Shown: one piece after another, positions 1 through 64,000 of the stretch | Position numbering within the stretch: position 1 is the first letter of the stretch | Layout of the letters: each line of letters opens with the position of its first letter | Source: an uncultured virus (IMG/VR IMGVR_UViG_3300028033_000029) | Lineage: Duplodnaviria > Heunggongvirae > Uroviricota > Caudoviricetes | Direction: 5' to 3' (one strand) | Virus record (IMG/VR): IMGVR_UViG_3300028033_000029 | DNA length: 64,000 nucleotides | Translations under genes and position numbers: made by a program | Notes under the pieces: generated by a model | Seen by the model: only the letters and a program-made list of their open reading frames with translations | The model's database searches: none | What the model was told of the DNA's origin: nothing

Positions 1-525
1 CTGCATTTATATCATTAGTAAGAGTAGTATGCAATGCATTTCCTGTATCTATATCATTGGTAAGCATAGTATGCAAAGTGTTCCCAGAGTTTATATCATT
101 AGTAAGAGTAGTATGAAGTGTATTGCCCGTATTAATATCAGTCTCTAAGCTCGTTTTTAAAGTGTTCCCAGAGTTTATATCATTAGTAAGAGTAGTATGA
201 AGCGTATTACCCGTATCAATATCACTTGTTAAAGTAGTATGAAGTGTATTACCCGTATCAATATCACTTGTTAAAGTAGTATGAAGGGTATTACCCGTAT
301 CAATATCACTTGTTAATGTAGTGTGTAAAGTGTTACCTGAATTAATATCGTTTGTTAAAGTAGTATGCAACGAATCTCCAGTCGAAATAACACTATCTAA
401 ATTAGATTTCAGCGTATTACCTGTATTAATATCATTTGTTAAATTAGTATGAAGCGTGTTCCCGTTAGAAATATCATTTGTTAAAGTAGTATGCAATGTA
501 TTACCTGTAGAAATATCAGCTTCTA
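1..525 (-). repeat. 42-bp coding tandem repeat (~12-13 units; 14 aa)
   Basis: ATATC recurs every 42 nt; near-identical GTATTACCCGTATCAATATCACTTGTTAA copies near 204, 246, 288. Confidence 0.9.
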
Positions 526-982
526 ATTGTTCTTTAACTGTATTAGCTGTATCTATAGCATTACTTATATTTGTATATGCTTCAATAGCTTGTTGTCCAT
601 CGTCGATCATTTTTTGAATATTTTGTACTATATTCGGATCATTAGAATGAACATATATTCTTTCGGCGGGGTACATAATTATACCCCTACCTTTATAAGT
701 AGCTGTTACAGTTTTACCTTCCTCTGAAGGATTAAAAGTTACTATCCCATTTTGGTAATCCACAACAAATTGATTAGAAGCAGGAGTACCACTATATATT
801 TCAGCATATCCATCGATTATAACATGACTAAATTCATCAGGAATTTCTGATAATACAATCTGCCCATTAATTATTTTCCGAGTATCTGTTTTATCTACAT
901 ATGGATCATCTATAGTACCTTTACGCCTACGCCATATAATTATTAGGGGGTCATTATATTGAGGATATTGCATTATTTCCAT
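1..982 (-). CDS. Tail fibre/structural protein, N-terminal part (runs off window start), with 14-aa repeats
   Basis: ATG at 982 after AGGTGGTG SD; manual translation MEIMQYPQYNDPLIII... open to position 1; ends in DINTGNTLHTTLTN-type repeats; follows tail spike gene. Not in ORF track (no stop in window). Confidence 0.8.
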   Translation of the reverse strand, partial: MEIMQYPQYNDPLIIIWRRRKGTIDDPYVDKTDTRKIINGQIVLSEIPDEFSHVIIDGYAEIYSGTPASNQFVVDYQNGIVTFNPSEEGKTVTATYKGRGIIMYPAERIYVHSNDPNIVQNIQKMIDDGQQAIEAYTNISNAIDTANTVKEQLEADISTGNTLHTTLTNDISNGNTLHTNLTNDINTGNTLKSNLDSVISTGDSLHTTLTNDINSGNTLHTTLTSDIDTGNTLHTTLTSDIDTGNTLHTTLTSDIDTGNTLHTTLTNDINSGNTLKTSLETDINTGNTLHTTLTNDINSGNTLHTMLTNDIDTGNALHTTLTNDINA

Positions 983-1046
983 GTTTTCACCACCTATATT
1001 GAAAATTGTCCATAATAAATGGACAAATAATAAAAGAAAAATTTTA

Positions 1047-1075
1047 TTGATTTATTTCGCATAATATGTTAAAAT
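1047..1075 (+). promoter_or_regulatory. Putative sigma-A promoter of moron gene
   Basis: TTGATT-17-TAAAAT upstream of AAGGAG SD and ORF 1119. Confidence 0.55.
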
Positions 1076-1118
1076 TAGATTAATAATATAAGTAAAACAC
1101 AAAAGGAGATGATTAATT

Positions 1119-1823
1119 TTGAAAAAATACAAACAATTATTTATAGGCATAATTATTGGTGCAATTCTCTTTAATATAATTCCATCTTTTGCTACAACAG
1201 TTAAACAATATATTGCTTATGAATCACCATATCCAATGTATGTTAATGGAAAAGAATTCAAATCTGATTTACCTATTTTAAACTATAATGGTACAACCTA
1301 TATACCATTAAGAGCAGTAAGTGATATATTGGGTGTACCACTTGATTTTAATGGGCAAATCATTAAGATAGGGATACAAAATGATAATATAAAAAATAAT
1401 AATACAAGTACAAATAACAACAAAGAAAATGTAATAACACTAAAACTTGGCGATACTTATAATTTAAACGGCATAAAAATAACTTTAAACAATGATATAA
1501 AATATAATCAAACTCATCCTCGCTTTGAGGGCAAAGTATTTACTATCAGCGGGACAATAGAAAATACTACTAATCAATTGCAAAAAATTACAGGGGCAGC
1601 ATATTTTCAAGCAAATATTAAGGACGAAAAACAAAAAGCATTATTTGAAGAACGCAATTATCCAATACAATATAATGACAACGACAATTATTATTTCTAC
1701 CCAAAGGAGAAAAAGAATTTTTTGCTTGTTGGATTTCAATCAGCCTTAGATAATAATAATGCACAATTAACAGGTGTAATATTACAAATATTAGGTGTTA
1801 AAATAAATTGGATAATAAATTAA
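1119..1823 (+). CDS. Exported protein with copper-amine-oxidase N-terminal (stalk) domain; moron-like
   Basis: Signal peptide-like N-terminus; NGTTYIPLRAVSDILG motif; opposite strand to tail operon, own promoter. Confidence 0.7.
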   Translation: MKKYKQLFIGIIIGAILFNIIPSFATTVKQYIAYESPYPMYVNGKEFKSDLPILNYNGTTYIPLRAVSDILGVPLDFNGQIIKIGIQNDNIKNNNTSTNNNKENVITLKLGDTYNLNGIKITLNNDIKYNQTHPRFEGKVFTISGTIENTTNQLQKITGAAYFQANIKDEKQKALFEERNYPIQYNDNDNYYFYPKEKKNFLLVGFQSALDNNNAQLTGVILQILGVKINWIIN

Positions 1824-4570
1824 ACCCCTATAAATGCTTGTATAAATATCGAAGCATCGATTCTACCTAACCTACTACTACCAAGTTCAATAGTATTCCA
1901 CTGCCCTATGGTTAAATATGGAGCAATGTTTATGTTTGATTGATCGCTATTAAAACTTCCACCCAGTTCAGTTGTTTTATCTACCCCATTTATTTTTATC
2001 GTTACATTTGCTGCCGTAGTACTCGTATAAATACCATAAATTATATCATGAGAATGACTACCAATTGAAACTCGATGAGTATGGTCAATATTATGTGAAT
2101 GTGGGAAAAGCCCATGATGATGAGGCTCTATAGTATGTGTATGATCTCCAATAGAAGATATACTTATACTATGCGAATGCTGTCCAGTACCAATATACTC
2201 GGGTACCCCATGATTATGTGTGCCACTCGGAAAATCTGTTGTAATACTATGGCTATGACTTCCAGCTGGATCTGTGTATAATACCTCACAACTTGCTGTT
2301 AATCCAACAGGAATAGTATCAATCGTATAGTCCGTTCCAGCAGTAGTTTTACTGCTTGGACCACTTGTAAAACTCCATCCACCATACGCAGCTGCTCCTT
2401 TTTCATAAGCTCTAAACGCTTGCAATCTAAACCTTAATATTGCCTTTCTTATACTTATCGTTTCAGGGGGGATATACACATTTAATACAAGCGGATTATT
2501 CGCATCCACATTATCAGTTCTACCTTCTTGCCACGTCTGTAACATGCCATCTTCATCTAATATTGTTGCTGTGCCTGTTTTGTTTACAATTTTAAGCCCA
2601 TATTTCAAATTAACCGTATCATACTCTCCTAATTGTACCCTCGCCAAACCATTATTATCTTTAACAGTTAACAAATTTCCACTTATATTAAATGTACCTG
2701 TATCGTCCGATATAATCAAATTATTGCCCAGTAATATTTTCCCAATCAATCTTTCAGCATAAACACCACTTGCATCTAATACAGTTTTAAATGTATTGCC
2801 TCCATCATTTGTAAATCCTATTACACCATTTGTCATTCTAATAAATCTATTTGGGTCAGTGGGATCTTTTATTGTAATACCACGCCTATCTATCGTTACA
2901 CTATTATTAACACCGCCTTCAATTGCTCTTTTAGCAGTATCCCACACATTATTTAATATTGTAGTTACATCATCTACAGTTGCTACTGTATTATTCCATT
3001 TATATTTATTCATATCAACAGTTGCAGAAGTAGACACTGATTGATAAAGCATTTTTAAATATTTATCTAAATCACTATTAACTTCTGTTGTATTAGCAAT
3101 CGTTAGTTTAATATCGCCATTTTCATAATCAAAATCTATTTCAATTATTTTCGCTTGTACTTTTATATTTAATCTTTCATAATTAATAGTAACAACATCA
3201 CCTAACACTAATTTATCCCAATTCCGTTGTTCTTCTATTATCTCAAGAAAATTAACTATATCAACATTAACAGTCAATCGAGGTATTTTCAATTTTTCAA
3301 AAACCTTAATAGCGTCATTATATAATTGTTCGTCGTCAATATAATTCTCATCTTCCCATACTTCTTCAATCACAAATTGATTTAACTCTTTAATTTGTTC
3401 TGGAGTAAAATTATTTTCAAGTTTAAGTATATTCCGTAAATCATCTATTTGGTTTTGAATATTTTGAATATTCGCTAAATCTGTGTTAATCTTATCTTGT
3501 ATAGCATTTAATTGATTTGTCAAATCGTCTCTTTGTTGAATCAAATCATCTGTCGGCTGTCCTGTAGTTTGCGCTATATCTAATTCGTCTAAAACCATAT
3601 TTAATTGTGTTTCAATAGTATAGTATTCATTTTGGTCATTAGTTAATTGCTCCTGGGCAACACTTAATTGATTTAATAAATCATTAAACACACCTTTTTT
3701 TGATTCGACTAATTCTTGGTAATCTAATATAGCATTACATAAACTATCACTCATATAATCACTATGCCGTAATACATTTTTGTTTTCATCTCTTTGAAAA
3801 GGGTACATAAAATAAGAAAAATCTTCGATATAATTTGTGCCTGTAGGGTTAACTCTTTGTATACTCAACCCATCTCTCCCAAAAACCTTTAATCGTGTTA
3901 CCACTGTATCAAAATCATCTTCTTTATCAACCGCTTTTAAATACTTTTTATAAGAAATTGTCAAACCTCTATTAATACCTATATTTTCAGGTTTATAAAA
4001 ATTAATCGTTCTATTGTTTGTATCCCACATTATCAATGCCCCGAATGTTTCTGCAATCTGAAAAACAAAATCAAGTACTGTTGTATTAGAAACATCAAAT
4101 GAACGATATTTTAAATCAAAATCAGCATCAATATAACCAATTGTCCATATTGTATTAGATAAAGCATCAGTCAACACTTGTGTAGCATTATAACTTGTAA
4201 CATTATAAGCACGTATATTCTTATCTTTTAACTCATAAGCCAAACTAAAACACTGGACTATCTTTGCGTCCCTATCTTCATTAGCCGAATCAACTATTTT
4301 TGTTATTAAATACCATTCGCTATAATTACCATTTACTAACTTAATTAAATATCTGCCTTTAATTAAATCAATATGTGGATTAACTTTAAGTTCTCCATGT
4401 ATATCAACTTGAATAGGTAATTCAAAAGATAATTCATTAATATTTCCCAATTTTAAATTCAATTTAATATTATACGCCTCATTTAATTTAGCAATTATTG
4501 TTCTATCAGGTTTTGCTAAAAATAACTGAGGTCGTTGGGGTTTCTTAGTTAAATCTATATCACCAAGCAT
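1820..4570 (-). CDS. Tail spike / Tal-like baseplate hub protein
   Basis: 916 aa after Dit; prophage tail-type N-terminus, coiled coil, C-terminal HxH repeats. Confidence 0.8.
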   Translation of the reverse strand: MLGDIDLTKKPQRPQLFLAKPDRTIIAKLNEAYNIKLNLKLGNINELSFELPIQVDIHGELKVNPHIDLIKGRYLIKLVNGNYSEWYLITKIVDSANEDRDAKIVQCFSLAYELKDKNIRAYNVTSYNATQVLTDALSNTIWTIGYIDADFDLKYRSFDVSNTTVLDFVFQIAETFGALIMWDTNNRTINFYKPENIGINRGLTISYKKYLKAVDKEDDFDTVVTRLKVFGRDGLSIQRVNPTGTNYIEDFSYFMYPFQRDENKNVLRHSDYMSDSLCNAILDYQELVESKKGVFNDLLNQLSVAQEQLTNDQNEYYTIETQLNMVLDELDIAQTTGQPTDDLIQQRDDLTNQLNAIQDKINTDLANIQNIQNQIDDLRNILKLENNFTPEQIKELNQFVIEEVWEDENYIDDEQLYNDAIKVFEKLKIPRLTVNVDIVNFLEIIEEQRNWDKLVLGDVVTINYERLNIKVQAKIIEIDFDYENGDIKLTIANTTEVNSDLDKYLKMLYQSVSTSATVDMNKYKWNNTVATVDDVTTILNNVWDTAKRAIEGGVNNSVTIDRRGITIKDPTDPNRFIRMTNGVIGFTNDGGNTFKTVLDASGVYAERLIGKILLGNNLIISDDTGTFNISGNLLTVKDNNGLARVQLGEYDTVNLKYGLKIVNKTGTATILDEDGMLQTWQEGRTDNVDANNPLVLNVYIPPETISIRKAILRFRLQAFRAYEKGAAAYGGWSFTSGPSSKTTAGTDYTIDTIPVGLTASCEVLYTDPAGSHSHSITTDFPSGTHNHGVPEYIGTGQHSHSISISSIGDHTHTIEPHHHGLFPHSHNIDHTHRVSIGSHSHDIIYGIYTSTTAANVTIKINGVDKTTELGGSFNSDQSNINIAPYLTIGQWNTIELGSSRLGRIDASIFIQAFIGV

Positions 4571-4582
4571 TATACTGCCTCC

Positions 4583-5353
4583 TTATTGCAGTCTTTTAAA
4601 TCTGTATCTAAATTGCAATTTACAATTACCAGTTACCCATAAATTATTTACTCCAACTACCAACTCGAGATAATTATTGTTAAAATTATCGTACCTATAA
4701 GTATCAGTTAATGATGTTGCAATATATTGGTTTTCATTATCTACATAAACTATTTCACCATCAACTAATCCTGTAAACTTGAATTCTACACCACCATTCG
4801 TTTGATTAATAATACTCACATCACCATTGCCAACTTTAGTAATCCACATCTCAGGATATAAATATAAATCACCTTCGTTAGCAAACGACAATAAAACACC
4901 ATTAGGATTATCACTAAAATCATATTCAGGAGTAACATATTGTCTCGTATAACTCCAAGGAGCATCACATCTAAATGTTAAAGTTATATATCCTTGTTTT
5001 AAACCATTATGGATAATATTTATATCATCAATAGGTACACAATAAAAAATCCTATCAATATCTTCTTCAAAAAATAATGGTTGATAATTATCTTGAGCTA
5101 ACCATCTTGCTATTTCACGTATTTTTTTGTCATCCCAATAATCCAAAATAGCAAAACTTAAATCAAATACCAATGGTTTTAAAGAAATATTTTGAAAATA
5201 TGGTTTCATACTCCATCTTGTTTCAACTTCTCTAATATCTCTACTAGCTAAAAATGGTTCTTCATACAATCCTGATTGAATAGTAATATTATAAATACCA
5301 AAATCTACCGATCTTTTCCCAGCATAAGAAAAAGCAACACTTGATTTAATCAA
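4583..5353 (-). CDS. Distal tail protein (Dit)
   Basis: 256 aa between tape measure and tail spike; typical siphovirus tail component sequence. Confidence 0.8.
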   Translation of the reverse strand: MIKSSVAFSYAGKRSVDFGIYNITIQSGLYEEPFLASRDIREVETRWSMKPYFQNISLKPLVFDLSFAILDYWDDKKIREIARWLAQDNYQPLFFEEDIDRIFYCVPIDDINIIHNGLKQGYITLTFRCDAPWSYTRQYVTPEYDFSDNPNGVLLSFANEGDLYLYPEMWITKVGNGDVSIINQTNGGVEFKFTGLVDGEIVYVDNENQYIATSLTDTYRYDNFNNNYLELVVGVNNLWVTGNCKLQFRYRFKRLQ

Positions 5354-5389
5354 AAGCTCTCACTCCTTTTTAAAAAAAGAAGAGAGGTA

Positions 5390-8300
5390 TCAAATATTAA
5401 TACCTCTCTTCTTTAAACCATTGATAAAGTCATCCAATAAGACACGAGCTCCATTTTCATTTCCTTCAACTTTACCAATATACATATTAACATTAATATT
5501 GTTACCACTAGCCCCAGCTAATACTGGAGTTGGTATTTTTAATACTCTTAAAGATTTAACCATATCCCGTGTCATTTCAACAACTTTTAAAATATTAAAT
5601 GTATCTTCTTTATTTAAGACTAATTCTTTTTCATGTAATATAGCTAATTTGCCACCACTAAAACTTCCTGTATATCCACCAGTATCAAATACACTAATTT
5701 TTTTAGTCGTATTGTCGTATTTAACCTGATGCCCAAAAGCAGCAGCTACTGTTCGGATTGGCAAATAAGCTGTCCCATTTTCAATAAACGATGGTATAAA
5801 TGGTTTACCACCAAGAATTACCATGCCACTTTGATCGTCCCATCCAACAGTTACTCCGAAAATACTCGCCAAAGTACGAGCAGGAGCTACAGCATTACCC
5901 GCTTTATCATATCTATAATTGGTTATAGTTGCTATAGGATACTGCGATTGAGTATTATTTAATTCATTAGATCCACCACTTATAAATCCTCCAGAAGAAG
6001 ACGGAGGAGTTCCTAAATTAGAAAGTCCTGTCTGAGCAGCTTGAAGTTGTTGAATGAGTCCTAACAAACCCAACAAATCTTCGCCATTTTGTTTGATACT
6101 TTCTTGCATTCTACTGTCAAAGGTGTTAATATATCCAATTAAAGTTTGTAATATTTCATTACCTTTACCTTCAATAATTTGTTGTCTCATATTTTCAAAT
6201 TCTTGAGTATTAGCTAATAAAGTATTATAGTGTGCTTCTATTAATAATTTCTCTTTTTCTATTCTTTCTTTGTTCATTTGATAAAGATTGTCTTCAGTTC
6301 GTTTTCTTGCTTCTATTTGTTGCCTATAAGATTCTAACTCGTTTTTCAAATTTTGTTTCCTTAAATCTGTTTGGTGTTTATATTTTAGATCATCAATCTG
6401 TTTTTCTATATCGGCATATTCTTCTTTTAACTCTGCTAATCTTGCCTGTGCTTCAATAGAATCATCCAATGCCAAAATATTAATTTGTTGTTGAACTTCG
6501 GCACGCTGTTGTTCTAACTCATTTAATCTATTATAAAAATCCCTTTCGTCTGATTGCATATCTAGCAACTGTAGTTTAGCATTGATGACTTGTTCGTATT
6601 TTTCTAACTCCTCGTCTAAAGAATTTATTACAGCTTGATGTCTTTCCTCTTCGGCTTCTAATTCTTCATCCTTTGCTTGAAGCGCTAATTCTTTTTCTTT
6701 TTCTAATGCTGCTTTATATGCATCTACTACTTGGTCGGCAACCTCCTGAGCTTTATCAAGCCAATTCTGATAAACCTCATTAACATTATCTTGTATGGTG
6801 CTATTTAAACTAATTAATTGATTTTTTAATTGTTCTATAGATTTGGTATTATCATCATAAGTTCTTAGTAAATCATTTAATTGTTTTTGTTGCTCATTTG
6901 TTAATTTATTATGTTGTTTTAACGCTTCAATTTGCTTTAATAAGGTTTCATTAGCTAAAGTTAACCTATTAATTTCATCTCTAATTAAAATTCTTTTTTT
7001 ACCTAATAAAATGTTTTGTACATTAATTTCATTTGTATACTCTTGTGAAGTTTTATCATAACTTTTCATCCTTGCTTCAGATTGTTTAATCCGTAAATCC
7101 AATTCTGTAAGCTTATGAGAAAACTCATCAATAATGTAAGGGTCAACATTTTGTACACTTTTTGCAGCATTTTGCGCACTCTTTACTGCACTTGGTATTA
7201 CAGCTCGAAAGGTTGCATTAGCCCATTTTCGTATATTTCTTATATTTTCTAAAGCACGTCCTATAGCGCCAATCGTATCATCTAAATAATCATATATACC
7301 ACCAGTACCAAGATACATACTATTACTTTTCATAGCTGCATCCACAATAATTTTATTTATTACTCGATTAGCATCTGCAACATTTTGAATAGCCATAATC
7401 TCTTTCTCATATAAAGGAAGCGATTGTACTAAAGCTTGCTTCTGAGCTTCTACTTTAGCTTCTTGTGTCTCTAAGGCGGTATTAAACTCTGCAATTCTGG
7501 CTTCACGCAAATTTTCAAGTGCATCTATATTAATTTTAATTTGCCCATTCTCTATTGTTATTGTATTAATCAACTTTGGATGATTTTCTAATAATTGATT
7601 GACTTCTTGCACAGTTAATTCATACCCATGAGATAATTTATATATTAAATCAGTTAATTCCTGTATATCATTTTGTGTGGCGCGCATACTACCTAACAAT
7701 TCTTCGATATTTATGTCTAAACCAACAACAGAATCAGAAGCATTATCAACATTGTTAGCAAACCACTCGATAATTTGATTTACTACATTTTGGTCTGATA
7801 TAAATCTACTTAATATTTGCCTAGCTCCCTCAACCGCTATGCCATATTCTCGCATTTTTTTATCTTCTGGTAAATTTGAACCTTTAATCTCAGGAAGCTT
7901 CACTAAAACATCTTTAGCTTGTGTTATAGCATCAATATAATCAAATATTTTTGTTTTAGCTTTATCTACAGCATCAGCATTAGTTAAAGTATTTTTTTCT
8001 TGTTCAATTAAATTAGAAATATATTCCTTGGTTGTCTGCGCTAATTCACCCTCTATACCTTTAAGTGCAATTTGTTTTTCAGCAACACTTTGCAAAGCAT
8101 CAACGTTTTCCCTTAATCTTTCTTCCTTTTGCCGTTCTAACTCAATTAATTCACGTTCCAATCTTAGTGTATCTTCATCAGAAAGTGGAACAGTTATGTT
8201 TCCTGTTAAAACCCTATAACCTCTTGATAATTCATTACGAATATTCTGTATTTGCCTTTCAATAACTCCTATATCTTTAAATCTATTTTCTGTTGCTTGT

Positions 8301-11300
8301 TTAAAACCCTTAACTTCTATTTCGTCGTACACTTTCTTTAGTTTTTCTGCATACTCTAATTCTTTCTTAATGTCCTCTATATTTCTTAAATGTGCTTGCC
8401 CTTGTTCATCAACTTCTTCTGTTAGGATAGGCATTAACTCATTTAATCTATTTTGGATGTTAAGTAATTCTTGTTGTTGTTCGTTTGTTAATTTTCCTTC
8501 TTTTTGTAAATTAAGTAAATATTCATATCGAGCAACCAACTTATTTATTTCATCATAATGTTGCGAATATGCTTGAACGATTTCTTTATTTTGCTGTTCA
8601 AACTTAGCTTGTTCTTCTCTTGCTTCTTTATATTTATTTACTATAAATTGTATTGCTTCTCCTATAGCAAACGCAAAAGCGGTTATTGCAGCAACTTGGG
8701 CACCACCTGCAAGAAATGAAGCCAATGTAATTCCTTTAGTAGCAGTTTTTGCAGTTTCTACAGCAACTGTTGCTGATTTAACAGCAGTTTCAACTCCTCT
8801 AATAGAATTAATTAAATTTTTCAAAAAATTAATAATACTTATACCAAGAGTTTCTCTTAATTTTGAATTAAAAATTGAAAATGCCAAAGTAGTTATTGTT
8901 AATGCTGTTGGTAATGCCCCAAATACTTCAACTGTTTCGCTTAAAATATTAACTAAAGATGTCATAAGAGCAATAGCAGAATTTATATCATCACTATTAA
9001 AAACAGTCATCCATAAGCGCTGTCCCGCATTAACTAAATCATTGAGACGAGCTTCAGTTGATTGAGCATACATTTCATATCTACTCATAGCATACCCTGC
9101 TGAATCAGCCATTACAGTTTGTAGCCTCAGTGCCTCATTATAATGATTCATTAATGTTAAGAAATTTTCACGCTGTCTTGTACCAGCTATAGCTGCTGCT
9201 ATTTCTGATTTTTGCAAGTCATTCAATGTATTCCATTTCTGGGCTAATTCATCCAAAACTTCACTCATATTACGGAATTGTGTCGGTGTTTCTCTTAAAG
9301 CAATCCCAACTTTATTTAAGGCTGACTCTACATTAGATATAGATTCTCCTAATGGATCAAAATTTTGTCCTTCTTTTAACGCTTGCATACGAGCAAAAAT
9401 AGTTTTGAAAGATTCACCAATAGTTTCAGCACTTTTTCGGGTCACAGAAGACACAGTAGCGATATAAGAGACTAATTCATCAAAAGATACTCCAGCCATT
9501 TGAGCACTCGAAGCAGTACGCCTCACCGCTTCACCTAATTCTTTTGTTGAAGTAGCTGCGCTATTATCTACTGCTACCATTTTATCTACAACTCTTATCA
9601 TTTCTTCGCTATTCATATTATAGGCGTTCTGTATAGCAATTAATTGCTTTACAGAATCTTCCTGAGATTGGGCAGCTATTTTACTCATAATTGTGCTTGC
9701 TTCAAGTAATTTTCTTGTTTCTTCGATATTGTGACCTGCTCTCAAAAATTCTTCCGAACCTTGCAATACATTAAGTGTTGTATCATGTAATTGCGTAGCC
9801 AAATCACTCAAGGAATGTGTCCATTCACGTATTTGTTCTGTTGTCGCCCCAGTTATCATTCGCATATTTGTTTGTGCTTTATTTAGCTCGTTAACTGCCT
9901 TAATACCATTTTGCATTGCATGTACACTTTCCATTATTGTTGTAGAAGCTACAAGCCAAACAGGAAACTTTTCAAAAGCAATTTTTAAAGCACCTATTAA
10001 ACCTACATCTTTACCAGCAAGATTACCTATTTGTTCTATACCTGTATATACAGACCTAGTAGCTTCATCAACAGCAACTTTTACCTCTCTGAATGTTCCA
10101 TTAGCTTCCTTTATACGAGCGATAAAAGTCCTAACACGAGAATCTCCATCTTCTGTAATTTTTGAAAGATTACGTATTTCAACACCTGCACCATATATTG
10201 CTTGCGCATATCTTTTTATTGACTCATCATCAAGACCAGTAAATTTAATATCTGTCTTTGTACCTAAAGACATAATACGAGCCCGTTCTTTTTCAGTTCG
10301 GACTAATTGCTCATATTCTTGTTTAAGCGTTGCAATTCTATTTTGAATATTTTTCAACACTTCATTTGTTAATATATTTTCATTATTTCTATATAAATTA
10401 ATTTGTTGATTGATTTCGTTAATCACACCAACTATTCTTTGATACTCAGTTGAAGTTTTATCGATAGGAGCAGCTAATACAGTAGAACTAAACTTTGACA
10501 TTTGGTTTTCTAAAGAAGCAACTTGTTTTTCTTGCCAAGCAATACGTTTCTCCTCTTCGGTCTCTAATTGTTTTTCTAGTTTAATAATCTCATTAAATTG
10601 TTCTTTGTAATATTTCACATAATTAGAAAGACGTTGTTTATCTTCTTCAGTTAATATTTGTTTTTTTTCATAAAATTGCGATAATTCATCGGTAATTTTT
10701 TTGTATTCATGTTGCATATCAACTAAAAATGCTTGTGCTTCGGGATTTTTAATATTATCAAATAGATCAACTGATCGATTATGTAATTGTTCAAGTTCTT
10801 GTTGAAGTTTACGTATAAAATCTATTTGTTTCTGGTAGTCTACTTCGGTTATTACCGTACTAATATTACCTGTCGGTGTAGCAGTAACAGTTAATTTACC
10901 AAGTTCTGTGTCAATGGTTTTGGTTAAAGATTCTAAAGTAGCTCCACCACTATCAACTTTGTATTTTTCCTTAATTTTCATTACATTATCCAAAGCTTGC
11001 CCTTGTCTAATTAATGCTTCAATGTTTTTATTTATCGATTCAGTTTGTTTGTCAATTTGAGTAGTAGTTCTTTCGATAATTTCTCCACTTTTTAAATAAT
11101 CTTTTTGTATTGTTTGAATAGTACCATCTTGTTGTTTTCTAATTTCAATTTCAGTTTTAGTAACTTTGTTTAATTCTTCAATCATTGCTTTAACATTTTC
11201 CATCGATTTAGCAAAGTTCCTAAATACATCTAAAATTTCTTTATCAAAACCGAAATTTAGTTTCAAACTATCTAATTTGTTAGAAAGCGTCGATAATTGT

Positions 11301-11374
11301 GTATTAATATTACGTGCTGTTTTTTCTATATCTAAACTGCCCAATATTTTTAAAATTAAATCTTCCATTTGCAT
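5390..11374 (-). CDS. Tape measure protein
   Basis: 1994 aa; TP901-type core, hydrophobic segments, long coiled coils, FDTGGYTG...LHEKELVL tail motif. Confidence 0.95.
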   Translation of the reverse strand: MQMEDLILKILGSLDIEKTARNINTQLSTLSNKLDSLKLNFGFDKEILDVFRNFAKSMENVKAMIEELNKVTKTEIEIRKQQDGTIQTIQKDYLKSGEIIERTTTQIDKQTESINKNIEALIRQGQALDNVMKIKEKYKVDSGGATLESLTKTIDTELGKLTVTATPTGNISTVITEVDYQKQIDFIRKLQQELEQLHNRSVDLFDNIKNPEAQAFLVDMQHEYKKITDELSQFYEKKQILTEEDKQRLSNYVKYYKEQFNEIIKLEKQLETEEEKRIAWQEKQVASLENQMSKFSSTVLAAPIDKTSTEYQRIVGVINEINQQINLYRNNENILTNEVLKNIQNRIATLKQEYEQLVRTEKERARIMSLGTKTDIKFTGLDDESIKRYAQAIYGAGVEIRNLSKITEDGDSRVRTFIARIKEANGTFREVKVAVDEATRSVYTGIEQIGNLAGKDVGLIGALKIAFEKFPVWLVASTTIMESVHAMQNGIKAVNELNKAQTNMRMITGATTEQIREWTHSLSDLATQLHDTTLNVLQGSEEFLRAGHNIEETRKLLEASTIMSKIAAQSQEDSVKQLIAIQNAYNMNSEEMIRVVDKMVAVDNSAATSTKELGEAVRRTASSAQMAGVSFDELVSYIATVSSVTRKSAETIGESFKTIFARMQALKEGQNFDPLGESISNVESALNKVGIALRETPTQFRNMSEVLDELAQKWNTLNDLQKSEIAAAIAGTRQRENFLTLMNHYNEALRLQTVMADSAGYAMSRYEMYAQSTEARLNDLVNAGQRLWMTVFNSDDINSAIALMTSLVNILSETVEVFGALPTALTITTLAFSIFNSKLRETLGISIINFLKNLINSIRGVETAVKSATVAVETAKTATKGITLASFLAGGAQVAAITAFAFAIGEAIQFIVNKYKEAREEQAKFEQQNKEIVQAYSQHYDEINKLVARYEYLLNLQKEGKLTNEQQQELLNIQNRLNELMPILTEEVDEQGQAHLRNIEDIKKELEYAEKLKKVYDEIEVKGFKQATENRFKDIGVIERQIQNIRNELSRGYRVLTGNITVPLSDEDTLRLERELIELERQKEERLRENVDALQSVAEKQIALKGIEGELAQTTKEYISNLIEQEKNTLTNADAVDKAKTKIFDYIDAITQAKDVLVKLPEIKGSNLPEDKKMREYGIAVEGARQILSRFISDQNVVNQIIEWFANNVDNASDSVVGLDINIEELLGSMRATQNDIQELTDLIYKLSHGYELTVQEVNQLLENHPKLINTITIENGQIKINIDALENLREARIAEFNTALETQEAKVEAQKQALVQSLPLYEKEIMAIQNVADANRVINKIIVDAAMKSNSMYLGTGGIYDYLDDTIGAIGRALENIRNIRKWANATFRAVIPSAVKSAQNAAKSVQNVDPYIIDEFSHKLTELDLRIKQSEARMKSYDKTSQEYTNEINVQNILLGKKRILIRDEINRLTLANETLLKQIEALKQHNKLTNEQQKQLNDLLRTYDDNTKSIEQLKNQLISLNSTIQDNVNEVYQNWLDKAQEVADQVVDAYKAALEKEKELALQAKDEELEAEEERHQAVINSLDEELEKYEQVINAKLQLLDMQSDERDFYNRLNELEQQRAEVQQQINILALDDSIEAQARLAELKEEYADIEKQIDDLKYKHQTDLRKQNLKNELESYRQQIEARKRTEDNLYQMNKERIEKEKLLIEAHYNTLLANTQEFENMRQQIIEGKGNEILQTLIGYINTFDSRMQESIKQNGEDLLGLLGLIQQLQAAQTGLSNLGTPPSSSGGFISGGSNELNNTQSQYPIATITNYRYDKAGNAVAPARTLASIFGVTVGWDDQSGMVILGGKPFIPSFIENGTAYLPIRTVAAAFGHQVKYDNTTKKISVFDTGGYTGSFSGGKLAILHEKELVLNKEDTFNILKVVEMTRDMVKSLRVLKIPTPVLAGASGNNINVNMYIGKVEGNENGARVLLDDFINGLKKRGINI

Positions 11375-11427
11375 TCACCACCTTTCACTCAAGGCAACAA
11401 CCTCTCGCTTTCTACACCAACAACCCC

Positions 11428-11552
11428 TCTGACACACTCTCTCCACTTTAGTGGAGAGGTTCTTTAAGCGAAGATTGATAGTCTATGCTACCCTTATTCG
11501 CCTAGGGCTGCCAAACCCTCTACCCCTATCCAATCTCGGATTCGGGGTTACT
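11428..11552 (-). ncRNA. Structured intergenic RNA resembling an IS200/IS605 right end / TnpB omega-RNA scaffold
   Basis: GC-richer, four stem-loops, ends AAGAACCTCTCCACTAAAGTGGAGAGAGTGTGTCA; no tnpA/tnpB adjacent. Confidence 0.4.
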
Positions 11553-11571
11553 CTCTTTTTGTCTCTCAATT

Positions 11572-12012
11572 TTAATGGAGAACGTTCTCGGCGGTTTGTT
11601 GTAAAAAATCAGAATTATTTACTAATTGTTTATAATTATCTGCAAAATTACGTACATGCTCCACCGTTTTCTTTATTTCTTCTTTGGAAAAGCTCTTTAT
11701 TATTTCTTCAAAAAAGCCATTATCAATAAGATATTCATACACTACAATTTGTTTTTCTAATTCATCAGGAATAGGAATATTAGTAAAATACTTTATTAAA
11801 AGAAGGGGATAGTAATCAACTAAGTTTAAATTTATATTATTTTCACGTGCATACTCCATCTTTTCTAAAAATTCCAATATCATCCTATGTATTTTTGTTG
11901 GTCTGAATTTTTCATCTATTAATATTTCGTACCCATTTACTTCAATCTTTTTTTGGGTATAATTTTTACCGTCAACTTTTTTAATTTCGTTATAGGTTAA
12001 CTTTTTTCCCAT
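11572..12012 (-). CDS. Hypothetical protein, possible tail assembly chaperone
   Basis: 146 aa, GGAGG SD, directly upstream of tape measure. Confidence 0.55.
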   Translation of the reverse strand: MGKKLTYNEIKKVDGKNYTQKKIEVNGYEILIDEKFRPTKIHRMILEFLEKMEYARENNINLNLVDYYPLLLIKYFTNIPIPDELEKQIVVYEYLIDNGFFEEIIKSFSKEEIKKTVEHVRNFADNYKQLVNNSDFLQQTAENVLH

Positions 12013-12023
12013 AATTTTACCTC

Positions 12024-12977
12024 CTACAAGATTTTGTATTTACTTTTTTCACGCTGAATTTGCTGTTTGTCTTGTCTTAAATAATGTTTTTTAGTAACAT
12101 CTAAACCTTTGTGATTTAATAATTCGGAAATCATCTCGATAGGCATACCAGCCAATTTAAGCAATTGGCTACCAGAATGTCTAAAATCATGAGGATGCAG
12201 AGTAGGAACCCCAATCATTTCACCAATCTTTTTAGCCCAACTATATAATGTGCTTACAGTTGCTTTTGTATATTTGCCACCATTTTTAACTAAAAACACA
12301 TACTCGCTATCAATCCCTAAAGCTTCACGACTTTCTTTGAGTTTTAATAATAAGTCTCTTACTTCTTCATCAAAATATAATGTAACTAATTTTCCTTCTT
12401 TTTCTAACACATTATCTATAGTCATATTCTCAAAATCTATTTGCTCCCATTTAATATTTGATATGGCATTTACACGAGCCATTGTAGATAAACTCAATAG
12501 TGCATAAGTTTCTAACTGCAAATTCCCGTATTCTTTAAGCTTTTGTTTCATTAATTTTACTTGTTCTTTTGTTAAAAATGTCTGCACAACTATATCTATA
12601 TCCTTACGAGGTCTTTCGATAAATTCCATTGGGTTTTCTTTAATCAATCTTTTTCTTCTTAAAAATTTATAAAATGCCGAGAGAGATGAAATTCTACGCT
12701 TTAATCTACGTGTATTATTGCCTTGTTGTTTACAATAATATATAAATTCTGTTATATCATCTTCAGTTAAATCAAGTACAGATTGATTGCCTTGATTCTC
12801 ATAAATGTATATAAACCATGAAAACAAATCAGTTTTGTAATTATAAATAGTGGCGGGGGAGAGTTCACGAATAGTCATATCCATTTCATATTTTTTATAT
12901 AGCTTCATATTTTCTGGATTAACTTTTTTGAGTTTTTCTCCATCATATAATTCTATTCGTTTGCTTCTTTTTGTCAT
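12024..12977 (-). CDS. Tyrosine recombinase in tail module (SPbeta YomM-like position)
   Basis: SAM-like N-terminus; R (MARV), HPHDFRH, LNH, C-terminal Y (KKHY). Confidence 0.9.
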   Translation of the reverse strand: MTKRSKRIELYDGEKLKKVNPENMKLYKKYEMDMTIRELSPATIYNYKTDLFSWFIYIYENQGNQSVLDLTEDDITEFIYYCKQQGNNTRRLKRRISSLSAFYKFLRRKRLIKENPMEFIERPRKDIDIVVQTFLTKEQVKLMKQKLKEYGNLQLETYALLSLSTMARVNAISNIKWEQIDFENMTIDNVLEKEGKLVTLYFDEEVRDLLLKLKESREALGIDSEYVFLVKNGGKYTKATVSTLYSWAKKIGEMIGVPTLHPHDFRHSGSQLLKLAGMPIEMISELLNHKGLDVTKKHYLRQDKQQIQREKSKYKIL

Positions 12978-13029
12978 TTTTACACCTCTTTTCTTTCAAA
13001 AATATCTATGTCAACCTTACGGTTATTTT

Positions 13030-13530
13030 CTATTTCACATTCAATCCCCTACGACGCAACCCCTTTTTAAAAGCTTCAATAATTTCAGGGTTGTTCTTTA
13101 ATCGTTCAGCAGTGCTCCTAATAAAAGGTCTTGCTTCCATATAAGCTGCTCCCTCACGGGGATAATCGTAACCATATCCATTCCAACCATGTCCATATTC
13201 TATTACACCCGCAATTTTAAAAGGCTCTTTACCGTCTGGTAAATAATCAGGGTTACTCATTGTAACATTTTCTACCGTCAAAAGAACTGAACCATCTGCT
13301 CGTAATTGAGTATTAGCTATCATATTATTAGGATCATCTAATCCCCCAACACTACGCCTAAGATACTTTTTAGGGGAGTATTTTTCAAAAACTTCCTTTT
13401 CAATTTCTTCTTGTTCTATTTTTCTAACCACATCAGCCACTTCATTTTTCATGGCATCAGCAATTTTAGACTGAATTTTCTGTTGAATTAATTCTAATTG
13501 AGTCCGCAAATTAGCCATACAAAACACCAC
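13030..13530 (-). CDS. Putative neck/tail completion protein (HK97 gp10-like)
   Basis: C-terminal ARPFI motif, position in tail operon. Confidence 0.55.
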   Translation of the reverse strand: MVFCMANLRTQLELIQQKIQSKIADAMKNEVADVVRKIEQEEIEKEVFEKYSPKKYLRRSVGGLDDPNNMIANTQLRADGSVLLTVENVTMSNPDYLPDGKEPFKIAGVIEYGHGWNGYGYDYPREGAAYMEARPFIRSTAERLKNNPEIIEAFKKGLRRRGLNVK

Positions 13531-13546
13531 CCTTATTAAAAAAGGA

Positions 13547-13572
13547 AAAGGGTAGGGGAGAATCCCTACCCT
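13547..13572 (-). terminator. Intrinsic terminator after major tail gene
   Basis: AGGGTAGGG/CCCTACCCT stem followed by U-rich tract on minus strand. Confidence 0.75.
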
Positions 13573-13577
13573 AAAAA

Positions 13578-14297
13578 TTATGATCTTGGAACTACTATAT
13601 ATCGCCCTATACTTGTAGAATTAATAGGTGTCATAGCTGTAAATTTGATTGTATCTCCATTATTTTGACCTGCTTCATGTGACACAGCCAATGCACCATC
13701 AGGAACAGCCTTTTCAAAAACCCAATATATATCGGCTGCTGGAGCATTTGTTTCAGCATCAACAGCAATAGTATGCAATTCTACATAATAATTTCTCGGG
13801 AACATAGAAGCATCAAGTGGTATTGCTTCACCAGTTACGGAGGTCGAATACAAAGCAATATAATAAGCACCTTCAACTCCACCAGTAACAGTCACAGTTT
13901 TTGTAGTAGCATCATAAGTAGCTGTAACTTGTTTCCCTTGAGGATCTAACACTATAACACTATCATTCAATGGAGTACCAGTCAATGTGAATTGACCATT
14001 AACCAATTGATGTTTTTCATTGGCTTGTACAGTATACTCGCCACTGACTTGTTTTGCTCCACTTTGAATCGCAACAATATCATCAGCATGGAGTAGTGTC
14101 GTTACTGTAAACTCTATTTGCTTATTGTATTGTATCATACCAATAATGCCATTACCTATACCGCCACGAAGAATTTCTTGTTCTACTGATTGCGAAATAT
14201 CTACCTTGTTAGTCAAACCTAAAAAATACACTCTTGTTGGATCTGATAAATCCTTTAAATACACCTCAGCTGTATCTCTCAAAGTCAAGTTATTCAT
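13578..14297 (-). CDS. Major tail (tube) protein, putative
   Basis: 239 aa, beta-rich, strong SD and own terminator. Confidence 0.65.
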   Translation of the reverse strand: MNNLTLRDTAEVYLKDLSDPTRVYFLGLTNKVDISQSVEQEILRGGIGNGIIGMIQYNKQIEFTVTTLLHADDIVAIQSGAKQVSGEYTVQANEKHQLVNGQFTLTGTPLNDSVIVLDPQGKQVTATYDATTKTVTVTGGVEGAYYIALYSTSVTGEAIPLDASMFPRNYYVELHTIAVDAETNAPAADIYWVFEKAVPDGALAVSHEAGQNNGDTIKFTAMTPINSTSIGRYIVVPRS

Positions 14298-14318
14298 ATA
14301 TACTACCTCCTTAAATTA

Positions 14319-15029
14319 TTAATTATTAAAAATTTTTTCCATTTCTTTTATATAATCTTTTAAAAATGTTTTATTATTTTTATTATTATAATTTACATCA
14401 ATATGTTTAAACCAATTTTCAATTTGTACATCTGGAGCTACAGTAGCAAACAACACAGATGTACGATAATTCTCGAAAGCCATAATCCTATTAAATAAAG
14501 CATTAAGTTTATAGATAGTCATATCTAAAGCATTTTGGTGTGAGATAAGTTCAACACTTGTAACCATTGCCTCAAATGTAACAATTAATCCCCTTTTTTC
14601 TTTGTAAATTCTATCATACATATCAAATTTAGCAATTTCTGGGTCTTTGCTTGGCTTCTCATAATGCAAACAATTCATAGTTTTCATTAAATTTAAATAA
14701 TAATTCAATTCATCATCAGTTTCTACTAAATCAAACACATCTTCTTTGAAGAAAAAATAGAAAATTTTCTTGTATATTAAATACAAATCTGGGATATTTT
14801 TTATAATATAAAGCAAAGAAACATCTTTTAGTTGTTCTTTAGCCATTTCTTTATCTTTAAACATATCAAAAATATCTTCTTTAGTTAAAAAAATATAAGG
14901 TAAAAATGTTAAAACAGTATAATAATCTTTTACTTTTGCAAAATGAATATTGCCAATTTTTGTTTTTATAGGTAATCCCAAAATATACAATTCTCTAATG
15001 TCTGGAATTGCTTCTTCGTTAATAATCAT
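14319..15029 (-). CDS. Hypothetical virion-module protein
   Basis: 236 aa ORF in head-tail operon. Confidence 0.6.
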   Translation of the reverse strand: MIINEEAIPDIRELYILGLPIKTKIGNIHFAKVKDYYTVLTFLPYIFLTKEDIFDMFKDKEMAKEQLKDVSLLYIIKNIPDLYLIYKKIFYFFFKEDVFDLVETDDELNYYLNLMKTMNCLHYEKPSKDPEIAKFDMYDRIYKEKRGLIVTFEAMVTSVELISHQNALDMTIYKLNALFNRIMAFENYRTSVLFATVAPDVQIENWFKHIDVNYNNKNNKTFLKDYIKEMEKIFNN

Positions 15030-15031
15030 AA

Positions 15032-15544
15032 CTAATCACCCTTGACAGTAGCATTACTTACATTAATCCACAAAGCTAACCCCGCATAAGAATTATTTAC
15101 TTTGAATAATCTATACTTCGCAATATTTACCCTATTATTACCTGCAATATATTGGTTATCAAGCACATTAGCAATCTCTCTAGCAATCCTAAATACCCTT
15201 ATTTCTCCTTTACCACTAATTAACCAGTACTTAATCGGCACAACTATATCTAACACATAAACATCATATCCAATCCCAGTATTTTGCAAATTGCCTTCAT
15301 AAGGATTAAAAAATATTTTTACTTGCATGTCATCTAAAATCTCATCACTAAAAGGCGATAAAATTATGTTTTTATTGATTAAATTATCATTTACGTCAGG
15401 TAGTGAAGGGTCTAATGGATATTTGTCAAGATATACAATATATCTTTTTAAATTTCGATTATTAATAAGCAACATTAACATTTTGCTCAAATTTTCTTCG
15501 ATGAATTTAAACTTCAAACTAACAAATGTACTCAATATAAACAC
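15032..15544 (-). CDS. Putative tail terminator/completion protein
   Basis: 170 aa, position. Confidence 0.45.
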   Translation of the reverse strand: MFILSTFVSLKFKFIEENLSKMLMLLINNRNLKRYIVYLDKYPLDPSLPDVNDNLINKNIILSPFSDEILDDMQVKIFFNPYEGNLQNTGIGYDVYVLDIVVPIKYWLISGKGEIRVFRIAREIANVLDNQYIAGNNRVNIAKYRLFKVNNSYAGLALWINVSNATVKGD

Positions 15545-16483
15545 CTACCACAAAGAACTCTGAATTGTAATTGTTTTAGTTAATACTGTTATGTCTGAAG
15601 TTGCTGTTAATACAAATTCTCCTTCAGACACACCCCGTACTACACATGAGTAATCAGTATAACTAATTATTTGTGCATTAGTATTGCTCAAACTCCAAGT
15701 AAACACTTGATCTGTGACTACCTTACCATTTTTATCAATTATATAATAAGATTGGTCTTGCCCTAATATAATTGTAGTTGAACCATTAATTACGTAAGGC
15801 GATGTTTCTAAAGTTTTATCGTTATAAGCAATTCCATTAACAAGATCATCTTTAGGATTAACCTGATCAAAAGTAAGTGTTAAAAACAATAATCCATACC
15901 CATCAATACTCTTCGATAAACCATCATCAGAACCAATAACTTTCCAAACAGTATTATTAAGGACAAAACGTATTGGCATTAATTTGACTATTTGTTTTGA
16001 AATATCGTTATATTGAGTAACACATAAAATCTTATCCGTAGGAATAATTATCTCTTCATAATCCAACGTGTTTCTATAACTTTCTAGAAAACACGGTAAA
16101 TTGTAATCCCCAAACTTCAATGTATTAGTACACTTTCTAATAACACAAGAATTAGAAGTAGGGGAATGTTGTGTGTCAACACACAACCATTGGTAATTAT
16201 CATATTCAAAAATATCGCCCAATTTAGGTGTATCACTTAAATCTCTAAAATAAATTTCTTTATAGTTATTACCTATTATAGAAGCAAATACTGTGTTTGC
16301 GCGTCGTAATTGATAATCTTTTAATCTAACTTTTTTTTCTGTCCCATTATGTTTAACAACAATAAGATTTGGAGAATCCTCAAACAATAAATCTAACAAC
16401 ATTTGATAATCATTTCTAATTCTTTCACCATATGTAGTTCCACTACTTAATACACGTTTTTTATAATCATCAAAATACGTCAT
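15545..16483 (-). CDS. Putative head-closure protein with C-terminal Ig-like domain
   Basis: 312 aa; C-terminal beta-sandwich-like TWSL...LTAT pattern. Confidence 0.5.
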   Translation of the reverse strand: MTYFDDYKKRVLSSGTTYGERIRNDYQMLLDLLFEDSPNLIVVKHNGTEKKVRLKDYQLRRANTVFASIIGNNYKEIYFRDLSDTPKLGDIFEYDNYQWLCVDTQHSPTSNSCVIRKCTNTLKFGDYNLPCFLESYRNTLDYEEIIIPTDKILCVTQYNDISKQIVKLMPIRFVLNNTVWKVIGSDDGLSKSIDGYGLLFLTLTFDQVNPKDDLVNGIAYNDKTLETSPYVINGSTTIILGQDQSYYIIDKNGKVVTDQVFTWSLSNTNAQIISYTDYSCVVRGVSEGEFVLTATSDITVLTKTITIQSSLW

Positions 16484-16896
16484 GCAAAATCACCATACTT
16501 ATAGGTATATCTTGCAATTTTATCCTCTACGTCACGCTTAGTAGCTTCTCTAAGCATTTGCAATTCATGTAAATGCTGTGCTTGAGAAGTTAATTTGAAA
16601 TCACCAGTCATTTTTTGTCTCACAATCATTAAAGAGTTAATATAGGGGGATAACCATTCAATTACCATTAAAGTGGCAAGTATATCTTCCTCAATATCAG
16701 ACAACGTTTGATTAAATTGCTGTAAGGCTTCATCTCTATCATTCAAATTAGTTTTGCACACATAAAAATTTGGAATAGCAGCTAATAAATAATCATACAT
16801 TCTTGCCTCCGCATCAGCTTGAGTCATATTTGCTAATGTCATATCATCAATTTTTGCTAAAAAACGTTTATAAATATTTGAATAAGGTGTAGCCAA
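16480..16896 (-). CDS. Putative head-tail adaptor
   Basis: 138 aa helical protein downstream of capsid gene. Confidence 0.5.
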   Translation of the reverse strand: MATPYSNIYKRFLAKIDDMTLANMTQADAEARMYDYLLAAIPNFYVCKTNLNDRDEALQQFNQTLSDIEEDILATLMVIEWLSPYINSLMIVRQKMTGDFKLTSQAQHLHELQMLREATKRDVEDKIARYTYKYGDFA

Positions 16897-16908
16897 AATT
16901 TACACCCC

Positions 16909-17547
16909 CTATTGGACGTTATATGCCTTAACGTCCTCAGCCATCTTAAATAAATCCTTGCCTAATATCTGCCCAATAAAATAGATTTTGTTTTTGTCTA
17001 AATATCTTATATCACCAGCATTAATACCCTTTATGATGGTATCAATAATAGATTCCTTAATAGCATCAGTCGTATTTTCTAATATCTCTTTAATTTCTTC
17101 TTCTGGTAAAGTTATTATATTCTCAATAACTTCCTTGCCTACTATTTTCTTGTAAGCTTCAGTTAAATAAAGTGCTTCTACGGCATCTTTATCTAAAATC
17201 ATAAAATATCCTTCTTCAGCAAGTCTTTTCTGTCTATCACAAATCTCCATCAAATCCCCAAAAGTAATAGGTTTAATTGCACCAAAATGATTAAAAGTAA
17301 TTACCTTACCAGAATTAGTTATTAAGTTTAAAATGCCATGAAATAAGCTAACTACTTTTATTAACTTATTTAAAGGTATTTCACTAACAGTAGATTCAGT
17401 TATATCAACAGTATTTTTCTTTTCGTTACGTAATTCTTCTATTATTTTTTTAAGTTGTTCTATTTCTTCTTTTAATTTTTTATTTTCTTTTACATAATCA
17501 ATTCCTTCCATTGTTTCAATATCAACTTCATTCTTTTTTCTCGGCAT
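16909..17547 (-). CDS. Hypothetical protein
   Basis: 212 aa, AGGAGG SD. Confidence 0.6.
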   Translation of the reverse strand: MPRKKNEVDIETMEGIDYVKENKKLKEEIEQLKKIIEELRNEKKNTVDITESTVSEIPLNKLIKVVSLFHGILNLITNSGKVITFNHFGAIKPITFGDLMEICDRQKRLAEEGYFMILDKDAVEALYLTEAYKKIVGKEVIENIITLPEEEIKEILENTTDAIKESIIDTIIKGINAGDIRYLDKNKIYFIGQILGKDLFKMAEDVKAYNVQ

Positions 17548-17570
17548 AAAACCCCTCCTTAAATTTATAG

Positions 17571-17594
17571 AAGGGTAGGGGAGAACCCTACCCT
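17571..17594 (-). terminator. Intrinsic terminator after capsid gene
   Basis: Same AGGGTAGGG/CCCTACCCT stem as at 13547. Confidence 0.7.
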
Positions 17595-17600
17595 ATAAAA

Positions 17601-18695
17601 TTAAGCTAATTTCATAATACCATATCTTGCAGATGTTACTACACCCACATCATAAGATTTAATAAATGTGTAATCTACTGTCATATCGGCATTTTGGCTA
17701 TTTGTAGATTCATTTATAATAGCCTCACCTTCAAATGCTATCTTAGCAATCTTGTCGCTACCCATAGAAACAACATAAATCGTATTGTTATCTATAGCAA
17801 AATCATAAGTTCCAGCAATAATTCTTTGTGGTATCTCGAACAAATCTACGCCTTGGAAGTTTGTAAGATAACCATATTTATTGTATTCTTCTCCGAGAGC
17901 GAATCTTAAATATTGATCTGCTGGAAGTATTTGTGATAAAGCAAGTTTTGTACCAAATGCAGCTGCTTTAGCACCAGCATTTAATGCTTCTACTCTTTGT
18001 ACTAATTGTATGAAAGATTGAGCAGTAAATCCAGTAACTTTCAATTGAGTTGGGAGATTATCATAAGAATTCAATATTGCGTTGTATATATCAGTTGTAA
18101 TTTGTGTTTCGAATGATCTTGCAACTCTTGCTACCCAATCACCCCAATTAACTTTTCCAGCCAATACTCTATAGAAGTCTTCTTGAATAGTAATTGCACG
18201 CTGTTGAGGAATTAACGTTAATATTCCATTATAAATTCTTTGTGGCTCAGCTTTTCTTATACCGGGAGCAATTTTTGATACCACAAACAAATCAGGATTT
18301 GGAATCGTAAATACAAAGCTATCGCCCCAGTTGCCGTTTTTTACTTCTGCAAATTTATAGAAGTCATCCAATACAGTTTCTGGTATAATCACATCCAACA
18401 TTTCGCCAACTAAAGCAAATAAAGCCCATTTTACGTTAGGATTTCTTAATAAAACAGTATCAGATACCCCAGTAGTATTAACACCAGCCATTTTAAAAGA
18501 TTCTTTGATTAAATTTTTGGTGAAAACTTCTTGTTTTTCTTCGTATGTTTTTCCAGTAGCACTTTCAGCATATTGTTGTTTTCCATTTAAGTATAAATAA
18601 TGTTTATATAATTCAACACCAGCTCTTACTATGTCTTGTCCATCAGCAGAGAAGGACATAAATCTCTTGGTAGGTATAACATTCATATTTCCCAT
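17601..18695 (-). CDS. Major capsid protein
   Basis: 364 aa in portal-protease-decoration-capsid order; strong SD and terminator. Confidence 0.8.
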   Translation of the reverse strand: MGNMNVIPTKRFMSFSADGQDIVRAGVELYKHYLYLNGKQQYAESATGKTYEEKQEVFTKNLIKESFKMAGVNTTGVSDTVLLRNPNVKWALFALVGEMLDVIIPETVLDDFYKFAEVKNGNWGDSFVFTIPNPDLFVVSKIAPGIRKAEPQRIYNGILTLIPQQRAITIQEDFYRVLAGKVNWGDWVARVARSFETQITTDIYNAILNSYDNLPTQLKVTGFTAQSFIQLVQRVEALNAGAKAAAFGTKLALSQILPADQYLRFALGEEYNKYGYLTNFQGVDLFEIPQRIIAGTYDFAIDNNTIYVVSMGSDKIAKIAFEGEAIINESTNSQNADMTVDYTFIKSYDVGVVTSARYGIMKLA

Positions 18696-18729
18696 AAAAT
18701 ATTCCTCCTTCTAATAATTATTATTTTAA

Positions 18730-19263
18730 TTAGAGAGCATGAACAACTTCAAGTTCATAAGCAGTTATTTTATTACCAGCAACGGAAATTGTGGTTTGTG
18801 CTACAACCTTAAAAGCAACTACAGAAAGTGGAGCACCAGTACTTGAATCAGTTATACTAGCTGCTGGAGCAAGTAAATATGAACCATTCGCTGGAAGAGC
18901 ATACTGTCCAACAGTTGGCGCAGCACTAAATCCATTAGCAGTAATAGTAAACCTATCTCCAACTTTCAATTTCCTTGCTCTTGCAGGTCTGTTAGCAGGA
19001 TTGTAAAATAATGTAGGATCATCAATATCAAGTCTAAATCCATTAACCTCTACCAAAACTGGTGATTCGACCAACAATACCTCTTGTGTGGCTACATCTG
19101 TTGGAGCAGAACAAGCATAAATTTCGGGTTGACCTGGTATCCTATCACCAAGTACAACCATACTTCCATTATCCATATCAACAGTATTTTGCACAGATAC
19201 TACATAGCTATCTACATTCGTAGAAGCCATTTTACCAATTTTAACAACTACATGATTTCCCAT
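18730..19263 (-). CDS. Head decoration/cement protein
   Basis: 177 aa, DNG..V.LG motif, directly upstream of capsid. Confidence 0.6.
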   Translation of the reverse strand: MGNHVVVKIGKMASTNVDSYVVSVQNTVDMDNGSMVVLGDRIPGQPEIYACSAPTDVATQEVLLVESPVLVEVNGFRLDIDDPTLFYNPANRPARARKLKVGDRFTITANGFSAAPTVGQYALPANGSYLLAPAASITDSSTGAPLSVVAFKVVAQTTISVAGNKITAYELEVVHAL

Positions 19264-19291
19264 AGAAATACTCCTCCTTATAATTATTATT

Positions 19292-21088
19292 TTAGTTTAT
19301 ATTTTTTTCGAGCCTTTCCCATATATTGGGAGACTCGTTATGAACATTATCATCATCATTATTTGGATTCATTTTAATAAACGACAAACCATTTTTGTGG
19401 TATGTAATCATTTTTTCACCAACAAAAGCTTTCACATCTTTTTCAAATTCCTCAAATTTATCATAATTATCAGCTTTAGCAATAAATAATTGTATTTCAT
19501 CATTTGATAATATATCATCAAGAGAACTTAATAATGAGTCTACTTTAGCCTTATATTCTTTCTTTTCAACCTCTTTTTTGAAGGCTAATAATTCATCTAA
19601 TTGAACATTTTTATCTTTCAATTCTTCTTCCAATTTTGAATATTTTTCATGTAATTCTTTATTTTGATCAGATATTGCTTTTATTTTTTGTGTAAAATTC
19701 TTATTATTTTGTCTTGTGAATTCACTAATAATATCTTTACTCCCATCTTCCCAATCAACTGGAACAAATTTAACTCTTGTTATATTTTCAAAATCAAGTA
19801 CAGGATTGTCACCTTGCATTGTATAAGGTATCTTTACATAAAATTCATTCACACAATCCCAAGCATATACAAACTTATCATCATAATCTACTAAATAGTA
19901 GCGTGGGAATTCTTCTTTCCAAATTTCATCTAAATATTTTATGTTTTCCAATTGTCTTTTTAATTCTTCTTCTAATTGTTCTTGTGTGAGTGAAAAATCA
20001 ACTTGAATATCTACCACTTTATCTTCATTTTTTTGTTCATCATCATTATCATCAGAAATATCACTTATATCATCCATAGTAAAATTAGAAGTATCAAGCC
20101 CAAGAGTCTCATAATATTTCTTCAATTTTCTCTTTGCTTCATCATAATAAGAAGCATCAGTATTTCTCTCTAAAAATGACAATGCAGCCTGACATCCATT
20201 TGCAGATAAAACCAATTTACCACCTTTTATCATGCAAACAGGATATTTAAGATTCTCTGATGGAGCATCTTCCCACCCATCAAGAACTACCAAATAAGCA
20301 GCTTTTACTAACTCTTTGTAATTTTTTGCTTTCAAAATATCATTACGTAATTTTGTTTTGTCAACATCACCCCAAGGAGTGTCATAATCTGCTGCTTCTT
20401 TTGATAAGTCAATTTCTATAGGGTCACCAGTACCCCATTCATCCTTCTCAATGAAATCCATCGATTTGTCCTCCTTCCTAAAAAACTTCTTAAATTCCTG
20501 AAGCATCTTAGCAACCCTTTGGCTAAATACTTCAGCACGAGCATTAATCATACCACTTTCTACATTCTGCCCCAATAAAGTAATGCCAGTATAAGAATAC
20601 TCTAAAATATTCTCAACACCTGTTTCTTTATTATACTTAGATTTATGCACAAGAATTTCCATAGAAATTTTAGCGCCTTTATTTTTTATTAATATATCTA
20701 CAGCATCTTGTGCATAAACCTTCCACACATACCCATCAACAACAACATAAGTTCTACCATCAATTTTTTCATAGTGATAATTATTATCTTCAGGGACAAT
20801 ACCTACAGGTTGCTCTAAGTATTTAATTCCATTTTCATCGATTACAATTTCATGTTCCGTAAAATCTTTATTACCATCTTCATCATACTTGATATATGCA
20901 AGAATAGGAATATTAGCTATAGTATCCTTTGCTTTTTCTATTGCATCCATATCAAACTTTGATTTATTAAGATTTATGCCATCATGCATTACATATAACT
21001 TTAATTTTAAAAATCTATCATCCTCAAAAGTATCATCTACAAAATATTTTATTGGTAAATTTAAATAACGATTTGGCACATAAAACAC
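19292..21088 (-). CDS. Prohead protease/scaffold
   Basis: N-terminal HDGINLN...ISMEI...GITLLG protease-like part, acidic coiled-coil C-terminus. Confidence 0.75.
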   Translation of the reverse strand: MFYVPNRYLNLPIKYFVDDTFEDDRFLKLKLYVMHDGINLNKSKFDMDAIEKAKDTIANIPILAYIKYDEDGNKDFTEHEIVIDENGIKYLEQPVGIVPEDNNYHYEKIDGRTYVVVDGYVWKVYAQDAVDILIKNKGAKISMEILVHKSKYNKETGVENILEYSYTGITLLGQNVESGMINARAEVFSQRVAKMLQEFKKFFRKEDKSMDFIEKDEWGTGDPIEIDLSKEAADYDTPWGDVDKTKLRNDILKAKNYKELVKAAYLVVLDGWEDAPSENLKYPVCMIKGGKLVLSANGCQAALSFLERNTDASYYDEAKRKLKKYYETLGLDTSNFTMDDISDISDDNDDEQKNEDKVVDIQVDFSLTQEQLEEELKRQLENIKYLDEIWKEEFPRYYLVDYDDKFVYAWDCVNEFYVKIPYTMQGDNPVLDFENITRVKFVPVDWEDGSKDIISEFTRQNNKNFTQKIKAISDQNKELHEKYSKLEEELKDKNVQLDELLAFKKEVEKKEYKAKVDSLLSSLDDILSNDEIQLFIAKADNYDKFEEFEKDVKAFVGEKMITYHKNGLSFIKMNPNNDDDNVHNESPNIWERLEKNIN

Positions 21089-21095
21089 CTCACTT

Positions 21096-21293
21096 TCAGA
21101 AGAACATCTTGTTTGTTATTACGATTGCTGCTTTATTGAATGGCACATCCAATACAATATTTTTATCATATTTAAATATCCAACACTTTTTACCAGATAT
21201 TACTTTTTCATTTAATAAAATTAGCTTTTTATCAATTAAATAAGCCGCAACTTCAGGATCAAAACAATATACGTATTTTGGCATATTAACCAC
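21096..21293 (-). CDS. Small hypothetical protein
   Basis: Fills gap between portal and protease. Confidence 0.55.
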   Translation of the reverse strand: MVNMPKYVYCFDPEVAAYLIDKKLILLNEKVISGKKCWIFKYDKNIVLDVPFNKAAIVITNKMFF

Positions 21294-21295
21294 CT

Positions 21296-22858
21296 TTACA
21301 CATTTTCATTACTACCAACATCACGGGTTTCTTCACCTTTATCACTTAATTCTGATTGTGATTTTGAAGGTCTACCGCTGTTATCATTTGGCGACTTTTG
21401 ATAAGAAGACGACAATGGTTCTAACATATCAACAATACCAATAGTATTTTCAAACAACGAAAGATTAATTAATTCTCTTTGAGTCTTACCCATAGCAGCA
21501 GCTACCCAAATTTTTGGAAAACCATATTGTGCTGCTTTAAGTGCATTATTAATTCTATCTTGTCGATCAAATTCAGTACCCTCTAAATGTATTACAAATT
21601 TGAATTGACCTGAAATTTTCTCAATTTGATAATTTAAAAAATCTTCAAACTGAGTATATATATGCTTTACAAACATATAATCAACATCTTGATTGTTTTT
21701 CACTAAAGACACTGTAGCTCTATCTAAACCTAAATTAGTACCAGCACTATCCCAAAATCTACTATTGCCTTGCTCATAAATTGTTTTACTACTCTGCGAT
21801 TTATTAAAATCCATAGCTTCAGACTGCTCAAATGGAGTAGTAATAGCTTTAACACCTTCTGGAAGTCCTGCCTGCATATACGCATTAAAATACTTAGCTG
21901 TATCTGCCGTAATAGCAAAAGCATCGATAGAATTAACACTTTTTCCTTCTTTTAATGGAATTTTATTGTTTACAATTTTATAAGTTCTTACTTTTGCATC
22001 AACTCTATCTAATTCACGGTATTCTAATAAATCAAGCGCCTCAAGAAAAAGCGGTATCAATGGGGGGACAATACCAGCCATTTCATTATGAAATTTAAAT
22101 ACCCATGCTTTATCTGGAGGTAACTGTTGCCAATAAAAATATCTCCCATTATGATACCCAGCTCGTACACCAGCTTGTTTATCATCAATAATTCTATCTT
22201 TATTGCTCATGAATGATTCATAATATACGCTAAACTCGGGCGCAAAATTTTCTAATAAAACACCTGGTTGTAGGAAATATGTCATATTAAATGAGTATTT
22301 CCAACCATGTTCGCTTTTGTAGTCTATCATACAATAATTGGACGGCATTTCTTGCAATACAATCCTATCATCAAGTTCCCTCACATAATAAAACTTAGCA
22401 TCCTCACGCATCATTTGACGTGTAACTTCTGGAAAAGTTTGTTTAATATTAAATTTTTCTACCCAATCTAAAACACGTCGATAAGCTTTCCAAAAAGCAC
22501 TATTTTTCAAATCCTCAGGACTATTAATAATAGGTTCAACATACCAATCAAATGATAATAAACCTCCAAAATAATAAATCAACCTTTTGAATTGTAAAAT
22601 ATTATTCTCTATAAATTGTGCTAATTCTTTTAAAGTACGCTCATTAGCTTTGGGGTTTTGCAATAATTCAATAATTTTTCCCCTATCAAATTTTTGAGGG
22701 TACATATTAATATTTTTCAATATTTCATTCTGCAAAATAGGGTTCATATAATAAGCCATTATACTTGCATTAATATCACGTGCAAATTCTAAAAAATAGT
22801 TGGTCGATGTTTCATTCGTAGTAGCAGTGGTATTTTTTTGATTTTTTCTTTTTGGCAC
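21296..22858 (-). CDS. Portal protein
   Basis: 520 aa after terminase; C-terminal GRP motif. Confidence 0.8.
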   Translation of the reverse strand: MPKRKNQKNTTATTNETSTNYFLEFARDINASIMAYYMNPILQNEILKNINMYPQKFDRGKIIELLQNPKANERTLKELAQFIENNILQFKRLIYYFGGLLSFDWYVEPIINSPEDLKNSAFWKAYRRVLDWVEKFNIKQTFPEVTRQMMREDAKFYYVRELDDRIVLQEMPSNYCMIDYKSEHGWKYSFNMTYFLQPGVLLENFAPEFSVYYESFMSNKDRIIDDKQAGVRAGYHNGRYFYWQQLPPDKAWVFKFHNEMAGIVPPLIPLFLEALDLLEYRELDRVDAKVRTYKIVNNKIPLKEGKSVNSIDAFAITADTAKYFNAYMQAGLPEGVKAITTPFEQSEAMDFNKSQSSKTIYEQGNSRFWDSAGTNLGLDRATVSLVKNNQDVDYMFVKHIYTQFEDFLNYQIEKISGQFKFVIHLEGTEFDRQDRINNALKAAQYGFPKIWVAAAMGKTQRELINLSLFENTIGIVDMLEPLSSSYQKSPNDNSGRPSKSQSELSDKGEETRDVGSNENV

Positions 22859-22876
22859 TTTTTCACCTTCTTTCTG

Positions 22877-24382
22877 CTAAACAATCAAATACTCCAACAT
22901 ACCTTTTAACATATTTTCGTAATCATCTTGATACAAATTATGTTTGTTATTTACTTCCAACTCGTTCACATATGCTAATCCATATCCCAAGCTTGTAGCT
23001 CTATCTCTCTTCGTTGTCTTTACCAATCTATCATAAATAATATTTCCAGAACCACTTATTGTCTGTGTAATATTTGCCAACTCTTCTATAAGTAAGTCAG
23101 TTTCAATAAACACAGCATATTCTTCAGGAGTAAGATTGTTTTCTTTAAACTGACTATCAACTTCTGTAGAAGGTATAAGCAATCTTACGGAACCATCTTC
23201 AAAACAAGATTTCATATAAGTATACATAGTATTATTAAAACTATTAGTAGCTGCTATTCCTCTTATCAACGGAATAGCACCTTTCAATTTTTTACCTTCT
23301 TCATCATCATCTAACACAAGGGGAGGGAACTCAATTACTTTTTTTGTTTTGGGATCTACATATTCCCACGTCTCATAAAATAAATAAGGTAACCCTTCAC
23401 CGTTGCCTCTCATATCTATTACTAATTTTTCAGTATTAGGGAATTTAATATGAACAAACTCTCTTAAAAAATCTCTCTGCTCTTGTAAAGTAACCCCGTT
23501 ATGTGTTTTTATGTACACCACTTCTTTGAAATAAGTACCGTTAGGACGAGGTTTTAACTTAATAACTGTTGTACATGCATTATCACTATCTTTTGCATTA
23601 GAAAGTGCAACATCATGAACAACTATATATGAAGATGATGATTTCGAAGGTTGTTCTAACTCACATTTTTCAAGTTTCCTACATTTTTCAGTTAACTCAT
23701 AAGGATAATATGATTCACTACTTGAACCAACAAAAACTCCTTCATACTCATACATAAATTTATCAGTTGTCATAGATGGTTTTTCTTTTTCTTTAAGTAT
23801 ATCTTCTTCATAAAAAATTCCTGCATCAACACCAGCCCTATAACTCAATGAAGCAACAAAATAATCCTCAGAACCACTTTTCATCATTTTGTAGTGATAT
23901 ACAAATCTTTTGTATAAATCACAACTTTTCAAATAAGCAGACGAAATAAAAATAACTTTACCTTTTTCGGGTGGAAGTTTAACATCTGGATGATCTTTTT
24001 CATAATCAAGAAGTATAGATCTTCTTGTTTTTGTCATGGGTATCAATATTTCCTCAATTACACTATCCTTAACTAATCTTGCTTCATCTATTAAAATATA
24101 ATTAAATCTCCAGCTTCTTGCACTATCGCCAGACTGATTATTACCTAAGGTAATAGCCCTAATTTCAGAACCATTCCAAAAATTTACCACACAGTCATCC
24201 TGACTAATCTTAATAGGAAACTGTATCTCTCTTGCGATATTTTCATTCTTGGCTAATTCACCTTTTATCTTTTGGATAATTACATTTCTTGCTTGCTGAC
24301 CTTTACCACTTGCTATACCCAACTTAATACCAGGGTACAAAATAGCAGTAGCTACAAAAAAAAGAGCACTTATCCAAGACTT
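22877..24382 (-). CDS. terL: Terminase large subunit, exon 2
   Basis: Begins KSW completing Walker A; ILIDEA Walker B; nuclease motifs HDVA, IDMRG, KRDRATS. Confidence 0.92.
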   Translation of the reverse strand, partial: KSWISALFFVATAILYPGIKLGIASGKGQQARNVIIQKIKGELAKNENIAREIQFPIKISQDDCVVNFWNGSEIRAITLGNNQSGDSARSWRFNYILIDEARLVKDSVIEEILIPMTKTRRSILLDYEKDHPDVKLPPEKGKVIFISSAYLKSCDLYKRFVYHYKMMKSGSEDYFVASLSYRAGVDAGIFYEEDILKEKEKPSMTTDKFMYEYEGVFVGSSSESYYPYELTEKCRKLEKCELEQPSKSSSSYIVVHDVALSNAKDSDNACTTVIKLKPRPNGTYFKEVVYIKTHNGVTLQEQRDFLREFVHIKFPNTEKLVIDMRGNGEGLPYLFYETWEYVDPKTKKVIEFPPLVLDDDEEGKKLKGAIPLIRGIAATNSFNNTMYTYMKSCFEDGSVRLLIPSTEVDSQFKENNLTPEEYAVFIETDLLIEELANITQTISGSGNIIYDRLVKTTKRDRATSLGYGLAYVNELEVNNKHNLYQDDYENMLKGMLEYLIV

Positions 24383-25565
24383 CAATTTTGTTACCCTACA
24401 GGCTTTTTATCCTGTAGCTCTTACGGTTCATTTCCCGTAAGTTCAGCATAAATTTTCACCCTCATCGATAAGGTGCCCCTTATCATGTTAGGGTGTCCCC
24501 GCCTCGTGGAGGGATTATATTCTTTGGATATAGAGTCCAAAGGTTCACCCTCTATGCGTTGCCCCTGGCTATACTATTACATATAGCCTTCAGGTCGGGT
24601 TAGCATCTCAGCTTTCCCGCTTTTTTCGGGGATAATACTCCTAAGTATTTCTACCTAGGACGGCAGTCCTTTTGCTTTTAGTTAGGATTTCTTTACGAAC
24701 ACGAAACTCTTTGGCTTCTTCGAAACTTTCAAAATATTTACTTTTTCTCTTTCTGTTTTCTACAAACGTAGCAACCCATTTTTTATTGTATGTGTCAAAA
24801 TAAACACCACGTTTACCTGATTTATTATGTTTAATTAGTTGTACAAAATTTATCATTTCATCAAATTTATCTTTTTTACGCTTTAAATACCTAGTTGCTG
24901 TATGATAAAACTTATCATAAATCATTATTATATTATCATATCCATATATATACATCTCAAAAGCATTCCCTTTTTGATATATTTTAAAAACAGAAGGAAT
25001 ACCTTCTAATAGTAAAAAATCATTAATACCTTTTAAAAAATTTTGAGTGCCAACAAACACCATTTCAACTTTAATAGTATGTTCTTTATTGTTATAATAT
25101 ATACTCCCGTCTCCATCAAAATACCCACGAATAAAATCCCACATAAATTCTTTGGGAACTATATCATAACTTGGAAATGTCAATATTAAAGATTTATTAG
25201 GCACACAACCCAAATTAACCAAATCTCTACACATTTTAGTATTAGAAACAATCACTCTGTTAGCAAAATATTTTTTATCATTCAATTTAATAACTTTATC
25301 TTTTATAGGAACATTACTTTTTATATCCCTCAAAAAATTTTCTAAATGGACTCTATCCTCTGATTTTAGTGATAATTCTAAAGACATTGATTTGATTTTT
25401 CCATTTTTATAATTCCTATGAATATAACCATCAGCGTAAAGAAATCCTAACCAATATGCTTTTGCCTCGCTATCAATTTTTTCAAAAAAATCACTATCAT
25501 AACTATATTTCAAAATATAACACTCCTTTTGACTTGATTACATTTGAGGCAAAATCAACTTGACT
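24383..25565 (-). mobile_element. Group I intron (1183 nt) in terL
   Basis: Exon 1 ends in U, intron ends in G; splicing restores SRGIG|KSW; P1, P10 and P7 (GCAUA/UAUGC) pairings visible; core at 24383-24660. Confidence 0.92.
24641..25513 (-). CDS. Intron-encoded LAGLIDADG homing endonuclease with C-terminal AP2-like domain
   Basis: WLGFLYADG and FIRGYFDGDG motifs; C-terminal GVYFD...KW.A...F.S.EEA. Confidence 0.9.
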   Translation of the reverse strand: MKYSYDSDFFEKIDSEAKAYWLGFLYADGYIHRNYKNGKIKSMSLELSLKSEDRVHLENFLRDIKSNVPIKDKVIKLNDKKYFANRVIVSNTKMCRDLVNLGCVPNKSLILTFPSYDIVPKEFMWDFIRGYFDGDGSIYYNNKEHTIKVEMVFVGTQNFLKGINDFLLLEGIPSVFKIYQKGNAFEMYIYGYDNIIMIYDKFYHTATRYLKRKKDKFDEMINFVQLIKHNKSGKRGVYFDTYNKKWVATFVENRKRKSKYFESFEEAKEFRVRKEILTKSKRTAVLGRNT

Positions 25566-25835
25566 ACCAATACCCCTACTGCATATCAACATACTATTTT
25601 GATACCTTGCCATAGCCCTCAACATAAGACGCTGAAAAGGATAAAGTTTAACACCTAAAATATCAATTACAAATTCATCAATATAATATCTGTAATAACT
25701 CAAAAACTTAGCCCACTCATCATAATCAATAGGTTGTGGCTTTATAGGATCATAACTATACGGGCTATTAAAATTTTCATAAGCTCCTTCTTTTATCTTG
25801 CGACTTTTTTGACTAAAATTCTTATATGAAGCCAT
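25566..25835 (-). CDS. terL: Terminase large subunit, exon 1
   Basis: ATG at 25835; KLYPFQ Q-motif; ends SRGIG. Confidence 0.9.
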
Positions 25836-25850
25836 TTTTATCACCACACT

Positions 25851-26606
25851 TTATAAGGAGCGCTCAATGTTAGCATAATAGTCCAATATTTTATCTATAT
25901 CGTCTTTTTCAAGAGGAATATGACGTGATATCCATTGATGTCTTTCCACCATTTCAAATATTTTACCAAAATTACCTAAACCAACATCATTTTGACTTCT
26001 CGTATTTTCTGCAAACTGCGCTGACTTTGATAAACTATCAAATATTTCTTGTAATGCTTTATATCTTTTGTCTGCACCAGGTTTGCCATCAAGCATTTCT
26101 TGATATGCTTTATTAACTGCTAAGCTTGCCTGTGCTATTTTTTTAGCATAATCAATATGATTTGTAGTCCTTATATTAAAATCTTTTTCTAATCCAGCTA
26201 AATAATTATCAAGATAATCAATTTCACTTTGAGTATAATAGCCATGCCATTTTTTACTGTATATTTTCTTTTCATTATCAGGGGGAGGTGTCTCTTCTTC
26301 AAAAATACTATCTTTCCATGTCATATCTTCATATTGTTTCAATGAATGAATTTCCCTAAGATAAGCACCTATAGGCTTAGGTTTATCTTTTTGCCTTTCC
26401 CACACAGTATATATAAAAGGCACATCCAATTGCCTTAAAATACTATATACTGACTCCATATCTGATGGGTCCACTTTATTATTTATGCAATCTTTACAAA
26501 TAGGGGCATAACCATCATGTAAAGGACTTTTAGATTTATAAAAATTATTTAAAGCTAATTTCCTGCCACACAAAGAACAAGTTTTAGTTTTATCCTTTTC
26601 GACCAT
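25851..26606 (-). CDS. Putative terminase small subunit / Zn-finger protein
   Basis: CxxC...CxxC N-terminus, directly upstream of terL. Confidence 0.6.
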   Translation of the reverse strand: MVEKDKTKTCSLCGRKLALNNFYKSKSPLHDGYAPICKDCINNKVDPSDMESVYSILRQLDVPFIYTVWERQKDKPKPIGAYLREIHSLKQYEDMTWKDSIFEEETPPPDNEKKIYSKKWHGYYTQSEIDYLDNYLAGLEKDFNIRTTNHIDYAKKIAQASLAVNKAYQEMLDGKPGADKRYKALQEIFDSLSKSAQFAENTRSQNDVGLGNFGKIFEMVERHQWISRHIPLEKDDIDKILDYYANIERSL

Positions 26607-26714
26607 TTCACCACCCTCTCACAGAATAAAAACAAGACGCTTGCATAATTAGGTTATATATAAATACTTGTTGTAAAAAAATATAGCTGTTAGCGCCTTT
26701 TATTCCTTTTATTA

Positions 26715-26885
26715 CTAAATATTATTTATTCCATTTATTGTGCCACCAAAATACCAACCGTTATCTTCTATCCATTCAATGAATTTATCTAAAAAATCAT
26801 TTACACCAATAGGATTATTTGTTACCTCAACAACCCCATCAATCATTATTGCTGGATTATTACGCACAATCAATTTACCAAACAT
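26715..26885 (-). CDS. Small hypothetical protein (56 aa)
   Basis: Manual translation MFGKLIV...GWYFGG...; below ORF-track cutoff. Confidence 0.5.
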   Translation of the reverse strand: MFGKLIVRNNPAIMIDGVVEVTNNPIGVNDFLDKFIEWIEDNGWYFGGTINGINNI

Positions 26886-26933
26886 TTCATCAACGTTTTA
26901 CCTTCAGATATTGGCTTTTTGAATTAACATCAT

Positions 26934-28121
26934 TTACAACAAACTAATCTTATAAGTAATTGTCCTACCTTTACCTTCCTCAAGAATGAATAATTTTGCT
27001 CCTGCATTACTTGACCTCTTTAAACGCATTGAAAAATCATCTAAACCAATAATAGAAGGGGATTGAATTACCTCAACTTCGCCACTATCACCAATTGCAA
27101 TTGTCTTTTCGTAATTATGATGTAAATGCCCAGCTAATAAAATATCTATTTTTTGATTGTATAAAAGCACATAATCTTTCAATGATTTTTCTAAATCTTT
27201 TTCATCCTGACCATGAACAGCAAGAATATTTACTCCAACTGTACTAAAATACTGCACATAAGACTCTCCAATATGTATATCAACATTAGGATTGTTTGCT
27301 AATGCAGTCTTTAAATACCATGATATAATACGTTCAGTATTTTCGTGAGGAAATTCCCCACGTTGAGAACCAAGTGGACGAATTTCATTATGATTACCTA
27401 AAACATTATAATAATCAATTCTAACGTATTTACTTAACTCGTTTAACCAATTAACCATAAAATCAGAAAAACCTATCACTGATTCTACTACACCTAATTG
27501 CAAAGATTGTAATTGACTCATCCTTAAAATCCCATCAATACTATCCGATAAATTCACAATATTAATATGATTTAGGCTCTCTTTGTTAATTATTTTTATA
27601 ATTTCACCTAACAAATTCCACATTCGCCGTTCAAATATTTCAATATTGTAAATATTCAAAACTTCCCCTTTAAGCCCCACAATATTAACTTCTTTACCAT
27701 AGTGACAATCTGCTATAGTTACAATCGCATCACGCCTAATCTTTTCCTCTGGTTTAATATACTGAGGTATTCTCAAATCATACCTCTCTCTAATAGCATC
27801 TTCTAATCTTTCATAAAACAACTCTATTCTTGCTTGTTCACGAAGCCATTTATTAATTTCATTTTTTTCTGTTTGTAATTTTTTTCTTTCTTTTTCAAGC
27901 TCTATTTTTTTTATCTCTATTTCTTGAAGCTTTTGCACCACATCTTCATTAACAACATCTTCTCGCTTAGGTAATAATCCATGTTTTTTGCGATAACGCT
28001 TAACAATCTGTCTTGCATCTTCACCGCTAATACCAAACATTCTACCAATGTCAGCCCATTTTAAATTATTTTTCCCTTCTATTTTGTCCAGACCTAACTT
28101 GATAAGCTTCTCTTTGTTCAT
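26934..28121 (-). CDS. Metallophosphoesterase with N-terminal HTH/coiled coil
   Basis: DCH, GNH, HG, GHLH calcineurin-like motifs. Confidence 0.85.
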   Translation of the reverse strand: MNKEKLIKLGLDKIEGKNNLKWADIGRMFGISGEDARQIVKRYRKKHGLLPKREDVVNEDVVQKLQEIEIKKIELEKERKKLQTEKNEINKWLREQARIELFYERLEDAIRERYDLRIPQYIKPEEKIRRDAIVTIADCHYGKEVNIVGLKGEVLNIYNIEIFERRMWNLLGEIIKIINKESLNHINIVNLSDSIDGILRMSQLQSLQLGVVESVIGFSDFMVNWLNELSKYVRIDYYNVLGNHNEIRPLGSQRGEFPHENTERIISWYLKTALANNPNVDIHIGESYVQYFSTVGVNILAVHGQDEKDLEKSLKDYVLLYNQKIDILLAGHLHHNYEKTIAIGDSGEVEVIQSPSIIGLDDFSMRLKRSSNAGAKLFILEEGKGRTITYKISLL

Positions 28122-28290
28122 TGTTCACCTCTCGTATCTTTTTCATTAAATTTTCATCTAAAATTTCAGACCCACAATTATCACACCATAGCACACCATC
28201 TTCATCTTGTGTTACAGTATGATAACCTTGACAAAACACACAGTAAGCCCTCACTACCACTATTCCTCCATCTTTTGGTATTCTTGACAT
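28066..28290 (-). CDS. Small Zn-ribbon protein (true start probably near 28261)
   Basis: CVFC...CDNC. Confidence 0.55.
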   Translation of the reverse strand: MSRIPKDGGIVVVRAYCVFCQGYHTVTQDEDGVLWCDNCGSEILDENLMKKIREVNNEQREAYQVRSGQNRREK

Positions 28291-28415
28291 TTCAAAATTT
28301 CTATATCAACACCTATTCTCTTTTTAGATTCCTCAGAAAAATTCTTTTCTAAAATAATTTTCCATCTGCACACATTCTGTTTTTCACAAGACTCACACAA
28401 GAAATTTTTAATCAT
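28260..28415 (-). CDS. Small Cys-rich hypothetical protein (51 aa)
   Basis: GGAGG SD, MIKNFLCESC...; manual translation. Confidence 0.6.
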   Translation of the reverse strand: MIKNFLCESCEKQNVCRWKIILEKNFSEESKKRIGVDIEILKCQEYQKMEE

Positions 28416-28426
28416 ACTTCCCCTCC

Positions 28427-29620
28427 TTATAAATTCGCAAATAATTTAGACGCTTCAGAGCGTACATCTTCCTCAAGAGTAATTACCCCAAATAGGGGAT
28501 TACCTTTTGCCTTTTCAATGAGATACTTCAAACCATTATTATTTTTATATTTTGCCTCTGTTTGGCTATAATCACCACAAAAAACTATAGCAGAATTTTT
28601 ATCAATCCTACTGCCAATTAATTTTATCCCTTTAATATCAATATCTTCAGCTTCATCTACAATTACAAAAGATTCTTGAATCGATAAACCCTTCAAAAAA
28701 TAGGGGACATCAACAACTATCTGTTCGTTTTTAATATAATAATCCAAATCATCAATGCCTCTATCTAAATATTGTGCAATTGGTCTAAAATAATCTTTTA
28801 CTTTGTCATACTTTGAGCCTGGCAAAAAACCAATTTGTTCACCAGTACCAATAGGATTCCTTATTAAAAATAATTTTGAATAATTTCCTTTAGTAAAAAC
28901 ATTATACAACCCCATCCTCACAGCAAGCATTGTCTTTCCAGATCCATAATTTCCAATTATTACTTTAACTGGTACATCATTATTATTTAACAAATCTAAA
29001 GCACACCGTTGCAACGAATTTAGCGCTTTAACTACTTTTGAAGATGGCAACTTCAAATTAACTAATTTGCCATTAGAATACCTATATTCAAACACATCAT
29101 TTAAATCGGCATTATGCAAAATCAAATACTCATTCTCTAAAAAATTGTATTTATTAACACCTTCTTCAAGAGAAGCAAATAAATCATTAATTTCATCTGT
29201 ATTAAGAAATAATTCTTTATATCCTTTATACACTTCATTATTATTATTTTTTTCATAAAATTCAACTTCAACACCTAAAGCAATAGCTTTCAATCTCATA
29301 CTAATATCGTCAGTCAATAATTTATACTTGTTTATTTTTGCACACACAATTAACTGATTATCTACTTTTTTAGCACTCCATCCCCAGGGAAGAGGAGCAG
29401 TATAATCATCATTATCAAATATAAAGTTCACGGTATTACTTAAAATTTTTTGTATTACTTTTCTCGCTTTGTAACCTGCCTCATCATTATATTCCTTCAT
29501 GTTGTCTAATTCTTCCAAAACTGAACTATGTATTACAAGTGGATACTTATCAATAGCATCAACATTGTTTATAAGAAAACTCGTATCAACAACATACTTA
29601 CCACCCATTTCAAAACCCAC
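28427..29620 (-). CDS. phoH: PIN domain-PhoH ATPase fusion
   Basis: VVDTS...VLEELD PIN; GNYGSGKT Walker A; IVDEAE; GD..Q. Confidence 0.9.
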   Translation of the reverse strand: MGFEMGGKYVVDTSFLINNVDAIDKYPLVIHSSVLEELDNMKEYNDEAGYKARKVIQKILSNTVNFIFDNDDYTAPLPWGWSAKKVDNQLIVCAKINKYKLLTDDISMRLKAIALGVEVEFYEKNNNNEVYKGYKELFLNTDEINDLFASLEEGVNKYNFLENEYLILHNADLNDVFEYRYSNGKLVNLKLPSSKVVKALNSLQRCALDLLNNNDVPVKVIIGNYGSGKTMLAVRMGLYNVFTKGNYSKLFLIRNPIGTGEQIGFLPGSKYDKVKDYFRPIAQYLDRGIDDLDYYIKNEQIVVDVPYFLKGLSIQESFVIVDEAEDIDIKGIKLIGSRIDKNSAIVFCGDYSQTEAKYKNNNGLKYLIEKAKGNPLFGVITLEEDVRSEASKLFANL

Positions 29621-29636
29621 TTTCTATTAGTTTATT

Positions 29637-29930
29637 TTATGGTTGGCTACCTCCATTATCCTTTAACAAACTCTTGAAATTTTTAGATGGTTTAAACCTT
29701 ATCACCTTATAAGCGGGTATATCAATCCTTTCACCACTATGTGGGTTATATCCTTGTTTTGGCGGTCTTGTAGTAATTTCAAATATTCCAAAGTCAGGTA
29801 TAGTAATTTTTTCACCTAATATCATTTGTTCTTTGATAGTATCAAATATAATATCTATTATTGCTTCGGCTTCCTTTTGAGTTACACTAAGTTTTTCTTT
29901 AATAAGCCTTACAAAATCTCTCTTTAACAA
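29637..29930 (-). CDS. hup: HU/IHF-like DNA-binding protein
   Basis: FGIF...GYNPHSGERIDIPA...FKPSK. Confidence 0.92.
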   Translation of the reverse strand: MLKRDFVRLIKEKLSVTQKEAEAIIDIIFDTIKEQMILGEKITIPDFGIFEITTRPPKQGYNPHSGERIDIPAYKVIRFKPSKNFKSLLKDNGGSQP

Positions 29931-29942
29931 TACAACCCCTCC

Positions 29943-30518
29943 TCAAATTATTTCGTCCACAAAGCCTAATTCTTTGGCAGTATCACCAAAACAGTAAAAT
30001 TCTTTTCTTTTTATTTCTGTATACTGCTCCTCGCTTATTTTAGTATGTTCTTTTATAAAACTGTCAATTTTTTCTTCTAATTGTTCTAAAAATTTCATAG
30101 TATCTCTTGCTTTACCCGAACTATTAGCTACTATGTACTCACCATCATGTAATAAAAACACTGTATTACTCGATGCAAAACGCTTATGCCCTGCTAAAAA
30201 TATCAATAATCCAGCCGAACACACTCTTGATAAGCCATAAATATGTATTGGTATGCGTGATTTCTTAATTATTTCAGTTAAGTACATACCAACAAAAGCA
30301 TCTCCACCATCAGTGTTCAAATATAACTTAATTGGTTTTAATTGGTCTTCTGGTACGTTGGCTTCCTCTAAATTCATCTTGATTATGGGTACTGCAATCA
30401 TATCTATTGCACTATCGTCAATGTCGTCATTGTAATAAATTGCTCTTTCTTTTAAAAAATTTTTATATATATCTTCATAAATAGTAGTAGGTTGAATAGC
30501 TATTGCCCCTAACTCCAC
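29943..30518 (-). CDS. clpP: ClpP-like protease
   Basis: YLNTDGG, CSAG (Ser), LLH (His), AKELGFVDEI. Confidence 0.88.
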   Translation of the reverse strand: MELGAIAIQPTTIYEDIYKNFLKERAIYYNDDIDDSAIDMIAVPIIKMNLEEANVPEDQLKPIKLYLNTDGGDAFVGMYLTEIIKKSRIPIHIYGLSRVCSAGLLIFLAGHKRFASSNTVFLLHDGEYIVANSSGKARDTMKFLEQLEEKIDSFIKEHTKISEEQYTEIKRKEFYCFGDTAKELGFVDEII

Positions 30519-30808
30519 TAAAATTCCTCCATTCTTTTTGGTTTATATTGTTTGCATTGCACCACCACAACCCAATCCCATTGCTTACACTTTCGCTCAC
30601 AACCCAAACAATATTCGTTATATTTATTTATATCAGGGAATGTATCTTCCCCTAATAACATCTCTATTTTGTGACGCACTGTTTTATCTGGAACTATTTC
30701 TTCAGTTATGATTTTCTGAAACACATCAGAAGTAATACCAGTAAATTCAAGTATAACTTCCTCTGGGACAGAATACTTTTCCATATATTTCAGAATCTTA
30801 TTCATCAC
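30518..30808 (-). CDS. HTH-like protein with Cys cluster
   Basis: Helical N-terminus plus CxxCxxxCxQ...C. Confidence 0.55.
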   Translation of the reverse strand: MMNKILKYMEKYSVPEEVILEFTGITSDVFQKIITEEIVPDKTVRHKIEMLLGEDTFPDINKYNEYCLGCERKCKQWDWVVVVQCKQYKPKRMEEF

Positions 30809-32211
30809 GACACCTCTTTAATCAAATCATTATTAATTCTATCTCCGTACGAATTAAAGAAATATACATTACCATCTTGTTCTAATACTATAATATGGTC
30901 TAAAGGATATTCTAATCTATGGTCTCGCTCACGCACATCTCTTTTTTGATATTCTTTAACTTCATTGCTTATGTAATATTTTTTACCTTTAAATGTAAAC
31001 ATATTATCAGTATCAACGTAACACCACTCAAAGGTATATGGTCTTTCAGGATCAATCAGCCTCTCAATCCTGACATGATAATCGCTATAATCTACCCATT
31101 GCCCATTAATCCAATCCCAATCTTTTATTCTATCCTTATGATTATCGTAGGTAAATAAAATTCCGAATTTATAAGTGCTAGTTTGTTTCCAACGCTTGTG
31201 TTGAGCTTTGTGTTGGCGCTCAAATTTCATTTTTTGGTATTCACTCATTGTTTTAATGGGGTACTTTTTATCATTATCTTCATTTTCTAAATACTCTTCT
31301 AAGGAAATAAATTGAATTTTATTTTCCCGCCTTTTAACTTTGACTGTTTCAAAATCAGATGCTTGCGCTATATAGTAAGATGCCAATATATCTAATATCA
31401 CCGATTCTTTATCTCTCAACTCATCATTAGAACCTTTATGATAATTCTTCGCTTGCCACATATATTCAATATATTCTCTCAATGACATACCATCAATATA
31501 ATTATTATCTAAAATCTTATTTATTAAAATTTTCCTATATTTTACATCAATATCTTTAATGGCATATAATTTATAATAGGCATATTTATTAATATTAAAA
31601 ACATCAATAGCTTTTACAATTATACCTTGTTTGCGCAACTTTTCAATATATTCCTTAGATTGGTTTTTTAATTTTACGAATTGCATAATTCTATAAACTA
31701 ATTTTATATTTTTTTTGTTTGGCAAAGATAAATTATAATAAAAATACTTTGTGTAAATCTCTGGAGACTTCATTTTAACTTCCTCCGCTAATTGTTTATG
31801 TATTTCACTAATCTTATTTTTGAGTTCATCTGGTGTTTTTCTCCCAAACTTCTGAAGCGCTGATTTTTCTATAATTTCACGTGGAAGATACATTGGTTTA
31901 TAATGCCTCGTATTTAAAGAAATATTATATCCCATCGAAGGATTAAAAGATTGATATTTATTAAGCCAATATTGCTCTCTGTCTCTTAAAATGCTCTTAT
32001 CTTCTACCTCTTCTAAAATTACAAACTCAAAATTATCTTTTCCATATTTATTCCATGCATTTTGCAAATGTATATTATTATGTCTATTGCGTGATAACTC
32101 ATATATATGATCACGCCATCGCCTTTTTATATTTATTGAACTACCTATATAAACTTTATTATTCACTTTGTTTCTTATTAAGTATACTCCCTGAATAATA
32201 TATCCCTCCAA
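30805..32211 (-). CDS. GIY-YIG endonuclease domain fused to large unknown domain
   Basis: GVY...YIGS...R...E...GYN in first ~100 aa. Confidence 0.75.
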   Translation of the reverse strand: MEGYIIQGVYLIRNKVNNKVYIGSSINIKRRWRDHIYELSRNRHNNIHLQNAWNKYGKDNFEFVILEEVEDKSILRDREQYWLNKYQSFNPSMGYNISLNTRHYKPMYLPREIIEKSALQKFGRKTPDELKNKISEIHKQLAEEVKMKSPEIYTKYFYYNLSLPNKKNIKLVYRIMQFVKLKNQSKEYIEKLRKQGIIVKAIDVFNINKYAYYKLYAIKDIDVKYRKILINKILDNNYIDGMSLREYIEYMWQAKNYHKGSNDELRDKESVILDILASYYIAQASDFETVKVKRRENKIQFISLEEYLENEDNDKKYPIKTMSEYQKMKFERQHKAQHKRWKQTSTYKFGILFTYDNHKDRIKDWDWINGQWVDYSDYHVRIERLIDPERPYTFEWCYVDTDNMFTFKGKKYYISNEVKEYQKRDVRERDHRLEYPLDHIIVLEQDGNVYFFNSYGDRINNDLIKEVS

Positions 32212-32233
32212 TATATAAATGGTTTTTTTGCCC

Positions 32234-32785
32234 TCATTTTACAGTATTTTTCCTTAAAACATCACATTTCTTACATACACTTTGTAGACCATCAAGAGTG
32301 TTAGGATGTCTCCCAAAAAACTCCTCAGTAGCAGGCAACCATCTTTTACACTTACTGCATTGTTTCCACCTATCAGGTGTTTTTACTTTGCTCCAGTAAA
32401 CAAAATCATACTTCCAAGCCAAATCATTTTCTCGCTTAATTTTTCTACAAATACTACGTATAATACCTTCCACAACATCAGGTCTTAAATTAAGTTCCTC
32501 TGAAATATCTTGTTCATTATAGCCAGTCATATATAAATCCAACACTTCTTTTTGTCTTTTTGTGAAATTACATCTTTCAATCATTCTGTCTAAATCAGCA
32601 TACAAACAGACAAGTTCCTCATTAATACCACCAGTATCAACTTCATTATGTATCATCGCATCATACATATACCTATACTTGAGTAAACCTCTAATTGTAT
32701 CCTCATCAGTTAGGGAAACATTTTTCCATTCATATTCATCATCGTGTATATCAATTTTAACCCTTGCCACATAAATTACCTCCAA
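32234..32785 (-). CDS. Sigma-region-4/LuxR-type HTH protein with C-terminal Zn finger (possible late regulator)
   Basis: FTKRQKEVL..Y..G...EQDISEEL; CSKC...CKKC. Confidence 0.7.
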   Translation of the reverse strand: MEVIYVARVKIDIHDDEYEWKNVSLTDEDTIRGLLKYRYMYDAMIHNEVDTGGINEELVCLYADLDRMIERCNFTKRQKEVLDLYMTGYNEQDISEELNLRPDVVEGIIRSICRKIKRENDLAWKYDFVYWSKVKTPDRWKQCSKCKRWLPATEEFFGRHPNTLDGLQSVCKKCDVLRKNTVK

Positions 32786-32842
32786 TCATTATTATTATAA
32801 TTTACCTAATTTCTTATAAACCTCCTCCTTAAAATCATTATT

Positions 32843-33187
32843 TTATCTCGCTTTGAAATAATTATATTTCACTCTTTCTTTAGTAGGTAATATTTCTTTT
32901 ATATCTTCGAGTGCCTTCTGTGTGGCTTCTTTTGTAGATTTACACATATAATACACAAAAATCCAAATCACTAATAGCCAAGACAAAGGATGCCATAATC
33001 TTATATATATCCACCAATAATCATTAACATAGTAGGGGACTATAGCACCCATATAAAACAATATCTTGCCCAATAATTTTAATTCTTGTTTGGTTCGCTT
33101 TTTGGTAAAATATCTCTCGTCAATATACACACAATTCACCTCCTTATCATTATTATTTTTATTTGCGTCTAAAATAAAATTTCCCAC
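32843..33187 (-). CDS. Hypothetical membrane protein
   Basis: Hydrophobic Trp-rich stretch; start uncertain. Confidence 0.5.
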   Translation of the reverse strand: MGNFILDANKNNNDKEVNCVYIDERYFTKKRTKQELKLLGKILFYMGAIVPYYVNDYWWIYIRLWHPLSWLLVIWIFVYYMCKSTKEATQKALEDIKEILPTKERVKYNYFKAR

Positions 33188-33193
33188 GCTTTA

Positions 33194-33350
33194 ATTATAT
33201 CACACAACCATAAGTTTGTCAACATTTACAACCAAAAATCTTTATTAATATTATATATCATTTTAAATTTTCTGTCAATACTTTTTCATAAAATTTTCAT
33301 AAAAAATTTTTATTCTAATCTGTTGACAAACAGGAAATTTGGTGTATAAT
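33194..33350. promoter_or_regulatory. Divergent sigma-A promoters
   Basis: Minus: TTGACA-17-TATAAT at 33194-33222 and 33250-33278; plus: TTGACA-16-TATAAT at 33323-33350. Confidence 0.8.
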
Positions 33351-33363
33351 AAAATTATAAACC

Positions 33364-34449
33364 ATGATTGTTAAGGAGGTATATCAAATGACTGCTTTAG
33401 AAATAGCAAGAAAAAATGTGACAGGTTTTAAAATAGATAGTGTTGATAGCGCAATAAAACTATTTTTAGAAGAGAAAAAACTCAAAAGCGAAAACACAGC
33501 AAAAAATTATAAAATCCACATAGAGGAATTCTTAATGTATTGCTTAGGTAAAACATCTAATATCAAATGGGAGGAAATACTAAGCATTACTTACAATGAT
33601 GTATTACTATTTAGAAATCACTTGCTTAACAATAAACAACTGTCTCCACGCAGCATCAACTCAAAAATGGGAGCATTAAGAACATTTTATAAACACTTAT
33701 ACAAAATCAATAAAGATATTGACCTCGATGTTATGAATATTGACCCACTCCCAGAAGGCAAAAAAGAGGATAGAGCATGGGGGACATTAACAGAAGATGA
33801 AGTGCAAAAATTATATGAATTTTGCGAAAAAGAATATTATAAACCAATTACAAAAAAAATGTTTTTTGAAACCGCAATAGTTACTGCTTTGAGAAAAGAA
33901 GCTTTACTCTCTATGACTTGGGATGATATACAACAAAAGCAAGACAAATCAGGAACAATGGTGTGGACTATATGCGTAAGAGATAAAGGCGGTAAGTATG
34001 ATTACAATCCAATTACAGATGAATTTTATAATAGGCTACTGCAAGTCAAACAAGAAAATAACCCCAATGATAATAGAGTATTCCAAATCAACGAAAAGAC
34101 ATTAGTTAAAACATTGAAAGATTTCTGTAAAGCTAATAATATAGGCGAGGATAGAAGAATAACATTACATTCACTTAAATCAGCAAGCGGAGCAATTGTA
34201 TATAAAGCTACTGGAGGAGATATAGTTGCTACTTCAAAACACTTACATCATTCACAAATAAATACAACTTATCAACACTATGTGGGCAAATTTACAAACC
34301 TTACCCTTAAACCATCATATAGTGTATTTGGAAAACAAGTATCAATCAAAGATTTAGAAAAATATTCCAAAGAAGAATTATTAGAAGCTATAGCAAAAAG
34401 CGGTACATCAACAATAAGAGAAATACTAAATCACCTTAAAAAGGACTAA
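33364..34449 (+). CDS. Tyrosine recombinase/integrase-fold protein
   Basis: ALRK, HSLK (HxxR variant), HLHH, YQHY. Confidence 0.85.
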   Translation: MIVKEVYQMTALEIARKNVTGFKIDSVDSAIKLFLEEKKLKSENTAKNYKIHIEEFLMYCLGKTSNIKWEEILSITYNDVLLFRNHLLNNKQLSPRSINSKMGALRTFYKHLYKINKDIDLDVMNIDPLPEGKKEDRAWGTLTEDEVQKLYEFCEKEYYKPITKKMFFETAIVTALRKEALLSMTWDDIQQKQDKSGTMVWTICVRDKGGKYDYNPITDEFYNRLLQVKQENNPNDNRVFQINEKTLVKTLKDFCKANNIGEDRRITLHSLKSASGAIVYKATGGDIVATSKHLHHSQINTTYQHYVGKFTNLTLKPSYSVFGKQVSIKDLEKYSKEELLEAIAKSGTSTIREILNHLKKD

Positions 34450-34470
34450 AAGTTAGTCCTTTTTTCTTTT
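34441..34470 (+). terminator. Intrinsic terminator overlapping stop codon
   Basis: AAGGACTAA/TTAGTCCTT stem plus T-tract. Confidence 0.8.
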
Positions 34471-37290
34471 TTAGAAATTGTACTTGCATAATTAAGAAAA
34501 CTGTCAACTATAAATATACTGTAAGGAAAAATTAATATTCATTAATAAAATCAATAATTTTTATAAAAAATAATAAAAAAATTAGAGAAAAATACAGATT
34601 TTTCGGTAAAAATCATGAAAAACCATAAATTTCTTTAAATTTTTACAAATAAAAAAACAATAAATTTTAATACTTTAAGTAAAGAAACTTCAATAAAATT
34701 ATTGAAAAGGAGGATTTATATGTATTTTGCAATTGATAATGTTTATTTGGTAACTAAAGCTTTTAGTGAAAATTGGACTAAATTATGCATTCAAAAATTA
34801 TAATGATTTTCTGTAGCAGCCTTTTAGAACAGAGTTTTTTCGTTAGAGGTATAATCCTATTACCTATGAATTTAAAAACGATTATAGGGTAAATTTGAGC
34901 GCCTAACATTTGGAAATTGTATTTTGAGCATATTAGTAATATACTTTTACGCAATTTTAGTGAATTGTCTAAAAGTATATTAAAAAGCCACTTTTAAGCA
35001 ATTCAAAAAAATAATATTTTAGGGTATACCCCACCTAAAATAACAAAAAAAATAAAACTTATTCAAGGATAAAAATAGGCAATATTTGTAAATAAATATA
35101 ATGTTAGTCTAAAAATTGTTGTGTTTAAAATTAAAAACACAGCAAAATCAAGGATTAGAGGAAATTTAACTACAAAAAATTCTCTGTAGGAGGCTTTTAG
35201 ACGAGAGATAATTTTTAAAAGGTATAAATATATTACCCCTTGAATTAACTCTTCTCTATTGTCATTTTTGGAATTTTCTAAATATTCAAATGCCCTATTT
35301 TACTGCATTTCAAGGTTGGGATAAACTGGAAATATAATAGGGTATACCCTATATTTTTAATGCTATTTTTTTATTATTTTTATTTCCAATTACTGGTGCA
35401 ATAAGAGAAAGAGAATATTAAATTTGTCAGAAAATTTTTAATTATTAAAAAGCTTTAATACCTTTTGTGCACTATATATTATTATTTATATTAAGTGTTA
35501 CTACTAATCTAAGTATAGTAGTTATTCTTAGTATAAAAGATTTAATAAATATATTGAGTATTATTATTATTTAGTGTATACTAGATTTCTAGTATATAAA
35601 ATAATAAAATAATAATTGTTATTAAATATAAAATATATATTAAGTTTTTATTTTAAAAATATAAAGTATAATTATTATTTTATTGTTTTATATTATAAGT
35701 TTTATTTAATTTATATATTATAATTTTATAAAATAAAAATAAAAATTATTTTATATTAATGTTTATCTTAATATTATTATAAATTAGTTTATTTATATTT
35801 AATTAGTATAACATAATAATTATTATTTCAATTTAAGTTAATCTAGAATCTAGTTAAATATATCAAAGTATTATTATTTTAAAATATATAATCTAAAAAA
35901 TAATAATTTAATTTGTATTTATTTATTGTATTGTATTTTTATTATTTTAGTATGTTTTATATATAAATGTTTACTAGTTATAATAATATATAATAATACA
36001 AATAGAATTTTAATAAATTTTTTGATAATTTAATAAACTGCTCAGTACAAAGTAAAATTGATTTATTTTTGTAGAAGTATAAACTTAAAAATACTGCTTT
36101 CTTTCAACCTTGATATGGTAATTAGTAATACTGAATATTTTGTTAGAAAGTTTATACTCAGAATAAAGATTATACTATAGTAAGAAGGATAATTATATTT
36201 TTGAGTATATTATGAGAATATTTCTCTAAGATAGTGGTTACTAATTATAGCAAAGTAAGCTAAAGTATATATAAGCCGCTTCCATTTTATGTTAAAAAAG
36301 TAAAAATGACGCAATATATGAGGGTAGGGGAGGCGGTGCGTAGCGCAATCGGCGACGCCCGATTGAATTTTGCTTTTGGATGGCTTTGTAATATGGTTTT
36401 GGACTGGTTGAATTGTATTGCAATATGGGTTTAATCGGGGAAAACCGATAAAAGTATATTAAAAAGCTATTTTTAGGATTATACTTTAGCATAGTGAAGT
36501 GTAATCGGGAGAATCCGATTAAAATGGTATTAGTAATATGAAAAAATGACGAAATCGTAATAAAATGGAAAAAATTTTGTGAAAATACGCATAAAGAAAA
36601 GTATATTAGTAAGCCTATTTGAATCGGGAGTGTCCGATTAAGGATTTGGGTTGTTGAATTGGTAAAAATGGAAAGAAATAGGTTGTAAAAATTTGAGGGT
36701 AATCGGATGGAAAATTAAGGTAGGTAGGTGAGATGATGAGCTTGGGAACTTTTTGGCTTTGCTGGTTATCTTTTCCTTTAAAAATATGGCGGTATATATG
36801 GCATAGAATAAAATTTTTTGACTTAGAAACGGCATATAAATATACTTATACACCACAATTGTGTATACAATTCATACAATTGCGTAAATTAATAAAAATA
36901 TATTAAAATTTGAATTTTATATAATACATTGTGGTAAATTATGGTAAATTATATTTTGGTATTTTTTAGGATATTAAAGTGTATTAAAAAAATGATACAC
37001 TTTAATACTCATAACACGACGACTTTTTCGGAAGAAATTTTACACTCATTTCAATTTTAATCTTATTTCAATATTGTACTCATTACAATTTTACAATTAT
37101 TATCAATGGAAAATTATTATTAATACTCTATACTATTTTTTTAAATTGTTATGATTGAATAAGAACAATTGTTATGGTCTAATCGTTACATTTTATTCAT
37201 GAACTTATTCATGAGTTAATCACTTCTACTTAATAATTATTCTCTTTTACGTATAATTATACAAAAAATAATAAAAAAAATATAAAAAAT
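34450..37290. other. ~2.8-kb non-coding region (candidate origin / packaging end / att region)
   Basis: No credible ORF; very AT-rich core ~35400-36100; palindromes and hairpins; near the switch of gene orientation. Confidence 0.65.
36347..36639. repeat. Four AATCGG-N6-CCGAT(T/A) palindromes
   Basis: At 36347, 36433, 36503, 36622; half-site at 36701. Confidence 0.85.
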
Positions 37291-37357
37291 CTATTGACAT
37301 GATACAATAATAATGATATAATTATAATAGAATCAATCAAAAAAAGGAGGAGTAAAA

Positions 37358-37621
37358 ATGATAAATGTAAAATTTTACAAGGAGAATGGAGAATTAAAAA
37401 AGTGTACTATAGAAGAGTTTTACGACATAATAAAAAATATAAAAAATACATCTCAAAAAATTTGCGATAACTGGGACGATAAAGACAGTTTAGAAGTAGT
37501 AGAAGTTTTTCTGAAATTTGAAGAAAAAAGAATAATAAGATATACGATTATCACTGATTTGGACAATGGAATTATTTCCCAACTATATATAGATGTTTTA
37601 ATGAATTTACAAGAGGATTAA
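37358..37621 (+). CDS. Small early hypothetical protein
   Basis: Promoter, SD and terminator. Confidence 0.8.
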   Translation: MINVKFYKENGELKKCTIEEFYDIIKNIKNTSQKICDNWDDKDSLEVVEVFLKFEEKRIIRYTIITDLDNGIISQLYIDVLMNLQED

Positions 37622-37721
37622 AAAAAATCCTCTTGTTTTTTAAAAAAATCTATTGACATGATATAATAATAGTGATACAATATAATCAGAAAAAATAAAA
37701 TATTTAAGAGGAGGAATTAAA

Positions 37722-38129
37722 ATGCAAGTGATAGATTTAACAGTAAATATTGAGGGGATGATGGTAAGGAGTAATGATACTGTTGTTACACTTAGAGAGA
37801 GCTTATTTAGTGATTTAAATTTTTATGACATAAATACACAAAGAATTATAAAAGATATAAAAAATGTTAACAAAAAAATTTCAGTAAATGATATTTATAT
37901 TTTTTTAGAGAAAGACAGTAAAAGATTATCGACAGCATGGTTGCATTATTTATGGGATAACGAAAATATAGAAGTTTATATTTCGAAAGAAGAAGTAGAA
38001 AAAACGGAAAAAATAAAGAAAGAAAAAATTTGGAAGGTATTAGAAAATATACTTGAAGATTTTGCAAAAAAAATGACATATGAATATATAGAAGTAGTAA
38101 AACAACAACAAATTAAAGAAAGAGTATAA
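37722..38129 (+). CDS. Early hypothetical protein
   Basis: Promoter, SD, downstream hairpin. Confidence 0.8.
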   Translation: MQVIDLTVNIEGMMVRSNDTVVTLRESLFSDLNFYDINTQRIIKDIKNVNKKISVNDIYIFLEKDSKRLSTAWLHYLWDNENIEVYISKEEVEKTEKIKKEKIWKVLENILEDFAKKMTYEYIEVVKQQQIKERV

Positions 38130-38208
38130 GAGATTACTAAGACTATAGAGGAATTACTCCTCTATAGTCTCAAATAAAAAAAATAATTATAAAAAGGAGG
38201 ATAATAAA

Positions 38209-38466
38209 ATGGTTAGTTATCAAAAAGCTTATAATTTCATTACAAAAAATTATAAAAAAGAAGAAATAAAAAATGTTTTTAAAAAAATACAACAAAAAGT
38301 AGAAAATATAAAAAGGAAAAGTAATTATAAATATGACGATATACAAATTATAGAAGCTATTTTAAACACCAAAAAAGACATGAGCATTATTTTAAAAATG
38401 TTTTTTATACTTTATTTAGCACAAATTTTAAATATTGATTTTGAAGAAGAAGAATTAATAATATAA
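38209..38466 (+). CDS. Early hypothetical protein
   Basis: AGGAGG SD. Confidence 0.75.
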   Translation: MVSYQKAYNFITKNYKKEEIKNVFKKIQQKVENIKRKSNYKYDDIQIIEAILNTKKDMSIILKMFFILYLAQILNIDFEEEELII

Positions 38467-38788
38467 AAGCTTTATTTTATTATTATAAATTGTCATACAA
38501 TTCTAAAAAATCAAATAATGATTTACTTTCATAAAGTAAAGCAAAGAAAACATAGATATATTCACAAAAAATATAACAGTTTAAAAATAACATTATAACA
38601 GTTTAAAAGCAATATAACAGCAACAATAATAAAATTTGAGATTTTTTTATATATAACAGTCCAAAATTTATATTATAACAGTTTAAATTGTTTTAAAATT
38701 TTTAATATAAAAACTTTATTTTTTTTCTTGACATAACATATTAATAATGGTATAATTAAATCACAAAATAAATGAAGGAGGAGTTTAA

Positions 38789-39163
38789 ATGAATAAAAAA
38801 GAATTTAAAGAACTGCAAAAAAGATATTTGCAACTTAATAAAGAATTAGAAAAATTGAATAAAATTTATAAACACCAAATAAAACCATTTGAGGAGGAAT
38901 TTTTTGCCTCCTCAATGGATGATGAAGAGATAGATAAATTAGTAAAAAAAGATATGGAGATTAGGAAAAATCTCCATATCGATGAATTAGAAACAGAGTT
39001 AATAAAGATAAAGGACAAACTTATAACAGCAGGAGGAGAGTATATTTTAAAAATTGCTCCTCCTGAAGAAAAAAATACAATCGAATATTTATTAAAAAAT
39101 TATAAATATAACATTGAAATTACTGATAAAATCGCAAACATATTTGCTATAATGCAGGTTTAA
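38789..39163 (+). CDS. Early hypothetical protein (helical)
   Basis: Promoter, SD, terminator. Confidence 0.8.
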   Translation: MNKKEFKELQKRYLQLNKELEKLNKIYKHQIKPFEEEFFASSMDDEEIDKLVKKDMEIRKNLHIDELETELIKIKDKLITAGGEYILKIAPPEEKNTIEYLLKNYKYNIEITDKIANIFAIMQV

Positions 39164-39333
39164 AGCCTGCTTTTTTATTTATAACAGAAAACTATTATTA
39201 TTTAACAATATATAACAGCTTGAATTATTCAGAATATTTAAAATATAAAAACTTCAATTTTGCTCTTGACATACAACAAAAATAGTGATACAATTATGAT
39301 AGAATAAAAAAAATTAAAGGAGGAATTTTTAAA

Positions 39334-39516
39334 ATGAAAACATATTTAGTTATTGAAACAGGAGTTTGTGATTCTCCATGGTGTCCAGGCTATCATTTTA
39401 CAAGTGTTACTAAAGTTTTCAAAAATAAAGAAAAAGCCGAACAGTATTTGTTTGGCTTAAAAGAAAAAAATCCTCACTCACATTTTACAATTGAAGAAAT
39501 AGAATTGCAGGATTAA
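39334..39516 (+). CDS. Small early hypothetical protein
   Basis: Promoter, SD, terminator. Confidence 0.75.
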   Translation: MKTYLVIETGVCDSPWCPGYHFTSVTKVFKNKEKAEQYLFGLKEKNPHSHFTIEEIELQD

Positions 39517-39706
39517 AAAAATCCTGCTTTATTTTTTTTGTTTTAAATTGTCTTATAATTCTAAAAAATAATGATATTTATTCATATAATATATAACAGC
39601 AAAATTATTAGAAAATTTAAAATATAAAAACTTTATTTTTTCTCTTGACAAATAAACTTAATAATGATATAATTAAATTAGAAAATTTAAGGAGGAGGAA
39701 TAAAAA

Positions 39707-40090
39707 ATGATTAAAAAGATTAATGAAGATTTTGTATTTTACACCACTTGGAACAAGCTTTCAGGAGCTATTGAAAATTTACCCGACAATTACGAAGGCT
39801 TAAATTACCAACTTAAAGAAGATATACAAGTTAGGCTTATACCAATTCGGGATGATGATGGCGAAATAATCCCTGATTGGTTGGAAGTGGAAATACAAAA
39901 TGAATACGGCAATTATGATACAATATATTACGTACCTACCAGAGATTATGCGGATGAAGATGGTTATTTTTCTTATTCATGGAGTTCCACAGGAATTCAT
40001 GATTGGGTTCCTGAAGAACTACATGATAGAGTATATAACAGAGAAGGAGTGGCGGTGCATATAGATGTTTTAGAGTATTTGCAGGATTAA
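39707..40090 (+). CDS. Acidic early hypothetical protein
   Basis: Promoter, SD, terminator; ~28 D/E versus ~9 K/R. Confidence 0.8.
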   Translation: MIKKINEDFVFYTTWNKLSGAIENLPDNYEGLNYQLKEDIQVRLIPIRDDDGEIIPDWLEVEIQNEYGNYDTIYYVPTRDYADEDGYFSYSWSSTGIHDWVPEELHDRVYNREGVAVHIDVLEYLQD

Positions 40091-40220
40091 AATCCTGCTT
40101 ATTTTTTTATAACAGCGTAAATTGTGTGAAAATTTTAAAAATATAAAATTTATTTTTCTTATTGACAAGTAATTTAAATAATGATATAATTAAATTAGAA
40201 ATCAAAAAGGAGGGATTAAA

Positions 40221-40490
40221 ATGTCAGTTAAAAAGGAGCAAAAGTACAATATTACGATTTTAGAGACATGCACAAATAAAAAATTAAAAGCATTAGGGAT
40301 TATTCCCAATGCAGTTGTAACAAAAGTTGGAAATATTCATGGATTTGTTTATGCGAATGTTGTATCAGACATAGGAGAAATTTCTTACATTCCTATCAGT
40401 AAACATGCCAGATGGGAATTAGTGTTGTATTTTTTTAAAAAACACTTGACAAATAAAAAGAATAATGATATATTTAAAATAAAAACTTAA
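40221..40490 (+). CDS. Early hypothetical protein
   Basis: Promoter and SD. Confidence 0.7.
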   Translation: MSVKKEQKYNITILETCTNKKLKALGIIPNAVVTKVGNIHGFVYANVVSDIGEISYIPISKHARWELVLYFFKKHLTNKKNNDIFKIKT

Positions 40491-40504
40491 AAGGAGGGCT
40501 TTAT

Positions 40505-40681
40505 ATGGTGGAAGTAACGCTTATTAAAATTGGTAAAGGTAAAAATTCTAAATATTATGTCTATGATACGACAGAAATAAAACTAATAAGCAAACATACG
40601 TATTATAAATTAAGCAAAATATTGAATAAAGAAAAAACTGAATTAGCTAAAAAAATAGTCTCTAATTCAGGGTGGATTTAA
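40505..40681 (+). CDS. Small basic early protein (58 aa)
   Basis: Promoter 40446, AGGAGG SD, stop within hairpin; manual translation. Confidence 0.65.
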   Translation: MVEVTLIKIGKGKNSKYYVYDTTEIKLISKHTYYKLSKILNKEKTELAKKIVSNSGWI

Positions 40682-40735
40682 TCCACCTTGAATTAAAAAA
40701 AACAAAAAATAATAATTTTAAGGAGGAGAATAAAG

Positions 40736-40933
40736 ATGAATAAAGAAATTATTAATGCCTTTGAGGAATTTAAAAGTGCAAGTGTCAATTTTCTTGAAAT
40801 TATATCTAAATACAATTTAGATAGCAAAGAGGATTTTTGGGAAAACTATCCATTTGATAAAGATTTTATAGAAATTGTAGACAATATAATTGATTGGTAT
40901 AATGCAGTTTTTGACAGAAAGGAGGGGCAATAA
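40736..40933 (+). CDS. Small acidic early protein
   Basis: AGGAGG SD. Confidence 0.75.
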   Translation: MNKEIINAFEEFKSASVNFLEIISKYNLDSKEDFWENYPFDKDFIEIVDNIIDWYNAVFDRKEGQ

Positions 40934-40934
40934 A

Positions 40935-41033
40935 ATGAAAATTTTAAGTATGTTAGGTGAATTATTTACTTTGCTTTTAGGAATGTTTACAATTTATTTA
41001 TGGGCATGTATTTTAGCAGTTACATTAAAATAA
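40935..41033 (+). CDS. Small hydrophobic membrane peptide (32 aa)
   Basis: GGAGG SD; MKILSMLGELFTLLLGMFTIYLWACILAVTLK. Confidence 0.55.
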   Translation: MKILSMLGELFTLLLGMFTIYLWACILAVTLK

Positions 41034-41048
41034 TAAGGAGGTATTGGT

Positions 41049-41915
41049 ATGAAAATAACATTATATACTAATTATTTAGCCATTTCAGGAGTGGATATAA
41101 AATATACTTTTGATTTAGAAACATTACAAGGTACAAAAGAATTTGTAGATTATGAAGAAGGAGAAATGAAAACTGATATTATAACAGAGAAAGATAAAGA
41201 GATAATTCAAGCAGAATTAAACAATATAGAATTCCAACAAAAAATACAAGAGACACAAGCAAAAAACAAAAAGAGTATTAAACTATCAGCTTACAAATCT
41301 CCCGAAAAACAATTTAATGAGAAATTAGAAGGAGCTAAAGCAAAATTAGAAAAGGACTTCCTCAACATGCTTTCAAAAATTGAAAGGGAAGTCCAGTATC
41401 CATTTCAGTATGATAATTTATTAATCATTAAAGATAAAATTAATAATAATAAATTTTTTAAAGACCATATAACAGCTGAACAGTTGCAGTTATTAGAAAG
41501 CAAAATTGAGCAAGCTAAAAGAGTTAAAAAAGAGTATGAATATAAGCATGAGGTTATATTTAGTGTTAAACAAGATAATAATAACAGTATATTTTGTTAT
41601 ATGGATAGTAGCGGTTATTATTATCTTGTAACACAAAGACAGTATAAAACTAAAGCTATAACAGAATTATTTAGACAATTACTTACACAAGAAGGTTATA
41701 TAATAACAGACAATGAATTAACATTGCTTGATTATTATATATATAGAGAGACAAAGAAAAATATTGAAATAACAAGGATTGAATTAGAAAGAATGAGGCA
41801 AGAAAAGCAAATGCCATGTATTATATACCAAGAAACAGAGGACAGAATACTGAAAAAAATTTTTGACCCACTATTGATAAGCAAAAATTATAATGATATA
41901 ATAACAGCAAAATAA
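41049..41915 (+). CDS. Hypothetical protein
   Basis: 288 aa, SD. Confidence 0.8.
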   Translation: MKITLYTNYLAISGVDIKYTFDLETLQGTKEFVDYEEGEMKTDIITEKDKEIIQAELNNIEFQQKIQETQAKNKKSIKLSAYKSPEKQFNEKLEGAKAKLEKDFLNMLSKIEREVQYPFQYDNLLIIKDKINNNKFFKDHITAEQLQLLESKIEQAKRVKKEYEYKHEVIFSVKQDNNNSIFCYMDSSGYYYLVTQRQYKTKAITELFRQLLTQEGYIITDNELTLLDYYIYRETKKNIEITRIELERMRQEKQMPCIIYQETEDRILKKIFDPLLISKNYNDIITAK

Positions 41916-42071
41916 AAAAACAGAAGGAGGTCTTACCATGAAAATAAAAGCAATTTTATCAACCGAAGTCTTCCCAGTATTTGAAACCTGATGAGATAAG
42001 ATATAGTTACAATTTCATGCAATACAACAAAATAAAAGAAATGATACAAAAACTTAAAGGAGAGGAAAGCA

Positions 42072-42431
42072 ATGGAGCATAATAGTATAACAGCAAAAAT
42101 GGTAGAGACTTTCCTGAAAAAGACATATAACAGAATTAAAAAGGATGCTTTGTATGTTATGCAATATTATTCGCAATATCCAACACTTATAGATGATTAT
42201 TACAAGTTATTGGGTATGTATTCTGACAGATTGTGGAATTTACATAGTTGGGTGAAGAAGGTTGACAATATCGCAAAGTTACAAGAGCTTTTAAGGTCTT
42301 ACGATAGAGAATATAAAATATTTAAAAATATGGAAAAAGATGAGTTTTTATATAGTGATTTAGCTGACTGGTATGAAGATATTATTATTGGTTTAGAAAA
42401 AATTATGCAAAATTTTTCTAAAGAGTATTGA
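42072..42431 (+). CDS. Hypothetical protein
   Basis: 119 aa, SD. Confidence 0.75.
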   Translation: MEHNSITAKMVETFLKKTYNRIKKDALYVMQYYSQYPTLIDDYYKLLGMYSDRLWNLHSWVKKVDNIAKLQELLRSYDREYKIFKNMEKDEFLYSDLADWYEDIIIGLEKIMQNFSKEY

Positions 42432-42477
42432 CATTATAAGAATAACGATTTATAATAATGCAAAAGGAGGAGATATT

Positions 42478-42663
42478 ATGACTATAACAGCTTTTAATAA
42501 GTTTATTCAAGACTTAAAAAATTTTGTTGACAAAATGAATGAGAATAATATACCTAAGAATGAGCAGAAGATTCTATTAAAACATTATGTGACAATATAT
42601 AACATTCAACATAACAGCAGAATAAATTTAAATAAAAATAATATTGATTTGTTAGTTAGTTGA
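42478..42663 (+). CDS. Small hypothetical protein
   Basis: Promoter 42428, SD. Confidence 0.7.
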   Translation: MTITAFNKFIQDLKNFVDKMNENNIPKNEQKILLKHYVTIYNIQHNSRINLNKNNIDLLVS

Positions 42664-42740
42664 GGAGGGTTAAAATAAAAGAATATTTAAAAGATATTAT
42701 TAAAGAAATTCCGATATTTTAAAGATAAGGAGGAAGTAGT

Positions 42741-43856
42741 ATGAAGTTTAAAGTAAATAAAAAAGAATTAGAAAAAGCTTTAACTATTGTAAAAAAAGGG
42801 TTGGGTAAAAAAATTCCTATTTTAAAAAATGTACTTATAACAGTAGAAAATAGAAAAATAATACAATTTACTGCATCTGATTTAAAAATAATGGTGAGTT
42901 ATACTATTATTTCTAATGACTCAGAAGATGGAGCAGTTGTAGTTGATTTAAATGGATTGTTAAATATAGTAAAAACTTTACCTGATACAGATTTAGAGAT
43001 ATTTTTAGGGAATAACAGACTTATAATACAATATAACAATTCTCAAATAGAAATGGCTATTAATTTAAGTCCTGATGAGTATCCTCTGAGTATTCATGTT
43101 GTTGATATGGATAATGTATTTAGTATAACAGCGGAAAATTTACAGACTCTAATAGATAAAATAATATTTGCAGTGGATAAAAAAGGACACTATTCAGCAA
43201 GACCAGTATTGCAAGGAGTTTTGTTTGATATAACAGATGATACAATAAATGCAGTAGCGTCAGACGGGTATAGAATGGTGTTACATAAAACGAAGATAAA
43301 CAACGATATTGGTGTAGATACTCAATTAGTAATACCTGCTAAACTATTAGAAAAAGTTTATAAAGTTATAAAGTTAACAAAATACAAGGGAGATATAGAA
43401 GTTTACTATAACAGCAAAAACATATCATTCTACACAGAAGAATTTGAAGTAAGTGGATATTTGATAGATGGGAAATATTTTGATTATAAGTCAGTATTGC
43501 CAAAAGAATTTAATACTAAGGTAGTAGTTGATAAAAAAGATTTTGAAGATATACTCAAAAGAATGGAGGTTATTCCTTCATTAAAGGAAATGCCGATGGT
43601 GAAAATCATAACAGAAAATAGTAAAATTTACATACACTCTCATGAAGGAACTATAAGTTTAATTGAGAATATGTCAGCAAAAATAACAGGAGATAAAGTA
43701 GAAATAGGTTTTAGGGTGACTTATATTCTTGATTATTTAAAAAGGATTAAGGGTAATGAAGTGCTTATAAATATTATAAATTCAAATTCTCCTGCTATAT
43801 TTAAAGATAGTACCAATGAAGATTATCAATATTTAGTTATGCCAATAAGATTATAA
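42741..43856 (+). CDS. dnaN: DNA polymerase III beta sliding clamp
   Basis: 371 aa; PILKNVLI, RPVLQGV, ASDGYRM, C-terminal YLVMPIRL. Confidence 0.95.
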   Translation: MKFKVNKKELEKALTIVKKGLGKKIPILKNVLITVENRKIIQFTASDLKIMVSYTIISNDSEDGAVVVDLNGLLNIVKTLPDTDLEIFLGNNRLIIQYNNSQIEMAINLSPDEYPLSIHVVDMDNVFSITAENLQTLIDKIIFAVDKKGHYSARPVLQGVLFDITDDTINAVASDGYRMVLHKTKINNDIGVDTQLVIPAKLLEKVYKVIKLTKYKGDIEVYYNSKNISFYTEEFEVSGYLIDGKYFDYKSVLPKEFNTKVVVDKKDFEDILKRMEVIPSLKEMPMVKIITENSKIYIHSHEGTISLIENMSAKITGDKVEIGFRVTYILDYLKRIKGNEVLINIINSNSPAIFKDSTNEDYQYLVMPIRL

Positions 43857-43901
43857 TTTTTCATAACAGCGAAGGAGGTATAGTTATGAGTCCATGAATA
43901 A

Positions 43902-44648
43902 ATGCAAATAATAACAATAATAAACAATAAAATTGTGGAGGTAGATAGTTTAATGGATGAAATTAAATTAGAGTTAGTTAAAAGCGAAGAGTTTTTAGGT
44001 GTTAAGTGTGATTTTTATAGAGACCAAGATAATAATATATATATGACAAGGGAGCAAATTGGGCAAGCATTGCAATATAGTAATCCCCAGAAAGCTATAG
44101 ATAATATACATAGTAGAAATAAAGAAAGATTAGATAAATTTTCAGTTATGTACAAATTAAAAAGTAGTGATGGTAAATATTATAATACATTATTATATTC
44201 AAAAGAAGGTATTATGGAAATATGTAAATTATCATCGGCATTACCACAAAGACAAGAGTTATTATTACGTATTATAGGTTGTACACAACAAGAGATAAAT
44301 TTAATAATATATCAAAATAATCAATTATATAAGCAAAATGATTTTTATAATAAACTTTCTAATGTTTTACATAATATATGTAAAATAGAAAGAGAAGTAA
44401 AGGTTTTAAACTATAGAGTGGATTTCCTAATAAATAGACATATTATTATTGAATGTGATGAATTAGGACATAAAGATAGAAATAAAAAATATGAAATTAA
44501 AAGAGAACAAGATTTAATTAATGCAGGGTATAAAATTTTAAGATTTAATCCAGATGGTGATGATATATTTGAGTTTATAAATAAATTATTGATATTAATA
44601 AAAAATGATAATGACAAGCTCAAAGAATGGGGTTACATAACAGCTTAA
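43902..44648 (+). CDS. Bro-N/antirepressor domain fused to DUF559/Vsr-like nuclease
   Basis: MTREQIGQALQY.NP.KAI N-terminus; YRVDF...IECDELGH...ILRF C-terminus. Confidence 0.75.
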   Translation: MQIITIINNKIVEVDSLMDEIKLELVKSEEFLGVKCDFYRDQDNNIYMTREQIGQALQYSNPQKAIDNIHSRNKERLDKFSVMYKLKSSDGKYYNTLLYSKEGIMEICKLSSALPQRQELLLRIIGCTQQEINLIIYQNNQLYKQNDFYNKLSNVLHNICKIEREVKVLNYRVDFLINRHIIIECDELGHKDRNKKYEIKREQDLINAGYKILRFNPDGDDIFEFINKLLILIKNDNDKLKEWGYITA

Positions 44649-44779
44649 TTTTAAGGGTTTTGTGGTTCCCAAATAAAACCGTTATTTTACCTAACACATA
44701 ATTAATGATTGTACAGATGGTTATAAATTGTTATGAAGTTGGAATTATATAAATTTCAAAATAACAAGAAGGAGGTAAT

Positions 44780-45688
44780 TTGATGATAACATCAGAAGAA
44801 TTGTTAGAGAATAGAGATTTAAGAGAGCAGTTAATTAACAGACTTGAGGTATTAGATAAAGTTAAGCAAGTAGTAACAATGCCTAATACTGAATTATTAA
44901 CCATTGAACAGGTTGCAGATTATTATGAAGTTGATGCTAAAACAATTGATAAAATTGTGAATCGTCATTTAGACGAATTAACAGAAGATGGGTATAAAGT
45001 CTATTCGAGAGCAGAATTAATAAATCTTTTAAACCGACAAAATGTCGATTTAAAAAATTTAAAAGGAAAAACAATAATTACCATTGACAATCAAAGTGTT
45101 ATTATACCAAATAGAGGGTTAAGACTTTTTACAAGGCGGGCTTTGTTACGCGTAGGAATGTTATTAAGAGATTCAGAAATTGCCAAACGTGTAAGAACAT
45201 ATCTTTTAGATGTAGAAAATTTAGCAACAGAAGAACAAAAATTACGTGATATAACAGAAGAAGATAGATTGCTTTTGAGAGGCATTAAAGCAGAGAGTTT
45301 AGAAGAGCGCATTGAGGCTATTAATGAGATATACAAATATTATAACAGATTTAAAATACAAGCTGAAGAATCTCTCAAGGAAAACTTGTTATTAGCAAAG
45401 GGTATTTCTAGTTGGCATGAAAGAGAAGCTATAAACAAATTAATTAGAAAATTAGCAAACATAAAATATAATGGTAATTATGTTACAGCATGGAGTAAAT
45501 TGTATGATGAAATGTTATATAAACATCATATAAATGTACGAGCAAGGTTGGAGCATAATAAAGGGAAAACAATGTTTGATGTACTTAATTCTGAAGAAGT
45601 TATCAAAGCATTTCAATCAGCAGTAGCTCTGTGTAAAGAAGCGGATATTGATACAAATGAAATTTTGCAAAAAGTTAAAAATAAATAA
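44780..45688 (+). CDS. Antirepressor-like DNA-binding protein
   Basis: VADYYEV...LRVGMLLRDSEIAKRVRTYLL motif. Confidence 0.65.
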   Translation: MMITSEELLENRDLREQLINRLEVLDKVKQVVTMPNTELLTIEQVADYYEVDAKTIDKIVNRHLDELTEDGYKVYSRAELINLLNRQNVDLKNLKGKTIITIDNQSVIIPNRGLRLFTRRALLRVGMLLRDSEIAKRVRTYLLDVENLATEEQKLRDITEEDRLLLRGIKAESLEERIEAINEIYKYYNRFKIQAEESLKENLLLAKGISSWHEREAINKLIRKLANIKYNGNYVTAWSKLYDEMLYKHHINVRARLEHNKGKTMFDVLNSEEVIKAFQSAVALCKEADIDTNEILQKVKNK

Positions 45689-45786
45689 CTTCTAAGGGTT
45701 TTGCGGTTTTCCCATAAAAACCGCATTTTATAAAAAATATTGACAAATACAAATTATGATGATATAATATAACAGGAGGTGTTTAA

Positions 45787-45948
45787 ATGGGCGATATAAA
45801 GGAATTCAAAGGACGTATAGATATTAAATATATTGAAGAAATTATTAATAATTTATCAGAGGAAGAAATTCTAAAACTTTTAAGCTTGCCAGATGAAGAA
45901 ATTATGGAATTATTAGATGTTGATGATGAGGAGGGTGATGATAAATGA
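45787..45948 (+). CDS. Small highly acidic protein (53 aa)
   Basis: Promoter 45740, GGAGG SD; ~19 D/E; ATGA overlap with next gene. Confidence 0.7.
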   Translation: MGDIKEFKGRIDIKYIEEIINNLSEEEILKLLSLPDEEIMELLDVDDEEGDDK

Positions 45949-46472
45949 GAGAATATTATGTTAGCACTAAAGAAGTTGAAGGCAAAAAGTTTTATTATAT
46001 TGATTTTGGGTATGAAACTCACGGAAGAACAAGTTTTAGGTTGTGGGTTTCTTCAAAATTAATAAAAACAGATGATAATAATAGAGAATATATAGAATTC
46101 CCTATAACAGCAAAGATAGTAGAGACCGAAAAAAGAACTACAATTTTAAAACCACTACAAGAAGGTGAACAATATTATGTATTTGACTTATATCAACCAT
46201 GTGGTTATCGAGGTAGTGCTTATATAACAGTGTTAGAACCAGAGCCTTTAAATGTTAAAGTTTACAGGTACTACCATTCACCATTAGGAAATTTAGGAGA
46301 AGATTATGGCATGTTAATTATGGTAAATTCTGATAAGGTAAAAATTAAATGGGAAAGAACAGGACGTACTTACGGAGCACCCAAAGAAGGATACAGAGTG
46401 TATTATGCCGATGGAAAAACGGAAGAAATAGAACATATTGATTTAGAGGATTTGGAAGAGATAGAAAGTTAA
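45945..46472 (+). CDS. Hypothetical protein
   Basis: 175 aa, followed by hairpin terminator near 46474-46498. Confidence 0.8.
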   Translation: MREYYVSTKEVEGKKFYYIDFGYETHGRTSFRLWVSSKLIKTDDNNREYIEFPITAKIVETEKRTTILKPLQEGEQYYVFDLYQPCGYRGSAYITVLEPEPLNVKVYRYYHSPLGNLGEDYGMLIMVNSDKVKIKWERTGRTYGAPKEGYRVYYADGKTEEIEHIDLEDLEEIES

Positions 46473-46588
46473 AGTGAGAGGGTAAAATACCCTCTCACAA
46501 AATAATAATAAAAATATTCCCCCTCTGATGTATAGAATACATAAGAATTGAATATAATAATAACAGAAGATAAAAATATGAGGAGGAG

Positions 46589-46936
46589 GTGTGTGTTATG
46601 AAAAGGGGTGAGATATGGTTAGCTAATTTAGGGAAAAGAGAAGGGTCTATACAAAGTGGTATAAGACCCGTAATAATAGTGAGTAATGATAAAAATAATG
46701 AACATAGCCCTACTGTTAATGTGATACCAATCACAAGCAATATTAATAAAAACAATTTACCAGTGCATGTATATATTGGGATTGAATGTGGATTATTAAA
46801 ACCTTCTGTTGCGCTGGTAGAGCAAGACACCACAATAGATAAAACAATGTTGATTAAAAAGATAGGACAATGTACATATCAAACAATGGAAAAAATTAAT
46901 AAAGCCATTCTTATACAAAAAGGACTGATAGCGTAA
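46589..46936 (+). CDS. mazF: MazF/PemK-family protein (start probably ATG 46598)
   Basis: RGEIW..L...GS.Q.G.RP.IIVSND..N..SPTV..IPIT. Confidence 0.9.
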   Translation: MCVMKRGEIWLANLGKREGSIQSGIRPVIIVSNDKNNEHSPTVNVIPITSNINKNNLPVHVYIGIECGLLKPSVALVEQDTTIDKTMLIKKIGQCTYQTMEKINKAILIQKGLIA

Positions 46937-46961
46937 TAACAGGAAGGAGGTAAATAAAAAT

Positions 46962-47231
46962 ATGAATTTTGCTGTATCGATAGAACTTGAAAAAGAAGCA
47001 AAAATTAGGGATTTGGATAAAATTATTGATATTCTTAACAAAAAAAATAATATAAAAGGTGATATATATTGTCAAATAGACAACGAGCATACTATTAAAT
47101 GCTATATTTATTCGGAGCAGAAATACAAAATAAGTGATATTAAAAAAATGTTAAAAAATTATAATACTAAGGTTGAAGAAATAAAGCCAGCAAAAACAAA
47201 AAGAGGTGAAATAAATGATGATGATGAATAA
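46962..47231 (+). CDS. Hypothetical protein
   Basis: 89 aa, SD. Confidence 0.7.
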   Translation: MNFAVSIELEKEAKIRDLDKIIDILNKKNNIKGDIYCQIDNEHTIKCYIYSEQKYKISDIKKMLKNYNTKVEEIKPAKTKRGEINDDDE

Positions 47232-47559
47232 TATAGAGGAGGAAGTAATTAATCTTGTAGAACAATATGGGTATAAAGTGAGAGTTTTATATGACAATTC
47301 TTTATTAGTGACATCTAAATATTCTGAATGGTATGTTATCAATAAGGGGAATTATTATCTATTAAGGCATTATAGTAATAACAGTGAAAAAATAAGATTT
47401 CATATACAAAAAAATAGAGGTAACCAAAAATTAAAATTCGACAGTTTAGATAAAGTGTTTAAATATATATATAATCATGATAGGGCAGATATAGTAAAGA
47501 AAAATAGAGCACCTTATCATATCGAAAGACTTTTTCATTTAATAGAAAAAGCAAAATAA
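47215..47559 (+). CDS. Hypothetical protein
   Basis: 114 aa, SD. Confidence 0.7.
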   Translation: MMMMNNIEEEVINLVEQYGYKVRVLYDNSLLVTSKYSEWYVINKGNYYLLRHYSNNSEKIRFHIQKNRGNQKLKFDSLDKVFKYIYNHDRADIVKKNRAPYHIERLFHLIEKAK

Positions 47560-47617
47560 AAGTGTTGACAAATACATATATTATTAATATAATATAGTTA
47601 AAAAGGAGGAATCACAC

Positions 47618-48934
47618 ATGAAAGTTGAGCCACGAGAATTGTATAATAACCTTAATGTTATGATAAAAATATATGGGAAAAACAATAAAGTTTTGGAAGA
47701 GGTAACAAACTTATTAATGAAAAGAGGTATTCCGAGGGGATATACTAAGAAAATACTGATGGGTATTACACCCCTTGAGACATTAGATAGAGCAATATTG
47801 TATGTTGTTACTTCAGCATTTTATCAGGTTACAAATGAATCAATTGTAAATATTGAAAGATATTTTACTGATGAAGAAATTAAAGAAGGAGAAAAATTCC
47901 AATATATAACAGAGGAAAAAGAAAGTTTTCCAGTTATTTTTAAAGATGTAATTAAGGTAAATGATGATTATTATATAACAACATTAACAGCACAAAAAAT
48001 AAAAGAATTATATGATAGTTTTGTAGTGACGTATAATAAAGAGACACAACGTAATACAATAGCAAGAAGAATTCGCAATAGCGTAATAGAAATGATTAAT
48101 GTAAATTGGAAATCAGTCAAAGAAATAGAAGAAGAGATATTAAAAGGGTTATTCATAACAAATGCTATAACATTTAATATACTCAAGAATGGGGAGGAAG
48201 AATTTGAATATGATAAAAAAAATAGAACTTTAACAGTATATAGGGGTGAAATTGATATATTGGATGGTTTTCACAGAAGTTTAGGAATGATAAATGCAGT
48301 TATGATAAATCCAGAAGTACAATATATAACAGCAGTCAATATAACAAATTTTGATATTGAAAAAGCAAGAAGATTTATTGTGCAGGAAGACAAGAAAAAT
48401 AAAATTGCTAAAAAACATATTGAAGCCTATAAAGAAACGTTAGAAAATGCTATTGTGCGCAAGATTAATGAGAGCCCAAATTGTGATTTAAAGGGTAAAA
48501 TAACAACTAATGGAAGATTAATACAATTCAATCAAGCTCTTGTTGAATTTGAGGTATTAGCTCAAGCTATAAAATATCATTTTGTTGATATAAAAACACA
48601 AAGAGAAGCTAATCAAATAACTGATTATTTGATAGAAGGATTTAATGAGATAATTGGCTTATATCCAGATGAGTTTTTAGATAACTACATTAAGGTCAAA
48701 CAAAAAAGTGTAATAAATCACAACTATACTTTTATTGGCTATGTAGCATTATTAGCAAAATTAAGGGAAGATTCTCGATGGAAGGAAAAATTAAGAAAAA
48801 CTTTAGAAAAAATAGATTTTTCTATAAAAAACCCTGACTGGGAAATAATAGGATTATTTAACGATAGATTAACTATTAAAGTTATTGAAAATATTAGTAA
48901 ATATTTTATAGATAAAATAGTAAAGGAGGGATAA
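47618..48934 (+). CDS. DndB/ParB-like protein (SPbeta YopQ-like)
   Basis: ILDGFHR motif; 438 aa; precedes integrase-fold repressor. Confidence 0.7.
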   Translation: MKVEPRELYNNLNVMIKIYGKNNKVLEEVTNLLMKRGIPRGYTKKILMGITPLETLDRAILYVVTSAFYQVTNESIVNIERYFTDEEIKEGEKFQYITEEKESFPVIFKDVIKVNDDYYITTLTAQKIKELYDSFVVTYNKETQRNTIARRIRNSVIEMINVNWKSVKEIEEEILKGLFITNAITFNILKNGEEEFEYDKKNRTLTVYRGEIDILDGFHRSLGMINAVMINPEVQYITAVNITNFDIEKARRFIVQEDKKNKIAKKHIEAYKETLENAIVRKINESPNCDLKGKITTNGRLIQFNQALVEFEVLAQAIKYHFVDIKTQREANQITDYLIEGFNEIIGLYPDEFLDNYIKVKQKSVINHNYTFIGYVALLAKLREDSRWKEKLRKTLEKIDFSIKNPDWEIIGLFNDRLTIKVIENISKYFIDKIVKEG

Positions 48935-48935
48935 T

Positions 48936-49883
48936 ATGGAATTGTATAATCAAGAATTAAAAGAAAGATTTTTAGAACAATACCCTGAATCAACAAGATT
49001 AACATATAGAAATGTTTTTAAAAAGACAGCTCCGAAAGAAAAAGAATTACAAAAAGACTTATATCAGTTTAATTTGGAGGAATTAGATGATTTATTATAT
49101 TCATTTGGTAGCACTTCTGCACAATATATAGCAACTGCTTTGGTCGTATTGGCAAAATATGTTGATTTTTGCATACAAGAAGGATATATAGGAAATCCAG
49201 CAGGAATTAATTATGTGAGATTAATTAATCCCACATTAGAAAATTTAAAAAAGTACGAACATGGTATTGATAGAAAATATAGATATATCGATAGAGAAGA
49301 ATTACAACAAATAATTAATATGTGTGTGAATGCACAAGATGCGGTTATATTTGCGCTGTTGTTTGAGGGAGTAATGGGAGAAAATTTAGAAGAATTAATT
49401 AATCTAAGGGTAGATGATTGCAATTTTATGGATAATATCCTTACTTTAAGACGTAATGATGGAACAAAAAGAAGAATCATTGTGCATCCAGACACTATGA
49501 GACTTATTAACAAGGCGATAAATCAATTTGAGTATTACAGAGTTTCTGATATAACTAATGGTGTATTTTTATTACAAAATACTCCTTATGTGTTAAGACC
49601 TATAGTAAGTGAACGAGTTCCAACCGAAAAAGTAAGTCATCAAATAATTAGAAATAGGTTAAAAAAGATAGCGGAAATGTATGGGAATCCATACCTAAAT
49701 CCTAAAAATATTTTTAGGAGTGGTATGATAGATTATATAAGAAGATACATGAAGAAATATGATATAAAGTCTTTTAAAGATTTAAAGCATAAGGATATGG
49801 CGAACATTTTAAAAAGATTTGGAATAGAGGTTACAACACAAAGTGTTTACTTATATCGTACTAGATTGAGGGAATATGTTTAG
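48936..49883 (+). CDS. Integrase-fold lysogeny repressor (SPbeta YopR/MrpR-like)
   Basis: YN.ELKERFL, NAQDAVIFALLFEG, RSGMI; canonical recombinase catalytic set not evident. Confidence 0.7.
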   Translation: MELYNQELKERFLEQYPESTRLTYRNVFKKTAPKEKELQKDLYQFNLEELDDLLYSFGSTSAQYIATALVVLAKYVDFCIQEGYIGNPAGINYVRLINPTLENLKKYEHGIDRKYRYIDREELQQIINMCVNAQDAVIFALLFEGVMGENLEELINLRVDDCNFMDNILTLRRNDGTKRRIIVHPDTMRLINKAINQFEYYRVSDITNGVFLLQNTPYVLRPIVSERVPTEKVSHQIIRNRLKKIAEMYGNPYLNPKNIFRSGMIDYIRRYMKKYDIKSFKDLKHKDMANILKRFGIEVTTQSVYLYRTRLREYV

Positions 49884-49915
49884 AAGGCAGTTCCCTCAAA
49901 TACATAGTGCAAACG

Positions 49916-50542
49916 CTATTTTTTAGGTTTTTTGAATACACCCATATAAACACCATTAATGATTATATCGTTAGCAGGGTGTACGATGTCAGAATAAGCA
50001 GGGTTAGAAGAACGCAGAATAACCATATCAGAATTTTCAGGATGATATAGATGTTTTAAGCAAGTTTCATTCCCATCGATTATAACAGCAACTATTTGCC
50101 CATTATAATCTACATAATTTTGCACTCTTATGAGTACAATATCACCATCCTCTATGCCATCTCCTATCATACTATCGCCTTCTGCTTTTAAAAGGAAGTG
50201 TTCATATCCAACACTTAACATTTCTTTTGGAAATGGCATATACCCTTGTAAGTGTTCTTCGGCAAATAAGGGTTGTCCTGCACGAATATTGCCTAGAATA
50301 GGTAATATAACCATTTCTACTTCTTTAACATTTGAAAAGTTAGGTGTTTCATTTTCAAAAAAATATTGTATTGGTACTCCTAAAACAGTAGCAATTTTTT
50401 GCAATTTATCTATATCTAGTTTTATTGTGTTGCTTTCGTACTTATTAAGGGTAGAATGTGATATACCTAAAAGTTGTGCTAATTGTTTTTGATTTAAACC
50501 TTTATTCATACGTGCTTTTCTAATCTTTTCACCAAGAGTCAT
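49916..50542 (-). CDS. LexA/CI-like repressor (XRE HTH + S24 peptidase)
   Basis: HTH N-terminus, AG cleavage site, GDSM catalytic Ser, CLK catalytic Lys. Confidence 0.92.
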   Translation of the reverse strand: MTLGEKIRKARMNKGLNQKQLAQLLGISHSTLNKYESNTIKLDIDKLQKIATVLGVPIQYFFENETPNFSNVKEVEMVILPILGNIRAGQPLFAEEHLQGYMPFPKEMLSVGYEHFLLKAEGDSMIGDGIEDGDIVLIRVQNYVDYNGQIVAVIIDGNETCLKHLYHPENSDMVILRSSNPAYSDIVHPANDIIINGVYMGVFKKPKK

Positions 50543-50574
50543 TTTAAAAACTCCCTTCTGTTTTTGATAATATT

Positions 50575-50640
50575 ATTATAACTAATTTCAAAAAAATACG
50601 CAAATTTTTTATTGACATTTCATCACAAGAAATATATAAT
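50575..50640. promoter_or_regulatory. Divergent promoters at repressor
   Basis: Plus TTGACA-17-TATAAT 50612-50640; minus TTGCGT-17-TATAAT 50575-50603. Confidence 0.7.
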
Positions 50641-50691
50641 AAAATTAAATGACAATAATTTATTTTTAATCACAAAAAATAAAAAATATGA

Positions 50692-51108
50692 ATGGAGGTT
50701 ATAAATATGGAGGGAAAAATCTTTAAAAAACCACAATTAAGGAGTAAATATATGGAGAGGTGGTACGAGATTTTATGCAATACTTCCGAAAGAGAGGAAG
50801 AATTCATTGAAAGATTTTACGAAAATAACGGATGGATATTAAAAGCTTTGTACAACTATCGAATATACCAAATTCAACAAGGCAGAGGACAGAATATTAC
50901 ACCACAAGAATTGTCTCAAACAAGAGAAGAGGACGAGCTTATACACAAATTAGAAGAGATGTTTTTATATCCAATTTATAAATCAACTTTAAAGTTAATA
51001 AGAGAGACATTTATTAATTATGAGGAATTATTGGAATTACATAGCAAATATACAGAATATCCTTTAGAAAAAATAATTGTAGAATATAGAAATAATTTTA
51101 TTTATTAA
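50692..51108 (+). CDS. Hypothetical protein (start probably 50707)
   Basis: Divergent from repressor; GGAGG precedes second ATG. Confidence 0.7.
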   Translation: MEVINMEGKIFKKPQLRSKYMERWYEILCNTSEREEEFIERFYENNGWILKALYNYRIYQIQQGRGQNITPQELSQTREEDELIHKLEEMFLYPIYKSTLKLIRETFINYEELLELHSKYTEYPLEKIIVEYRNNFIY

Positions 51109-51160
51109 ATAGGGGAAACGAGGAAAGGGTAAAAAAATAAAAAACAAGGAGGATGGTATT

Positions 51161-51682
51161 ATGCATATAGCATTAACAGGCTGGGCAGGTGCAGGAAAAA
51201 CTACAGTTGCCCAGTATTTGGAACAAAAGTATAGGTATAAACGAATTAGTTTTGCTGATGGAATAAAAGATATTGCAAAAAAATATTTTTTTGTGCAAGA
51301 AAAAAATAGGAAATTGTTACAACAAATCGGTGAAAAAATGAGAGAAATAGATCAAGATGTATGGGTAAAATACACACTTCATAGGATAGAATACATAGAA
51401 TTAGATTCGCCAGTTGTAATTGATGATTTAAGACGTATGAATGAATTTGAGGCTTTACAAAGGAAAGGTTTTATAGTAATACGTATTGAAGCAAATGAAG
51501 ATATAAGGATTGATAGGCTAATTAAAAGAGATGGCTTTTGTGATAGAACTTTACTTTATAATGAAAGTGAAAATGGAGTTGCACATTTGGAATTCCCTAT
51601 AATATATAATAATGGTACCTTAGATGAATTATATAGAAATATTGATAAATTAATGACAAATTTACTGGTTTCCAATTATTAA
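51161..51682 (+). CDS. Nucleotide (dNMP-type) kinase
   Basis: GWAGAGKT P-loop; SFAD..K, LLQQIG..MR, VIDDLR..NE. Confidence 0.85.
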   Translation: MHIALTGWAGAGKTTVAQYLEQKYRYKRISFADGIKDIAKKYFFVQEKNRKLLQQIGEKMREIDQDVWVKYTLHRIEYIELDSPVVIDDLRRMNEFEALQRKGFIVIRIEANEDIRIDRLIKRDGFCDRTLLYNESENGVAHLEFPIIYNNGTLDELYRNIDKLMTNLLVSNY

Positions 51683-51759
51683 AATAACAGAAATTTGTAA
51701 TTGCGAGGTGTTATTATGTTATAAAAAAGGAACTAAAAAGATAAATGGAGGGGTAGTAT

Positions 51760-52305
51760 ATGAGTTTTTATCGATTAATTTTCTTTATTGTGTTACTCAT
51801 AATATTAATAATAACACCAATACATACTTCTAATAAAAGTACAATTTTATTGAAAAATAATGAAATTTACAAAGAAAAAATTGCAAAAATAAAAGATAAT
51901 AATAATAATAATACAGTTAAAACTCAAAAAAATGCAAGTTTAAATAATAATAACATCAAAAAAGAAGAAGAACAGCAATATAAAGTAGTTATTATGGAGG
52001 TTACCGCATATACCTTAAATGAATGTGGTAAATCTCCTGATGATAAATATTATGGTATAACAGCAAGCGGGACAAGAGCAAGAGAGTATCGAACTGTTGC
52101 AGCAAGTAGAAGCATACCATTTGGTACAAGAATTAAAATACCAGCTTTTGAAGAGTTTGTGGGTAGGAATAATATTGAGTTTGTTGTTGAAGATAGAGGG
52201 GGCGCTATAACAGAAGGAAAACTTGATGTGTATGTATCAGATGTTGATTTAGCTAAGCAGTGGGGCAGAAGAAAGGTTGAGGTAATAATTTATGGGAGGG
52301 ATTGA
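51760..52305 (+). CDS. 3D-domain cell-wall protein
   Basis: N-terminal TM; TAY, GITASG, EDRGGAI...LDVY. Confidence 0.88.
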   Translation: MSFYRLIFFIVLLIILIITPIHTSNKSTILLKNNEIYKEKIAKIKDNNNNNTVKTQKNASLNNNNIKKEEEQQYKVVIMEVTAYTLNECGKSPDDKYYGITASGTRAREYRTVAASRSIPFGTRIKIPAFEEFVGRNNIEFVVEDRGGAITEGKLDVYVSDVDLAKQWGRRKVEVIIYGRD

Positions 52306-52306
52306 T

Positions 52307-52571
52307 ATGTTATTTAAAATTGGCGTTTTCTTTGTAATAATTTTCTTTTTAGTGTGGGCATATGTGATTTTTTCTTCAGGAACAGGAAATCATCATAATA
52401 GAGATTGGAGATGATATTATGTGGTTAGTAATAGTAATAATATTGTATGGTACTATATCAGCTTTGATAGGATTTATGTTATGTGCCTCATTTACGGCGG
52501 GTAAGATAAGCGAGTTAGAAGCACAACTATATGAATTGCATCAAAATAACAGAGGGGATGTTAATGGATAG
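52307..52571 (+). CDS. Two small membrane ORFs (52307-52414, 52419-52571)
   Basis: SD-preceded hydrophobic 35 and 50 aa peptides by manual translation. Confidence 0.45.
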
Positions 52572-52827
52572 GTTTGAGCAATTTCTTTTAAAGGAGTTGC
52601 AAAAAGCAAGAGATGAGTTTGAGTACATTGAAAGCTGGTTAGAGCGTGCAGAAAGAGAATATAAAGAAAATATTGTAATTTTTGGTAAAAAATATACATC
52701 TGATGCTGAAGTTGTAGATGCTAGAAGGGCATATCGCACTGTAAAACGTGAGCTTGGATTGTTGGAATCTATTTATGAAACGTACAAATGTTTTAAAGAG
52801 GGAAAGGAAATGTACAAAAATGAGTAA
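52531..52827 (+). CDS. Hypothetical coiled-coil protein
   Basis: ORF track; start probably internal (MDRFEQ). Confidence 0.6.
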   Translation: MNCIKITEGMLMDRFEQFLLKELQKARDEFEYIESWLERAEREYKENIVIFGKKYTSDAEVVDARRAYRTVKRELGLLESIYETYKCFKEGKEMYKNE

Positions 52828-53062
52828 AGATAAAATAGTTTTTACCTTTTATGGAATTTTTACGGGTACAGAATATAAGATTTATCCGACAGAGGGTAGA
52901 TATGAGATTATTTACGAAGAATTACCTAAAGAAATGGTCGAGGCAATGGTAAGTGGGCATATCGAACGATTAGGTGTGGCTTTTAGAACTTTTTATTATA
53001 CTTTACTGTACAATTTAGGTATTTTTACAATGATAGACAAAATAATCAAAAAGAATTGTTAA
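52748..53062 (+). CDS. Hypothetical protein (start probably 52820)
   Basis: ORF track. Confidence 0.55.
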   Translation: MSLDCWNLFMKRTNVLKRERKCTKMSKDKIVFTFYGIFTGTEYKIYPTEGRYEIIYEELPKEMVEAMVSGHIERLGVAFRTFYYTLLYNLGIFTMIDKIIKKNC

Positions 53063-53277
53063 GTAAAAACTGTTATGGTAAATGTGGGGTGTTGATTGTG
53101 ATTATATGGAAGAAAAATAATTGTCTCATTAAACAAGATGAGATTGGGGAATATTTACAAAAAATTGCAAGTCAGATGTTTGAAGAAGGGGTAGAAGTAT
53201 TAAATGTAACAATAATTAAAAGCGGAAGAGTTGGGTATGTGAGTGTAGATATTTTTGGAAAAGCAAACGAAAATTAG
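53056..53277 (+). CDS. Hypothetical protein
   Basis: ORF track. Confidence 0.5.
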   Translation: MLSKNCYGKCGVLIVIIWKKNNCLIKQDEIGEYLQKIASQMFEEGVEVLNVTIIKSGRVGYVSVDIFGKANEN

Positions 53278-53337
53278 ATTTTTCTTTTTTGTTTTTGTGC
53301 TTTAATAATAGAAATAAATTTCAAAGGAGATGGTAAA

Positions 53338-54330
53338 GTGGTAATTACGGAAACGCAAACTGATAAAGAATTAGAAGGGAAAATGCCTACCAAAGTGAAA
53401 CTTTTTACCCACACTGATTTGGATGGCGTTGGTTGTGCAATATTGGGGAAAATAGTGAGTATGGTAAATAATATTGATGTGGAAATAGAATTTTGTGATT
53501 ATAATAATATAAATGACAAAGTTAATGATTTTTTGAAAGTAATTAATAATTATGATAAAGTATTCATAACGGACATATCAGTAAATGAGGAAATAGCAGA
53601 AAAGCTTGATAAATATAGTGATAAAGTGGTTTTGTTAGACCATCATAAAACGGTAAACTTTTTAAATAAATATAAATGGGCGCACGTATATGAGACTTTA
53701 GCGATCGATTTTGGGATTGATATACATATAAAAGTGTGTGGGGCATATTTATTTTTGGATTATTTAGTTAATTCAGGTTATTTTAAAAAATTTGAATTTT
53801 TACACATTCTAACTGATTTTATTGGAGTGATTCGAGAATATGATACTTGGGAATGGGTAGAAATTGATAATATTTTAGCAAAACAATTGAATGATTTATT
53901 GTATATTTTGGGTAGGGAAAGATTTATTGATGAGTTTGTAAGACAATTATTAAATGGTAAATTTGTAATAAATGATAAATTGAATTTTTTATTAGAATTA
54001 GAACAAGAGAAGATTGATGATTATATAGATAGTAAAAATAAAAATTTAGTTGTTAGAAATATAAGTGAATATAAAGTAGGAATTGTGTTTGCTGAAAGAT
54101 ACATATCGGAATTAGGAAACAAACTAATGGAGTTACATCCTGAATTAGATTTTGTTGCGATTGTGAATACGGATAAAGCAATTAGTTATAGAACAAATAA
54201 AGGCAATATTGATTTAAGTGAATTTGCAAAAATATATGGTGGTGGGGGACATCCACAGGCAGCAGGAAGTCTTATAAATGATGAAATGAAGAATAAAATC
54301 ATTGATGTATTATTCCAAAAAAAATTTTGA
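53338..54330 (+). CDS. DHH/DHHA1 phosphoesterase (nanoRNase NrnB-like)
   Basis: HTDLDG, ITD, LDHH, GGGGH..AAG. Confidence 0.9.
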   Translation: MVITETQTDKELEGKMPTKVKLFTHTDLDGVGCAILGKIVSMVNNIDVEIEFCDYNNINDKVNDFLKVINNYDKVFITDISVNEEIAEKLDKYSDKVVLLDHHKTVNFLNKYKWAHVYETLAIDFGIDIHIKVCGAYLFLDYLVNSGYFKKFEFLHILTDFIGVIREYDTWEWVEIDNILAKQLNDLLYILGRERFIDEFVRQLLNGKFVINDKLNFLLELEQEKIDDYIDSKNKNLVVRNISEYKVGIVFAERYISELGNKLMELHPELDFVAIVNTDKAISYRTNKGNIDLSEFAKIYGGGGHPQAAGSLINDEMKNKIIDVLFQKKF

Positions 54331-54337
54331 AGTGGTA

Positions 54338-54435
54338 TTGACAAAATAAAAATTTAGTGTTAATATAAAATTACAAATAAAAATAATAAAAATTTTTGAA
54401 AAAGGTATTGACAAAATAAAAATATATGGTATAAT
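54338..54435 (+). promoter_or_regulatory. Tandem duplicated sigma-A promoters
   Basis: GGTATTGACAAAATAAAAAT repeated 70 bp apart (-35 at 54338 and 54408). Confidence 0.8.
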
Positions 54436-54521
54436 AAAAATGTAAGAGAACACATTGCATACTACTTTTACTAATGATATAAATACAAAATAGAAATTGT
54501 AATTTGTATCTTGTTAAAAAT

Positions 54522-54786
54522 AAGATGCGTACAGCAATATTTTAAAATATTTTAATTAGAGCGGATAAGGCGCTAACAGCAAATATTCTTCAGAGGTAAG
54601 ATTGAGGATCTTGTACTTACAAGCGTCTTGTAATGAGAGACACTAACAGCAAATAACAAGGATAAGCTTGCTAAGCTTATATTCTGGTGTCTCGTTAAGT
54701 TATCTAACTTATGAGTTACTGACTTTGGAGTCAGTTTCGATACTTACAGCATAAACAGTATAATAATAATGATTAAAAGTATCGAG
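54522..54786 (+). ncRNA. Array of four ACAGCA-motif RNA units (first lacks its own 3' arm)
   Basis: Units at 54522, 54567-54629, 54637-54693, 54736-54786: 8-10 bp closing stems of different sequence, each followed by ACAGCA. Confidence 0.8.
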
Positions 54787-54796
54787 GAGGGATATT

Positions 54797-56269
54797 ATGA
54801 GTGAAAGATTTATTAATGCATTAAAGACGGAAAATAATTTTACCGCTACAGAAAATGAGGCAATAGCATTAAAAAGTACAAACAGTGCTTTATTAGATTT
54901 ATTTGGCGAAATAGGGGCTTTAAGAAATAGGGCAGAGAGTGAGATAGAGGCAAAATTTATAAAAGCATTTGCAGAAGATAAGTTGTTGGCAACTAAAATG
55001 GCATTTTACGCAAGAGATATTAGAGGTGGTCTTGGTGAAAGAAGAGTGTTTAGAGTAATTTTAAAATACTTAGCTAATGTTCGTCCAGAAATAGTGATAA
55101 AAAACCTGTATAATATACCTTTTTATGGCAGATGGGATGACTTATATACCCTAATAGGTACCCCAGTAGAAAAAAGCATGTGGGAATTCATAAAAAGACA
55201 GTTGCAAGAAGACTTAGAAAGCGTGGCTAATAATAAACCAGTAAGCTTGTTAGGGAAATGGTTAAAGTCAGTAAACACAAGCTCACAAGAATCAAGAGTA
55301 TTAGGTAAATTAACCGCCAAAAATTTAGGATTAAGTGAAAAACAATATAGAAAAATATTGTCAGAGCTTAGGAAATATATAGATGTAGTAGAAAGAAAGA
55401 TGACGGCTAACGAATGGGATAAAATAAATTACTCATCTGTTCCTTCAAGAGCTATGACGATATATAGAAATGCTTTCTATAGACATGACCCTAACAGATT
55501 TGATGAGTTTATTGAAAATGTTAAGCAGGGAAAAGAAAAAATAAATTCATCTACCTTATATCCTTACGATATATTAGAAAGAATGTGTGATGAAGGGTTT
55601 GATTTAGCATATATAAAGTATGACCCAGTATTAGAAGAACAATGGAAAGCACTACCGAACTATATAGATGGCGAACATAATGTATTGGTAATGGCAGACA
55701 CTTCAGGTAGTATGATAGGTAGACCAATGGCAACATCGGTAGGATTAGCGATATACTTTGCTGAAAGGAATAAAGGTATATGGCGCAACAAATTTATGAC
55801 GTTCTCTTCTGAACCTTCATTTGTAGAAATAAAAGGTGATACATTATATGAAAAATTGAAGTGTGTGCCAGAAATTGTAGGAAATACAAATTTAGAAGCT
55901 GCATTAAAATTAATTTTAGGTACTGCTATTAAGCATAAATTAACACAAGAAGATATACCAAAATCATTAATCATTATATCAGATATGCAATTTGATGATG
56001 CTACTGAGGATTATGGTAAAATGACATTTTACGATACAATGAAAGAAATATATAACAGAGCAGGATATGAAATACCAAATATAGTATTTTGGCAAGTAGA
56101 TAGTAGAAGAGATTCATTCCAAGTCACATCAGAATATAAAGGAGTACAATTAGCAAGTGGACAATCGCCAAGCGTATTTAAATCGATACTTAATACAATA
56201 GGGAAAACCCCATATGAAGCAATGTTAGAAATATTGAATAATCCAAGATATGATTATGTGGTAGTCTAA
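54797..56269 (+). CDS. DUF2828-family protein (TROVE/Ro60-like helical domain + vWA)
   Basis: TEN.A...ST...LDLF, RDIRGGLGER, YGRWDD; MIDAS DTSGS, ISDMQFD, VFW. Confidence 0.85.
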   Translation: MSERFINALKTENNFTATENEAIALKSTNSALLDLFGEIGALRNRAESEIEAKFIKAFAEDKLLATKMAFYARDIRGGLGERRVFRVILKYLANVRPEIVIKNLYNIPFYGRWDDLYTLIGTPVEKSMWEFIKRQLQEDLESVANNKPVSLLGKWLKSVNTSSQESRVLGKLTAKNLGLSEKQYRKILSELRKYIDVVERKMTANEWDKINYSSVPSRAMTIYRNAFYRHDPNRFDEFIENVKQGKEKINSSTLYPYDILERMCDEGFDLAYIKYDPVLEEQWKALPNYIDGEHNVLVMADTSGSMIGRPMATSVGLAIYFAERNKGIWRNKFMTFSSEPSFVEIKGDTLYEKLKCVPEIVGNTNLEAALKLILGTAIKHKLTQEDIPKSLIIISDMQFDDATEDYGKMTFYDTMKEIYNRAGYEIPNIVFWQVDSRRDSFQVTSEYKGVQLASGQSPSVFKSILNTIGKTPYEAMLEILNNPRYDYVVV

Positions 56270-56276
56270 GTTGTAA

Positions 56277-56330
56277 AAGGCGCTCACAGCAACTACTCAG
56301 GGGTTCTTGAAAAACCTTGTTGAGCGCCTT
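56277..56330 (+). ncRNA. Fifth ACAGCAA stem-loop unit after DUF2828 gene
   Basis: AAGGCGCTC-ACAGCAA...GAGCGCCTT followed by T-tract. Confidence 0.8.
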
Positions 56331-56693
56331 GTTTTTATAATATTTTTCAAAGGTAATGTATTATATAAGAAAAGAACACAATTGGAGGTATGTGTTATGG
56401 ATTATATTATAGAAATCCATATAAATAATCACAACAAGACAGATTATCAGGTTAGAGTATTTAAAACAGAGAGTTTTAATAGATATGTTGAAAGGATAAA
56501 AAATGGCGAAAGTTTTATTGTGTACGATATTTTTGGTAATCGTGGAGGAGTTACATTACCAAAATTGTATAGTAATTTTAAAATTTTAAGAGAAGATGAA
56601 GATAATTTTGTATTTACAATGACAATATTCACAACGCGTGGTAATTTTGAAAGAACAGTTTATTTAAGCAAAGTATATAGTGAAAAAGATTAA
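56307..56693 (+). CDS. Hypothetical protein (true start probably ATG ~56397)
   Basis: GGAGG SD before MDYIIEI. Confidence 0.65.
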   Translation: MKNLVERLVFIIFFKGNVLYKKRTQLEVCVMDYIIEIHINNHNKTDYQVRVFKTESFNRYVERIKNGESFIVYDIFGNRGGVTLPKLYSNFKILREDEDNFVFTMTIFTTRGNFERTVYLSKVYSEKD

Positions 56694-56721
56694 ATAAAAA
56701 AATGAGAGAGGTGTTAAAATA

Positions 56722-57180
56722 ATGATGATAACAAAAGAAATATTAGAAAAATTAAGGAAAGAACAATTTGAATATATGAGAGCTAAATATCCAATGGGTG
56801 ATTTACCTAAATCTATGTTTATTGGTGGAAAATTTAATTTTAATAATTGGAATGGTGCAGATGACTTAATTAGATGTTATTTTTATGATGTTGAGATGTC
56901 TGATAAGTGGCAAATAGGGTATGAATTAAGAGATGGTTATTTGATTGTGAATTTATTTTATCATTGGGATCAAGCTTTTGCTATTGTAATTCATTATTGG
57001 CTTAATAATTCAGAAGAAATGTTTGAGGAAATACATGATATATACTATTTTTCATGGTATAAGCATCATGGACATACAGATATAGCTATTAAAAATGGGC
57101 ATATCATGACGGAGGATGAATATATTGAATTGCTTAATTTGATAGAAAAAACTGGTTATGAGTTTTGGATAGGTAAATAA
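56722..57180 (+). CDS. Hypothetical protein
   Basis: 152 aa, SD. Confidence 0.75.
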   Translation: MMITKEILEKLRKEQFEYMRAKYPMGDLPKSMFIGGKFNFNNWNGADDLIRCYFYDVEMSDKWQIGYELRDGYLIVNLFYHWDQAFAIVIHYWLNNSEEMFEEIHDIYYFSWYKHHGHTDIAIKNGHIMTEDEYIELLNLIEKTGYEFWIGK

Positions 57181-57193
57181 GGAGGAATGAAGG

Positions 57194-57499
57194 ATGACAA
57201 AAATAGAGGAATATTTGATTAAAAAGAAGGCAAAAGAACAATTAGAAGCGTTTGCTAAATATAGGGGTAATGATGCATATAATATAGGTATTAATATAAT
57301 TCAGGAATCCCCCGACAAATATTATTTACAAATTAATACTAATGGTATTGCATTCAATAAAGAAGCTATTAGACGTTTTGGAACGAAAATATTTAATGAA
57401 TTAGGTAATATTGCTATAAAAGCAGCGAGAGATTTAGAGGTAGAATTAAATGAAATGAAGGAAGAAGTTAGAATAGAACTAAAAGAAATTCTTAGATAA
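57194..57499 (+). CDS. Hypothetical protein
   Basis: 101 aa, SD. Confidence 0.75.
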   Translation: MTKIEEYLIKKKAKEQLEAFAKYRGNDAYNIGINIIQESPDKYYLQINTNGIAFNKEAIRRFGTKIFNELGNIAIKAARDLEVELNEMKEEVRIELKEILR

Positions 57500-57537
57500 G
57501 AAAATATCTAAAAGGTACAAAGTGTGGAGGTGTATGA

Positions 57538-57699
57538 ATGTTAAAACTTGATTGGTATGATAAAATGTTGTTGTTAATGCTTTTAGAAGAAAAAATACAT
57601 AGGTTAGAGGAAGAGAAGCGTCGATTAATACTAAAATTAGAGTATTTTAGAGGAACTCTATCAGAAAGTCTTTTAACAAAAAATATCTTGACAAACTAA
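57538..57699 (+). CDS. Small hypothetical protein (53 aa)
   Basis: GGAGG SD; manual translation. Confidence 0.55.
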   Translation: MLKLDWYDKMLLLMLLEEKIHRLEEEKRRLILKLEYFRGTLSESLLTKNILTN

Positions 57700-57810
57700 G
57701 AAAATATGCTATAATATTTATCGAGGAGGTGATATGAGGCAGTAATAAAGTGGTAAACTTAAATGATAATAGTAAACAATATAAATAATGATTAAGGAGG
57801 AGATTGTACT

Positions 57811-58611
57811 ATAGCGGAACAAAGATTATATAAACATTTAGAAGAATTAGTTTATAATAATAATCCAACAATTATTTGTAATTGGGCTACAGGTTTAGGA
57901 CGAACATATGGAGTTGCGCAAAAGATAATAAAAAATAGACTATCAAATGTTTTATATGTGAGTTTTGATTCAAAAATAGACTATTTAGCAAATAAAATAT
58001 CTGTAATAGTTAAAGACAAAGATTTCCCAGATAGAGATAATGTTTTTCTACGAATATCTAAAGAATATATAATTATTGAATATCGAGACAATGAGCATAC
58101 AAAAACCCAAATTTTTAATGCTGAAACATTGAGAAGCAGAGATTATGTTTCTGATTGTTTTGATTTAATAATCTTTGATGGGGTATTGCCTTTTAATATT
58201 GGTTATAAAGCAAAACAGATGGTATCAATGATTAGTGTTAATAATTATGATAAAAAATTGCAAAGATTGTACCCAATGGCTGATATTATCGAGTATGATT
58301 ATAGATATGGTGTCGAACAAGGTATTTTAGATGAAAACACAATTAAAAAAATAGAAGATGAATCTTATTATTATGATAAGTTTGCTATTTTAGATAAACC
58401 TGAAAGCAAATTAATAAATAATAATTATAATGATAGATATCACGAAGTTGCTGATACTTATATAGTTACAGATCGAAACAAATTTTTGGTACAAACATTA
58501 GCAAAACTTTATACTGAATATGATAAAATTTTCCCAAGTGAAGGGACATTATCGTATAGATTGACTTTGTTAAATATGATTTTTCGAATTAAAAAAGCTT
58601 TGGAAAGTTAA
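57811..58611 (+). CDS. Degenerate P-loop/helicase-like protein, probable ATA start
   Basis: Frame of ORF 57958 open back to 57796; AGGAGG 10 nt before ATA 57811; ATGLGRT and FDLIIFD. Confidence 0.55.
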   Translation: MAEQRLYKHLEELVYNNNPTIICNWATGLGRTYGVAQKIIKNRLSNVLYVSFDSKIDYLANKISVIVKDKDFPDRDNVFLRISKEYIIIEYRDNEHTKTQIFNAETLRSRDYVSDCFDLIIFDGVLPFNIGYKAKQMVSMISVNNYDKKLQRLYPMADIIEYDYRYGVEQGILDENTIKKIEDESYYYDKFAILDKPESKLINNNYNDRYHEVADTYIVTDRNKFLVQTLAKLYTEYDKIFPSEGTLSYRLTLLNMIFRIKKALES

Positions 58612-58689
58612 GCTACAAATAATTCAATAAAAGAGTAGTTTTATTTAATAAGTACAAATTATAATAATAATGGTATAGGAGGTGGTAGC

Positions 58690-58884
58690 GTGGTATTAAC
58701 AAAACATCAAATAGAAACATTCTCTATAGAGGAAGATACATACAGTGCATATATAAAACCTAATGATTATTTTTTAGAAATGTCAGATGATGTAGCGGTA
58801 TCTTCCTTAATAAAAATTCGCATTAAAGATATTGAAACTTATATTAAAAGAGATGATTTGCGAGTAATTTTAAATAATTTATAA
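58690..58884 (+). CDS. Small hypothetical protein
   Basis: SD + GTG. Confidence 0.65.
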   Translation: MVLTKHQIETFSIEEDTYSAYIKPNDYFLEMSDDVAVSSLIKIRIKDIETYIKRDDLRVILNNL

Positions 58885-58898
58885 GGAGGTAATTTTTA

Positions 58899-59876
58899 GT
58901 GGGAATTAAAAAAGCAAGTGCAGTAAGAAAAAAGCCGTTAAAAATTTTATTGTTTGGAGACGCAGGCACAGGCAAAACTCATTTTTCGCTTCAAGCAACT
59001 CCTGGTAAAACATTAGTGTTTGATACTGAAAATGGTACGGATTTATTTGAAGGTAGGAAGGGATTTGAGTTTGATTACTGGGTAGATGATGAAGGATTAA
59101 AAACTGCAAGCATTAAAGAGCTTAATAAAGCTATCGATTATTTAGAGACACCAGAAGGGCGTGAACAGTATGAAACATTTGTGGTAGATAATATATCGGA
59201 TATTTGGGATAATATTCAAGCACAGAGGTTGGAATACAAAGATAATTTAGCGATAAAAAGAGGTAAAGCAATAGAGGATAGAAACGAAACAGAGATTGAA
59301 GCATTCAATATGAAAGATTGGGCAGACATGAAGAAAATTTATAAAAATATGATGTTAAGATTAAAAAATTTACCACAGAATATTATATTGATAGCAAGAG
59401 AAAAAGAAATATCAGAAACTAAACCAGATGGTAGCGTGGTTAAAACTGGTGAATACATATTTGATGCAGAAAAAGGGACAAAGTATGCTGTAGATTTTAT
59501 AATTAGGTTAGTTTTCGACGAAAAAACCAACAAAAGATATGCAGTCATAATAAAAAGCAGAAGTGATGTATTAAAGAAAAATGAAGTGGTAGAAAATCCA
59601 ACATTTGCCTTATTTGATAAGGTTGTTAATTCAATGAAAGATGGGGTAGAAGCTGACAGGTTAAGCATTAAAGAAGAAAATATTTTTGACGAAGAAGAAG
59701 AACTAAAAGATGTTTTGCAAGAAATTCATGAATTAGCAACTACTATAGCAAAAGTAAATAGAGAAGCTGTGATAGAAGCCATTAAAAAACATCACAGCAG
59801 TGCCAACTATAATAGCATTAAAGACATAGAAGTAGCAAGAAAAGTTTTAGAAGAATTACAAAGTATTAATATTTAG
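58899..59876 (+). CDS. Sak4-like ATPase (ssDNA annealing)
   Basis: GDAGTGKT, FDTENG, VVDNIS; adjacent to ssb. Confidence 0.85.
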   Translation: MGIKKASAVRKKPLKILLFGDAGTGKTHFSLQATPGKTLVFDTENGTDLFEGRKGFEFDYWVDDEGLKTASIKELNKAIDYLETPEGREQYETFVVDNISDIWDNIQAQRLEYKDNLAIKRGKAIEDRNETEIEAFNMKDWADMKKIYKNMMLRLKNLPQNIILIAREKEISETKPDGSVVKTGEYIFDAEKGTKYAVDFIIRLVFDEKTNKRYAVIIKSRSDVLKKNEVVENPTFALFDKVVNSMKDGVEADRLSIKEENIFDEEEELKDVLQEIHELATTIAKVNREAVIEAIKKHHSSANYNSIKDIEVARKVLEELQSINI

Positions 59877-59888
59877 GAGGTAATTTTA

Positions 59889-60299
59889 TTGAGTATAAGA
59901 AATCATGTAATTTTGATAGGACGTACAACTAGAGAACCAATTTTAAAGAAATTGCCATCTGGAACATCAGTTATAAATTTTACATTAGCAGTTAGTAGCA
60001 ACAGAAAAGATAATAAAGGCAATTATCTTACTGATTTTATACCTGTTGTAGCTTGGGGTAAAACGGCTGAATTTATAGATAAATATGTCCCCAAAGGAAC
60101 TAAAATAGTTGTTATGGGGAGTTTACAAACAAGAACTTGGGTAGACCAGTCGGGCAAAAAACACTTTGCAATGGAAGTTTTAGCTGACAATATAGAGTTT
60201 GCAGATGGAAAAAAGGATAATAATCCTAAGAATAATGTAAATAATAATGATTTTGGTGATTATCCTTTTACTTCTGATGGAGAGGATTTGCCATTTTAA
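59889..60299 (+). CDS. ssb: Single-stranded DNA-binding protein
   Basis: N.V.LIGR, VAWGKTAE, C-terminal DLPF. Confidence 0.95.
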   Translation: MSIRNHVILIGRTTREPILKKLPSGTSVINFTLAVSSNRKDNKGNYLTDFIPVVAWGKTAEFIDKYVPKGTKIVVMGSLQTRTWVDQSGKKHFAMEVLADNIEFADGKKDNNPKNNVNNNDFGDYPFTSDGEDLPF

Positions 60300-60356
60300 G
60301 ATTAGGATAGGGGGTAATACCCCTATCTCAAAATAAAAATTTAAGGAGGAGGAATA

Positions 60357-60641
60357 ATGGTTATTAAAGATGATTCATTAGAAAAAGAGTTAATGCAAGA
60401 AGTGCGGAAAATTATACTCGAATCATTGAAGGACTCTTATGTTATAGAATACACACAAGGCAATATAAGAAGTTTAGAAGAAGTTTTTGAAATAAAACAA
60501 AAGCAAGTAAAAGAATTACAAGGATTAGTGCATAAATTAGTTGATGAAAACAATAAACTTACACAACAAATAAAGGAATCACAAGAAAAAATCAATACAT
60601 ATAAAAATATTATTAAGATTCTTTTAGGAAACGATAGTTAA
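60357..60641 (+). CDS. Coiled-coil hypothetical protein
   Basis: 94 aa, SD. Confidence 0.7.
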   Translation: MVIKDDSLEKELMQEVRKIILESLKDSYVIEYTQGNIRSLEEVFEIKQKQVKELQGLVHKLVDENNKLTQQIKESQEKINTYKNIIKILLGNDS

Positions 60642-60655
60642 AGGGAGAGATATTA

Positions 60656-60961
60656 ATGGATGAGAAAGTAAAACTAAAAAACGCATGGGGATTGATTAAT
60701 AAATTAGCTGATGAGTTTACAAAAGAAAGATTTGAATTAGATGATATTTTATATGATATTTCTGTTAAAATTTTTGAGTATAGAATAAACAATGATTTAA
60801 CTGTAGAACAGCTTGCTGAAAAGTTAGGAATTACTCCAGAGCAAATAAAAGATTTAGAAAGTGGATTATATGATTTTAGCATTAGTGAGTTGTGGTGGAT
60901 AGCTAAAAAACTTAGGTGGAACTTAGAAATAAAGTTTTTAGATAGTTGGATAGAGCTGTAA
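60656..60961 (+). CDS. XRE-family HTH protein
   Basis: LT.EQLAEKLGIT...I..LESG. Confidence 0.85.
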   Translation: MDEKVKLKNAWGLINKLADEFTKERFELDDILYDISVKIFEYRINNDLTVEQLAEKLGITPEQIKDLESGLYDFSISELWWIAKKLRWNLEIKFLDSWIEL

Positions 60962-60976
60962 TTTTTTGGAGGGGTA

Positions 60977-61273
60977 GTGATGTTAAATCTAATACAAGCA
61001 ATAAAAGAAATACAAGAAAAGATAGATAAATTGATTGACGAAAAAGATGAAAAAATTAAAGAAATTACCCAAAAATATGAAGAAGAAATACAGAAATATA
61101 ATAATGCTTTATCAATTATTCGAGAATTAAATGAGGCTTGTGAGTATTGCGAAGGAAAAGGGAAGGTTTATGTAAAAGATGATTCTTCAGATCCTTATAA
61201 TCGAGCTGAGTTAATGGATTGTCCAGTTTGTTTGGGGACAGGTAAAAAGCCACTAAAAATAATGGAGGAATAA
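60977..61273 (+). CDS. DnaJ-type Zn-finger protein
   Basis: CEYCEGKG...CPVCLGTG. Confidence 0.75.
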   Translation: MMLNLIQAIKEIQEKIDKLIDEKDEKIKEITQKYEEEIQKYNNALSIIRELNEACEYCEGKGKVYVKDDSSDPYNRAELMDCPVCLGTGKKPLKIMEE

Positions 61274-61275
61274 AT

Positions 61276-61524
61276 ATGGACAAAAGTCAATTAAGGAGGA
61301 TTTTATATCAGAAAGGTTGTACTATTGATGAAGTAGAATCAATAATAAAATCAGTGTTACCTGAAGCAATATTAATGCAAGTAGAATTTGTAACTGGTAT
61401 TGTGTGGCAATGTTCAAATTGTCATAGAACTTTTGTGTTATCTAATCCACAATTGGAGGGTTATAATTATTGCCCTGTTTGTGGTGCACGGTTTGTAGAA
61501 TATGCCTACTTGGAGGATGAGTAA
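61276..61524 (+). CDS. Zn-ribbon protein
   Basis: CSNC...YCPVCGA. Confidence 0.75.
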   Translation: MDKSQLRRILYQKGCTIDEVESIIKSVLPEAILMQVEFVTGIVWQCSNCHRTFVLSNPQLEGYNYCPVCGARFVEYAYLEDE

Positions 61525-62003
61525 TGATGCGTGAGATAAAATTTAGAGTGTGGGATAAAAAAATAAAACAAATGTTTTGCGGGTGTGAATTAGATAGACC
61601 TAATATGATAGATTTACAAGGTAATGTATATATTACTGGAAATACTGGTGAATTATGTAATTGTGGATGTTCTGCACAGTACATTAATCTAACCAAAGAG
61701 GTTGAACTTATGCAATACACAGGGATACGAGATAAAAACGGAAAAGAAATTTACGAGGCAGATATTGTAAAAGTTGTAACGGATAAGAAGGGTGTAATTG
61801 GGGAAGTTGTTTATATCCCAGAAGAAACTGCTTTTTGTGTAAAAGCGAAAGGATTTGAAATATTTCCTTTAGGATTTTTAAATAATTGGTTTGAGATTGA
61901 GGTATTAGGTAATATTTATGAAAATCCTGAATTATTGGAGGAGGGAGGAGGTATTCTATGCAAAACAAATTGCCATATGATACATCAGCCGAAGCAGGTA
62001 TAA
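61524..62003 (+). CDS. YopX-family protein
   Basis: REIKFRVWD...MQYTG..DKNGKEIYE.DI...GNIYENPELL. Confidence 0.9.
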   Translation: MMREIKFRVWDKKIKQMFCGCELDRPNMIDLQGNVYITGNTGELCNCGCSAQYINLTKEVELMQYTGIRDKNGKEIYEADIVKVVTDKKGVIGEVVYIPEETAFCVKAKGFEIFPLGFLNNWFEIEVLGNIYENPELLEEGGGILCKTNCHMIHQPKQV

Positions 62004-63298
62004 TAGCAACACTTTTGCAACATCCTGATTTTATTTTACATAGTGATTATTTGTCTGCATCGCATTTTTACCATAAAGACAATGGGGCCTTTTATTGGGC
62101 TATTCAGGAATTATACAAAAGTGGTGTAACTAAGATAGACTCGTTTAATTTACTTACACAGATTAATAGTCATAATGGAATTAAAAATTTAATAAGCAGG
62201 TATAATATTGAGTCAATAGATGACTATATAGAAAAATCAAAAAATATTGCGAGACATACAGTAGAAGAATATAAAAAATTAGTAGAAATAGTTGTAGCAT
62301 TAGCTTTTAAAAGAGAACTCCATAAAAAGTTAATGGAAATTGATGATGTGTGTTTAGATGAAAATAATAATGATATTGCAAAATTAAGTAATTTTGCATA
62401 CAATTCTTTAGATGAAGTTATTACTCAATTTATTACTGCGGAAACAATTGTGCTTTTTGGTGATATAGTAGATGAATTATGGAAAGAAATTGTAGAAAGG
62501 AGAAATCCTAACGGTATGTATGGAATACCATCGAAATATTCATCAATAAATAAGTATTTTACTTATGAGCCTGGTGAATTAGTTTTATTCCAAGCAAGAA
62601 TGAAGCGTGGCAAGTCTGCGTTTATGATGAATGAAGCTATACATAAATTACAAAATGGAATACCAGTTGCTTATTTTGATACTGAAATGCAGTCGAGATT
62701 ATTTTTTGAGAGAATGTTAGCTTATCTTACTAAAATCCCAGTGCAAAAAATTAAATCAGGCAATTATACTACAAGTGAGGAGCAACAAATAGAAGAAGCT
62801 AAAAAATGGTTAAAGAAACAAAAATTTGTACATATATATAACCCTGAATGGACAAATGATAAAATTCTTATTACTGCAAAAATTCTTAAACATAAAATCA
62901 ATTTAGGATTTTTGGTATTTGATTATATAAAAAGCAACACTAAATCTTCAAGCGAACAGTATAATGAATTAGGGGCAAAAGCTGATTTTTTAAAAAATAA
63001 TGTAGCAGGTGCTCTTAATATTCCTGTGTTAGCGGGAGCACAACTAAACAGACAAGGACAAACAGCAGATAGTGATAAATTGGAAAGATATTGTAGTGTA
63101 AGTGTAATCTGGCGAGAAAAAACAAAAGATGAAATACTTACAGATGGAGAAAATTGTGGCAACTACGCCTTAAACGTAAAATTAAATAGATTAGGCGAAC
63201 AAATGCAAGAAGATGACTATATAGATTTCAGGTTTGATGGTAGTATAATGACTATCGAGGAGGCAGAGCAGCATTCTAAAGAATTGCCTTTCAACTGA
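61958..63298 (+). CDS. dnaB: DnaB-like replicative helicase
   Basis: AE..IIATLL, ARMKRGKS, DTEM, FDYI, AQLNR. Confidence 0.92.
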   Translation: MQNKLPYDTSAEAGIIATLLQHPDFILHSDYLSASHFYHKDNGAFYWAIQELYKSGVTKIDSFNLLTQINSHNGIKNLISRYNIESIDDYIEKSKNIARHTVEEYKKLVEIVVALAFKRELHKKLMEIDDVCLDENNNDIAKLSNFAYNSLDEVITQFITAETIVLFGDIVDELWKEIVERRNPNGMYGIPSKYSSINKYFTYEPGELVLFQARMKRGKSAFMMNEAIHKLQNGIPVAYFDTEMQSRLFFERMLAYLTKIPVQKIKSGNYTTSEEQQIEEAKKWLKKQKFVHIYNPEWTNDKILITAKILKHKINLGFLVFDYIKSNTKSSSEQYNELGAKADFLKNNVAGALNIPVLAGAQLNRQGQTADSDKLERYCSVSVIWREKTKDEILTDGENCGNYALNVKLNRLGEQMQEDDYIDFRFDGSIMTIEEAEQHSKELPFN

Positions 63299-63312
63299 TT
63301 GGGGTGAGGCAT

Positions 63313-64000
63313 TTGCAAGAGATTGTAAGGCTAATCAAAGAAAGGTTGTTTAATAATCCTATTTTGATTAAAGGTATTTTAGAAAAATTAGGTTTTCATA
63401 AAATAAGAGAATTAAATAACGAAATAAGAGCAGCCTTACCTGATGGTAATAATTGGACAAGTACAGTAGTGAAACTTAATGAAAATCTTTCAACATATAT
63501 ATATTCAAGAAATGACTATGATGGGACAGATATTATATCATTAGTGCAATACATAAAAAAAATGAATTTTCGTCAAGCTATTGAATGGTTATGTTTAGAA
63601 TTAGGTATAGATTACAATAATAATGATATTGAAATAAAGCTTGAAAGTAGTTCATACAAGATTTTTAAAATGTTTGAAAAGAGGGGAGGTGAAAATATTA
63701 TCCATGAAATATTAGATGAAGAAATATTAAAACAATATGAAGATAGGATTACACAAGAATGGCTTGATGAAGGGATTTCTGAAGAAACACAGTGTAAGTT
63801 TGAGGTTAAATTTGACTCTAAAACTAATAGAATAGTGTTCCCTATTAGAGATGAAAACGGCAATCTAATTAATATTAAAGGAAGAACTTGTTTCAGTAAT
63901 TATAAGGAATTAGGTATACCTAAGTATATTTATTATTATAAGTTGGGTACTAATGATATATTGTATGGATTGTATCAAAACAGAAATAGTATTCAAGATA
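63313..64000 (+). CDS. dnaG: DNA primase, N-terminal part (runs off window end)
   Basis: TTG after GGGGTG; DIISLVQ, RIVFPIRDENG.LI.IKGR, KY, LYGL. Confidence 0.85.
   Translation, partial: MQEIVRLIKERLFNNPILIKGILEKLGFHKIRELNNEIRAALPDGNNWTSTVVKLNENLSTYIYSRNDYDGTDIISLVQYIKKMNFRQAIEWLCLELGIDYNNNDIEIKLESSSYKIFKMFEKRGGENIIHEILDEEILKQYEDRITQEWLDEGISEETQCKFEVKFDSKTNRIVFPIRDENGNLINIKGRTCFSNYKELGIPKYIYYYKLGTNDILYGLYQNRNSIQD

Follow-up and report, generated by a model that had tools for sequence, protein, structure and literature searches.

What reads a seven-letter word that is crowded onto one strand at the start of a phage's early genes? The stretch of DNA analysed here, a window of 64 kb, is part of a large SPbeta-like phage. 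The word ATAACAG occupies the start of its early gene arm and the array terminates at the yopQ/yopR (sroE/sroF) repressor genes (Table 1). An earlier note on this DNA had described the word as strand-polar, with a density gradient running to position 56058, and had proposed oriented sites that mark the genome end entering first, with Chi-like protection from AddAB, translocase-orienting sites and RNA antitermination among the possible roles.

ATAACAG is an exact, strand-polar word

Exact ATAACAG occurs 50 times in the window, 46 times on the plus strand between 38573 and 56058 and four times on the minus strand (12749, 15586, 21378 and 53070), against a mean of 13.4 and a maximum of 21, both strands summed, in 100 dinucleotide-preserving shuffles. 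From 38.5 to 48.5 kb there are 40 plus-strand copies and none on the other strand; from 1 to 38.5 kb, where few had been noticed before, there are none on the plus strand and three on the minus strand. The original hand count of about 46 plus-strand copies, with five at 38573-38681, about 40 by 48332 and the tail positions given in Table 1, proved right throughout, the number by 48332 being exactly 40. An order-3 Markov scan, the kind of corrected k-mer count proposed in the earlier note, places ATAACAG (z 12.5) and TATAACAG (z 16.9) as the top outliers of the region, and the base at -1 is T in 32 of the 46 sites. All 21 single-mismatch variants lie at background level, so the word is exact. 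The supposed density gradient is rough, at 8, 3, 2, 7, 6, 3, 3, 3, 3 and 2 copies per kb from 38.5 kb onward.

Table 1. Features of the window, with strand (a dot marks none).
Feature	Position	Strand	Remarks
Large terminase, probable	22877..24385	-	collinear with G002 ORFs matching SPbeta yonF terminase
YopP/SroD-like tyrosine-recombinase gene	33364..34449	+	opens the rightward arm of the window phage
ORF-poor stretch, 20-25% G+C	34450..37290	.	from arm start to first early promoters
Sigma-A-type promoters (n = 12; 12/12 or 11/12 matches)	37294..50640	+	consensus matches only
Selected array	38573..48332	+	40 exact copies, 0 on minus strand; 27 in ORFs, 13 between genes
Opening five-copy cluster	38573..38681	+	spacings 22, 19, 39, 22 nt; non-coding
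dnaN (sliding clamp), phage gene	42741..43856	+	7 words inside
MazF/PemK-family endoribonuclease gene	46589..46936	+	Pfam E 2.4e-27; inside array
YopQ/SroE homologue (DndB/DGQHR, ParB-like)	47618..48934	+	phrog_5732; 31% identical to SPbeta yopQ
Sparse tail	48333..56058	+	copies at 50082, 51684, 52057, 52207, 52546, 56052
MrpR/YopR/SroF-like integrase-fold repressor gene	48936..49883	+	Pfam MrpR_N_CB and MrpR_C_cat
LexA/CI-like S24 repressor gene	49916..50542	-	convergent with sro genes

The opening cluster sits upstream of a consensus promoter at 38728. Four of the promoters belong to homologous cassettes in which a word precedes the -35 hexamer by 52-54 nt, and the words at 39181 and 40109 come straight after terminator T-tracts. 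Words at 46560 and 46936 flank the MazF/PemK gene, beside which no MazE partner was recognised; its product is 99% identical in the uncultured relative G002, and the nearest solved relatives of the phage MazF are those of S. aureus and B. subtilis. The final two array copies fall within the YopQ/SroE gene, whose orthologue in Geobacillus virus E3 matches Pfam DndB, and the array stops immediately before the MrpR/YopR/SroF-like gene.

The array is selected as nucleic acid

As had been claimed, the word occurs between genes as well as in different reading frames: inside genes it is read as Ile-Thr-x (frame 0) or x-Asn-Ser/Arg (frame 1), and the third frame, which would contain TAA, is unused. 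Within the array ORFs (8742 nt in total, from our own longest-ORF calls rather than curated annotation) there are 27 copies, compared with 8.3 expected under synonymous-codon shuffling (maximum 15, n = 300). Shuffling the order of codons gives an expectation of 1.9 and a maximum of 7. The enrichment thus survives codon-aware nulls, under which, the earlier note had said, its loss would count against the claim. The Ile-Thr dipeptide is itself over-represented (34 versus 15.8 expected), and 19 of 21 Ile-Thr-[ADEGV] tripeptides are encoded via ATAACAG. Comparison with G002 showed that 28 of 29 alignable array sites are conserved at a background identity of 82-96%, where the segment identities predict about 12.5. 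This includes all seven words of dnaN, in which six or more had been reported, despite 77% protein identity; an eighth lies 7 nt past the dnaN stop. On the evidence of two reading frames, copies between genes, codon-aware nulls and conserved sites, the array is under strong selection as nucleic acid and not as protein, as the earlier note had argued.

The extension of the array to 56058 did not stand. ORFs beyond 48.9 kb, called in the same way, hold 3 copies against 2.0 expected, and three of the seven tail sites in the union of window and G002 are common to both. With coding counts near expectation and few shared sites, the selected array is 38573-48332 rather than 38573-56058, and the sparse tail past 48.4 kb probably is not under selection and looks neutral. 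One tail copy, at 50082, lies antisense within the S24 repressor gene, as previously noted.

The same word recurs in distant relatives

The same word, on the same strand and in the same position, is found in Geobacillus virus E3, Psychrobacillus phage Perkons, Mammaliicoccus phage phi127 and the uncultured G002, G003, G008 and G013, although proteins common to these phages are only ~25-45% identical. ATAACAG is split 54 to 1 between the two strands in G002 and 27 to 0 in Perkons; in E3, with 15 array sites, it leads all polar 7-mers when the genome is scanned without bias. The arrays of phi127, G003, G013 and G008 number 16, 27, ~52 and 39 copies, respectively. All of these arrays precede the sroD/E/F repressor genes. 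Those of the window, G002 and phi127 extend as far as yopQ; those of Perkons, G003, G008, G013 and E3 halt 3-16 kb before the sro genes. SroE and SroF are 21-44% identical across these phages and the 7-mer is invariant. The array is absent from SPbeta, phi3T and LIBA2945, and from the first 26 kb of Clostridium phage c-st, a phage with terminal repeats.

The best phyletic correlate of the array is a MazF gene, present in five of seven array-bearing and none of six array-free genomes and, where present, always within or adjoining the array; E3 and phi127 have arrays and lack MazF. The MazF proteins of Perkons, G008 and G013 retain the GSEQ-type loop and EQxRTxDK motif of the aligned S. aureus MazF, residues that we take to be RNA contacts; the window and G003 proteins depart from this pattern. 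These differences mean that no single distinctive MazF is common to the five phages with the same word. A RecD2-like helicase gene, the first arm gene in many of these phages, occurs in five of seven array-bearing and one of six array-free genomes and is absent from the window, G002 and Perkons.

The word is confined to one strand genome-wide

Outside the array, we pooled eight array-bearing genomes, the window included, for the distal early arm and seven for the late arm, G008 being omitted from the latter as a fragment without a late arm in hand. Array-strand words are depleted both in the distal early arm (26 versus 53.7 expected, P = 2e-5) and in the late arm, to whose genes that strand is antisense (4 versus 25.4, P = 2e-7); the opposite orientation is neutral in both (24 versus 27.7, and 34 versus 40). 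Codon-aware nulls on the same kind of longest-ORF calls agree: late ORFs hold 3 array-strand words where 21.6 and 17.5 are expected (no fewer than 10 and 7 in any of 200 shuffles) and distal early ORFs 17 where 29.9 and 27.4 are expected, whereas words running in the direction of late transcription are neutral (27 versus 25.4). Depletion is thus ~7-fold in the late arm and ~1.7-fold in the distal early arm. Six array-free relatives showed no depletion in the same test (20 versus 22.5; 33 versus 29.4). Because the array-strand word is depleted even where it is antisense and the opposite orientation is neutral, the avoidance argues for a direction-sensitive reader of DNA rather than a reader of sense mRNA. 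The earlier suggestion of translocase-orienting sites fits this confinement; RNA antitermination acting on sense mRNA does not explain why late genes avoid the word on their antisense strand.

The array adjoins a physical end in Perkons

The Perkons record carries an exact 264-bp terminal repeat at both ends, and its termini were reportedly defined by PhageTerm (PMC13245101). The Perkons array lies 5.4-22.6 kb from the left terminal repeat, or 4-16.5% of the genome measured from that end, and points away from it; in this phage the array adjoins a mapped physical end. According to a preprint on SPbeta-like phages of B. subtilis, yonP and yonR, which mark the same divergence point, enclose the pac or opening point, and packaging starts there and runs 'counter-clockwise', leftward of it (bioRxiv 10.1101/2021.11.22.469490); this direction is our reading of the text without the figure and comes from array-free phages. 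If the last DNA packaged is the first ejected, we infer from that packaging direction that the array-side end would enter first. The proposal of oriented sites marking the first-entering end therefore gains support from Perkons and the SPbeta-like pac in its claim of proximity to an end, with order of entry still the conjectural part.

In the window, synteny makes the ORF-poor stretch a candidate virion-end or pac site. A search of it against Rfam gave no hits, and comparison with the Perkons and SPbeta end regions revealed no sequence similarity. The adjacent YopP/SroD-like gene has a G002 orthologue with matches to SPbeta yopP and to the corresponding genes of E3, Perkons and phi127. A Pfam search of the probable terminase gave no hit; this gene would be a candidate reader of the word if the array acts in packaging.

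A proposed packaging or ejection signal and its rivals

The word is exact, strand-polar, selected, recurrent in distant relatives and held to one strand genome-wide. The explanation that we favour, tentatively and at less than even odds, is that ATAACAG, preferably as TATAACAG, is a direction-sensitive DNA signal for packaging or ejection that is read by the terminase, in a group of SPbeta-like phages that crosses lineages. The word crowds a single strand over the opening 5-27 kb of the early arm, upstream of sroD/E/F (yopPQR) and, in this scheme, beside the point at which virion DNA is opened; the same strand is nearly word-free in the remaining genome. Its likeliest reader would be a machine that travels the whole genome in one fixed direction, of which the DNA packaging motor is favoured. 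Starting at the end site, the motor would load the late arm into the head first and meet words only during the final 10-20% of its run, where they may act as an approach or termination cue, slowing the motor or arming it for the end cut; at infection, the array stretch would be first out of the capsid. Packaging direction, the terminase as reader and the effect on the motor are the suppositions in this scheme. There are precedents in part: KOPS (read by FtsK) and SRS (SpoIIIE) are polar 8-mers of bacterial chromosomes and lambda cosQ is a packaging-termination element. Like ATAACAG these are short, exact, strand-polar and coding-independent, matter to a double-stranded DNA motor from one side only and are oriented to a terminal processing site. 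KOPS and SRS, however, cover whole replichores and are not excluded elsewhere, whereas the phage arrays place 27-54 copies within 5-27 kb and purge that strand elsewhere; cosQ is a single element at the cut site and the phage array starts ~5 kb from the end. We know of no terminase that reads a dispersed word array. Against this packaging scheme, moreover, the terminase family is shared with array-free SPbeta, phi3T and LIBA2945, c-st is array-free in its first 26 kb, the window's own end did not emerge from the comparison of end regions, the late arm is more depleted than the distal early arm, a difference that the model does not predict, and the best gene correlate of the arrays is MazF rather than a packaging gene.

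A Chi-like word protecting or processing the first-entering end, read by host AddAB/RexAB or the phage RecD2-like helicase, is the reading that we doubt most. An enriched, exact polar oligomer near a DNA end, read from one side, is the classic Chi pattern; CTGTTAT lies on the strand ending 3' at the left end of Perkons, in agreement with the Chi rule; and the RecD2-like gene tracks the arrays in part. The known Chi words of Bacillus, Staphylococcus and Lactococcus are, however, G-rich, genus-specific, subject to no avoidance elsewhere and unlike ATAACAG, which is common to phages of at least four host genera. The AddAB suggestion is weakened by this sharing among Geobacillus, Psychrobacillus, Mammaliicoccus and AT-rich-host phages, and because Chi gives no reason for same-strand avoidance elsewhere. 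Three array-bearing phages lack the RecD2-like gene, and the first Perkons word is ~5 kb inside the end, so that the terminal repeat itself would be unprotected. Stoperator-like silencing is also improbable. Here a lysogeny protein encoded downstream (SroE/YopQ or another) would bind the asymmetric duplex word and block polymerase, as the repressor of mycobacteriophage L5 does at co-oriented stoperators. The array always lies upstream of the sroD/E/F genes, a dozen consensus promoters in the region must stay silent in the lysogen, and six of the 40 copies are within 25 nt of a gene end. Stoperators are likewise dozens of asymmetric sites, co-oriented with transcription, in and between genes and tied to lysogenic silencing. 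Those of cluster A mycobacteriophages (L5 gp71) are nevertheless 13-bp, partly degenerate, spread over both arms and immunity-group-specific, unlike an invariant 7-8-mer that lies in one region of very distant phages, obeys a strand rule regardless of gene direction and has no enriched degenerate variants. A duplex-binding repressor would also be titrated by either orientation, yet only one is avoided elsewhere, and SPbeta and phi3T possess SroE and SroF without an array. Closer to home, the SPBRE/SroF (MrpR) boxes of SPbeta, whose reader is encoded right after the array, are asymmetric, and all 10 known boxes point the way of transcription (ChAP-seq; PMC10516654). SroF reportedly reads a 26-bp box as a monomer, without cross-action between the SPbeta and phi3T repressors (bioRxiv 10.1101/2025.11.27.690993). 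The boxes of SPbeta and phi3T are ~10 in number, 15-26 bp long, at promoters, outside ORFs and phage-specific, in contrast to one 7-mer that stays invariant as SroE and SroF diverge; ATAACAG is not present within the SPbeta SroF box that we derived.

A co-transcriptional signal, read in nascent RNA or the non-template strand by rightward host RNA polymerase or a factor riding on it, is possible, if unlikely. The word would set pausing or processivity, or aid polymerase-driven DNA entry as in T7, where the first fifth or so of the genome is host-transcribed. The array likewise spans roughly the first fifth of its genome, every array gene is co-oriented with the word, the twelve consensus promoters of the region point rightward, TATAACAG matches the -10 hexamer at five of six positions, and a universal host enzyme would explain an identical word across host genera. 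An early-phase rightward polymerase also moves in one direction and could impose the same strand rule if early transcription continues into the late arm; the avoidance of late-antisense words, with late-sense words neutral, requires such run-on. However, four or more copies fall after a predicted terminator and before the following promoter, the array-free SPbeta and phi3T depend on the same host-type polymerase, and forty copies per 10 kb is far above the copy density of known nut, put and ops-type signals. Quite unlikely, in our view, is RNA cleavage, with AUAACAG as the exact-match target of a phage MazF-family enzyme or other RNase that shuts off early transcripts (cf. T4 RegB) or tips the choice between lysis and lysogeny (cf. 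host MazF, SPbeta/phi3T). The word is exact and includes ACA, and the phage MazF gene tracks the arrays. Nevertheless, antisense-strand avoidance in late genes cannot arise from sense mRNA, array-bearing E3 and phi127 lack MazF, the five phages share no single distinctive MazF, and some copies lie outside predicted transcripts. Accessibility in folded RNA is only weakly above flank-shuffled controls (p = 0.30, 0.37, 0.19, 0.033 and 0.028); this result and the lack of helical phasing among the array copies point neither to a single-strand RNA target nor to a cooperative DNA coat.

A same-family precedent for cleavage comes from SPbeta and phi3T, whose transcripts are reportedly enriched in the MazF sites UACAU/UACAUA (bioRxiv 10.1101/2023.04.27.537455); B. 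subtilis MazF cuts U^ACAUA (bioRxiv 10.64898/2026.08.06.743204). These too are exact, short sense-strand words of the early arm. ATAACAG is a different word, lies in the proximal arm upstream of sro at far higher density (up to 5 per kb), and is excluded from the late-gene antisense strand. In our own, independent scan of the SPbeta early arm, TACATA ranked first among polar hexamers (73 copies versus 26.4 expected; 21 on the opposite strand), and ATACATA, a related 7-mer, was detected in phi3T, a Staphylococcus SPbeta-like phage and the distal part of Perkons.

ATAACAG is selected on one strand of the early region

Exact counting over the 64 kb of the window gave 50 copies of ATAACAG, 46 on the plus strand (38573-56058) and four on the minus strand, compared with a mean of 13.4 and a maximum of 21 copies (both strands summed) in 100 dinucleotide-preserving shuffles. 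Every position listed by hand in the earlier note was correct on this recount. Between 38.5 and 48.5 kb there are 40 plus-strand copies and none on the minus strand. The 21 one-mismatch variants show no enrichment, and the top outliers of an order-3 Markov scan were ATAACAG (z 12.5) and the 8-mer TATAACAG (z 16.9). The base before the word is T at 32 of 46 sites, and the farther flanks are weakly A-rich.

The 40 array copies comprise 27 in ORFs, lying in the two frames free of a TAA stop, and 13 in intergenic sequence. The earlier note had argued that selection acts on the nucleic acid, and the enrichment persists under codon-aware nulls, with 27 copies in the array ORFs vs 8.3 under synonymous-codon shuffling (maximum 15 in 300 shuffles) and 1.9 under codon-order shuffling. 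Codon choice and amino-acid sequence are thus both bent by the word. The Ile-Thr dipeptide occurs 34 times in these ORFs vs 15.8 expected, and 19 of the 21 tripeptides in which Ile-Thr is followed by A, D, E, G or V are encoded via ATAACAG.

ORFs past 48.9 kb hold three copies vs 2.0 expected, so the selected array is 38573-48332, and the tail to 56058, which had been counted as part of it, looks neutral. The proposed density gradient stands only roughly, with successive values of 8, 3, 2, 7, 6, 3, 3, 3, 3 and 2 copies per kb. The opening five copies form a cluster, spaced 22, 19, 39 and 22 nt apart, the remaining 35 are scattered over 9.6 kb, and 10.5-nt helical phasing of the array copies was absent (Rayleigh p = 0.13). 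Replication-origin iterons were considered and rejected, since 35 of 40 copies are dispersed and unphased, with no adjacent initiator gene. At 42083-42110, 43121-43148 and 46100-46127, in three different ORFs, about 28 nt around the word are similar at 79% and the encoded peptides are alike (ITAK/E..V/LET-like), which hints that some copies may have spread as longer patches.

Genomic surroundings of the array

Pfam, PHROGs and tblastn against GenBank phages identify the window as DNA of an SPbeta-like siphophage, a large one with a G+C content of about 29% (see table). The array runs from the first small genes up to yopQ. The AT-rich stretch before it is about 89% conserved in G002, a 97.8-kb IMG/VR relative. 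The promoter cassettes, with a short gene and then a terminator after every one, are arranged in a way that resembles a host-takeover module. Between 33 and 50 kb no Rfam match was found, the window has no tRNA genes, and a megablast comparison with GenBank phages gave no match to the array.

Features of the window and of the related phage genomes compared with it
Genome	Feature	Coordinates	Strand
Window	Structural and late genes	1-33 kb	-
Window	Probable terminase gene, unbroken	22877-24385	
Window	LAGLIDADG/AP2 gene, just downstream of the probable terminase gene	24641-25513	
Window	YopP/SroD-like gene, start of the rightward early arm	33.3 kb	+
Window	ORF-poor, very AT-rich stretch after the YopP/SroD-like gene (2.8 kb, 20-25% G+C)	34450-37290	
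Window	Repeated 27-36-nt elements in the AT-rich stretch	34970, 36449, 36597, 36893	
Window	Many small genes behind twelve sigma-A-type consensus promoters (perfect or 11/12, many with extended -10 TG)	37294-50640 (promoters)	
Window	Repeated promoter cassettes, ~118 nt	38685, 39223, 39602, 40119	
Window	dnaN, then Bro/ORF6N-type genes		
Window	MazF-family gene	46589-46936	
Window	YopQ/SroE gene, then YopR/SroF(MrpR) gene		
Window	LexA-like repressor gene, convergent, past YopR/SroF(MrpR)		
Window	Replication genes, after the LexA-like repressor gene		
G002	Probable terminase gene, split by ~2 kb	88.2-90.4 kb	
G003	MazF-family gene	106968-107636	
G008	MazF-family gene	44198-44617	
G013	MazF-family gene	16290-16697	
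Perkons	MazF-family gene	15265-15627	

The array region was recovered from 14 sequencing-run sources, all of them metagenome contigs (subsurface, oil or landfill) with no RNA data set listed among them, and scans of genome contigs, one of them with YopQ, gave a 4.7-kb Clostridiaceae MAG contig as the sole relative. In contigs of four of the runs (X2, X4, X5 and X6), from several subsurface metagenomes, the stretch 38400-48500 shows heavy module swapping, with 0.1-7 kb skipped or replaced at the joints. The array region is thus a hotspot of gene turnover in which the word is nonetheless maintained. Among the 40 of 705 variable positions listed for the four runs none lies inside the word, where 1.1 would be expected, a number too small to tell. 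The roughly 2 kb that splits the probable G002 terminase gene includes a LAGLIDADG/AP2-type ORF.

Recurrence of the array in other phages

G002 carries 60 forward and eight reverse copies, 54 vs 1 within 3-21 kb, and is mosaic relative to the window across the array region. Of the 29 window sites that fall in array segments alignable between the two, 28 are exact in G002, vs about 12.5 expected by our own arithmetic from segment identities of 82-96%, and the inserts specific to G002 likewise bear the word. Past 48.4 kb three of seven sites are common to both.

We then counted the word in other phages with a yopQ homologue and screened 31 further IMG/VR contigs with the 8-mer. Wherever arrays were found they lie on the sense strand of the early arm, between the arm start and sroDEF (the yopP, yopQ and yopR genes). 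Geobacillus virus E3 has 15 sites, with CATAACA and ATAACAG as the top polar 7-mers in an unbiased scan; Psychrobacillus phage Perkons has 27 at 5396-22590 and none on the opposite strand there; and Mammaliicoccus phage phi127 has 16. The uncultured contigs G003 (27 sites, 25 within 5 kb), G013 (about 52) and G008 (39) also carry arrays, two Staphylococcus SPbeta-like phages have a weak array (about seven sites each), and weaker signs were seen in three further contigs (G012, G014 and G015). No array was found in SPbeta, phi3T, LIBA2945, c-st (first 26 kb examined) or contigs G018, G022 and G025. Proteins common to these phages are only 21-44% identical, and the word is unchanged. The E3 array stands 12 kb from yopQ because genes for an IS200/IS605-type TnpA, three TnpB-like proteins and two DNA methyltransferases intervene (104.3-117.3 kb).

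Arrays of TATAACAG upstream of sroDEF are thus a simple marker that divides SPbeta-like phages into two groups. B. subtilis phages carrying arbitrium are without the array. A tblastn search with SPbeta AimR (E<=1e-3) found a homologue in phi3T, none in the array-free LIBA2945, and none in six array-bearing sequences (the window, G002, E3, Perkons, phi127 and a Staphylococcus SPbeta-like phage).

A genome-wide strand rule

To examine strand use outside the arrays, we divided the non-array sequence of eight array-bearing genomes (the window, G002, G003, G013, G008, Perkons, E3 and phi127) into distal early arm and late arm, with expectations from an order-2 Markov model; the late class pools seven genomes, the fragment G008 being without a late arm. 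The array-strand word, which is sense in the early arm and antisense in the late arm, is depleted in the distal early arm (26 vs 53.7 expected, P = 2e-5) and more strongly in the late arm (4 vs 25.4, P = 2e-7). Words in the opposite orientation are about as frequent as expected (24 vs 27.7, and 34 vs 40), and six array-free relatives show no depletion (20 vs 22.5; 33 vs 29.4). Codon-aware shuffles of self-called ORFs from the seven genomes other than the window gave the same picture. Late ORFs contain the complement of the word three times vs 21.6 under codon-order and 17.5 under synonymous shuffling (lowest of 200 shuffles, 10 and 7). In distal early ORFs the word occurs 17 times vs 29.9 and 27.4, and the other orientation is as expected in both ORF classes. 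The sole credible opposite-strand gene within an array, a Myb-like gene in G008 and G013, has no word in its 573 nt, too short a stretch to tell.

Depletion in both sense and antisense contexts indicates that array-bearing phages tolerate the array-strand word nowhere but in the array, regardless of the direction of the genes around it. Such a one-strand rule is explained neither by a reader of sense mRNA nor by a duplex-binding repressor indifferent to orientation. A direction-sensitive DNA signal, with a reader that crosses the genome one way, best fits these data.

Position of the array on the packaged molecule

Perkons is reported to have PhageTerm-defined termini with 264-bp direct terminal repeats, its record being the packaged form (PMC13245101); consistent with this, the first 264 bases of the record are repeated at its end. 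Measured from the left end, the Perkons array covers 4-16.5% of the molecule (5.4-22.6 kb), and it is directed away from that end. Within the first 76 kb, the only opposite-orientation copy of the word is at 121-127, inside the terminal repeat, and it recurs at 136668-136674; this could be chance, given seven opposite-orientation copies in 137 kb. In B. subtilis SPbeta-like phages, opening and the start of packaging are described as lying between yonP and yonR, with packaging 'counter-clockwise' and reads piling up left of the start point (bioRxiv 10.1101/2021.11.22.469490). The yonP/yonR interval is the same point of divergence between the arms. If the published plots follow the deposited records, the late arm would be packaged first and the proximal early arm would be packaged last and ejected first. 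The E3 record does not end at the arm start, a RecD2-like gene at 478-2652 continuing the arm, and the window at 33.2-38.6 kb showed no similarity to the end regions of Perkons or SPbeta, so homology does not place its end.

Candidate readers of the word

We tentatively rank the packaging and ejection axis first, at well below even confidence. Four features favour it: the array is associated with an end, the strand rule holds across the whole molecule, the word is exact, and its placement is indifferent to coding. A more specific model, which we regard as possible but rather unlikely, is that the last-packaged, first-injected 10-20% of the chromosome is the only place where the word is allowed on one strand, and that the packaging or ejection machinery would read it there as a signal of position and direction. 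Some observations fit packaging poorly: array-free phages also have terminase homologues, c-st has no array, the late arm is more depleted than the distal early arm, and the correlation with MazF described below is left unexplained. The main alternative one-way traveller is the rightward early RNA polymerase, an unlikely reader in our estimate.

For phyletic profiling, about 2700 ORFs that we called in 14 phage genomes were grouped into single-linkage blastp families (E<=1e-4), and 13 of the genomes were scored, seven array-bearing and six array-free. No family was present in 7/7 of the former and 0/6 of the latter. A phage MazF gene correlates best (5/7 vs 0/6), always in or beside the array and with no MazE recognised beside any of the five; next is a RecD2-like helicase, the first gene of the arm (5/7 vs 1/6). 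The MazF genes of G008 and G013 share a conserved neighbour, a Myb-like DNA-binding gene transcribed divergently. PIN-PhoH fitted as a reader at first, being present in E3 and phi127 and missing from SPbeta, LIBA2945 and the Staphylococcus phage, and was ruled out when Perkons proved to be without the gene and a contig of Clostridium phage D-1873 to have it with no array.

The MazF correlation raises the question of whether the word is an RNase target, which we consider distinctly improbable. In favour, SPbeta and phi3T transcripts are reported to be enriched in host MazF sites (bioRxiv 10.1101/2023.04.27.537455). Our own counts recover this signal: in the SPbeta distal early arm at 82.5-134 kb the leading polar hexamer of the sense strand is TACATA (73 vs 26.4 expected; 21 on the opposite strand), and ATACATA is a top polar 7-mer in phi3T, in the Staphylococcus SPbeta-like phage at 80-120 kb and in Perkons at 69-81 kb. 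TACATA equals U^ACAUA, the site reported for B. subtilis and S. aureus MazF; earlier work has described such enrichment for SPbeta and phi3T, and Perkons and the Staphylococcus phage extend it. Also in favour, B. subtilis MazF is reported to cut U^ACAUA (bioRxiv 10.64898/2026.08.06.743204). On the other side, UACAUA is what canonical Bacillota MazF is reported to cut, E3 and phi127 are without MazF, and the five phage MazFs are of unlike loop type, those of Perkons, G008 and G013 retaining the loop motifs of aligned S. aureus MazF and those of the window and G003 differing. On their sense strand, ORFs of the late arm avoid the word's complement (3 vs 21.6), placing the constraint on the antisense strand, and the predicted accessibility of the word in RNA is no better than in flank-shuffled controls in three of five arrays, with a weak excess overall.

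Stoperator-like repressor sites, which we judge very unlikely, share with the array a location in temperate-phage early genes, as does the published MazF-site enrichment. SroF (MrpR/YopR) is reported to recognise its 26-bp box in monomeric form, with no cross-action by non-cognate repressors (bioRxiv 10.1101/2025.11.27.690993). The SPbeta boxes that we located are all co-oriented with transcription and unrelated to ATAACAG. A link to SPBRE was rejected, the derived SPbeta box core being without the word and the polar TACATA of SPbeta running opposite to box orientation. Stoperators and SroF boxes are longer, variant-tolerant and specific to immunity groups, whereas conservation here spans only 7-8 nt vs 13-26 bp expected, variants are not enriched, and the word is identical across phages with repressors 21-44% identical. 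A Chi-like function receives the least credence from us: Chi words vary between genera, whereas the same heptamer serves Geobacillus, Psychrobacillus, Mammaliicoccus and uncultured AT-rich phages.

Relation to known polar words

Few sequence signals are known to organise whole chromosomes, and polar DNA words, Chi and KOPS for example, belong to this group. To our knowledge, no such word has been established for the genome of a tailed phage. Brady et al. reportedly mapped the binding of SroE (YopQ) and SroF in 2023 in Cell Host Microbe. In the papers and passages that our literature search covered, we found no published account of an ATAACAG array; among the matches listed, full-text hits to the string with 'phage' were of an unrelated primer type, and the text of the Perkons paper (PMC13245101) does not mention 'motif'.

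Like KOPS/SRS, cosQ and Chi, the phage word is exact and polar. As with KOPS/SRS, its polarity is strong (40 vs 0 here) and independent of coding, with copies in two frames and between genes and no enrichment of mismatched forms, and this polarity follows the DNA molecule rather than gene direction. Systems with mRNA targets would be expected to show selection on the sense strand only, whereas the phage word obeys its strand rule on the antisense strand too. Selection on the word is strong enough to alter protein sequences and comes with a whole-genome strand rule, and since cultured Geobacillus, Psychrobacillus and Mammaliicoccus phages share it, the reader is directly testable in culturable phage-host pairs. 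Were packaging or ejection machinery to read it, the array would show by what means a large phage with defined ends senses its position on DNA; an RNase or polymerase-bound factor as reader would instead add a new layer of early-gene control in a phage family that serves as a model for lysis-lysogeny decisions. A code for position and direction, if true, would provide the first KOPS-like dispersed polar words for a viral DNA motor, a previously undescribed architecture code conserved across phages of several Bacillota families.

A different word is repeated in the C. difficile phage LIBA2945, where CAATTAG occurs 13 times in 4 kb on the plus strand (44-48 kb), far from its yopQ, and 15 times vs 1.7 expected over 12 kb. 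Either a word array of a second kind or simple repetition inside one gene may account for it.

Follow-up and report, generated by a model that had tools for sequence, protein, structure and literature searches.

Small RNA modules with anticodon-arm-like loops beside a phage DUF2828 gene of predicted Ro60 fold

Genes for Ro60 are adjoined by tRNA-like Y RNAs (Chen et al. 2014, PMC4201824), and in the accessible parts of that paper the 22 phages of Table S2 comprise cluster C mycobacteriophages, Bacillus phage G and CcrColossus. The Ro60 protein of Thermus phage phiLo is described, in the accessible text of PMC12135203, as binding two Y-like RNAs, Yrl1 and Yrl2, that are encoded upstream of its own gene. 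A third case comes from a preprint (PMC11482910), whose accessible text presents gp130 of phage Bas63 as a Ro60-like counter-defence protein encoded directly upstream of the Felixounavirus tRNA genes; its authors guess that some of the annotated tRNAs are Y RNAs, and that text defines no RNA motif. DUF2828 proteins are annotated as 'RNA-binding protein' with no RNA partner assigned. The position of Bas63 gp130 and the genus of the phage suggest that it is the ortholog of the FelixO1-type DUF2828 protein.

The locus described here lies in a 64,000-nucleotide stretch of DNA from an uncultured virus of the Caudoviricetes (IMG/VR record IMGVR_UViG_3300028033_000029), called the window below. It holds a DUF2828 gene and an array of short repeated units, with the following features (bit scores are those of models R1 and R2).

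53338..54330, + strand: DHH/DHHA1 phosphoesterase gene, the upstream neighbour (Pfam and PHROGs)
54408..54435, + strand: consensus sigma-70 promoter (TTGACA, 16 nt, TG-TATAAT)
54522..54562, + strand: unit 1, a remnant with GTA-CAGCAA present and its own 3' stem half absent
54567..54630, + strand: unit 2, AAGGCGC-TAA-CAGCAA ... GCGTCTT-G (R1 42.0 bits, R2 36.3 bits)
54637..54694, + strand: unit 3, GAGACAC-TAA-CAGCAA ... GTGTCTC-G (R1 52.6 bits, E 2.6e-11)
54662..54680, + strand: anticodon-arm-like hairpin of unit 3, ATAAGC-TTGCTAA-GCTTAT (6-bp stem, loop UUGCUAA)
54696..54711 and 54718..54735 (whole 54696..54735), + strand: two small hairpins between units 3 and 4 (RNA folding)
54737..54786, + strand: unit 4, short and divergent, TCGATAC-TTA-CAGCAT ... 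GTATCGA-G
54797..56269, + strand: DUF2828 + DUF7788/vWA gene, 490 aa (Pfam, PHROGs, AlphaFold2/Foldseek)
56277..56331, + strand: unit 5, in the 3' UTR, AAGGCGC-TCA-CAGCAA ... GCGCCTT-G (R1 47.3 bits)
56300..56318, + strand: anticodon-arm-like hairpin of unit 5, GGGGUU-CUUGAAA-AACCUU
26634..26699, - strand: distant unit, AAGGCGC-TAA-CAGCTA ... GCGTCTT-G, then TTTTTATT (R1 25.9 bits, E 3.6e-4)

Architecture and spread of the units

The common plan of the units opens with the 5' strand of a 7-bp stem and a 3-nt linker whose last base is A. A near-invariant CAGCAA follows, then an interior that is highly variable in length and sequence, the 3' strand of the stem and, after it, an unpaired G; the conserved box reads ACAGCAA. 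In related phage loci totalling 608 kb, a covariance model identified 141 units at E<=0.01, from phages of Firmicutes, Proteobacteria and Actinobacteria, and 130 distinct units remained when only identical copies were merged. The stem is paired in 99.4% of cells, compared with 29-59% when the partner columns are slid, and 202 stem cells are altered on both sides against 41 in shuffles, with all seven pairs showing such changes; the alignment used (A6) was fitted to the model, so these pair counts are biased towards structure. The G after the stem, at a position outside the model, is present in 127 of the 130 units, and T or A predominates at positions +2 to +4, so that no CCA is encoded.

Rfam gave no match at the gathering score in the window and none at E<=10 in 54300-56420, and in eight related loci it gave tRNA matches only. 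Distant-mode blastn of the leader against 50,697 phage records yielded no match; the units are too short and variable for a DNA search. MAFFT left the 3' stems of 30 whole units (A3) unaligned and aligned a 15-unit subset (A4), while the default filters of R2 lose the window's own units, which are recovered with filters off, so that default-filter counts are too low. The giant-virus-like relatives among the loci (L007-L077) show a protein identity of 26-31%. Two other leads were set aside: a loose stem-plus-CAGCA rule applied to all loci gave 64 (+) against 56 (-), which is noise outside L001-L006, and the frequent TATAACAG(CA) words of the window come without the closing stem or the extended consensus and are a separate feature. 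We found no account of a CAGCAA RNA motif in the openly accessible literature that was searched, and the units form a widespread family of small RNA modules that appears to be undescribed.

Within the window, unit 3 is the top-scoring R1 match, and in two 97%-identical relatives (L001 and L002) its stem reads AAGGCAC/GTGCCTT, i.e. with compensatory changes; in unit 5 of L002 the inner stem pairs have become wobble pairs. Unit 4 is missed by R1 and was caught by the stem rule and by R2 with filters off (28.5 bits). Unit 1 gives a local R2 match only (54527-54562, 14.8 bits); its 5' half is able to pair with the 3' half of unit 2, and at its position both relatives carry an intact unit with the core CAGCGA. 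The sequence of the hairpin pair between units 3 and 4 is not the same in the two relatives. The distant unit lies 28 kb from the others on the opposite strand, flanked by two late-region genes, and has a counterpart in the nearest relative compared (G001).

The units and the neighbouring DUF2828 gene

All but one of the 141 units share the strand of the DUF2828 gene, 115 of these 140 lying upstream (median 161 nt), 25 downstream and none within it. At least one unit is present in 74 of 91 sources, and 17 have none at E<=0.01. In four whole phage genomes (86-165 kb), 14 of 15 matches at E<=0.1 fall inside the DUF2828/tRNA region, the lone exception being a weak opposite-strand match in FADO (E 0.076). 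The link was also approached from the RNA side, by scanning viral contigs for AAGACACNNACAGCAA and fetching flanking DNA for 80 loci. A full unit was found in 31, and 14 of these have DUF2828 within 4 kb, always on the same strand, whereas among AAGACACNNACAGCAA matches that lack the closing stem DUF2828 accompanies 3 of 49. Among 14 further searchable unit-bearing records, PF11443 is present elsewhere on the contig in 11, and the three records that lack it are 24-80% complete. Skywalker, FADO and FelixO1 carry units interspersed among their tRNA genes, the last with four CAGCAA units. A distance of tens of kb separates some units from the DUF2828 gene; this would suit a role in trans, but it makes adjacency a weaker argument. 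Several units of deposited phage genomes are covered by short 'hypothetical protein' annotations or fall between tRNA genes.

The arrangement of the window bears on whether the units might act in cis, as leader or terminator elements of the DUF2828 operon (attenuation, mRNA stability, processing), without being protein ligands and with incidental loops. The promoter at 54408..54435 matches both hexamers at 12 of 12 positions and has the TG extension; a weaker duplicate (54338-54366) matches at 10 of 12, and both copies are kept in the two close relatives. This predicted promoter would drive the leader, the DUF2828 gene and unit 5. The window units sit in the 5' leader and the 3' UTR, the ribosome-binding site GAGGAGG begins with the 3' G of unit 4, 12 nt ahead of the start codon, and in 41 loci across the family the start codon lies no more than 100 nt beyond the end of a unit. 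T-runs follow unit 5 and also the 26.6 kb unit; a simple terminator scan of the window locus, however, found no terminator. Many units, moreover, lie among tRNA genes or far from the DUF2828 gene, the conservation of CAGCAA and the 3' G over phages of three phyla points to a specific trans-acting reader, and DUF2828 is the sole constant neighbour of the units in annotated records. We therefore regard a purely cis-acting role as very unlikely.

The neighbouring 490-aa protein matches DUF2828, DUF7788 and, below threshold, VWA_2 in Pfam and nothing else, with no TROVE, and it matches phrog_850 'RNA-binding protein' at E 6e-136. Its AlphaFold2 model (pLDDT 93.1, pTM 0.91) was compared with known structures by Foldseek, where the best 12 rows are all Ro60 (11 listed; E 8e-9 to 1e-5), with TM 0.47-0.58 over 515-569 columns. 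The full-length matches are 9KOP (best), 1YVR, 2I91, 9NEP and 2NVO, and the structural alignment with 9KOP has 16% identity. A phmmer search of PDB sequences returned no Ro60, so that the kinship is visible by fold comparison only. The metal site of vWA domains has the motif D-x-S-x-S ... T ... D, and the residues D301, S303, S305, T364 and D396 are unchanged across 43 sequences. As modelled, the protein is thus a Ro60 fold, with a helical-repeat ring and a vWA domain. DUF2828 proteins form at least 7,938 clusters at E<=1e-20 and occur in 701 of 50,697 phage records, among them FelixO1-like, Listeria P100/A511-like, staphylococcal, enterococcal, Bacillus and mycobacterial phages.

Anticodon-like loops in the window and across the family

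An earlier note on this DNA had read the loops at 54662-54680 and 56300-56318 as mimics of tRNA-Ser anticodon arms in units that are not themselves tRNAs, with a weaker loop in unit 2. The positions and letters hold for both loops, and 54588-54594 indeed reads CTTCAGA. That the units are not tRNAs also stands, as ARAGORN finds 0 tRNA genes in the 64-kb window and the Rfam tRNA model is silent on the units. The serine identity carries no weight: in L001 and L002 the stem of unit 3 and a 7-nt Y-U...A-A loop are kept and the loop reads CUGUUAA, the triplet having changed from GCU to GUU, and triplets are diverse across loci. The unit 5 hairpin is unchanged in these relatives, and its loop CUUGAAA recurs in units of two further loci (L110 and L112). 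The unit 2 loop is present, but its stem is weak and the loop is not conserved; a better hairpin lies at 54596-54614 (GTAAGA-TTGAGGA-TCTTGT), where L001 and L002 have a tetraloop hairpin.

Taken alone, the loops of the window are weak, as folding favours the 7-nt loop in neither unit. Folded by itself, the unit 3 hairpin gives 8 bp and a 3-nt loop, as A37/A38 are free to pair with U32/U33. The isolated unit 5 hairpin is about as stable as its shuffles (z -0.08), and the minimum-energy fold of the whole of unit 5 is another hairpin. Two ideas about loop pairing were also dropped. Pairing of UUGCU in the unit 3 loop with the core AGCAA is possible, but it is out of reach for most other loops and so is no general feature; general YUNR U-turn kissing loops are at odds with position 35 being mostly a pyrimidine in the CU...AA loops. 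With two or three cases in the window, in AT-rich sequence, and thermodynamically weak hairpins, a chance resemblance of both loops would be conceivable, and the window alone cannot decide the matter; the homologous arrays clearly say more than chance.

The earlier note had proposed a tabulation of 7-nt YU-NNN-RA loops in homologous arrays, a pattern set by that reader ahead of the data, and the tabulation reveals enrichment. Across the 130 distinct units, 84 hairpins can form with a 7-nt loop on a stem of 5 bp or more (35-58 for other loop sizes). Of the 84, 26 fit YT-NNN-RA and 8 are T-loops; the 26 include homologous pairs from the window and L089. In the reverse complements 2 of 87 fit (Fisher 1.5e-7), and flanking DNA (585 kb, units and tRNAs masked) gives a background of 3.3% of such hairpins (binomial P 1.6e-18), i.e. 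the enrichment is about ten-fold. Minimum-energy folding produces 8 fitting loops, compared with 0.15 +/- 0.36 in 40 shuffles. The mimicry of anticodon arms proposed by the earlier note is thus real, and enrichment in homologous units under a pre-set pattern contradicts chance as the source of both window loops, an explanation that we find scarcely credible.

The fitting hairpins are spread over 25 of the 130 units. This minority status suggests that the anticodon-like arm is dispensable for whatever the core does. Where present, it stands at a consistent ~10 nt from the core and ~10 nt from the 3' stem, and arms with unrelated stem sequences still show the loop pattern. Among 182 real tRNAs of the same loci, 119 have C32, 173 U33, 164 A37 and 130 A38, and 124 fit the YU-NNN-RA pattern. 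Other tRNA parts are rarer in the units: a T-arm GGTTCRAWTCC is found in 10 of the 130 and in none of the window's units, and a D-loop-like A-W-TGG-W motif is weakly enriched (11 units versus 4.0 +/- 2.0 in shuffles). On sequence grounds, the relatives of the units appear to be tRNA-like RNAs that are not tRNAs.

Such likeness could also be inherited, if the units descend from tRNA genes and the arms have lost any role and are decaying, with only the stem, CAGCAA and G in use as a protein-binding or cis-regulatory site. The placing of units within tRNA arrays and the resemblance of the 7-bp stem to an acceptor stem agree with such descent, as do the restriction of arms to a minority of units and the variable interior. 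However, decay would hardly preserve a loop pattern in arms without a common stem sequence, keep it in both the window and L001/L002 despite a changed triplet, or leave it enriched ten-fold at a fixed distance of ~10 nt from the core and the 3' stem. The window phage, furthermore, has kept two arms with no tRNA gene in 64 kb. An origin of the arms as mere relics is in our judgement unlikely.

A Y-RNA-like role and its relation to known systems

The analysis shows the motif and its covariation, its association with the gene, the excess of anticodon-like loops and a predicted Ro60 fold; binding, processing and a function of these RNAs we infer. With a probability of about 0.65, the units serve a phage Ro paralog as Y-RNA-like partners that mimic tRNA, in which the core of stem, CAGCAA and G binds and the interior displays. 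The units would then be copies of a conserved phage RNA module, likely ligands of the adjoining DUF2828 protein and functional analogues of Y RNAs. In the window, four leader units and one 3' UTR unit would be co-transcribed with the gene from the consensus promoter. Stem, CAGCAA and G would form the protein-binding part, like the conserved stem and GNCGAA motif of Y RNAs, and the variable interior a tRNA-like display part. In about one-fifth of the units this interior is an anticodon-arm mimic with a 5-6-bp stem and a CU-NNN-AA loop, some units including a full T-arm, and the loops of units 3 and 5 are members of this class. The complex of protein and RNA may present tRNA-like elements to proteins that recognize tRNA; in addition, the position of unit 4 at the ribosome-binding site may allow the DUF2828 protein to control its own translation.

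The earlier note suggested that the arms act as decoys or sensors towards anticodon nucleases of anti-phage defence or towards tRNA-modifying enzymes. This suggestion, widened here to include sponges and a triplet that selects the enzyme, is a special case of the Y-RNA-like explanation and not an alternative to it. The loops copy the tRNA consensus, and the triplets differ between units and between close relatives, as an arms race predicts. The triplets include UUU (four times), GUU (three) and GUA (two), and tRNA classes with these anticodons are known targets of anticodon nucleases, which counts for such decoys. Against this, 105 of the 130 units lack an anticodon-like arm, and 5 of the 26 triplets have A at position 34 and are not ordinary anticodons; few of the real tRNAs at these loci (7 of 182) have an A-initial triplet. 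The accessible text of PMC11482910 cuts both ways: the Ro60-like Bas63 protein is reported to counter the ppl defence, but ppl is described there as a DNA-directed system and not a tRNase. Two further papers, in their accessible parts, argue that phage tRNAs counter tRNA-targeting defences (PMC10264068, PMC11555353). We consider the decoy or sensor function doubtful at present. Equally tentative is the wider idea that arrays of mimics, each showing a triplet of its own, and a Ro60-like ring in thousands of phages might make up an exchangeable panel of decoys or baits for host enzymes that cut or modify certain tRNAs, the set of triplets recording the tRNA-directed defences that each phage lineage has met.

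If the Y-RNA-like explanation is right, an easily searched partner (7-bp stem, ACAGCAA, 3' G) would turn the DUF2828 label into a testable complex, the biology of Ro60 and Y RNAs would gain a second protein clade with a different recognition box, and anticodon-arm mimicry would join the known T/D-arm mimicry of YrlA. As the Ro60-like phage protein encoded by tRNA genes is tied to counter-defence in the accessible text of PMC11482910, the units are candidates for its missing RNA component. The CAGCAA motif also exposes mis-annotation in deposited phage genomes.

The closest comparison is with YrlA-type Y RNAs and Ro60 (Rsr), as far as the accessible text of PMC4201824 describes them. Both kinds of RNA are noncoding, lie on the same strand beside a gene of Ro60 fold and are often multicopy, and both have a terminal stem, a large loop, a short conserved motif near the 5' end and a part that mimics tRNA. 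The stem of Y RNAs is described as a 'long stem', whereas that of the units is shorter, at 7 bp, and the motif near the 5' end is GNCGAA(N0-1)G or GGUCCGA in Y RNAs and ACAGCAA in the units, none of the 130 having G-N-CGAA in its first 25 nt. The partner of YrlA is a Pfam TROVE protein and the neighbour of the units a DUF2828 protein, and none of the 22 phages in that paper's Table S2, as accessible, belongs to the phage groups with units found here. In YrlA the mimicry covers the T, D and acceptor parts of a tRNA, whereas the units have the putative protein-binding stem where a tRNA has its acceptor stem, and what they imitate is an anticodon arm, in some cases together with a T-arm. A potential 'anticodon arm' of 5-bp stem, as in the units, is described for Deinococcus radiodurans Yrn1 (PMC4201824, accessible text), but Yrn1 is a single RNA with a 6-nt loop and a GNCGAA-type binding site, in contrast to the 7-nt loops and varied triplets of a whole family.

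The phiLo Ro60 structure (9KOP) is the top structural match of the window protein, and Yrl1 and Yrl2 of that phage were, according to the accessible text of PMC12135203, chosen by a CGAA motif, unlike the CAGCAA units. The units resemble tRNA genes in their 7-bp terminal stem, in the 5-bp stem with a 7-nt C/U-U-NNN-A-A loop, in their location within tRNA arrays and, in some units, in the T-arm, which the window units lack. They differ in having no D-arm, ~9 nt (NNA-CAGCAA) in place of 2 nt and no encoded CCA.

Hairpin units in the leader and 3' UTR of the DUF2828 gene

The window is a portion of a large tailed phage, and its 490-aa DUF2828 gene, which also matches PHROG 850 'RNA-binding protein' (E 6e-136), carries small hairpin units in its leader and 3' UTR. 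Each unit runs 5' to 3' as one half of a 7-bp stem, 3 nt of which the last is usually A, CAGCAA, an interior of 25-45 nt, the complementary half and a G. Starting at the sigma-70 promoter, transcription would produce a leader roughly 350 nt long. The units are retained in two viral contigs with a 97%-identical protein, where the stem of unit 3 has undergone a compensatory change from GAGACAC/GTGTCTC to AAGGCAC/GTGCCTT. ARAGORN finds no tRNA gene in the 64 kb, and Rfam gives no match to the window.

Features of the window
about 1.8-33 kb, minus strand: structural and packaging genes
plus strand: early and replication genes
54408-54435, plus strand: perfect sigma-70 promoter
54522-54562: unit 1, a remnant without its own 3' half
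54567-54629: unit 2
54637-54693: unit 3
54737-54785: unit 4, core CAGCAT; its end meets the ribosome-binding site
54797-56269, plus strand: 490-aa DUF2828 gene (Pfam DUF2828 E 1e-41; DUF7788 E 4e-38; weak vWA match)
56277-56330: unit 5, in the 3' UTR
26634-26699, minus strand: sixth copy, core CAGCTA, intergenic, 28 kb away

The promoter-bearing segment (GGTATTGACAAAATAAAAAT...) is present as a tandem duplicate 5' of the unit array (54338-54366 and 54408-54435, plus strand), and the duplication is kept in both 97% relatives. For the 8-mer TATAACAG, 4.3 copies are expected and 33 are present, all but one of them (32) on the plus strand of the early region (38572-56058), in coding and intergenic DNA alike and with five copies within 38572-38681; its sites have no closing stem and no extended consensus and are therefore not units, and the word might serve as a promoter element, as a site for a regulator, or as a polar signal for replication or RNA cleavage. 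The early region also encodes a MazF-like endoribonuclease (46589-46936, plus strand), and three separate tyrosine-integrase-like genes lie in the window (12024-12977, minus; 33364-34449 and 48936-49883, plus). In the large terminase region (22877-25847, minus strand), ORFs 22877-24385 and 25503-25847 both match phrog_15503 or a terminase family and have an HNH/endonuclease ORF (24641-25513) between them, which suggests interruption by an intron, intein or homing-endonuclease insertion.

A family of units that accompanies the gene

The stem and CAGCAA were recognized by eye beside DUF2828 genes only 35-45% identical, in metagenomic phages, Bacillus phages Skywalker and FADO, Enterococcus phage EF1, a Staphylococcus phage, Listeria phage P100, Salmonella phage FelixO1 and a mycobacteriophage. 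A covariance model built from 15 units, with the 7-bp stem alone given as structure, returned 136 matches at E<=0.1 in 75 further loci, 135 of them on the gene's strand, the sole exception being the reverse complement of another match. Across 91 sources (608 kb) there were 141 matches at E<=0.01, where E-values are rough, and 140 lie on the gene's strand: 115 stand upstream of the gene, 14 nt away at the nearest and 161 nt at the median, another 25 lie downstream, and the gene itself contains none. A second model run with filters off added a unit in 12 more loci, bringing the total to 74 of 91 sources. Some of the sources are near-duplicate loci, and units were merged only when identical. Of 15 matches at E<=0.1 in four whole phage genomes, 14 fall within the DUF2828/tRNA region, the other being a weak opposite-strand match in FADO (E 0.076).

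The family consensus is AAGACRC-UWA-CAGCAA ... GYGUCUU. Within the stem, 99.4% of alignment cells are paired, against 29-59% with the partner columns slid, and 202 cells differ in both partners where shuffles give 41. Fitting the alignment to the model tilts these counts towards structure. The G directly after the stem, a position independent of the model, is present in 127 of 130 distinct units.

Starting instead from the RNA, we scanned a viral collection for AAGACACNNACAGCAA and examined 80 loci with flanking DNA. A closing stem was present in 31, with G following it in 31 of their 33 units, and a DUF2828 homolog lay within 4 kb on the same strand in 14 of the 31. PF11443 was found elsewhere on the contig in 11 of 14 further stem-bearing records, a search that left out two loci with C after the stem; the 11 include all eight records at least 90% complete, and completeness is 24-80% in the three that lack it. 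Stemless matches were accompanied by the gene at 3 of 49 loci; for comparison, 701 of 50,697 phage records contain DUF2828. Units therefore accompany the gene, and adjacency is not required. On the minus strand of a metagenomic contig labelled as giant virus (L170), three full units of 50-51 nt form a tandem row with a spacing of about 250-290 nt, and all three have a G directly after them.

In FelixO1, four units lie among the tRNA genes. Short ORFs annotated 'hypothetical protein' or 'unknown' overlap units or tRNA gaps in Staphylococcus phage S-CoN_Ph1 (L083, 4010-4357) and FelixO1 (L085, 4119-4370 and 4914-5144), and are probably mis-calls on noncoding RNA.

Anticodon-like loops and likeness to tRNA

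The earlier note had pointed to anticodon-like 7-nt loops (YU-NNN-RA) in units 3 and 5, both with serine triplets, and a weaker one in unit 2. All the quoted loop sequences are found where it placed them, and by themselves they are weak evidence: the unit 3 hairpin is able to close to a 3-nt loop, and that of unit 5 is no more stable than shuffles. The tabulation across homologous arrays that the note had called for does reveal enrichment. Counted without reference to structure, 84 hairpins of at least 5 bp have a 7-nt loop, against 35-58 for other loop sizes, and 26 fit YT-NNN-RA against 2 of 87 in reverse complements (Fisher 1.5e-7); 8 more of the 84 are T-loops. Of all hairpins with a 7-nt loop, 31% fit in the units against 3.3% in masked flanking DNA totalling 585 kb (binomial P 1.6e-18). 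Minimum-energy folds agree, with 7-nt loops in 28 of 117 hairpins (7.9 +/- 3.0 in shuffles) and 8 fitting loops (0.15 +/- 0.36).

The 26 fitting hairpins belong to 25 units at 20 loci, with homologous pairs supplied by the window and a close relative. Most have a stem of 5 bp (15) or 6 bp (9), and the hairpin sits about 10 nt 3' of CAGCAA and about 10 nt 5' of the 3' stem. Triplets are diverse (UUU four times; GCU and GUU three times; UGA, GUA, GCA and AGG twice; eight others once), and the base at position 34 is most often G (12) or U (9), sometimes A (5) and never C. Among 182 real tRNAs of the same loci, 124 fit YU-NNN-RA (C32 in 119, U33 in 173, A37 in 164, A38 in 130). The 97% relatives do not keep the shared serine reading: their unit 3 loop is CUGUUAA, and a tetraloop hairpin takes the place of the unit 2 hairpin.

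A canonical T-arm is present in 10 of 130 units, and a single unit (L100, 2305-2393) has stem, CAGCAA, anticodon-like arm (CUGUAAA) and T-arm in tRNA order. Judged from sequence, the anticodon-like loops and T-arms mark the units as tRNA-like RNAs of graded completeness, of which the window's are a reduced form made up of the stem, the box and an anticodon-like arm. Two stretches, of 140 nt (L003, 1316-1455) and 127 nt (L078, 1234-1360), match the Rfam tRNA model; ARAGORN calls no tRNA in either. They would be tRNA genes with inserts of about 55-65 nt containing CAGCA words, and could be intron-bearing tRNAs or tRNA/unit hybrids.

A Ro-like fold and comparison with Y RNAs

An AlphaFold2 model of the window's DUF2828 protein (43 sequences; pLDDT 93, pTM 0.91) was compared with the PDB by Foldseek. 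Among the best twelve rows, all 11 listed are Ro60, including a Thermus phage phiLo protein, Xenopus Ro with and without RNA and Deinococcus Rsr (515-569 columns, TM 0.47-0.58), a relation undetected by sequence methods.

The DUF2828 gene has a DHH phosphoesterase gene as its upstream neighbor in the window. A few genes downstream of DUF2828, P100 (L084, 4620-6506) encodes an HD phosphohydrolase and an RtcB-like 'tRNA splicing ligase', and Skywalker (L079, 4041-5282) a metallophosphatase. Salmonella has the operon rsr-yrlBA-rtcBA, which these RNA-repair-type neighbors, with the window's DHH gene, appear by analogy to echo.

Ro60 with its Y RNAs is the closest known system. Y RNAs are described (PMC4201824, PMC12135203) as encoded beside the Ro60 gene, with a terminal stem, a large loop and partial tRNA mimicry, and the units share each of these features. 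Their binding, processing and function we infer. In a Felixounavirus, a preprint (PMC11482910) reports that a Ro60-like protein, encoded 5' of tRNA genes, counters a defence system, and its authors guess that some 'tRNAs' there are Y RNAs; by analogy, a counter-defence role would fit this report and the four FelixO1 units, and the units might act as decoys in the way the note proposed. In contrast to Y RNAs, the units have GNCGAA in 0 of 130 cases and no Rfam match, the window's protein belongs to a sequence family other than that of Ro60, and the phages carrying units differ from those in the published list. We therefore file the units as a new class of tRNA-mimicking RNAs, marked by a CAGCAA box and accompanying the DUF2828 clade of Ro-fold proteins.
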